The notes: generated by a model not told the origin, from the letters alone. Shown: positions 1-32,000, counted from the stretch's first letter. The stretch: DNA of 32,000 bases from Flavobacteriaceae bacterium (GCA_965224465.1 OZ245049.1:1440001-1472000); one strand, 5' to 3'. Numbers and translations are program-made.

Positions 1-177
1 CAATCCTGCAATTATTTTTAATAAGGTAGATTTCCCTGAACCATTCAATCCTAGAATACCAATCTTAGCTCCGTAAAAGAAACTCAAATAAATATTTTTC
101 AACACAGGCTTGTTTGCACTTGCATACGCCTTGGTTACTCCAGACATGGAGAATATTATTTTTTTATCGTCTGCCAT
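1..177 (-). CDS. ettA: Energy-dependent translational throttle protein EttA (ABC-F ATPase), first 59 codons only; gene runs off the left edge
   Basis: Minus-strand translation from the ATG at 177-175 gives [59 protein letters not shown]. This is the typical EttA N-terminus with Walker [10 protein letters not shown]. It is absent from the ORF track because the window edge truncates it. Confidence 0.8.
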
Positions 178-202
178 TTTTATTTTTTTATCACTTGAAC
201 TG

Positions 203-210
203 CAAAAGTA
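203..210 (-). promoter_or_regulatory. Candidate Bacteroidota -7 promoter box (TACTTTTG) for ettA
   Basis: The minus strand reads TACTTTTG, a perfect match to the Bacteroidetes -7 consensus TAnnTTTG, about 25 nt upstream of the ettA ATG. No clear -33 TTG. Confidence 0.3.
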
Positions 211-223
211 CGGAATTTAGCGC

Positions 224-254
224 AGAAAAAAACACCTCAATACCTTGAGGTGTT
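224..254 (-). terminator. Rho-independent terminator, second (distal) copy of a duplicated module
   Basis: Stem AACACCTCAA (231-240) / TTGAGGTGTT (245-254) with loop TACC. It is followed on the minus strand by a T-run (A-run 226-230 on plus). Nearly identical to the hairpin at 372-395. Confidence 0.55.
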
Positions 255-365
255 TTGAAAACTTAAAAAGTGCTTTTTAAAGCGATTTTACCGCATTTTT
301 TTTAAGGATTGTTTTCGTTTTAAGAATTTCCTGTAAAATTAAAAATATATTTAAAATACTCACCA

Positions 366-395
366 AGAAAAAACACCTCAATACCTTGAGGTGTT
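366..395 (-). terminator. Rho-independent terminator of aceA
   Basis: 10-bp stem AACACCTCAA (372-381) / TTGAGGTGTT (386-395) with loop TACC. A T-run follows on the minus strand. It starts about 30 nt downstream of the aceA stop at 425. Confidence 0.7.
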
Positions 396-424
396 TAAAA
401 AACTTAAACTTAAAATACAATCGA

Positions 425-1702
425 TTAAAATTGTGCTGTTTCTGTAGAATCTTTCATTGCTACAGTAGATGATTTACCTGCGGTTACCGTATTTTGAACA
501 GCATCAAAATAGGTAGTCCCCACAAAACTTTGGTGTTTTACAGCTTTAAACCCATCTTTTTGCAAGGCAAATTCACGCTCTTGTAATTCTGAGTATCCTG
601 CCATACCACGTTCTTTATATGCTTTAGACAATTCAAACATGCTTGTATTCAAGGCATGGAATCCTGCCAAAGTGATGAATTGAAATTTATAGCCCATCGC
701 TGCTAAGTCCTCTCTAAATGTTTCCATTTCGGCTACCGATAATTTTGCTGCCCAGTTAAAACTAGGAGAACAATTATAAGCGAGCATTTTCCCTGGAAAT
801 TCTTTATGAATGGCATCTGCAAATTCACGAGCATATTCTAAATCTGGATTGGAAGTTTCCATCCAAATTAAATCTGCATAAGGTGCATAAGACAATCCTC
901 TATCAATTCCTTGTTTCACCCCATTATTCACATAGAAAAACCCTTCTCCACTACGTTTTCCCGTTATAAATTTATGATCTCTTGGATCTATATCACTTGT
1001 AATTAAATTTGCTGCATCTGCATCTGTACGCGCTACAATTAACGTAGGAGTATCTGAAACATCAGCCGCCAAACGTGCTGCAATCAACTTATTAATAGCT
1101 TCTTGCGTAGGAACCAATACCTTCCCTCCAAGATGTCCACATTTTTTGGCAGAAGATAATTGATCTTCAAAATGTACACCGGCAGCACCCGCAGCAATCA
1201 TCCCTTTCATCAATTCAAAGGCATTTAAATTCCCACCAAATCCTGCTTCTGCATCTGCAACAATAGGGACTAAATAATCTAATTTATCCTTGTCTCCGTT
1301 TACACATTGAATTTGATCGCGGCGCAACAAAGAATTGTTGATTCGCTTCACCACCATAGGTACAGAATTGGCTGGATACAAACTCTGATCTGGATACATC
1401 TCTCCCCCCAAATTAGCATCTGCTGCTACCTGCCAACCACTTAAATAAATAGCGTCAAGTCCTGCTTCTACTTCTTGTACTGCTTGATTCCCTGTCAATG
1501 CGCCCAGCCCTGCCACGAAATCTTGAGTATTCAATTTTTTCCACAATTTTTCGGCGCCCATACGAGCCAATGAATGCTCTATATGATAAGAACCCCGTAA
1601 TGTAATCACTTCTTCTGCCGTATAAGGTCTCTTAATTCCTTCCCAACGTGGATTTGTTGCCCAATCTCTTTTTAACTGTTGGATTTTCTCTTCTGTTTTC
1701 AT
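425..1702 (-). CDS. aceA: Isocitrate lyase
   Basis: 425-aa ORF with the ICL signature KKCGHLGGK and a typical N-terminus ([19 protein letters not shown]). Adjacent to malate synthase. Confidence 0.97.
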
Positions 1703-1741
1703 AAGTTTGCGTGCATTTATTTTTTTAAATTATTCTTGCTT

Positions 1742-1781
1742 AACCACCCTTTAATTTTGCGGTTTCCGGGTGGTTTTTTTT
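1742..1781 (+). other. Intercistronic stem-loop between aceB and aceA with terminator geometry on the plus (antisense) strand
   Basis: 8-bp GC-rich stem AACCACCC (1742-1749) / GGGTGGTT (1768-1775) followed by a T-run on the plus strand. On the coding (minus) strand the hairpin is preceded by an A-run and not followed by Ts. Confidence 0.35.
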
Positions 1782-3378
1782 ATAGTATTTCGTACCCTTT
1801 AAGAGTTAAAAATTCTTCATATATTTCCGATATTACGAAGCTATCAAATAGCTCTATTCCTTCGTCAAACCTCCCTTGACTAAAGCGTTCTTCTCCTAAC
1901 ATGTTTTTAATTTTTTCAATTTCTTCTTTTAATAACTCTTTGTATAATTCTTTGGTAAAATTTCGTCCATCTTCTATCCTGACTTCATGATGTAACCACA
2001 ACCACAATTGGGTTCTAGAAATTTCTGCTGTTGCTGCATCTTCCATCAGATTGTAAAGTGCCGCAGCTCCTACTCCTCTAAGCCAAGATTCAACATACAA
2101 TATCCCAACATTTATATTCTCTCTAATTCCTTTTTCTGTGACCGTCCCAACTGGTTGCTCCACCAATTCCTTTTCTGTAATATTAAGATCCAAGCGCTTG
2201 TTAGAAATTTGGTTATCCTGAGGCATGTACTTGTCAAAAATATCCATGGCAATTTTTACCAAGCCTGGATGCGCAACCCAAGTGCCATCATGCCCATTCT
2301 TCACCTCTCTTAATTTATCATTGAGTACTTTATCAAAGGCTCTGTTATTTGCAGACTCATCATTTTTTACGGGAATCTGTGCTGCCATACCACCAATAGC
2401 ATGTACATTTCTTTTGTGACAACGTTGAATTACCCGTAAGGAATAGGCTTCCATAAAAGGAGTAGCCATTGAAATTTGAGAACGATCTGGCACCGAAAAC
2501 CCAGGGTGATTCCTGAATTTTTTGATATATGAAAATATATAGTCCCATCGCCCACAATTTAGTCCTGCCATATGATTTCTGAGTTCATAAATAATTTCAT
2601 CTATCTGAAAACTCGCTGTGATGGTCTCTATCAATACGGTTGCTTTGATTGTTTTTTGGTTGATTCCTAAATAATCTTGACTGAATTCAAAAATTTCGTT
2701 CCACCAACGTGCTTCTAAATAATGCTCTAATTTAGGCAGGTAAAAATAAGGTCCCGATCCATTGCTTATGAGTTGTTTTGCATTGTGAAAAAAGTAAAGT
2801 CCAAAATCAAACAAAGAAGCTGAAAATTCCTGATCGTTCACAATCACATGCTTTTCATTCAAATGTAAACCTCTTGGACGTACTAGCAACGTAGCTATCG
2901 TATCGTTTAATGCATACCTTTTTCCTGCCTCGTTGGTAAAATCAATTTGACGATGAATTGCATCTTTTAAATTTACCTGCCCTTCTAAATTATTTTTCCA
3001 TGTAGGTGCATTGCTATCTTCAAAATCTGCCATAAATACTTTGGCACCAGAATTTAGTGCATTAACAATCATTTTACGATCTACAGGGCCTGTAATTTCT
3101 ACACGTCTATCTAACAAATCCATTGGTAAAGGAGCTGCCACCCAATCTCCTTGCCTAATCTGCAAGGTTTCTCTTGGAAACTCAGGAAACTTACCCGTAT
3201 CAAAAATACGTTGTTGATTTTCTCTCCTTTCTAATAGCTCCAATCGCTCAGAATTAAACTTCTCATGCAAACAGACTAAAAAACTCAAGGCTTCACTTGT
3301 TAAAATTTCAGGGTAATAATTCTTAATACCTTTTGTAAAAGATATATTTTGAATGCTAATTTCAGTCTCTTTTCTCAT
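1780..3378 (-). CDS. aceB: Malate synthase A
   Basis: 532-aa ORF, full-length similarity by eye to malate synthase A (e.g. FMADFEDSNAPTW, GLNCGRWDYIFS). 77 nt upstream of aceA on the same strand. Confidence 0.97.
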   Translation of the reverse strand: MRKETEISIQNISFTKGIKNYYPEILTSEALSFLVCLHEKFNSERLELLERRENQQRIFDTGKFPEFPRETLQIRQGDWVAAPLPMDLLDRRVEITGPVDRKMIVNALNSGAKVFMADFEDSNAPTWKNNLEGQVNLKDAIHRQIDFTNEAGKRYALNDTIATLLVRPRGLHLNEKHVIVNDQEFSASLFDFGLYFFHNAKQLISNGSGPYFYLPKLEHYLEARWWNEIFEFSQDYLGINQKTIKATVLIETITASFQIDEIIYELRNHMAGLNCGRWDYIFSYIKKFRNHPGFSVPDRSQISMATPFMEAYSLRVIQRCHKRNVHAIGGMAAQIPVKNDESANNRAFDKVLNDKLREVKNGHDGTWVAHPGLVKIAMDIFDKYMPQDNQISNKRLDLNITEKELVEQPVGTVTEKGIRENINVGILYVESWLRGVGAAALYNLMEDAATAEISRTQLWLWLHHEVRIEDGRNFTKELYKELLKEEIEKIKNMLGEERFSQGRFDEGIELFDSFVISEIYEEFLTLKGYEIL

Positions 3379-3432
3379 CTTTATCTATTTAATTTTAAAC
3401 ATTTTAAAGTGCAATTATTCTCTTTCTTAAAA

Positions 3433-3463
3433 CAAACATATAAAAAAGGATTCAATAAAACAA
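3433..3463 (-). promoter_or_regulatory. Candidate aceBA promoter: -7 box TATGTTTG (3433-3440) and -33 TTG (3461-3463)
   Basis: The minus strand reads TTG, a 20-nt spacer, then TATGTTTG. The -7 element is a perfect TAnnTTTG. It lies about 55 nt upstream of the aceB ATG. Confidence 0.35.
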
Positions 3464-3476
3464 GCGAACGTTCGCT
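3463..3476. promoter_or_regulatory. Perfect 14-bp palindrome AGCGAACGTTCGCT, candidate operator in the aceB / regulator divergent region
   Basis: Perfect inverted repeat AGCGAAC|GTTCGCT, unique in the window. It abuts or overlaps the putative -33 TTG of aceBA and lies 57 nt upstream of the regulator ATG. Confidence 0.45.
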
Positions 3477-3520
3477 AAATTATACATATTCACTTATTTT
3501 TATTATTTCGCTAAAAACCA

Positions 3521-3528
3521 TACCTTTG
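3521..3528 (+). promoter_or_regulatory. Candidate -7 box TACCTTTG immediately upstream of the regulator ATG (possible leaderless transcript)
   Basis: Perfect TAnnTTTG match ending 4 nt before the ATG at 3533. No convincing -33. Confidence 0.25.
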
Positions 3529-3532
3529 AAAT

Positions 3533-5017
3533 ATGAATATCGAAGCTGCATACATTAGAATAATTTTCGGATTAAAATTAAAGCAAATCAGAACCGAAAG
3601 AAAACTTTCACTATTCGGGCTTTCAAAGCTCACAAAAATCTCAAAATCATACCTTAACGAAATTGAAAAGGGAAAGAAATACCCTAAAACGGATAAAATT
3701 GCTATACTTTCTAATTCTTTAGAGGTGTCCTATGATGATATGGTATCGCTTAAATTAGATAAAAACCTAGCGCCTTTAGGAGAAATTTTACAATCCAATA
3801 TCCTCAAAGAAATCCCCTTAGACTTATTTGGCATACAAGAATCTGACTTAATAGACATTATTTCTAACGCTCCAGCTAAGGTAAATGCCTTTATAAGCAC
3901 CTTAATAGAGATTGCTCAAAATTATAATTTATCTAGAGAGCGTTTTTTCTTAGCCGCTTTAAGATCTTATCAAGAAGCACATAATAATTATTTTGAAGAC
4001 ATAGAACTGGCTGTTAAAAAATTCACCAAAGCCTATCAGGTAAATAGAACACAAAAAATAAACAGTTCCGATTTAAAAGAGATCCTAATCGAAGAATTTG
4101 AATACACCATATTAAAAGACGGCTTAAAAGACTATGACAATTTAAAAGAACTGCGCTGCATTTTTATTCCAAAAACAAAGACCTTATTATTAAGCAACAC
4201 AATAGATGAATCTCAAATTACTTTTATTTACGCCAAAGAGATCGCTTATAATTATTTAGAATTAAGTGAACGACTATACACTTTTCCATGGATAAATTTT
4301 GATTCCTTTGATCAAGTCCTCAATAATTTTTTGGCATCTTATTTTGCAGGAGCACTGATCATACCAAAAAAAGCAATTGAAAAACAATTGACACGTTTTT
4401 TTAAATTAGAAACCTGGGATGCAACAGTTTTTAATAAAATGATTCTGAAATTCACAGATTCACCAGAAACATATTACCAAAGGCTGACAAATATTTTACC
4501 GAAATCTTTTAATTTAAAGAACCTATTCTTTATTCGTTTCACCAATAAGATAGGACAAACGCGTTATCATTTAAGCAAGGAACTACACATCACCCAACAA
4601 CAACCACCACATGCCAATGAAGTCCATGAACATTATTGCAGAAGATGGGTATCTATACACACCTTTAACGGATTAAAAAACACTCCTGAAACTCCTATAA
4701 AAACAGATCTTCAGATTTCGTTTTACCCAGAAAACAACTTGAGCTACCTAGTTATAACCTCAGCCACAAGTGATCCTTTTAAAGAAAACCACAACAGGAG
4801 TATTAGTATTGGCTTACTGATATCGACACAGTTAAAAAACAAATTACAATTTTTAAAAGACACAAAAATCACCACAAGACATGTTGGCGTAACTTGCGAA
4901 CGCTGCCCCATTAAAGATTGTGACGAACGAGTCTCGGAAGCTGTAGAATTAATAAAAGCAGCCAAACATGCAGAAATTGAAATGGCGGTATTAAAAATAA
5001 CGCAAGGATTTTCGTAG
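3533..5017 (+). CDS. XRE-family HTH regulator with ImmA/IrrE-like central domain and Cys-rich C-terminus (RamB / PrpR, short-chain fatty acyl-CoA regulator type)
   Basis: 494 aa. N-terminal HTH (LKQIRTERKLSLFGLSKLTKISKSYLNEIEKGKKYP), a long central domain, and C-terminal cysteines (HYCRRW, CERCPIKDCDER). Transcribed divergently from aceBA, the genomic context known for RamB/PrpR-type regulators. Confidence 0.75.
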   Translation: MNIEAAYIRIIFGLKLKQIRTERKLSLFGLSKLTKISKSYLNEIEKGKKYPKTDKIAILSNSLEVSYDDMVSLKLDKNLAPLGEILQSNILKEIPLDLFGIQESDLIDIISNAPAKVNAFISTLIEIAQNYNLSRERFFLAALRSYQEAHNNYFEDIELAVKKFTKAYQVNRTQKINSSDLKEILIEEFEYTILKDGLKDYDNLKELRCIFIPKTKTLLLSNTIDESQITFIYAKEIAYNYLELSERLYTFPWINFDSFDQVLNNFLASYFAGALIIPKKAIEKQLTRFFKLETWDATVFNKMILKFTDSPETYYQRLTNILPKSFNLKNLFFIRFTNKIGQTRYHLSKELHITQQQPPHANEVHEHYCRRWVSIHTFNGLKNTPETPIKTDLQISFYPENNLSYLVITSATSDPFKENHNRSISIGLLISTQLKNKLQFLKDTKITTRHVGVTCERCPIKDCDERVSEAVELIKAAKHAEIEMAVLKITQGFS

Positions 5018-5070
5018 GGAGAAAGAAACCAAACACTTTATAAATCAAACTACTACGACAGTCTGAACCT

Positions 5071-5103
5071 AAAAAAGCCTGCACTTAAAAAGTTCAGGCT
5101 TTT
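5071..5103. terminator. Bidirectional-looking terminator hairpin shared by the regulator (+) and the glp operon (-)
   Basis: Stem AAGCCTG (5075-5081) / CAGGCTT (5095-5101), with an A-run before and a T-run after. Confidence 0.5.
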
Positions 5104-5124
5104 ACAATCAAAACTGTGTAATAA

Positions 5125-5270
5125 TACCAAATACATCTACTAGTGACGGTTTAGATATAGAATTATTTTTTGTTTTAGCTAGGTAAAAAAACTAAGGATA
5201 GCCTTAGTTTTTAACAACGCAAAAACGTATAAAAACTATTTATATCGGTCCTTTTGGAGTGTAATTGGTA
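5125..5270 (-). repeat. MITE-like repeat, full-length copy (146 bp)
   Basis: Termini TACCAAATACA / TGTAATTGGTA, central hairpin CTAAGGATAGCCTTAG (5192-5207), core CTATTTATATCGG (reverse orientation). Aligns end to end with 24157-24317. Confidence 0.8.
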
Positions 5271-5285
5271 ACACACACTTCACTA

Positions 5286-5993
5286 TTAAAACAAACTAAC
5301 AGCTAACTGTACTGATGCTTGATCCAATACCATATTATACCCTAATGTAGCAGAGACTGGGAATTTTTTATCAGCAAACACAAGCGTTTTACCTACTATT
5401 AACCCGACATTGGAAATTCCAATATTCTTATCACCATACAACATCGTTTCCGCATCACCATTTAAAGCAAAAGCTGGAGAAATATAAGGCGTTACCGTAA
5501 TTTTCTCTAAACGAATAGGAAAAGCAAGGTTTACGAATGTGGAATACCTTTGAAGATCCACACCTTCTCTATCATTCCCATATATTACAGTTGCTACTGA
5601 CAAATGCATAAAGGAAAAACGATAGCCTAACTGAATATCTAAAGTATGTAACGTCTCATTTTCGTCATAATTAAAATACTTAGGATCATCTACTCCAGAA
5701 AAATTAAAGATATCCCTAAACGTCACTTCAAAGTTCTCTTTTTTATATGAAATAATATTTGTAACCTCTTTATATTTCCCATCTATACTAAGGCCTCCCC
5801 ATGCATAGGCAGAAAAATGATCTCCGAAATACCCCACTGAAGTAGCGGTCATCACAGCTTCTGTAACTCTCAAACCTCTCCAATAATGCATAGATTTAGC
5901 CTGAACGCTTAAATCAAAACGACCTTGTGACTGTACACTTGTATAGCAACATATCAATGCTATTACAAAACAAATTTTAGTATGTATTTTCAT
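5286..5993 (-). CDS. Putative outer-membrane beta-barrel protein co-transcribed with glpF
   Basis: 235 aa with a signal peptide (MKIHTKICFVIALICCYTSVQSQ), alternating hydrophobic pattern and a C-terminal aromatic residue (SLF). 10-nt gap to glpF. Confidence 0.6.
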   Translation of the reverse strand: MKIHTKICFVIALICCYTSVQSQGRFDLSVQAKSMHYWRGLRVTEAVMTATSVGYFGDHFSAYAWGGLSIDGKYKEVTNIISYKKENFEVTFRDIFNFSGVDDPKYFNYDENETLHTLDIQLGYRFSFMHLSVATVIYGNDREGVDLQRYSTFVNLAFPIRLEKITVTPYISPAFALNGDAETMLYGDKNIGISNVGLIVGKTLVFADKKFPVSATLGYNMVLDQASVQLAVSLF

Positions 5994-6003
5994 TTTTTTT
6001 AAT

Positions 6004-6738
6004 TTAAAGAATTACAGTATATAATAATGCCGCTAAAACGGTTCCGATAATTGGCCCTAGAATAGGAATCCATGCATATCCCCAATCACTTTTCCCTTTA
6101 AGAGGCAAGATTGAATGCATAATTCTCGGTCCTAAATCACGTGCTGGATTGATAGCATACCCTGTAGTACCACCTAAAGACAAACCAATTACCCATACAA
6201 GAAACGCAACAGGAATAGCCCCTACAGAACCCAGACCAATAACAGCTCCTTTATCTACAGCGATATCAATAGACGGCCCTGCAATAAAAAATATCACAAA
6301 CATCAATACAAACGTCCCTATAATTTCACTTATAATATTAGAAAACTTATTACGTATTGCTGGTCCTGTACTAAAACAAGCCAGTACTCCACCTTCATCA
6401 TCTGTGGCTTTAAAATGATCTCTATAGACAAGCCACACTAAAAACGCCCCAAGCATTGCTCCCATCATTTCCCCTGCAATATATTCTGGAACTAAGTCCC
6501 AAGACAACTTACCTGCTGCAGCTAAACCTACCGTAACAGCAGGATTTAAATGCGCACCACTATATGGCCCAGCTACAATTACTCCTACAAAAACTGCCAG
6601 AGCCCAACCTGTAGTGATAACAATCCATCCAGAATTATTACCTTTTGTTCCTTTAAGAACAACATTTGCTACAACTCCGTTTCCTAATAAAATAAGAAAC
6701 ATTGTTCCAATTAACTCTGCTATAAAAATTGATGACAT
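6004..6738 (-). CDS. glpF: Aquaglyceroporin / glycerol uptake facilitator (MIP family)
   Basis: 244 aa with two NPA boxes (HLNPAVT, INPARDLGPR). Located next to glpK. Confidence 0.95.
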   Translation of the reverse strand: MSSIFIAELIGTMFLILLGNGVVANVVLKGTKGNNSGWIVITTGWALAVFVGVIVAGPYSGAHLNPAVTVGLAAAGKLSWDLVPEYIAGEMMGAMLGAFLVWLVYRDHFKATDDEGGVLACFSTGPAIRNKFSNIISEIIGTFVLMFVIFFIAGPSIDIAVDKGAVIGLGSVGAIPVAFLVWVIGLSLGGTTGYAINPARDLGPRIMHSILPLKGKSDWGYAWIPILGPIIGTVLAALLYTVIL

Positions 6739-6765
6739 ATTTATAAATTTTGAAAATTAAATTGT

Positions 6766-8262
6766 TTATTCCTCTATCCAGTTTTGAGCACACGAAACGG
6801 CTTTCTTCCAATAATGCAACATACCCTCAATTTTTTCCAAATCATCAGAAGGTTTAAATTCACGATCTACAACCCATTGAGTTTGAATCTCTTCTACACT
6901 GTCCCAATACCCTACAGCTAAACCAGCCAAATAAGCAGCTCCTAAAGCAGTAGTTTCTAATGTTTTTGGACGTAAAATATTAAAACCAAATAAATCCGAT
7001 TGTATCTGCATTAGCAAATCACTCGCGGCTGCCCCACCATCTACACGCAATTCGATGCTCTTACCATCAAAGTCTGCCTCCATTGCTTTTACGACATCGT
7101 ACACCTGAAATGCAATTCCTTCTAGAGCAGCACGCGCTATATGCGCATCTGTAGTCCCCCTAGTTATTCCAACAATAGCACCACGCGCATACTGATCCCA
7201 ATAAGGCGCTCCCATCCCTGTTAAAGCAGGTACAAAATAAACACCTCCATTATCTTCTACAGTTTCTGCTAAGTGATTGATTCCCGGCGCCGTTTTTACC
7301 AATTTAAGTCCATCTCTAAGCCACTGAATTGCCGCACCTCCAACAAACACACTTCCTTCTAAAGCATAGGTTGTTTTTCCTTTAATTTTCCAAGCAATTG
7401 TTGTTAATAAATTATTTTTTGAATAGACTGCTTTCTCCCCTGTATTCATCAACAAGAAACATCCAGTCCCGTACGTGTTTTTTACCATCCCTGGCTTGGT
7501 ACACATTTGACCAAACAATGCTGCTTGCTGATCTCCTGCAATTCCAGAAATAGGAATTTTTGTAGAAAATAACGTTGTCGCAGTTTCTCCATAAACCTCG
7601 CTACTTTGTTTTACCTCTGGCAGCATAGCCTTAGGAATATTAAAGAGATCCAATAATTCTTGATCCCATTCTAAGGAATGAATATTAAAAAGCATGGTTC
7701 TACTCGCATTAGACACATCTGTAATAAACATTTTGCCTTGTGTAAGTTTCCACACCAACCACGTATCCACAGTTCCAAAGCACAATTTACCAGCCTCTGC
7801 TCTTTCACGCGCTCCTTCTACGTTATCTAAGATCCACTTTAACTTGGTTGCAGAAAAATAAGCATCCAACACCAATCCCGTTTTCTCCTTAATCATTTGC
7901 GCACTTCCACCAGCTTTTAATTCATCACAATACTTTGCTGTCCTACGATCTTGCCACACAATAGCATTGTACAAAGGCTCGCTAGTTTCACGATCCCATA
8001 CAATAGTTGTTTCTCTTTGATTTGTGATACCAATAGCCGCAATTGACTTTCCTGTAATCCCTTCTTTTGCTACTACTTCTGCAGCTACAGATATCTGAGA
8101 CGCCCATATTTCGTTTGGGTCATGCTCTACCCATCCTGGTTTTGGAAAATATTGTTCAAAAGATTTTTGAGAAACTTTTACAATTTCACCTTCGCGGTTA
8201 AATAAAATTGCTCTTGAAGATGTCGTACCTTGATCTAAGGCTAAAATTAATTTATCTTTCAT
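6766..8262 (-). CDS. glpK: Glycerol kinase
   Basis: 498 aa with FGGY kinase motifs ([32 protein letters not shown]). Confidence 0.97.
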
Positions 8263-8553
8263 TGTATCTAAATTTGGTTATTATGATTATCACCTTATTC
8301 ATCATAGCTTTTTTAATTAAAAAACACAAAGCACATCTATCTACAACTTACCAGAACAAACCTAACAGTATTTGCTCCATCTATTGAATGCTTCTTAAAA
8401 TGCATCCAATCCTACCTCATCACATTGTGAAAATTCTTATTTATTCCTTATAATTCTTAGAAAAGAAATTCGCAATAGGCTTTCCTATTTAACAGATGTA
8501 AATCAACTTTTTCAACTAATGAACGTCTATTCTATTACGAATTTCAAAACTCT

Positions 8554-10113
8554 TTAATTCAATATATAATTTGCTGTCACAGACTTGTATTCCTCCACTT
8601 GATCCAACACCCATGTCTCATTTTCTCCCAACTCTTTCGCCATCAACTTAGCCACAGCTGGTGCCATGCGAATACTCTCTTTAGCATCTAATAATTGACA
8701 GCGAACTCTACGCGCCAACACATCTTCTACAGTACGTGCCATTTCGTTTTTTACTGCCCATACCACCTGCGCTTTCATCACTCCTAAGACAGGGCTCAAC
8801 AATTCACTCATCCCCTCTTTTTTAGCAATTTTAAGCACTTCTTCCTTGTCTGTTCCATAAAAATGTAAGGGATCCGAACGATCCACATCTTCCATATATC
8901 CATGAATCTTCAAGTGACGCGTTTGTGACAAGGTTGTTTTCCATCCTTGATTTTTTTCTGCTTTAGATACTAAATCTTCTCCCATTTTTCTATAAGTAGT
9001 CCATTTTCCTCCTACCATTGTAAGCATCCCAGAATCTGACTCAAAAATCTTATGACTTCTAGAAATCTCTTTTGTTTTCTTTCCCTTTCCTTTTGGAGCA
9101 GCTAACGGTCTCAAACCAGCAAAAACACTTAAGACATCTTTTCTCTGTGGAGCTGTTGTTAGATACCTAGACGCAGTCTCTAATATAAATTCAATTTCCT
9201 CCTCTAAAGCTATAGGCTCTAAAGATGCATTTTTCACCAAAGTATCTGTTGTTCCAACAACTACTTTACCATACCAAGGCACTAAGAATAATACTCTTCC
9301 GTCATCCGTTTTCGGAATCATAATAGCATCATCTCCAGGCAAGAAACACTTTTCAAGCACCAAGTGAATTCCTTGACTAGGCACCATTGTTTTTTCGGCT
9401 CTTACACAATCCATTTTTAAAACTTCATCTGCAAAAACTCCTGTAGCATTCACAATCTGCTTCCCTTTTATCGCATATTCTCTACCTTCCTCCTGATCCA
9501 CAAACACAACACCTGAAGCCTGCTCTTTATCGTCTTTTATAATCCCTTCGACAGCACAATAATTCAAAGCAATCGCTCCCATTTCAGTAGCTGATTGTAA
9601 AGAGTTAATAGCAAGTCTACTATCATCAAATTGACCGTCAAAATACACCACTCCTGCAGATATTTTAGACGATTTTATGTTCGGAATCCGCTTGAGGGTT
9701 TCTTTTTTTGAGATTCGTTTAGACCTTCCTAAACTAAGTTTACCCGCTAACAAATCGTAAAATGTTAAACCGACAGTATATTGAAGCTCGTCAAACAAAC
9801 CATGGGTTGGAATAATAAACGATTGCTCACGAACCAAATGCGGAGCATTCTTTACTAACAACCCTCGTTCAACCACAGCTTCTCGCACCAGAGCAACATC
9901 TCCCTGTGCTAAATAACGGACACCTCCATGTACCAATTTTGTACTTTTACTTGATGTTGACTTTGTGAAATCTGATTTTTCCAATAACACAACAGAATAG
10001 CCCCTTGCCGAAGCCTCTAATGCAATTCCTATTCCTGTTGCTCCTCCTCCAATAATTATAAAATCATATACTTTTTCACAACTAATTTTATCAATCATTC
10101 TATTTCTATTCAT
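8554..10113 (-). CDS. glpD: FAD-dependent glycerol-3-phosphate dehydrogenase/oxidase
   Basis: 519 aa with an N-terminal FAD fold (DFIIIGGGATGIGIALEA) and KLVHGGVRYL. Glycerol gene context. Confidence 0.92.
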   Translation of the reverse strand: MNRNRMIDKISCEKVYDFIIIGGGATGIGIALEASARGYSVVLLEKSDFTKSTSSKSTKLVHGGVRYLAQGDVALVREAVVERGLLVKNAPHLVREQSFIIPTHGLFDELQYTVGLTFYDLLAGKLSLGRSKRISKKETLKRIPNIKSSKISAGVVYFDGQFDDSRLAINSLQSATEMGAIALNYCAVEGIIKDDKEQASGVVFVDQEEGREYAIKGKQIVNATGVFADEVLKMDCVRAEKTMVPSQGIHLVLEKCFLPGDDAIMIPKTDDGRVLFLVPWYGKVVVGTTDTLVKNASLEPIALEEEIEFILETASRYLTTAPQRKDVLSVFAGLRPLAAPKGKGKKTKEISRSHKIFESDSGMLTMVGGKWTTYRKMGEDLVSKAEKNQGWKTTLSQTRHLKIHGYMEDVDRSDPLHFYGTDKEEVLKIAKKEGMSELLSPVLGVMKAQVVWAVKNEMARTVEDVLARRVRCQLLDAKESIRMAPAVAKLMAKELGENETWVLDQVEEYKSVTANYILN

Positions 10114-10555
10114 GATAACTAATTTTAATGTATTTACAGTCCACCTAATTATTATCTTTCAAACATATAACAAAAAGAAATGAAACGAAAGGAAAAATAA
10201 GTTTAATTTACTGCAAACTGACGAATATCATAAAAAAAAGCTATTATTACGTCATAAAAGGAATAATTAAAAAGAAAAAGAAATACAAAGAAACAATCAC
10301 ACTCTTAAAGAAGAAATACATTCGTAAAAAAAACACAACAGCCTCAATCCAAGGGCACGAGATAAATTTCCGAAAATTCTATCCTCTATTTCGTGGCAGA
10401 GCCTCGGAAAATGAAGCCTTCAATAGGGGATTAAAAACAGCCACTATAAATATTCCTTTGAAACATTATTGACAAAACCCCCAATAAGAGATTAAATAAA
10501 AGCCATCGAACTCATCCTAAGAAAAGAAACATAGGATAGGTTTAAAAAACCAGTT

Positions 10556-11002
10556 CTACCGAAGCTTGTCTAGTATTTTATTTAAGACTTTAGCCTCTTC
10601 CTCCGATATATTATCCATACACGTAGACCTCTCCTCTATATCAATTTCATCAATTAATTGAATCCCCACATCGGTAATACCAACATAAACTACACGCCTA
10701 TCAGCATCACACCGCGATCTATGGACGAGATTCTTAGCACATAATTTATCCATCAACCTAGTCGCATTAGGAGCGCGTTCAATCATACGTTCCTTTACTG
10801 TTTGCACAGTGATTTTTTTTCCTGCCCCCAATAAAATCCTTAAAATATTATACTGCTGAATACTTATACTAAACGGCTTAAGTAACTTATTATCATGACA
10901 TTCCAACCAACTAGAAGTGTATTTAATATTGATTAACGCCTTTACTTTCTCTGAAGTAAACGTAGTATTTATATCCTTTGATATATCTCCCATAAGCCAC
11001 AA
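10556..11002 (-). CDS. MarR-family transcriptional regulator
   Basis: 148 aa with a winged-HTH core (ISIQQYNILRIL ... APNATRLMDKLCAKNLVHR ... DRRVVYVGIT). The true start may be an internal Met. Confidence 0.85.
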   Translation of the reverse strand: MWLMGDISKDINTTFTSEKVKALINIKYTSSWLECHDNKLLKPFSISIQQYNILRILLGAGKKITVQTVKERMIERAPNATRLMDKLCAKNLVHRSRCDADRRVVYVGITDVGIQLIDEIDIEERSTCMDNISEEEAKVLNKILDKLR

Positions 11003-11268
11003 ATTTAACCTATTTTACCAACCAGCAAAAGGTAGCTTTATAAAAAACTACCTTTTATACTCAAAAAAATTATTTATCAGTAACCGAAACAACTCATTTA
11101 TATCCTTTACCGTTAAAAAACAGAGCAATAACAATCGTCATCCACGCATTCAACGCTACACAAAACGAGCAATACTCACACGCTACTTAACTATACGATA
11201 GACACATGCACAATTACGCATTGAAAGATTTCCATCTAGAATACAATTTAAAAGTCACAGTCCATACA

Positions 11269-11706
11269 TTATTCATGTACTAAATGCGTTGAAACTGCAA
11301 TTCTATTCCACATATTAATAACTCCGATTAACATAATCAGTTGCGCAATTTCTAACTCGGAAAAATAGCTTGTCGCTTTTACATAGCTAGCATCTGTAAG
11401 TCCATCATTAGAAATAAGTGTCACTTCCTCGGTAATTGTAAAAGCAGCCCTTTCTTTTTCTGTAAATAATGGAGACTCTTTCCATGCAGCAATGGCAAAC
11501 AACCTTTTTTGCGTTTCTCCGTGCTTTAATGCTTCATTACAGTGCATTTCGATACAATACGCACAATTATTAATTTGAGAAGCCCTTATCTTAATCATAT
11601 CCGCCAAGCTTCCTTTTATTAACGTTGTAGCCAAATAGCTTTCCATACCGAACATGGCTTTATATGCTTTTGAGTCTTGCTCTGAAATAGTTACTCTTTT
11701 CATCAT
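11269..11706 (-). CDS. Carboxymuconolactone decarboxylase-family (AhpD-like) protein
   Basis: 145 aa with the AhpD-like CxxC motif (NNCAYCIEMH). Confidence 0.85.
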   Translation of the reverse strand: MMKRVTISEQDSKAYKAMFGMESYLATTLIKGSLADMIKIRASQINNCAYCIEMHCNEALKHGETQKRLFAIAAWKESPLFTEKERAAFTITEEVTLISNDGLTDASYVKATSYFSELEIAQLIMLIGVINMWNRIAVSTHLVHE

Positions 11707-12014
11707 TCTTTAAAATTATTGTTTTTATCATGTAACCTCACATTAAAGGACAGAGGAACTCCCTTGTATTTTATCAAAAAAAACTTTTCCAGAAATTAAC
11801 TGTATAACATTAAATAGAGATCATAGGTATCCATAAGACATGTTCTTATCCTATGTTTACAGTATCACACTTAGAAAGCATATCATTAGAAAAAAAAGGC
11901 ATCCCTATAAACACCTCCTTTATTCCTGATCAATAGATCTACATGTCAGAGAAAATTTCAATAATCATAACAAACATTCCGTATAATACACCTTAACTTC
12001 TACAAGATTTTTAT

Positions 12015-12548
12015 TTACAATGCCAATCTAAAGGTCTTCACTTTTAACAGCAATGTTGCTTTGAGAGCTTCATCTACAATATCATTATCTTTAAAATTAT
12101 CAAAAAATGATGGGAGAGAAAAATCAGCAACCACTTTGGCTCCTAAATGCGGAAAGGATGCCAATGCCGCAGCCATAACCGTAGCACCCCCTCTTGCCCC
12201 AGGAGATGTAGACAATAATAACATTGGTTTATTCTTCCAAACAGAACCATCTACCCTAGAAACCCAATCCATTACGTTTTTAAAAACAGCCGCATAAGAA
12301 CCGTTATGCTCCGCCAAAGACAACACAAAAGCATCTGTAGCAACAAACTGTTCACTTATTTTATATACATCTTTAGGAATTCCATTCTCTGACTCTTCAT
12401 CTACAGAGTACATCGGAATTTGATACTCCTTTAAATCCAAAGATTCTATTTTTATAGCATCCATCAATCCCGCTGCATAATTTGCAAATTCTTTATTGAT
12501 TGATTTTTGACTACTGCTCCCTCCTAAGGTAATAACATTCTTGTACAT
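12015..12548 (-). CDS. NAD(P)H-dependent FMN reductase-family oxidoreductase
   Basis: 177 aa with a flavodoxin-like N-terminus (ITLGGSSSQKSINKEFA) and LLSTSPGARGG. Confidence 0.8.
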   Translation of the reverse strand: MYKNVITLGGSSSQKSINKEFANYAAGLMDAIKIESLDLKEYQIPMYSVDEESENGIPKDVYKISEQFVATDAFVLSLAEHNGSYAAVFKNVMDWVSRVDGSVWKNKPMLLLSTSPGARGGATVMAAALASFPHLGAKVVADFSLPSFFDNFKDNDIVDEALKATLLLKVKTFRLAL

Positions 12549-12592
12549 TTAATTTATTTTAATAGTTAGTATCTCTATAATATACTGGCATA

Positions 12593-12645
12593 ACACCAAT
12601 TACAATTCAAAATAACCGATATAAATAGTTTATTTTATTTGTATT
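12593..12645 (+). repeat. MITE-like repeat, 5' half only (terminus plus core)
   Basis: ACACCAATTACAATTCAAAATAACCGATATAAATAGTTTATTTTA. No matching 3' terminus downstream. Confidence 0.7.
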
Positions 12646-12722
12646 TTAATTTAACAACAACAGCCCAAACACAATGACAAATTAGACTTTAAATAGCTTT
12701 CCCTCTGTAAAATACGATGTTA

Positions 12723-12848
12723 TACCAACTAAAACCCCAAATAACCGATATAAATAGTTTATTTTACGTTCTAGCGTTGTTGAAAAACAGGACGATAACT
12801 AAGGCGATCCTTCCATTTCTAAACTGTCATTTGTAAATGTGTTTGGTA
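12723..12848 (+). repeat. MITE-like repeat, complete internally deleted copy (126 bp), inserted in a DoxX-like gene
   Basis: 5' terminus TACCAACTAAAACC, core, hairpin remnant CTAAGGCGATCCTT, and 3' end CCATTTCTAAACTGTCATTTGTAAATGTGTTTGGTA. Flanked by TTA at 12720-12722 and 12849-12851. Confidence 0.8.
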
Positions 12849-13149
12849 TTAAATCCTCTGTCTGTTGACCATCACGAATCATTATATGAGTAAAAAACAC
12901 CAGTACAAATTCAAAAAACAAGACCGCGCACCCACATTTTTTTATATATGATTTCTTTTGACTTAGTAAAAAAGTCACAGTAATTAGCTTTTCAAATACT
13001 AATAGACATATCAAATACACAGGAAAATCAAAACACACAAACATCGCACGAACAGACTAGACCTCAAACACATACATTCCATAACTCAGTAATACCAAGA
13101 CACTCAACAATCCTGTAGAAATCCAATATCCAATTTTAAATATTTTCAT
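12799..13149 (-). pseudogene. DoxX-like membrane protein pseudogene: in-frame TAG at 13057-13059 and 3' end replaced by the repeat at 12723-12848
   Basis: The minus strand from ATG 13149 reads MKIFKIGYWISTGLLSVLVLLSYGMYVFEV-TAG-SVRAMFVCFDFPVYLI...VLFFEFVLVFFTHIMIRDGQQTED in one frame. It resembles DoxX-like proteins on both sides of the stop. The last 17 sense codons and the stop of the 81-aa track ORF are repeat sequence. Confidence 0.65.
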
Positions 13150-13299
13150 ATTATTCGATTTAATTACAGCGCAAAACTACATTAAAAATTTATATTTACC
13201 TAGGGAATTACCCCCATGGTTTATAATTTAACAAAAAGTAGCAAGTTTTAAACATTCACTTTTTAATTTTTGTACATTAGCCACCAATAAAATGAAGCT

Positions 13300-14928
13300 A
13301 TGGATATCAATTTCAATAAAAACGAAGACCACAATAAATTACTCTTGAGTCAATTAAAAAAGAACCTCTTAAAAGTTTATAAGGGTGGTGGAGATAAGCG
13401 TATTGAAAAACACCGAGCAAAAGGAAAACTAACAGCACGAGAACGCATTGATTTCCTACTAGATGACAAGGCTTCTTGTATTGAAATAGCAGCTTTTGCA
13501 GGTGAAGGCATGTATAAAGAACACGGCGGATGCCCATCCGCAGGTGTGGTTGTAAAAATGGGCTATATAAAAGGAAAGCAGTGTATTGTTGTTGCCAATG
13601 ATGCCACGGTAAAAGCAGGCGCTTGGTTTCCCATCACAGCAAAAAAGAATTTACGAGCACAGGAAATAGCCATAGAAAACCGCTTGCCTATCATCTACTT
13701 GGTTGATAGCGCAGGAGTCTATTTACCCCTACAAGATGAAATTTTCCCCGACAAGGAACATTTTGGTAGAATTTTCAGAAACAATGCCATTATGAGTAGC
13801 ATGGGAATTACACAAATTTCCGTAATTATGGGAAGCTGTGTAGCTGGCGGGGCTTACCTTCCAATTATGAGTGATGAAGCCATTATTGTTGATAAAACGG
13901 GAAGTATTTTTTTAGCAGGAAGTTATTTAGTAAAAGCAGCTATAGGCGAAAGTATCGATAACGAAACTCTCGGAGGCGCTACAACCCATTGTGAGATCAG
14001 TGGTGTAACCGACTACAAAGCTACAGACGACAAAGACGCTTTGACAATAGTCAAAGGCATTATAGATAAGATAGGTGATTACGACAAAACTGGTTACAAC
14101 AGAGCCACTCCAAAAAAACCTTTAAAAAACCCTAAGGAAATTTATGGAATCCTTCCAAAATCACGTTCTGACCAATACGACATGAAAGAAATTATTGCTC
14201 GTTTGGTGGACAATTCAGATTTTGAAGAATACAAAAAGGACTATGGAAAAACGTTGATTTGTGGATATGCAAGAATCGAAGGCTGGGCAGTAGGAATTGT
14301 TGCCAATCAACGAAAAATGGTTAAAAACGGAAAAAAGGAGATGCAATTTGGAGGGGTAATCTACTCAGACTCTGCGGATAAAGCTACACGTTTTATTGCC
14401 AATTGCAACCAAAAGAAGATCCCATTGGTTTTTTTACAAGACGTAACAGGTTTTATGGTAGGGAGTAAAAGTGAGCACAGTGGAATTATAAAAGATGGCG
14501 CTAAAATGGTAAATGCTGTCAGCAATTCTGTAGTCCCTAAATTCACGATTATTATAGGGAACTCTTATGGTGCAGGAAATTATGCCATGTGCGGAAAAGC
14601 CTATGACCCACGATTGATTTGCGCTTGGCCTTCTGCCGAATTAGCGGTAATGAGCGGAGGATCTGCGGCTAAAGTACTACTACAAATAGAAACTGCCAGT
14701 TTAAAACGCAAGGGAGAGGAAATCACCAAAGAACAAGAAGAGGCGTTGTTCACTAAAATTAAGTCGCGATACGACGAACAGACATCTCCTTACTATGCTG
14801 CATCTAGAATTTGGACAGACGGAATTATCAATCCCCTAGATACAAGAACATGGATAAGCATGGGAATAGAAGCTGCCAATCATGCTCCTATAGAGAAAGC
14901 TTTTAACTTGGGGGTGATTCAAGTTTAA
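13300..14928 (+). CDS. Acyl-CoA carboxylase carboxyltransferase (beta) subunit, methylcrotonoyl-CoA carboxylase-like
   Basis: 542 aa, typical of the carboxyltransferase family (GKLTARERIDFLLD, VVANDATVKAGAW, FLQDVTGFMVG). Confidence 0.9.
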   Translation: MDINFNKNEDHNKLLLSQLKKNLLKVYKGGGDKRIEKHRAKGKLTARERIDFLLDDKASCIEIAAFAGEGMYKEHGGCPSAGVVVKMGYIKGKQCIVVANDATVKAGAWFPITAKKNLRAQEIAIENRLPIIYLVDSAGVYLPLQDEIFPDKEHFGRIFRNNAIMSSMGITQISVIMGSCVAGGAYLPIMSDEAIIVDKTGSIFLAGSYLVKAAIGESIDNETLGGATTHCEISGVTDYKATDDKDALTIVKGIIDKIGDYDKTGYNRATPKKPLKNPKEIYGILPKSRSDQYDMKEIIARLVDNSDFEEYKKDYGKTLICGYARIEGWAVGIVANQRKMVKNGKKEMQFGGVIYSDSADKATRFIANCNQKKIPLVFLQDVTGFMVGSKSEHSGIIKDGAKMVNAVSNSVVPKFTIIIGNSYGAGNYAMCGKAYDPRLICAWPSAELAVMSGGSAAKVLLQIETASLKRKGEEITKEQEEALFTKIKSRYDEQTSPYYAASRIWTDGIINPLDTRTWISMGIEAANHAPIEKAFNLGVIQV

Positions 14929-15021
14929 AGCATCAAAAAACAACAATCATAAACAATTATAAAAGCACTTGTATTAAAACTGATAAAGTTTTACTTTTAC
15001 AGGGTTAAAAAAAATAATAAA

Positions 15022-15738
15022 ATGGGAAGAGCATTCGAATTTAGAAAGGCTAGAAAAATGAAACGTTGGTCTGCAATGGCAAAAACTTTTACTCGCATAG
15101 GTAAAGACATTGTAATGGCAGTAAAGGATGGAGGACCAAACCCAGATACGAATGCACGTTTAAGGGCCGTGATTCAAAATGCCAAAGCCGCTAACATGCC
15201 TAAGGATAATGTAGAGCGTGCCATTAAAAAAGCTAGCGATAAGGATACCGCCAATTATAAAGAAGTATTATTTGAAGGATACGCACCACATGGTATAGCA
15301 GTAGTCGTAGAAACAGCTACGGACAATAACAACCGTACCGTTGCCAATGTAAGAGCTGTCTTTAATAAATGTAACGGGAATTTTGGAACTTCTGGTTCTG
15401 TAGTTTTTATGTTTGACCATACCTGTAATTTCAGAATTAGTACTGAGGAATTAAAAATGGACTTGGAAGATTTTGAATTAGAATTGATGGATTTTGAAGT
15501 TGAAGAGGTCTTTAAAGATGAAGATGGGATATTAATCTACGCCCCTTTTGAGCAATTTGGAGCAATCCAAAATTACTTGGAAGAAAACAAATTAGGTATT
15601 TTATCTTCTGGATTTGAACGCATTCCTTCCAACACCACAAAATTAAACGAAGAACAACAAGCCGAAGTTGAAAAACTATTGGAAAAACTAGAAGAAGATG
15701 AAGATGTGCAACATGTATATCACAGTTTAGAAATGTAA
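15022..15738 (+). CDS. yebC: YebC/PmpR-family DNA-binding regulator
   Basis: 238 aa beginning MGRAFEFRKARKMKRW, with NPDTNARLRAVIQNAKAANMPKDNVERAIKKA. Confidence 0.93.
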   Translation: MGRAFEFRKARKMKRWSAMAKTFTRIGKDIVMAVKDGGPNPDTNARLRAVIQNAKAANMPKDNVERAIKKASDKDTANYKEVLFEGYAPHGIAVVVETATDNNNRTVANVRAVFNKCNGNFGTSGSVVFMFDHTCNFRISTEELKMDLEDFELELMDFEVEEVFKDEDGILIYAPFEQFGAIQNYLEENKLGILSSGFERIPSNTTKLNEEQQAEVEKLLEKLEEDEDVQHVYHSLEM

Positions 15739-15764
15739 CATCTAATTTTTTATATCCATTTCAT

Positions 15765-15802
15765 AAACCCCCAACAGACGCTCTGATGGGGGTTTATTTT
15801 TT
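15765..15802 (+). terminator. Rho-independent terminator of yebC
   Basis: Stem AAACCCCCA (15765-15773) / TGGGGGTTT (15787-15795) followed by ATTTTTT. Confidence 0.75.
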
Positions 15803-15808
15803 GTGATT

Positions 15809-15874
15809 TACACCACACATTCCAAAATTACTGATATAAATAATTCCATTTCTAAACCGTATCTTAGATTGGTA
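15809..15874 (+). repeat. MITE-like repeat, minimal 66-bp copy (both termini, interior deleted)
   Basis: TACACCACACATTCCAAAATTACTGATATAAATA is joined directly to ATTCCATTTCTAAACCGTATCTTAGATTGGTA. This matches the 3' end of the full-length copies. Confidence 0.65.
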
Positions 15875-15959
15875 TTACTTGTATGAAGGTTCAAAAATAC
15901 GAAACCACACTGTGATTATATAAACGTAATAGTGCATTATTAATTATCACTTTTTTACC

Positions 15960-15967
15960 TATATTTG
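15960..15967 (+). promoter_or_regulatory. Candidate -7 box TATATTTG upstream of the RelE-like ORF
   Basis: Perfect TAnnTTTG about 90 nt upstream of the ATG at 16058. Confidence 0.25.
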
Positions 15968-16057
15968 TGAAACATGAAATAATTAAGCGCAGGTTTTCAG
16001 ACAAACTGACGTTGTAAACCATTAATAACAGGGATTCAAACGAGAAAAAAAAATAAA

Positions 16058-16366
16058 ATGCACACAATTATTTCAAGTATAGAATTTCAAAAAAAAGTAA
16101 AAAATAAATTCACTTCAAAGGAAATTGAACGAATAATTGAAATATTATCTTTAAACCCTAAATTAGGTAAGAAATTTAATTCAGTAAATAACATATACAA
16201 GTTAAACTTAGGATTAGCCGAAAACAAAAAGCAAGATTATAATTTAATTTATTGTTATCAAGGAAAAAACAAACCAATTTTTATAATTAATATTTTCAGA
16301 ACAAAAGAGAAAGATTTAATTACTAAAATAATTAATTGCTTAATAACTGAAGCTTTAGAAAATTGA
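16058..16366 (+). CDS. Hypothetical protein, RelE/HigB-2-like toxin fold suspected
   Basis: 102 aa. The pattern FQKKVKNKFTSKEIERIIEIL...LGKKF...IYKLNLG...K..YNLIYCY.....IFIINIFRTKEKDLIT resembles RelE/HigB-2 (DUF1044-type) toxins as I recall them. Very AT-rich. Confidence 0.4.
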   Translation: MHTIISSIEFQKKVKNKFTSKEIERIIEILSLNPKLGKKFNSVNNIYKLNLGLAENKKQDYNLIYCYQGKNKPIFIINIFRTKEKDLITKIINCLITEALEN

Positions 16367-16476
16367 AAATTATTACAGATGTGGAATCCGTTTAAAAAAA
16401 AAGAAAAAAACCTACGTTAATTAAATAAAATAAAAACATATAAAAATAAAGAAAAATACTTTATAAAAACATTGAA

Positions 16477-16974
16477 ATGAAATTGAAATTTAGATTTTTT
16501 AATAAAAATGACTGGAAGGAAATATCTGAAATTTATAAACAGGGAATTGAAACAAAGAATGCTACATTTCAACTTGAAACACCGAATTGGTTGGATTGGA
16601 ATAACAGTCATTTAACGAGTTGTAGAATAGTAGCGGAACTAAAGGATGAAATCGTAGGATGGTCTGCTCTATCTCCAATTTCAAATCGATGTATATATGG
16701 GGGTGTCGCAGAAGTTAGTATTTATGTCTCAAACAACTATTCAGGACAAAAAATAGGAACAAAACTTTTAGAGAAATTAATATTAGAAAGCGAAAAAAAA
16801 GGCATTTGGACTTTACAAGCAGGTATTTTTCCCGAAAACAAAGCAAGTCTTAAAATTCATAGTAATTTAGGATTTAGAAAGGTTGGATACCGTGAAAAGA
16901 TCGGGAAAATGAATGGAAAATGGAGAGATACTATTCTTATAGAAAGAAGAAGTAAGAATATAGGAATAGAATAA
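16477..16974 (+). CDS. GNAT-family N-acetyltransferase (phosphinothricin / methionine sulfoximine acetyltransferase-like)
   Basis: 165 aa with a PAT-like layout (NATFQLETP, AEVSIYV, GQKIGTKLLEKLI, GIFPENKASLKIHSNLGFRKVG). Confidence 0.85.
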   Translation: MKLKFRFFNKNDWKEISEIYKQGIETKNATFQLETPNWLDWNNSHLTSCRIVAELKDEIVGWSALSPISNRCIYGGVAEVSIYVSNNYSGQKIGTKLLEKLILESEKKGIWTLQAGIFPENKASLKIHSNLGFRKVGYREKIGKMNGKWRDTILIERRSKNIGIE

Positions 16975-17191
16975 TAACGCTCTACAACACCTAAAACCCG
17001 TCCAATACCTAGCGCCAAGGCAATAACCATAGTCTACACTATCCCCACTAAAAGAGGGCACTACAAAGATGCGTGGTATTTACTAAGAGGCAAAGCGACA
17101 GAACATTCTCTTGAACCCCATAAAACGCTTTATTCCCTCAAAGCTTTTAGACAAATTGTCTGTAGGAAAAACTGGACAACCTACCTAATAA

Positions 17192-17206
17192 TACCAATTA
17201 CAATCC
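17192..17206 (+). repeat. Solo terminus fragment of the MITE-like repeat
   Basis: TACCAATTACAATCC matches the 5' terminus of the family. The core is absent. Confidence 0.35.
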
Positions 17207-17541
17207 TCGTATTTTAACTTGTGAATTATACTATTGCAACTTGAGAGAGGAAGAAGCCAGAAATGGGAAACACAACCACAAGATATACTTCCGAAAGGCT
17301 ATTTACTATTTCAAAGCAGCGCCTTGGATAATTAAACCTCCAAAAAAAGACCAACCAATAAGGAAACAGTAAAACACACCTATGTGTTTTATACGCTAAC
17401 AATCAGCACTTAAAAACAAATATCTACGAACATTTCTCAAATACAACAAGGAAATACACGGGAATATTTTTTATATTTACAAAGATTGGTGATTTTATCA
17501 TAGCACAACTCATCTATAAATAGTGAGACAAAATTCAAAAA

Positions 17542-18126
17542 ATGAAACATAAACTTATCTGCTTATTATTTTTAGTCTCATCTAACCTTATAGTATCCCA
17601 GGTATCTGAAGATTTATTAGTTAACATCCACTCTGCTTCTAACTCTGTTATGAATACTCTAAGCCCAGACACTGGTTCAATGATATATAATACTGATTTA
17701 AAATCGGTATATATATATGATGGAACTCATTGGAAAAAGCTAAACAACAATCTTGAAACAACTTACGAAACAGTTGCTATAGGAAGAGGAAATCAAACGT
17801 TAACAGTTCGTGATGCTGATAAAATCGTCGGTTTCACCTTAATATCCAGTTATAACAGTTTATCTACAAATACAGGTAAAATGTCTGGGACTTGGATAAT
17901 TAATGAGAATCGCGACAAAATAAGATGTTATATACAAACACTAGAGCATCCATATATAAAATTCTTAGTAGTAACAGTACAAATTAAAAACGCGACAAAT
18001 ACAATAGAATTCAGTAATTACACTTCTCGATACTGGACAGTAACGATTCGCACCCCTCAAAACAACTTAAGTAATAACGGAACAAATTATCAATTAGGTA
18101 ATATAGTAATCATTAGAAAGGAATAA
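17542..18126 (+). CDS. Secreted hypothetical protein
   Basis: 194 aa with a signal peptide (MKHKLICLLFLVSSNLIVSQ). I recognise no family. Contains the motif GSMIYNTDLKSVYIYDGTHW. Confidence 0.55.
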   Translation: MKHKLICLLFLVSSNLIVSQVSEDLLVNIHSASNSVMNTLSPDTGSMIYNTDLKSVYIYDGTHWKKLNNNLETTYETVAIGRGNQTLTVRDADKIVGFTLISSYNSLSTNTGKMSGTWIINENRDKIRCYIQTLEHPYIKFLVVTVQIKNATNTIEFSNYTSRYWTVTIRTPQNNLSNNGTNYQLGNIVIIRKE

Positions 18127-18567
18127 AAAATATAAAACAAGGCTCTAGTTTAGCACTCACACCCTTTTTAAGACAGTATCATTTGAATATTGGCAATACC
18201 TAATTGAGCTTCACAATTCCAAAAAGATATATGAACATCCCAATATTTCTATGCATAGAGAACACGAATCAAAACACTCGATTTTATTAAAAAAACGAGT
18301 AAATACGTATAAATTAAGCTTCTCAACACATTAACTATAGATAAAAGTAAAACTACGATACCTTTAGATCCTGTATTTTAACATTTATTTTAGAATTCTC
18401 TATTTTTATCAAATTCATAAAATTGACAGCGTAAACAGGGGGATAAATAAGATTTACAACTAATTAAAGTTCATAAACACAGATTAAAGCGAAAACACAC
18501 TGATAATTAAGAACAGAATTAAAGAAAATAAAGCATGAAATTTGAAATGAATTCAAAAAAAGGGTGC

Positions 18568-18593
18568 TTGTAAACATTTAAAAGTTATATTTG
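18568..18593 (+). promoter_or_regulatory. Candidate cspA promoter: TTG (18568-18570) and TATATTTG (18586-18593)
   Basis: Perfect TAnnTTTG 29 nt upstream of the ATG, with a TTG 15 nt further upstream. Confidence 0.4.
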
Positions 18594-18622
18594 CATCATT
18601 AAAAAATATAAATACAATAATA

Positions 18623-18814
18623 ATGAGCACAGGAACAGTAAAATTCTTCAACGATTCAAAAGGATTCGGATTCATCACACCAGATAACGGAGACAAAGAC
18701 GTATTCGTACACATCAGCGCTTTAACTGATGAAATTACAGAAGGAGATAAAGTAAACTTCGAAGTAGAAGAAGGACGTAAAGGACCAAATGCGGTTAACG
18801 TAACGGTAATTTAA
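18623..18814 (+). CDS. cspA: Cold-shock protein (CspA family)
   Basis: 63 aa, [27 protein letters not shown] (RNP1/RNP2 motifs). Confidence 0.95.
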
Positions 18815-18833
18815 GTTTATTCTTAAAAGATAT

Positions 18834-18865
18834 AAGCCCTATCTACAATGATAGGGCTTTTTTTA
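18834..18865 (+). terminator. Rho-independent terminator of cspA
   Basis: Stem AAGCCCTATC (18834-18843) / GATAGGGCTT (18850-18859) followed by a T-run. Confidence 0.8.
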
Positions 18866-18907
18866 TGCCTAATTTTAACGGTTTTAAATATTGATAGGCA
18901 AACGAAT

Positions 18908-18995
18908 AACACCAATTACAATCCAAAATAATCGATATAAATAGTTTATTTTATTAAAACGAACCCGTTCTAGGATTTAGTTTACACCAATAGCT
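18908..18995 (+). repeat. MITE-like repeat (5' terminus, core, degenerate interior) followed by a second terminus fragment at 18983-18995
   Basis: TAACACCAATTACAATCCAAAATAATCGATATAAATAGTTTATTTTA...CGTTCTAGG, then TACACCAATAGC. Confidence 0.65.
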
Positions 18996-19010
18996 ACACA
19001 AAGGATTCAC

Positions 19011-20066
19011 CTACAAGAGTAATAGGGTACTTTTTCTATTAATTTTACCCGTAGGAGTTTCAATAAATTGCGGAATAACGTACACTTTTTTAGGGATTTC
19101 AAACTTACTTAATCGTTTAGAAGTTTTTATTTCAATCAATACATCACTTGCAACCTCCTCCACTAGTTTCTTTTTTGATTCTATCACTAAGACTACCTTA
19201 TTCCCTAATAAATCATCCGGTTCAGAAGCGATAAAAAAACGTTCAGAAATAAGTCCACTCAATTTTAACTCTAACTGTTCTGGAATCAATTTAATTCCTC
19301 CTGAATTAATCACAGAATCATATCTTCCTAGCCACTCAAACGTGTGGTCATCCAATAAATGTACAACATCATTTGTTACAATAACACGCTCCGACAACAA
19401 AGGGGCATGTATTTGCAAACAATCGCGACGGTCTAAAGAAAGCTTAATATTAGGCAGGGTTTTATAATACCTATCCTCAAGTCCATTCAATCGTTTGGCT
19501 GCAATATGCGTGATCGTTTCGGTCATCCCATAGGTTGAAAACACTTTTATAGGCAAGGTTTTTATTTTTTTTAGCAAGGTTTCCGGCACTACCCCTCCTC
19601 CAATAATTAATTGACCTATACGGTATAAATTTTCAAAACAATGATGAACTTGCAAAGGAATCATCGCCGCAAAATCATACTTTTTTTCTGTCAATTTCAG
19701 TGGATTTGATTGCACCTTTACAACATCCATATCCCAGCCCAAATACAGCGCTCTTACCAGCATCATTTTCCCTGCAATATAACCAACAGACATACACAAA
19801 AGCGCTGTAGTTCCTGCTTTTAAACTAAAGAATTCCCCTGTAGCGAATGCTGACTGAAGCATCGCACTTTTTTTAAGAAATATAATTTTCGGATCCCCAG
19901 TAGAGCCCGAAGTTTGAACTTTTAATTCCTCCGAATTATCAAACCATGCCTTTAAAAAAGAAGATACTTCTGGTAAATAATTTTCTGCATACTGTAACAA
20001 TTCCGAAGTATTATTGAACCTATTTCCATTCAATCTAAAGCTAGAATGTAATATTTCCTTAACCAT
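19011..20066 (-). CDS. menE: O-succinylbenzoate-CoA ligase-like AMP-binding enzyme (short Bacteroidota form)
   Basis: 351 aa with adenylate-forming motifs (TSGSTGDPK, YGMTET, SGGIKL). In an operon with menC. Confidence 0.75.
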   Translation of the reverse strand: MVKEILHSSFRLNGNRFNNTSELLQYAENYLPEVSSFLKAWFDNSEELKVQTSGSTGDPKIIFLKKSAMLQSAFATGEFFSLKAGTTALLCMSVGYIAGKMMLVRALYLGWDMDVVKVQSNPLKLTEKKYDFAAMIPLQVHHCFENLYRIGQLIIGGGVVPETLLKKIKTLPIKVFSTYGMTETITHIAAKRLNGLEDRYYKTLPNIKLSLDRRDCLQIHAPLLSERVIVTNDVVHLLDDHTFEWLGRYDSVINSGGIKLIPEQLELKLSGLISERFFIASEPDDLLGNKVVLVIESKKKLVEEVASDVLIEIKTSKRLSKFEIPKKVYVIPQFIETPTGKINRKSTLLLL

Positions 20067-21048
20067 CTATACCCGTACTTTTATTCTCTATTTCTAATGA
20101 TTCACTTACAAATGGATCAATTTCTAATGGTTCACTAATTTTACCTGTCAATTTTTCTTTCCAATTTCCCCAATCATATTTTTTAGAAAACACAACAAGT
20201 ACCAAAGGGTACAATACAAAAACAGGTAAGAACATACTCATTTCTACAGAAGGCTCAGAGATATCTACAAATAGAGCATCGGTTTGAAAAGCCGCCCAAT
20301 CCGTTGTTACAAATACAGCTGCCACTATATTATTTATAGCATGAAAACCCATGGATAGCTCCGTACCCTCGTCCATCAAAGTTATGATTCCCAACAAGAA
20401 ACCTGTACCTATATAGTACACCATCACAATCATTCCTAATTTCTCTACTTCTGGGTTCATCCCATGAAGCAAACCGAACATTACAGATGTCACTATTAAA
20501 GGAAACCACCTATTTTTTGCAAGTACACCAATTCCTTGCATCAAATAACCTCTAAATAATAATTCTTCCATGCTTGTTTGAAAAGGCAAAAACAAGACTG
20601 ATATAAGAACTAGTAAGGCAAATTTGATTGGTTTAAAATTCCAGACATGCATTTCTGGCGCCAACATTATCCCTATAGAAATAACCACTACAGAAATCCC
20701 TCCCCACAGCATAACTGCGAAGAAAAACCGAGACCAATCTATCTTTTTTCTTGAAGTAACCAGACTTCTTAAACTACGCTTATGGATACATTGAACACAT
20801 AAAATCAGCGTCACAATACCTGCCACAAACGACAAAATCATTAAAAACAAACTTAAATTAGCTCCTAATATACTTTGGAAGTTCCCTTTTGCAGCTGCTA
20901 AAAATTCATTGTTACTTTCTGCCATAAATTTAGCTGTAAAAAACAAAGGCAATGCCCCTATATTTACAGCAATAAACACAAGAAATAAGCCTAATATATA
21001 ATAGCCCCAATTATTCTCCCCATTAAACGCTTGTTGAATATAATTCAT
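20059..21048 (-). CDS. CPBP-family (CAAX / Abi) intramembrane metalloprotease
   Basis: 329 aa, polytopic, with the CPBP motifs EELLFRG, FGLLH and HAINN. Overlaps menE by 8 nt and lies 5 nt after menC. Confidence 0.85.
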   Translation of the reverse strand: MNYIQQAFNGENNWGYYILGLFLVFIAVNIGALPLFFTAKFMAESNNEFLAAAKGNFQSILGANLSLFLMILSFVAGIVTLILCVQCIHKRSLRSLVTSRKKIDWSRFFFAVMLWGGISVVVISIGIMLAPEMHVWNFKPIKFALLVLISVLFLPFQTSMEELLFRGYLMQGIGVLAKNRWFPLIVTSVMFGLLHGMNPEVEKLGMIVMVYYIGTGFLLGIITLMDEGTELSMGFHAINNIVAAVFVTTDWAAFQTDALFVDISEPSVEMSMFLPVFVLYPLVLVVFSKKYDWGNWKEKLTGKISEPLEIDPFVSESLEIENKSTGIDG

Positions 21049-21053
21049 AATTT

Positions 21054-22088
21054 TTAAAACTTAAAATTCCATTTATCTTTTGCTGAATATCCCAATGCAC
21101 CTTTAGAAACCTCCAATGGGCACGCTATATTATTACTATACAAAGCTCCAGTCCCCAAGCCTTGAGGCATCGAATTCCCCAATCCAAATGTCCATTGAGC
21201 TATCGCATTGAGCCCAACATTACTTTCCAAAGCAGATGTTACCCACCATTTAATATCTTGTTCTTCTGCCAAAGAAATCCATTGTTCACTCCCTTTAAAC
21301 CCACCAATCAAGGCTGGTTTTAAAATAATGTACTGTGCTTGTATTGTTTGTAGCAATTCACGCTTTTTTATTACAGAAAACACCCCAATCAATTCTTCGT
21401 CCAAGGCAATTGGCAGTGGTGTACGACTGCACAAGGAAGCCATCTCCTGCCATTGCCCTTGTTTAATGGGTTGCTCTATAGAATGCAAATCATAAGCTGC
21501 AAGTCTTTTTAATTTCTCCAATGCATTATCAGGAGAAAAAGCCCCATTGGCATCTACACGTAGTTCAATTTCTGTAGGATTAAATTCGGATCTAATATAA
21601 TGTAACAAGTCCAATTCCGCCTTAAAATCTATGGCTCCAATTTTTAATTTAATAGTTGTAAACCCTGCTTTTATTTTTTCTTTTATCTGCTGATACATAA
21701 AAGATTTACTCCCCATCCAGATCAAACCATTGATAGGAATAGTTTTTTTAGATGCCGTAAAATCGTTTTGAAACAACTCAAAAGGATGTTTACTTTCTAA
21801 TGATAAAAATGCTTGCTCTAAACCAAATTGAATGGAAGGAAATGCAGTTAACTCTTCCAATAAAACCTCTAAACCGACATAAATATGATCACAAGCCCAT
21901 TGCAATTTCTCTAAAAAAATTGGACAATCATCAATACTCAAGCCTTTAAACATATTGCATTCACCAACGCCTGTTTTCTGAGCATCCTTAATAACAATAA
22001 AATAAGTCTCTTTGGTATGTAACACTCCTCGAGAAGTTCCACTGGCACGTTTAAAATTTAAAGTATACGGTTTAAAATAAGCTTTCAT
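21054..22088 (-). CDS. menC: o-Succinylbenzoate synthase (enolase superfamily)
   Basis: Enolase-superfamily pattern (KLKIG, RVDANGAF, IEQP, ALDEEL). I prefer the Met at 22088 (MKAYFKPYTLNFK). The track ORF extends to 22115. Confidence 0.8.
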   Translation of the reverse strand: MKAYFKPYTLNFKRASGTSRGVLHTKETYFIVIKDAQKTGVGECNMFKGLSIDDCPIFLEKLQWACDHIYVGLEVLLEELTAFPSIQFGLEQAFLSLESKHPFELFQNDFTASKKTIPINGLIWMGSKSFMYQQIKEKIKAGFTTIKLKIGAIDFKAELDLLHYIRSEFNPTEIELRVDANGAFSPDNALEKLKRLAAYDLHSIEQPIKQGQWQEMASLCSRTPLPIALDEELIGVFSVIKKRELLQTIQAQYIILKPALIGGFKGSEQWISLAEEQDIKWWVTSALESNVGLNAIAQWTFGLGNSMPQGLGTGALYSNNIACPLEVSKGALGYSAKDKWNFKF

Positions 22089-22225
22089 AGAATCACATAT
22101 ACTGCAATAGTACAACTATTAAAAAAAAAATACTATTTTAGGAGGGAATTATACCAAAAACAGCACTGAACACTCGTTTTTAGACACGGTACACTATAAG
22201 GAACACGGCAGCTAACCAATACTTA

Positions 22226-22328
22226 TACCTACAATCCAAAATGACCGATATAAATAGTTTATTTTTTGTTCTAGCGTCGTTATAAAATAGAACGACAGCA
22301 AGGCTATCCTTAGGTTTTCCGCCTAGCT
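22226..22328 (+). repeat. MITE-like repeat, 5' terminus to mid-element, truncated where the next copy begins
   Basis: TACCTACAATCCAAAATGACCGATATAAATAGTTTATTTT...GCAAGGCTATCCTTAGGTTTTCCGCCTAGCT. Matches the full-length copy up to CTAGCT. Confidence 0.75.
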
Positions 22329-22332
22329 ATAA

Positions 22333-22374
22333 TACCAATTAAAATCCAAAACAACCGATATAAATAGTTTATTA
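22333..22374 (+). repeat. MITE-like repeat, 5' half (terminus plus core) abutting the previous copy and the downstream ATG
   Basis: TACCAATTAAAATCCAAAACAACCGATATAAATAGTTTATT. It ends 19 nt before the ATG at 22393. Confidence 0.7.
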
Positions 22375-22392
22375 GTTTTAAAAATTACTATT

Positions 22393-23295
22393 ATGCACAT
22401 ACCTGAAATACCAAATTTAATCTTATACGCCGTTCCTTTTTTCGTGGTTTCCGTACTAATAGAAGGGCTTATAATTTTCAAAAAAAGCCCTGAAAACTTC
22501 ATATTCAAAGACTCCATAACCTCTATTGTCATGGGATTCGGAAATTTACTTATAGGCATTATTTCAAACATACTGGCTGTTTTCATCATCAGCTATTTGT
22601 ATGAGAATTTTAGACTTACAGAAATCCCTTTTACTTGGTGGGCATGGATACTTATTTTATTTTCGGACGATATTTCTTATTATTGGTTTCATAGAATCTC
22701 ACATGAGTCACGTTTTTTCTGGGCCTCACATAGCATTCATCATTCTTCACAAAAATACAACCTAAGTACTGCTTTGAGACAAACTTGGACGGGCAATTTT
22801 TTTAGTTTTATTTTTTTCTTAGCGCTTCCTATTATTGGTTTTCATCCTTTGATGATTTTCACACAAATGTCTGTGAGTTTATTATACCAATATTGGATAC
22901 ACACCGAGCTGATAAACAAAATGCCTAAATGGTTTGAAGCAATCTTTAACACACCTTCACATCACCGTGTACATCATGGCATTAATCCAATATATTTAGA
23001 CAGAAACCATGCAGGTATTTTTATTATTTGGGACAAACTATTTGGCACTTTTCAAGCAGAACTTCCAAAAGAAAAAGCAATCTACGGATTGGTTACCAAT
23101 ATTAAAACTTACAATCCTATTCGTGTTGCATTTCACGAATGGTTTCTGTTATTCAAAGATGCATTTGGCAGTAAAACATCTGTATTAAACCGCGTAAAAT
23201 ATTTTATCAAACCTCCTGGATGGAAACATGATGGAACGAGTGTATTGTCCGATGATTTACGTAGAGAATGGTTAAAAAAGAACACAAAAACGTAA
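22393..23295 (+). CDS. Fatty acid hydroxylase / sterol desaturase-family membrane protein
   Basis: 300 aa with histidine boxes HRISHE, HSIHH and HHRVHH, and several TM segments. Confidence 0.85.
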   Translation: MHIPEIPNLILYAVPFFVVSVLIEGLIIFKKSPENFIFKDSITSIVMGFGNLLIGIISNILAVFIISYLYENFRLTEIPFTWWAWILILFSDDISYYWFHRISHESRFFWASHSIHHSSQKYNLSTALRQTWTGNFFSFIFFLALPIIGFHPLMIFTQMSVSLLYQYWIHTELINKMPKWFEAIFNTPSHHRVHHGINPIYLDRNHAGIFIIWDKLFGTFQAELPKEKAIYGLVTNIKTYNPIRVAFHEWFLLFKDAFGSKTSVLNRVKYFIKPPGWKHDGTSVLSDDLRREWLKKNTKT

Positions 23296-23298
23296 CCA

Positions 23299-23979
23299 TT
23301 ACACTTTCAAACTATCTCCAATAGGCAGTAAGTGTAATTCTTTATGATCTTTTGCAAATTGTTCTTGGGCTTTCTGGTGATTAATTTTAATATACCCAAA
23401 TGTATCGTAATGATACCCTAAAATGGTATTACATTCTAAGAAATCCGCAGCAATTACGGCTTCTTTTACTCCCATGGTAAAATTATCACCTATGGGTAAA
23501 ATTGCTAAGTCCAATGGGCCTACAAGTCGTGGAATTAATTTCATATCATACGTTAATGCGGTGTCTCCCGCAATAAATATACTGTGATGACTTGTCTCTA
23601 TAATAAACCCTCCTGGCTGCCCTCCATAGCTACCGTCGGGAAAAGAACTTGAATGGATTGCGTTTGTATAATGTACACGTCCAAAATCAAATTGCCAACT
23701 CCCTCCATGGTTCATAGGATGTCCTTTCAATCCTTTCTTTTCAAAATAATTAATAATTTCAAAATTAGAAATTAAGGTAGCACCAGAATTCTTGGCAATA
23801 ATTTCCACATCTAAAATATGGTCTTCATGCGCATGTGTAATTAAAATATAATCGGGCTTTAAACTATTCACATCTATATGTGATGCCAATTGATTCCCCG
23901 TAATAAAAGGATCTACTAAAATAATTTTATCCTTTGTTTCTATCAAAATAGAGGCATGCCCCAAGTATGTTATCTTCAT
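23299..23979 (-). CDS. Metallo-beta-lactamase-fold hydrolase (UPF0173-like)
   Basis: 226 aa, MKITYLGHASILIE...ITHAHEDH motif. Confidence 0.85.
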   Translation of the reverse strand: MKITYLGHASILIETKDKIILVDPFITGNQLASHIDVNSLKPDYILITHAHEDHILDVEIIAKNSGATLISNFEIINYFEKKGLKGHPMNHGGSWQFDFGRVHYTNAIHSSSFPDGSYGGQPGGFIIETSHHSIFIAGDTALTYDMKLIPRLVGPLDLAILPIGDNFTMGVKEAVIAADFLECNTILGYHYDTFGYIKINHQKAQEQFAKDHKELHLLPIGDSLKV

Positions 23980-24096
23980 ATATTTACAGTTCTAAACCAA
24001 TCCTATCTACGTTTTCAAATTCATAATTAATTATAAAATGACTGTCTAAAAATTCGTTTGACATAATTGACCCTTCTAAAATACAAAAAATTACAT

Positions 24097-24129
24097 AAAA
24101 AAGCCACGGAAATCCCTAATTTCCGTGGC
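24097..24129 (-). terminator. Rho-independent terminator of the TonB-dependent receptor gene
   Basis: Stem GCCACGGAAAT (24103-24113) / ATTTCCGTGGC (24119-24129), with a T-run on the minus strand (A-run 24097-24102). Confidence 0.7.
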
Positions 24130-24156
24130 CAAACAAACAATTTCTTAAATACTTAT

Positions 24157-24317
24157 TACACCAAATACATTTCCAAGTGACGTTTTAAAAATGGAATTAT
24201 TTTTTATTTAAGCTAGATGGAAAATCTTAGGATAGCCTTAGCTATCATTCTGTTTTTCAATAACGCTAGAACGTAAAATAAACTATTTATATCTGTCATT
24301 TTGGATTTTAATTGGTA
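24157..24317 (-). repeat. MITE-like repeat, full-length copy (161 bp)
   Basis: Termini TACACCAAATACATTTCCAAGTGAC ... GTCATTTTGGATTTTAATTGGTA (about 26 nt imperfect inverted repeat), hairpin CTTAGGATAGCCTTAG, core CTATTTATATCTG. Confidence 0.8.
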
Positions 24318-24324
24318 TTAGTTA

Positions 24325-26589
24325 TTAAAAACCATATTTAAGAAATGCGGTAAAATTCCTTCCTGTTTCAAGTATTTTTCCATTATTCATATTGGAATTG
24401 CTATAAGAATAATTCAAATGTTCATAATATGTTTTATCAAATACATTTAACACTGCAACACCTATGGTGGTATTTTTAAAAGGATTGATTCCTGCTCTAA
24501 GAGCTAAGGTTCCAAAACCAGGCGTGGTTTTTTCATTAAAGGTCAAGGCAATACGATCCTGAGCTCCAACTAGTCTAGCTGTAGCACTACACCAAAAGTT
24601 TCCCGTATCATATTTAGTCATAAGATGCGCCGTAAAAGGAGGGATTTGAGCTAGCGGTTCATCTATATCTAAATTGGCCGCATGGGTATAAGAAACATCT
24701 CCTGTAAACATCCAATTATCTGTAGGCTTATACCTAATATTAAACTCTACCCCTGTTTGCATCGCTTCCTCTAAATTCACAAACTGGCGTGCTACTAAAG
24801 GTGGATTTTTTGGCATAAACTTTCTGTGAATAGCAGGATTTATTTTTGTGTAAATATAATTTTGTAAATACGAATAAAAAACACTTGCTCCCAATTGAAC
24901 TGTTGAGAATTGCTTGGACACAGAAAACTCAACTTGGTTATTTACTTCTGGTTTTAAGTTGGGATTTCCTACGTACTCGTAAGGATCAAATCCAACACTA
25001 AAATGATTTATATAACGCTCTATCATAGAAGCTGTACGCACTCCTCTACCTAAAGACAATTGCCATTGAAATGCATTCTCTCTATATTTAACAGCTATAT
25101 TCCCACTCAAATTCGCTTCATTATCATCTTGAATATCACCTCCATAAAGCGCCTTAAAATCTGCAGCTTGATCTTGAATACGCGTTGTGATAAAATCAAT
25201 TCTTGCTCCAACTTGCAAACTGTAAAGAGCAGACAATTCAATTTTTGATTCTGCGAAAACACCGTAATTACCCAAGGTAGCATCTTGCCATATTTTATCT
25301 ACTTTTGTCATCGGCATTTTTAACATTTTACCCTTCATCATTTTTATAATTCGCGTACGATTCCCTTCTCTTTTAATTATGTTTGCATCCACTCCAGTGT
25401 ACAATTTAACGGAATTACTAATGGTTAAATCAGCTTCTATTTTCCCTCCATAAGTCCATGCTTCTACAGGAGACTGGGCATCTACCATTTTAAAGTTTTT
25501 CCTACCAGTATTTGTCATTAAATGATCTACATAAGAGTAAAACCCCTTAACTACAACACCTGCTACTGTATTTGAAACATTGGTGATTTTATAATTTATA
25601 TTTGCTAAAAAACTATCATCATACGGAGAATCCATCATAAGTCCTGCATGCTTGATGTCACGTCCTAAAGACTGACGCCACGCCATTTCAAAACGTTGAT
25701 TGTCGTCTGGATTATACCCCACTTTTATGGAATAATCTGTAGTATTAAAAGAAGCAGGTACTTTGACACCATCGCCATCTTTATAATCTCCAAAACTTCT
25801 GTACGAACCATTTAATTGTACATCAAACTTTTTTACTGCATACGACAAATTCATACGAGAAACATAACTACCTCCGTTTATTTCGTAGCCCCCTTGAACA
25901 TTTCCGTGTACCCCATAATTCTCTTCCGTAATATTTTTAGAAACAAGATTTATAATCCCACCAAAATTTGAACCATATCGAACTGTAAAAGGCCCTTTTA
26001 TAATTTCTATTTTCTCAATCTCTTCAGGTATTACATGCGTTGTAATAGGATCCATACGATTTGGACAAGCGTTCATTATTTTAGAACCTCCATCGTATTG
26101 AATGTTTAATTGTTCATAACGAAAAGATCTAAATACAGGTTCCGAAGCATACGCACCTCTTTTAGAAATAGCAAATCCTTTAATCCCTTTAAATAAATCC
26201 CCAACACTACGAGGCTGACTTACTCTTTTATCATAATCATTAATAATAACAGCTTGAGATACATTGTCTGTTAGGTTTCCTGACACAATAATTTCGTTTA
26301 ACGAAATTTGTTTTGGAATCATCTCTATAATCATCCCGTCCTTTAGCAGCACATTATTTGTATGGTAACCCAAAAATTGAATGCTCGCTTTTTGCTCTCC
26401 AATAATTTCAATTTGAAAAACTCCCTTCGAATTTGAAGATGCATATTTCTTAGAACTCATTATTTGAATGGTAGCATTCTCTAAAGGCATTCTTGTTTTT
26501 CCATCAAGAATAGTTCCCTTAATCACCTCTTGACCAAAAGAGCTAATTGCTATTAAATAAATAAAGGTAATTGTTATAATTTTTTTCAT
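24325..26589 (-). CDS. TonB-dependent outer-membrane receptor with N-terminal carboxypeptidase-regulatory-like domain
   Basis: Signal peptide MKKIITITFIYLIAISSFGQE from the Met at 26589 (the track ORF starts 18 codons earlier at 26643). Plug and barrel motifs, C-terminal ...FLKYGF. Confidence 0.9.
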   Translation of the reverse strand: MKKIITITFIYLIAISSFGQEVIKGTILDGKTRMPLENATIQIMSSKKYASSNSKGVFQIEIIGEQKASIQFLGYHTNNVLLKDGMIIEMIPKQISLNEIIVSGNLTDNVSQAVIINDYDKRVSQPRSVGDLFKGIKGFAISKRGAYASEPVFRSFRYEQLNIQYDGGSKIMNACPNRMDPITTHVIPEEIEKIEIIKGPFTVRYGSNFGGIINLVSKNITEENYGVHGNVQGGYEINGGSYVSRMNLSYAVKKFDVQLNGSYRSFGDYKDGDGVKVPASFNTTDYSIKVGYNPDDNQRFEMAWRQSLGRDIKHAGLMMDSPYDDSFLANINYKITNVSNTVAGVVVKGFYSYVDHLMTNTGRKNFKMVDAQSPVEAWTYGGKIEADLTISNSVKLYTGVDANIIKREGNRTRIIKMMKGKMLKMPMTKVDKIWQDATLGNYGVFAESKIELSALYSLQVGARIDFITTRIQDQAADFKALYGGDIQDDNEANLSGNIAVKYRENAFQWQLSLGRGVRTASMIERYINHFSVGFDPYEYVGNPNLKPEVNNQVEFSVSKQFSTVQLGASVFYSYLQNYIYTKINPAIHRKFMPKNPPLVARQFVNLEEAMQTGVEFNIRYKPTDNWMFTGDVSYTHAANLDIDEPLAQIPPFTAHLMTKYDTGNFWCSATARLVGAQDRIALTFNEKTTPGFGTLALRAGINPFKNTTIGVAVLNVFDKTYYEHLNYSYSNSNMNNGKILETGRNFTAFLKYGF

Positions 26590-27103
26590 AAATACATTCC
26601 TATATACTGTATCAAACTTAAAATACAGTGATTTCTTCTCCAAGACAACTCGCTGTCTCAGAATTCAATTAATTAATCTATAATCCACATGATTACTTAA
26701 ATAGTTTCTCCTTAAACGATGCGTTAATCACCATACACGAATACTCAATATTCTTGGATACCTATTCTTAAAATTCATCTGATATTATTAGAAGGCACAC
26801 CTATGTACACTTCTAAAACCTTTATTACGATATGATTTCAGCAACTCCATTTAACTACCAAACACACTTCAAAATAACAGCTATCAATAGTTATTTAGAA
26901 ACTACGTTGGCATAAAAACAGCTATCCTCTTAAGTACACGAAAGCAATACAGATGAAATTAAATTTTAAGTTTTACTTAAAAAAGAATGCATCCAAAGTG
27001 CTATCAGTATTTTCTATAGAAAATTATGATGCACTATTCAACAACAGAAAGCACAGCCATAATCTTACAGAAAACAACAAATTTATAACGTAAAAAGTAA
27101 GAA

Positions 27104-27481
27104 TTAACAATAAATGGGAGGTCGTATTTTAGAACATTCATATGCTTCTAAAAGCACATATCTTGTACCGTACAATGTAAATGCAACAGTACGGTTTCTA
27201 TCAAAGGAGAGCCTATAATCCACAATAGGACTTACAGGATAATCATCTATATTTATAACGGGAACGTTGTAATTATCTTGACTTTGTTTACTTGCTTCAC
27301 TCAGCCTATCAATCAAATAACACTTACCATTACATTCAAGATAAGGTCTGTCTACATTTTTACAAAGAATGGTTGTAATATAATCGTAATTCAGCTGGTA
27401 TTCAATCATAGGCAGCAATGGTTTTACCATTGCTACAAGGTATAATAGATAAAAAAAAATACTTAAAATTTGATTTTTCAC
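27104..27481 (-). CDS. Small Cys-containing membrane-anchored hypothetical protein
   Basis: 125 aa with an N-terminal TM segment and five Cys (including CNGKC and a C-terminal Cys). 56 nt downstream of menA on the same strand. Confidence 0.5.
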   Translation of the reverse strand: MKNQILSIFFYLLYLVAMVKPLLPMIEYQLNYDYITTILCKNVDRPYLECNGKCYLIDRLSEASKQSQDNYNVPVINIDDYPVSPIVDYRLSFDRNRTVAFTLYGTRYVLLEAYECSKIRPPIYC

Positions 27482-27537
27482 TACGCTTTAATTACAGGAC
27501 AAATTTATCTCTTATTTAAAGAGTAAACAAATAAAAT

Positions 27538-28437
27538 TCAGAGTATTTGTCCGAGCCCAAATAGTATAGAAAACAAAAAGGTACTCAGTGCCAATATTTT
27601 TAGTTCTGGATCTAGCAGCTTACTATCAGAAGTGTTTACAACTCTTCTAGCATGAAGCCCTATAGGAATAAAAGCGATTAAAAACAACCATTGCATAGGG
27701 TTTTGGTAGTTAAGTGTAACATATAGCACAGAAAAACTAAACGAAATAAAGAGCAATACATAGTGGTACATTCGTGCTTTTATAAGCCCCATTTTAACGA
27801 CTAAGGTATTTTTATTTGACTTTTTATCCGAATCAAAATCTCGCATATTATTTAAGTTTAACACCGCAGCACTTAAACAACCGATAACACTTGCAGGCAA
27901 TAGCAATTGCCAGTCTAGTACTTGTACATATAAAAAATAAGAACCTAGCACACTAAGCAAACCAAAAAACAAGAAAACAAATACATCTCCCATGCCGCTA
28001 TATCCATATGCATTTGTTCCCATTGTGTATTTAATAGCTGCCACAATACTAGCAATACCAAGGACAAAAAACAACAACGACAACAAAAAATTATCTTTCC
28101 CAAAAGAAGCATATATCAATCCTATGGCAACCAATAACGTAATTCCTGCAGTTATTACAATCGCACGAAGCATTTGTTTTGGAGAAATAGCGCCACTTTG
28201 CAATGCTCTTGTGGGGCCAACTCTATCTTTATTATCCGTACCTTTTACTCCATCACCATAATCGTTGGCGAAATTTGAAAGAATCTGAAACCCTGTCGTG
28301 GTTAATAATGCCAACAGGCAAATAGCTCCATTAAAACACCCTTGACCTGCGGCTAAAAAAGATCCTACTACAATCCCCGATAAAGATAACGGAAGGGTTC
28401 TAAGCCTAGCCGCTTGTATATAATTTTTTACATCCAT
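27538..28437 (-). CDS. menA: 1,4-dihydroxy-2-naphthoate polyprenyltransferase
   Basis: 299 aa of the UbiA family (ARLRTLPLS, NDYGDGVKGTD, NNMRDFDSD). Confidence 0.9.
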   Translation of the reverse strand: MDVKNYIQAARLRTLPLSLSGIVVGSFLAAGQGCFNGAICLLALLTTTGFQILSNFANDYGDGVKGTDNKDRVGPTRALQSGAISPKQMLRAIVITAGITLLVAIGLIYASFGKDNFLLSLLFFVLGIASIVAAIKYTMGTNAYGYSGMGDVFVFLFFGLLSVLGSYFLYVQVLDWQLLLPASVIGCLSAAVLNLNNMRDFDSDKKSNKNTLVVKMGLIKARMYHYVLLFISFSFSVLYVTLNYQNPMQWLFLIAFIPIGLHARRVVNTSDSKLLDPELKILALSTFLFSILFGLGQIL

Positions 28438-29927
28438 GCTTCTGTTACTGTTTGTGATTTATACAAGAGATAGTCATAAAGCTGATATGCTTCCTTTTGA
28501 GGGACACAGGGAATTCTAATTTTTCCTGAAGCGGTTTGAATAGACATATCAAAAACCTGATGTCGTTTTTGAAAAATCGACTGTTTAAGCGTTACGTATT
28601 GTATTTTAAAGCATTCCACATATTCATAGCTTGTACCAATCTGTCCTTTTCCTATCCATAACATTTCTTTGTTGAGCTTATAAAAACGTTTGTTATATTT
28701 TTGATGTACCATCCAAATAATAAATGGAATCAAAACGACATTGCAAAGGTACCACTCCCAACCTTGATTTATGTCTGAAATAGTATAACACATATTGCAA
28801 AATAACAAAAGTAAAAACCCTTGAAAAATCATTTTACGTCGGTAATAAAAATGTGGTTTATACTCCTTGTGATTTGAAAAATCGGTATTGCTAAACACAA
28901 GTTCCTTTAACGTATTTATCTGTTCAATTTTTAACCCAACAATAGACAGCGTAGTTCCTTTTTTTTGTTTCCCACTGACCGCCTGCTTAAAAGAAACATT
29001 GTAAATACCTAGTATTTTTTTTAATGGATTTGTAGAAATAATTAACTGTTGTACTTTTTGTTTTCGAATAATATTATTGCGTTTTGTAAACAAGCCTTGT
29101 TTAATTTCCAACACTCCTTTTCGTATAGAGATGGTCAAATCAAAATGAAAAATAAACACCCTAAAAAAGGACGCAAGTATCGCAATAAAAAAACTTGCGA
29201 TGACCAATATAAAGATCACTACATTATCTAACGCTACCTCTGGAGTACTCTCTTTAATCAAAACATCAAACTGCGCATCTATTTCTATTGTTTCAACAAA
29301 ATCTTTCACTTGCACATAGAATGAAAAACCAAGCCCCGTAAGAACTAACAAGCTTTTAAAATGATTTTCTGACAAGCTCACTTTTAATAATTCAAGAACA
29401 GAAATTTTTTGAATAACACCGTAATCTTCCTCCTTTATTTTATCGTTTACGGTTGTTGTTTTAGACAGTAACAACTGTTTAAGGGCGTGTGCTCTATGCT
29501 GAGACAGAGCGCTAATCGAAATTTCTACAGATTTATCACCTGCAGTTTCTATTTGCACTTCCACTACATTGATAACTTGCTGAATCAGATTTTGTTTAAA
29601 ATTGATATTTTGAATCTTTTCAAAAGGGATGGAAACATGTGATTTACTAACAATACCTTCCTGCAAAACAAAATCAGTATCGGTCACTTTAAACTTGAAA
29701 TTTAAAAACTGTAAAATAGCTCTTACCAAAACATATACAAGCACCGTTGCTAAAACTATAAAAAGATACAATCTCATAGAATCTATTGATTTTTTTGAGA
29801 GTACTAAAAAAATCAAAATCCAAGAAGCTTTTATAATTTTATAAAGTATTTTAAAATAATACACTGCAACTCCACGTGTGGATTGACGAGAAAAAGAAGA
29901 GAAATCGAATTTAGTTCCCATTGACAT
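28428..29927 (-). CDS. YdbT-like membrane protein with repeated bacterial PH (bPH_2) domains
   Basis: 499 aa, alternating TM hairpins with three PH-like modules. Size and layout match B. subtilis YdbT. Overlaps menA by 10 nt. Confidence 0.7.
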   Translation of the reverse strand: MSMGTKFDFSSFSRQSTRGVAVYYFKILYKIIKASWILIFLVLSKKSIDSMRLYLFIVLATVLVYVLVRAILQFLNFKFKVTDTDFVLQEGIVSKSHVSIPFEKIQNINFKQNLIQQVINVVEVQIETAGDKSVEISISALSQHRAHALKQLLLSKTTTVNDKIKEEDYGVIQKISVLELLKVSLSENHFKSLLVLTGLGFSFYVQVKDFVETIEIDAQFDVLIKESTPEVALDNVVIFILVIASFFIAILASFFRVFIFHFDLTISIRKGVLEIKQGLFTKRNNIIRKQKVQQLIISTNPLKKILGIYNVSFKQAVSGKQKKGTTLSIVGLKIEQINTLKELVFSNTDFSNHKEYKPHFYYRRKMIFQGFLLLLFCNMCYTISDINQGWEWYLCNVVLIPFIIWMVHQKYNKRFYKLNKEMLWIGKGQIGTSYEYVECFKIQYVTLKQSIFQKRHQVFDMSIQTASGKIRIPCVPQKEAYQLYDYLLYKSQTVTEAWM

Positions 29928-30420
29928 GATCGGTTATAAATTCTTTAATTTTCAAAGCTTCTTCTTTTTTAAGTCCTTTAATCGTTAAATCACTCGAACT
30001 ATCCCCTGCTGTATAGATACTTATAGTAGCCAATTTCAAAAAACGAGAAATAGGCCCTTCGTTTAAGGCTACATGCTGAATTCTAGAGAATGGCACCGTG
30101 GTAACACGCGACCAAATCACTCCATTTTTATAGCTGATATCTTTTTCTCTAACAGCATATTTCATTTTAGAGACCCCTAAAACAAGACCAACTAAAACGA
30201 ATAGAAAAAACAAAAAGGCACCGATTATAAGTCCCCATTTATAATGTACAAAAAAAGAATCTTTGGCAGTGAATAAAACATAGGTAAGTCCTCCGATAAA
30301 CACCGTAAAAAACACAAAAAAATTCAACAAAACAACGATGATGTAATTTTGTTGAATTTTTTTAAAATTTATTTTTTTAATAGTTGGTAAATCACCTTCT
30401 ATCTGGAAATTTTGAAACAT
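29911..30420 (-). CDS. YdbS-like membrane protein with a single bacterial PH domain
   Basis: Two TM segments followed by a PH-like domain (VPFSRIQHVALNEGPISRFLKLATISIYTAG). Start preferred at Met 30420 (MFQNFQ). The track ORF extends to 30462. Confidence 0.7.
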   Translation of the reverse strand: MFQNFQIEGDLPTIKKINFKKIQQNYIIVVLLNFFVFFTVFIGGLTYVLFTAKDSFFVHYKWGLIIGAFLFFLFVLVGLVLGVSKMKYAVREKDISYKNGVIWSRVTTVPFSRIQHVALNEGPISRFLKLATISIYTAGDSSSDLTIKGLKKEEALKIKEFITDHVNGN

Positions 30421-30439
30421 AGTAACATTCTCTAATTTA

Positions 30440-31219
30440 TTACAAATCTGCTGCATTGGCAATCAATTCAGCGATATCGTACACTTCAATATCAGCTTCT
30501 TTATCTGTAGCTTTCACACCATCTGTCATCATAGTATTACAGAAAGGACAGCCTGTAGCAATAATATCTGGTTTCACTTTAATGGCATCCTCGGTACGTT
30601 CCACATTAATATCTTTGTTTCCTTTTTCTGGCTCCTTAAACATCTGTGCGCCTCCTGCACCACAGCACAAGCCATTAGATTTACAGCGTTTCATCTCAAT
30701 CAATTCTACTTCTAATTTTCGAATTAATTCTCTTGGAGCTTCATAAATACTATTGGCACGTCCTAAATAACAAGGATCGTGAAATGTAATTCTCTTCCCT
30801 TTATACTTCCCGCCTTCAATAGTCATTCTACCATCATCCAACAGTGATTTCAAAAATTCGGTATGATGTACCACTTCGTATTTCCCACCCAACGGTCCGT
30901 ATTCGTTTTTAATCGTATTAAAACAATGTGGACACGCCGTTACTATTTTTTTAACTTCATAGGCATTCAATACTTCAATATTTGCCATGGCTTGCATTTG
31001 AAATAGGAATTCGTTTCCAGCGCGTTTTGCAGGATCACCTGTACAGCTTTCTTCCGTTCCTAAAACGGCAAATTCAACATTAGCTTTGTTTAAAATTTTC
31101 ACAAAAGCTTTGGTTATTTTTTTTGCTCTATCATCAAAACTACCAGCACAGCCTACCCAAAACAAAACTTCAGGTTGCTTTCCTTGTGCCATCATTTCTG
31201 CCATGGTTGGTACATTCAT
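30440..31219 (-). CDS. (Fe-S)-binding protein with two CCG (cysteine-rich) domains, HdrD/GlpC C-terminal-like
   Basis: 259 aa with CxxC and CCG motifs (ACPHCFNT, PCYLGR, LCCGAGG, GCPFCNTM). Confidence 0.85.
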   Translation of the reverse strand: MNVPTMAEMMAQGKQPEVLFWVGCAGSFDDRAKKITKAFVKILNKANVEFAVLGTEESCTGDPAKRAGNEFLFQMQAMANIEVLNAYEVKKIVTACPHCFNTIKNEYGPLGGKYEVVHHTEFLKSLLDDGRMTIEGGKYKGKRITFHDPCYLGRANSIYEAPRELIRKLEVELIEMKRCKSNGLCCGAGGAQMFKEPEKGNKDINVERTEDAIKVKPDIIATGCPFCNTMMTDGVKATDKEADIEVYDIAELIANAADL

Positions 31220-31235
31220 AGTATTTTATTTTATG

Positions 31236-31724
31236 TTAATTGTGTTTTCCATCGTCAAAGACTTCGATGGTCACTTCTTTTTTAATCAAATCTGTAAATT
31301 CGCCTCTGTAACGCGTTGCTTTTACTAAGTGATTGTCTACCCAATGATAATTTCCTCCTCTTGGTTTTCCCATAACCATTCCATGGTATTTAAAGCCGTG
31401 CTTTTTTAACCAAGTTTCGGTTACTTCTCTATGTTCTTCTTTTCTAGAAGTAAAGAAATAAATAATATGACCTTCGTCGTACCATCTGTTAAGGGTTGCA
31501 ATTGCATCTGGATAAGCGGCGGCAGTAACCATACGTTCTGGCTCCTCGTTTGGAATATCGTCTCCTACGGTTCCATCAATATCAATTAAATAATTTTTGA
31601 TGTTTTCTGGCAATATCGGGCTGATATGCTCACCTGCTTCAACTTTATCATGTAAAAGTTTGTCTACATCTTCTTTATTCATACTGTTTAAGTAATGTTT
31701 GTTAGTAATCCTCTCTGCCATCAC
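31236..31724 (-). CDS. HAD-superfamily-like small hydrolase
   Basis: 162 aa with the DxDGT motif (LIDIDGTVGDD), later FFTSR and GKPRGG. Confidence 0.55.
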   Translation of the reverse strand: MMAERITNKHYLNSMNKEDVDKLLHDKVEAGEHISPILPENIKNYLIDIDGTVGDDIPNEEPERMVTAAAYPDAIATLNRWYDEGHIIYFFTSRKEEHREVTETWLKKHGFKYHGMVMGKPRGGNYHWVDNHLVKATRYRGEFTDLIKKEVTIEVFDDGKHN

Positions 31725-31825
31725 AGCGCTTCCTATTTATATAGGAATTAGAGAAGTGTTAAATATATAATTGGACGTTTGCCTTGGCATCTACGTCTTC
31801 TCTCAATTCTAGCGTATTCTTTTAT

Positions 31826-32000
31826 TTACGTTTCGTCTTTCCAATTTAAACGATCCATCTGGCTATACTGCCAGGGTGCTCCATTGTTTTCTATATTGGA
31901 CATCATTCCATTTAATTCTACAGGAGCTGCAGATTCTTCCATCACCAAATAGCGTCTCATATCAACAATAATAGACAGTGGGTCAATATTTATAGGACAT
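31826..32000 (-). CDS. (Fe-S)-binding protein, C-terminal 58 codons; gene continues beyond the right edge
   Basis: Minus-strand translation gives CPINIDPLSIIVDMRRYLVMEESAAPVELNGMMSNIENNGAPWQYSQMDRLNWKDET-stop (stop at 31826-31828). This is typical of the 4Fe-4S subunit that precedes CCG-domain proteins in Bacteroidota. Confidence 0.7.
   Translation of the reverse strand, partial: CPINIDPLSIIVDMRRYLVMEESAAPVELNGMMSNIENNGAPWQYSQMDRLNWKDET

Follow-up and report, generated by a model that had tools for sequence, protein, structure and literature searches.

A repeat family in the Flavobacteriaceae genome analyzed here is very probably a non-autonomous MITE, a 159-bp non-coding unit inserted at TTA/TAA trinucleotides. 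Eleven pieces of the family lie in the window, by which we mean the whole 32-kb stretch of DNA under analysis (Table 1). An nhmmer profile of the long copies detected four long copies in the window (E-values 1e-25 to 1e-49), three 5'-end copies (about 1e-6 to 1e-8) and weaker fragments. An 18-nt core, CGATATAAATAGTTTATT, had 7 matches in the window with up to two mismatches and none in 100 shuffles, which excludes a chance origin of the family. With the same tolerance, a 14-mer from the terminus was matched 6 times versus 0.44 expected matches. A repeat search of the window recovered the long copies as families D1-D4, D9 and I1-I15. Together with nhmmer, this search located the family at every locus that the original prediction had listed, with two corrections. 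The longest copy, previously placed at 24157-24317, is real, but its true bounds are 24159-24317, directly inside the TTA duplication. A supposed degenerate end in reverse orientation at about 22151-22195 is actually a left-end-like piece on the same strand as its neighbors, and forms the first part of a 226-bp inserted block (22152-22377).

Table 1. Pieces of the repeat family in the 32-kb window.
Position	Strand	Form	Flanks	Evidence
5125..5270	-	146-bp copy, 12-nt internal deletion	TGT/TTA	nhmmer E 5e-43
12594..12645	+	5'-end copy, ~50 nt	TAA before	repeat family D1; nhmmer E 3e-7
12723..12848	+	126-bp copy, internal deletion	TTA/TTA	nhmmer E 5e-37
15811..15874	+	64-bp minimal derivative, both ends kept	TTA each side (15808-15810, 15875-15877)	repeat families D3, I6; nhmmer E 0.02-0.16 (weak)
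17192..17206	+	solo 15-nt left terminus, TACCAATTACAATCC	TAA before	exact terminus-motif match; repeat family D10
18910..18980	+	5'-end copy, clearly homologous over ~47 nt, diverged beyond	TAA before	nhmmer E 5e-8
22152..22225	+	degenerate left-end-like segment, TACCAAAAACAGC...	TTA before	left end like that of the L013 copy
22226..22329	+	104-nt copy without right end	TTA before	nhmmer E 2e-34
22333..22374	+	42-nt left end		nhmmer E 4e-7
24159..24317	-	full-length 159-bp copy	TTA duplication (24156-24158 and 24318-24320)	nhmmer E 7e-49
26856..26896	+	weak degenerate left-end copy, absent from the earlier list		repeat family D1, sixth member, 68%; nhmmer E 0.06-0.09

The full unit is AT-rich, and its termini are imperfect inverted repeats (about 26 nt each) with the consensus [T/C]ACCAAWTAMA...TKTAWTTGGT[A/G]. 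More fully, the left end reads [T/C]ACCAATTA[A/C]AATCCAAAATGAC and the right end GTCACTTGGAAAT[G/T]TA[A/T]TTGGT[A/G]; both are followed inward by conserved subterminal sequence. The inverted-repeat termini, the complementarity of about 26 nt ending GTGAC/GTCAC and the central hairpin CTAAGG-ATAG-CCTTAG, all proposed previously, were found again. The unit folds as one long hairpin; in each full copy, pairing with the last 30 nt involves 13-21 of the first 25. The left module spans about 45 nt, and its inner 14-mer GATATAAATAGTTT is invariant in 9 of 9 aligned long copies and in three 5'-end copies, including solo copies and copies in other genomes. By eye, matches to Bacteroidetes-type promoter boxes (TAnnTTTG) reached only 6-7 of 8 positions, and we assign no promoter here.

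Prokaryotic MITEs are about 50-800 bp long and lack coding capacity. As predicted, no ORF of at least 80 amino acids lies inside any copy in the window; ORFs overlapping copies enter from outside only (12799-13044, the remnant of a doxX gene, and 22323-22589, without Pfam match). A Pfam search of the window ORFs likewise gave no transposase domain, in line with the initial reading. Besides the 159-bp unit, forms of 126, 146, 104, 64 and about 45 nt are present in the window, and these shorter copies are, as had been suggested, products of internal deletion or truncation. In the 64-bp derivative, for example, the deletion junction falls at an AAATA microhomology. The 5'-end copies at 12594 and 18910 are 96% identical over 50 nt, and the former is followed by a possible degenerate right end, TTTGTATTTTAAT.

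Often, a copy lies beside a terminator or only a few nucleotides from a TAA stop codon; occasionally it lies in a gene or in an older copy. The full-length copy lies between the stop codon of a TonB-dependent receptor gene (24325-26643, minus strand) and a conserved intrinsic terminator (24130-24102, minus strand), and the 64-bp derivative lies immediately past the yebC terminator. The 42-nt left end is inserted at a TAA within the preceding copy. The copy at 5125-5270 has convergent genes on its two sides and marks the left boundary of a 5.5-kb glycerol-utilization island that is absent in relatives; its flanks show no recognizable duplication, and its target duplication is degraded. Contrary to the description of the loci as intergenic, 12723-12848 is in no true spacer and interrupts the 3' part of a decayed doxX-like gene (about 13149-12849, minus strand). 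By tblastn, this pseudogene is 52% identical to a NORP129 DoxX_2 protein, has an in-frame stop and is truncated at the element.

The element is mobile, as is evident from lineage-specific insertions in the window genome and in its relatives. Comparison of the window with NORP129 or TULL18 contigs revealed reciprocal polymorphism, with filled and empty orthologous sites at four positions. Three insertions in the window (24159-24317, 22152-22377 and 12723-12848) have empty counterparts in NORP129 and TULL18 scaffolds. For the first, L010 of NORP129 aligns with the window on either side of the copy (L010 6694-7530 with window 23300-24158, L010 7526-9799 with window 24316-26589). For the second, alignments to L008, L010 and L011 end at window position 22151 and restart at 22378. 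The third is missing in L013, L014 and L016, and its junction displays the duplication. In the converse case, NORP129 carries a copy after the isocitrate lyase gene (L013 17636-17794), whereas the site is empty in the window and in L016.

Several copies fall at synteny breakpoints, a pattern that may point to involvement in recombination instead of plain insertion. The copy at 18910-18980 marks such a breakpoint downstream of a cold-shock-domain gene: homology to L010 stops at window position 18895 and restarts at 19012, and the copy is missing from L008 and L011. Homology to relatives also stops at the 64-bp derivative (the L013 alignment extends to window position 15801).

The filled-versus-empty alignments gave the exact ends of the element and a target-site duplication of 3 bp, TTA or TAA. 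At the junction, the empty site reads ACTTAATA followed by GATATT and the filled site ACTTA[TTA]CACC...GGTA[TTA]GTTATT, and the length is reconstructed exactly with a 3-bp duplication. The duplication is perfect, with matching W of TWA, at five copies (24159, 12723 and 15811 in the window, L002 and L006 in relatives), and two of three positions agree at L001 and L013. Left ends in the window abut TTA or TAA in 10 of 12 cases. We also considered other lengths. A 5-bp duplication (TATTA), suggested by the site at 24159, found no support at the other copies, and a 2-bp TA duplication would make both ends asymmetric.

The duplication also bears on a REPIN/REP-type origin, in which an inverted pair of palindromic repeats is spread by a RAYT transposase (IS200/IS605-like, Y1) via single-stranded hairpins. 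Such an origin could account for a mostly extragenic family with many copies, whose unit is one long imperfect palindrome from end to end, able to fold into a hairpin as single-stranded DNA or as RNA. However, elements moved by Y1 transposases insert without target duplication, which conflicts with the 3-bp duplications matched on both sides in five copies. REP/RAYT systems are also characterized by a short GC-rich REP stem and a GTAG-type head, and the unit has neither; the Pfam search of the window detected no RAYT or Y1 transposase gene. We therefore regard this origin as highly improbable.

Further copies exist elsewhere, as expected for a mobile family. Full copies are present at non-orthologous sites in at least three related Flavobacteriaceae MAGs, namely NORP129 (L002, L013), NORP150 (L001) and NORP167 (L003, L006), with flanks unrelated to the window. 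They are 159 bp long, apart from a variant of about 170 bp at L003. A pattern search of genome contigs gave at least seven loci; among the matches listed, four were true and three were chance hits (Mycoplasma, Clostridia, Bacilli). Full copies are 81-91% identical to each other, while the genes of these genomes share only 75-86% identity. There is no near-identical pair, so that current activity of the family is unproven.

The many copies that consist only of left ends of 15-50 nt (12594, 17192, 18910, 22333 and 26856) might instead be read as solo ends, left independently in situ by a full-length insertion sequence rather than by a short element that itself transposed. No parent element was seen, and the short pieces may be decayed longer elements. 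Against this, the 159-bp unit is found at unrelated sites of four genomes, each time with the same sequence between its ends, indicating that the short form arose once and then spread. Independent remnants are thus an extremely unlikely explanation.

The hairpin also raises the question of a dispersed structured RNA or cis-regulatory element (3'-UTR stabilizer, attenuator or sRNA gene family), conserved through a long-hairpin transcript. All 159-nt copies fold end to end as a single hairpin (z-scores -2.7 to -6), the reverse-complement strand is the more stable in 8 of 8 copies tested, several copies follow a stop codon but precede the terminator and would be co-transcribed, and the inner 14-mer is unchanged. 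However, the inverted-repeat architecture yields a long hairpin automatically. RNAalifold on seven copies gave a near-zero consensus energy and an unfavorable (positive) covariation term, with compensatory changes in 1 of 24 pairs, located in the inverted-repeat ends. Rfam returned no match at gathering score for the whole window and, for the full copy, chance-level hits only (E 0.8-5.7, scoring far under the gathering thresholds), with nothing meaningful even at E up to 10; neither the Flavo-1 nor the Bacteroides motif was found, and a tRNA/tmRNA scan found none. Moreover, copies point either way with respect to neighboring genes, one is inside a pseudogene, orthologous sites are empty in relatives, and a target-site duplication is unexpected for an RNA gene. 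The structured RNA that the original prediction had offered as its alternative thus lacks both covariation support and an Rfam family, and we consider it very unlikely.

Together, the copies elsewhere, the reciprocal filled and empty sites, the exact ends and the 3-bp duplication support the MITE reading. The unit is presumably mobilized in trans by a transposase whose gene lies elsewhere in the genome. This enzyme would bind both ends of the unit and make a 3-bp staggered cut at a TTA/TAA trinucleotide, so that insertion would leave a flanking TTA/TAA duplication. After insertion, copies would decay by truncation and by internal deletion at short microhomologies, giving the shorter forms. The location of copies in AT-rich spacers is due to the TWA target.

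A 3-bp TWA (TTA/TAA) duplication is the signature of the lineage comprising PIF/Harbinger and the IS5 family (IS1031, ISL2 and IS427 subgroup), and points to a DDE transposase of this kind. Like Tourist-type MITEs, the family is short and AT-rich, has terminal inverted repeats, and shows a 3-bp TWA at all perfect duplications. In contrast, ends of IS5-family elements start with GG, and the TACCAAT... termini found here do not resemble them. Because the search yielded no IS5-family transposase bearing such ends, we infer the link to IS5 and Tourist from the duplication alone. The longer element with matching termini that had been envisaged was not present in about 200 kb of related loci (terminus pairs 0.7-2.5 kb apart). 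Scans of viral contigs for the core and for each of the two ends gave no match, and neither did blastn against plasmids. A metagenome scan detected one variant non-coding copy, with no transposase nearby.

It is also conceivable, if unlikely, that the left module is a portable functional cassette (a promoter, a protein-binding site or an arm of a 3'-UTR hairpin) co-opted by the host, or alternatively that the family is moved by a transposase type new to MITEs of Bacteroidota. A co-opted cassette would explain why left ends persist alone at four or five sites in the window, and why copies are so similar in comparison with the genes of their genomes. It would also explain the left end that stops 18 nt before the start codon (ATG, 22393) of a fatty-acid hydroxylase gene, where the native upstream region is displaced.

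Several known elements resemble the family. Like the Correia elements of Neisseria (CREE/NEMIS; PMC10969869, PMC3184786), which measure about 100-160 bp with terminal inverted repeats of about 26 nt, it is mostly intergenic and occurs in full-length and internally deleted forms together; Correia elements are often co-transcribed with neighboring genes as a long hairpin, and their partner transposase is unknown. Unlike the family described here, with its 3-bp TTA/TAA, Correia elements duplicate TA, and the phylum differs. The sequence of our family is without any Rfam match and is set apart from the Correia consensus by description.

Within the phylum Bacteroidota, the only individually characterized MITEs are MITEPgRS and BrickBuilt of Porphyromonas gingivalis, according to a 2024 review (PMC10969869). 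They are likewise intergenic and non-coding with inverted-repeat ends, but by description they differ in belonging to Bacteroidales rather than Flavobacteriales, and BrickBuilt is a composite with a minisatellite. According to a census (PMC11602168), predicted MITE candidates number in the thousands in Flavobacterium and across Bacteroidota, so that MITEs as a class are to be expected in Flavobacteriaceae. The clusters of that census are computational, and in the part accessible to us no single family has named ends, duplication or empty sites. We found no named Flavobacteriaceae MITE family in the literature. The family appears to be previously undescribed, although of a well-known kind of element.

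Knowledge of how MITEs work is unchanged by this family. Bacterial MITEs are under-annotated, however, and the consensus, the exact ends and the TWA target allow correct masking and annotation of these spacers. The insertions account for local synteny breaks and for one gene disruption, and they are polymorphic markers for population studies of this subseafloor and marine lineage. The termini, finally, provide a handle toward the responsible transposase.

Repeat detection in the window returned direct and inverted repeat families at exactly the loci where the original prediction had placed a repeat family, and a profile HMM made from the long copies found the family again when the window was searched with it (table). 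An 18-nt core, CGATATAAATAGTTTATT, occurs seven times in the window with at most two mismatches versus no occurrence in 100 shuffles, and a terminus 14-mer occurs six times versus 0.44 expected, one of the six being the fragment at 17192-17206.

Copies of the repeat element, with the three bases on either side where they are informative
Feature	Sequence	Position	Strand	Profile HMM E-value	Flanks (left/right)
Long copy	window	24159-24317	-	7e-49	TAA/TAA (element orientation)
Long copy	window	5125-5270	-	5e-43	TGT/TTA
Long copy	window	12723-12848	+	5e-37	TTA/TTA
Long copy	window	22226-22329	+	2e-34	
5'-end copy	window	18910-18980	+	5e-8	
5'-end copy	window	12594-12645	+	3e-7	
5'-end copy	window	22333-22374	+	4e-7	
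Weak match	window	15811-15874			TTA/TTA
Weak match, absent from the original prediction	window	26856-26896			
Full copy	L001 (MAG NORP150)				TTA/TTG
Full copy	L002 (MAG NORP129)				TAA/TAA
Full copy	L006 (MAG NORP167)				TAA/TAA
Full copy	L013 (MAG NORP129)	17636-17794			TGA/TAA

The complete element is 159 bp long and is bounded by the pattern [T/C]ACCAATTAMAATCC...TTGGT[A/G], with [T/C]ACCAATTA[A/C]AATCCAAAATGACCGATATAAATAGTTTATTTTACG as its left end and AATAATTCCATTTCTAAACCGTCACTTGGAAAT[G/T]TA[A/T]TTGGT[A/G] as its right end. Inverted-repeat termini complementary as far as GTGAC/GTCAC are present as predicted, and so is the central hairpin. Imperfect inverted repeats make up the outer ~26 nt, and a weaker symmetry extends further in, so that the whole element folds as a single long hairpin on either strand; hairpin z-scores range from -2.7 to -6 across the six full-length copies. 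The hairpin follows from this inverted-repeat design and is no evidence of a selected RNA, since RNAalifold on seven copies gave -2.13 kcal/mol, its covariation term was unfavourable, and the one compensatory pair lies within the inverted repeats. No Rfam family covers the element (no match at the gathering score, none plausible at E up to 10), and a scan found no tRNA or tmRNA involved. In every copy tested (the 159-nt copies at window 24159-24317 and in L001, L002, L006 and L013, plus window 5125-5270), the fold of the reverse-complement strand was 4-20 kcal/mol more stable than that of the element strand; this bias is consistent but, given the shared ancestry of the copies, does not amount to independent evidence that an RNA strand is under selection.

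The nearest named relatives belong to Lutibacter (70-74% amino-acid identity), and closer ones (~80%) are North Pond MAGs labelled Flavobacteriaceae bacterium and TULL18 metagenome scaffolds. Among the matches listed in a pattern scan of species-representative genomes are full copies in NORP150 (L001), NORP129 (L002) and NORP167 (L003, L006). As these loci have nothing in common with the window beyond the repeat, the family is scattered over non-orthologous sites in several genomes.

Syntenic loci of relatives were obtained via neighbouring proteins, from TULL18 (L008, L009, L011, L016; ~70-82% nucleotide identity in genes) and from NORP129 (L010, L013; 76-86%). When the profile was run on these loci (five contigs, ~80 kb of non-redundant sequence), it detected only one full copy and one fragment, neither at a window site. 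By alignment, the 24159-24317 copy is missing from the orthologous site in L010, where positions 6694-7530 match window 23300-24158 and 7526-9799 match window 24316-26589. The empty site reads AAATACTTAATA joined directly to GATATTAAAATC and the filled one AAATACTTA[TTA]CACCAAAT...AATTGGTA[TTA]GTTATTAAAAAC; taking out the element and one TTA restores the exact length of the empty site. Likewise, a 226-bp block (22152-22377) is missing from L008, L010 and L011, whose spacer measures 75-81 bp, and the 12723-12848 copy is missing from the relatives' loci L013, L014 and L016. There the relatives read ...TTATTAATATCGTATTTTACAG and the window, on the gene's strand, ...TAA[TACCAAAC...GTTGGTA]TAACATCGTATTTTACAG. 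The converse case is the full L013 copy, 15 nt past the isocitrate lyase stop codon, at a position where the window and L016 have uninterrupted CGATTGTAT[A/T]TTAAGTTTAAG. Since filled and empty sites occur in both directions, a conserved regulatory sequence can be ruled out; each lineage has acquired insertions independently. L013 also carries a solo right-end fragment (16214-16261) between malate synthase and isocitrate lyase, a spacer of 159 bp there versus 77 bp in the window.

The exact ends could be fixed from filled and empty sites, and the flanking bases reveal a 3-bp TTA/TAA (TWA) target-site duplication; TTA or TAA directly precedes 10 of 12 left ends in the window, fragments counted. 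A 3-bp duplication gives symmetric ends, with [T/C]ACCAA... at both. Duplications of 2 bp and 5 bp were rejected, as the ends become asymmetric or the fit is lost at other copies. A TWA target accounts for why copies lie in AT-rich spacers, often 0-15 nt from a stop codon, and why some lie inside earlier ones. The TAA duplicated in L002 serves as the stop codon of the ORF upstream, and the 22333-22374 copy is nested at a TAA inside the 22226-22329 copy.

One insertion lies in a gene. The 12723-12848 copy sits within the 3' part of a doxX-like (DoxX_2) pseudogene (12849-13149, minus strand; 52% identity to an intact 119-aa NORP129 gene). Codon 30 of the pseudogene is an in-frame stop, and the element truncates its 3' end at residue ~101 of 119. 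The ORF at 12799-13044 is a remnant of this pseudogene.

Copy alignments bear out the proposal that the shorter copies derive from longer ones by deletion. The 5125-5270 copy lacks 12 internal nt and the 12723-12848 copy ~33 nt; in the 15811-15874 copy an AAATA microhomology marks the junction of the left 30 nt with the right 34 nt; the 22226-22329 copy is missing its right end; and several window pieces consist of the left end alone. Separate full-length insertion sequences that decayed in situ are an unlikely source of the copies, since one internal junction is common to copies in four genomes. A variant in NORP167 (L003) and a JGI metagenome contig (L012) has an extra ~23-nt segment right after the invariant AATAGTTT, which could be a remnant of a longer parent element; the segment reads GCCAAATCAGGTTGAGCACAAT / CGGCAATCGAGTTGAGTACATGG (L003 4826-4850; L012 ~2130-2154, minus strand).

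Together, inverted-repeat ends, TWA duplication and lineage-specific insertions support the MITE reading proposed originally, and we regard the element as very probably a MITE. With gene disruption and decay by deletion added, the interpretation best supported is that of a non-autonomous DNA transposon that would be moved in trans by an enzyme encoded elsewhere. Domain assignment found no transposase in any window ORF, as predicted; the ORFs are housekeeping genes (isocitrate lyase, malate synthase, glpF, glpK, glpD, propionyl-CoA carboxylase beta subunit, yebC, menaquinone-pathway genes and a TonB-dependent receptor). Duplications of 3 bp, TTA/TAA, are typical of IS5 (IS1031, ISL2, IS427) and of the PIF-Harbinger lineage, to which the eukaryotic Tourist MITEs belong. 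From the duplication, the enzyme may tentatively be placed in the IS5/PIF-Harbinger lineage; the termini, however, do not resemble the ends typical of the IS5 family. No parent element with matching ends was found in scans of viral contigs, plasmids, metagenome contigs and ~200 kb of related loci. A REPIN/RAYT origin is unlikely, since insertion of the element duplicates its target.

Nine long copies show 81-91% pairwise identity, do not cluster by genome and give no sign of present activity. Genes of the window and of NORP129 match each other about as closely (76-86% nucleotide identity). The family therefore arose before the split between these lineages or straddles it, and it has inserted after the split in both.

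Several synteny differences were noted along the window. A ~5.5-kb block (5017-10555), with the 5125-5270 copy at its left edge, encodes a 235-aa protein of unknown function, aquaporin GlpF, glycerol kinase and glycerol-3-phosphate dehydrogenase, and is absent from L013 and L016, where pirin (L013) or, directly, the MarR gene (L016) comes after the HTH regulator gene. Between cold-shock and AMP-binding genes, L010 has a 468-aa VWA-domain gene (472-2163); its window counterpart (18896-19011) is 116 bp only, mostly the 18910-18980 fragment, and here again synteny breaks at a copy. Both the window (24325-26643) and L010 (7535-9850) carry the TonB-dependent receptor gene, which L008 and L011 lack and which has a copy next to it in the window only. 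An 83-bp non-coding stretch (24078-24158) shows 89-95% identity in L008, L010 and L011, far above nearby genes, and contains a strong intrinsic terminator (24130-24102, minus strand; GGCCACGGAAATTAGGGATTTCCGTGGC then a T run). At 227-408, a 141-bp tandem duplication holds the isocitrate-lyase terminator (AAAACACCTCAAGGTATTGAGGTGTTTT) twice, versus once in L013 and L016; the ~100 nt between the terminators include AAACGAAAACAATCCTTAAAAAAAATG, faintly like the element's left end (profile non-significant).

By analogy with Correia elements and other MITEs (PMC10969869), plausible host effects are hairpins co-transcribed within 3' UTRs (24159-24317, for instance, separates the stop codon of the TonB-receptor gene from the conserved terminator), a promoter region displaced upstream of the hydroxylase gene that follows the 22333-22374 copy, and recombination at synteny breakpoints.

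The predicted likeness to Correia and ERIC holds for style only, as it does for RUP; differing duplication, unrelated sequence and another phylum place the element outside all three. Bacteroidota MITEs in a 2024 review are from Porphyromonas only (PMC10969869), and the available part of a 2024 census gives tens of thousands of automatic MITE candidates in Bacteroidota, as uncharacterised families (PMC11602168). Our literature search found no description of a Flavobacteriaceae MITE family. The family is new, but of an already known type and no surprise to specialists; its uses lie in annotation, strain typing and tracing the transposase.
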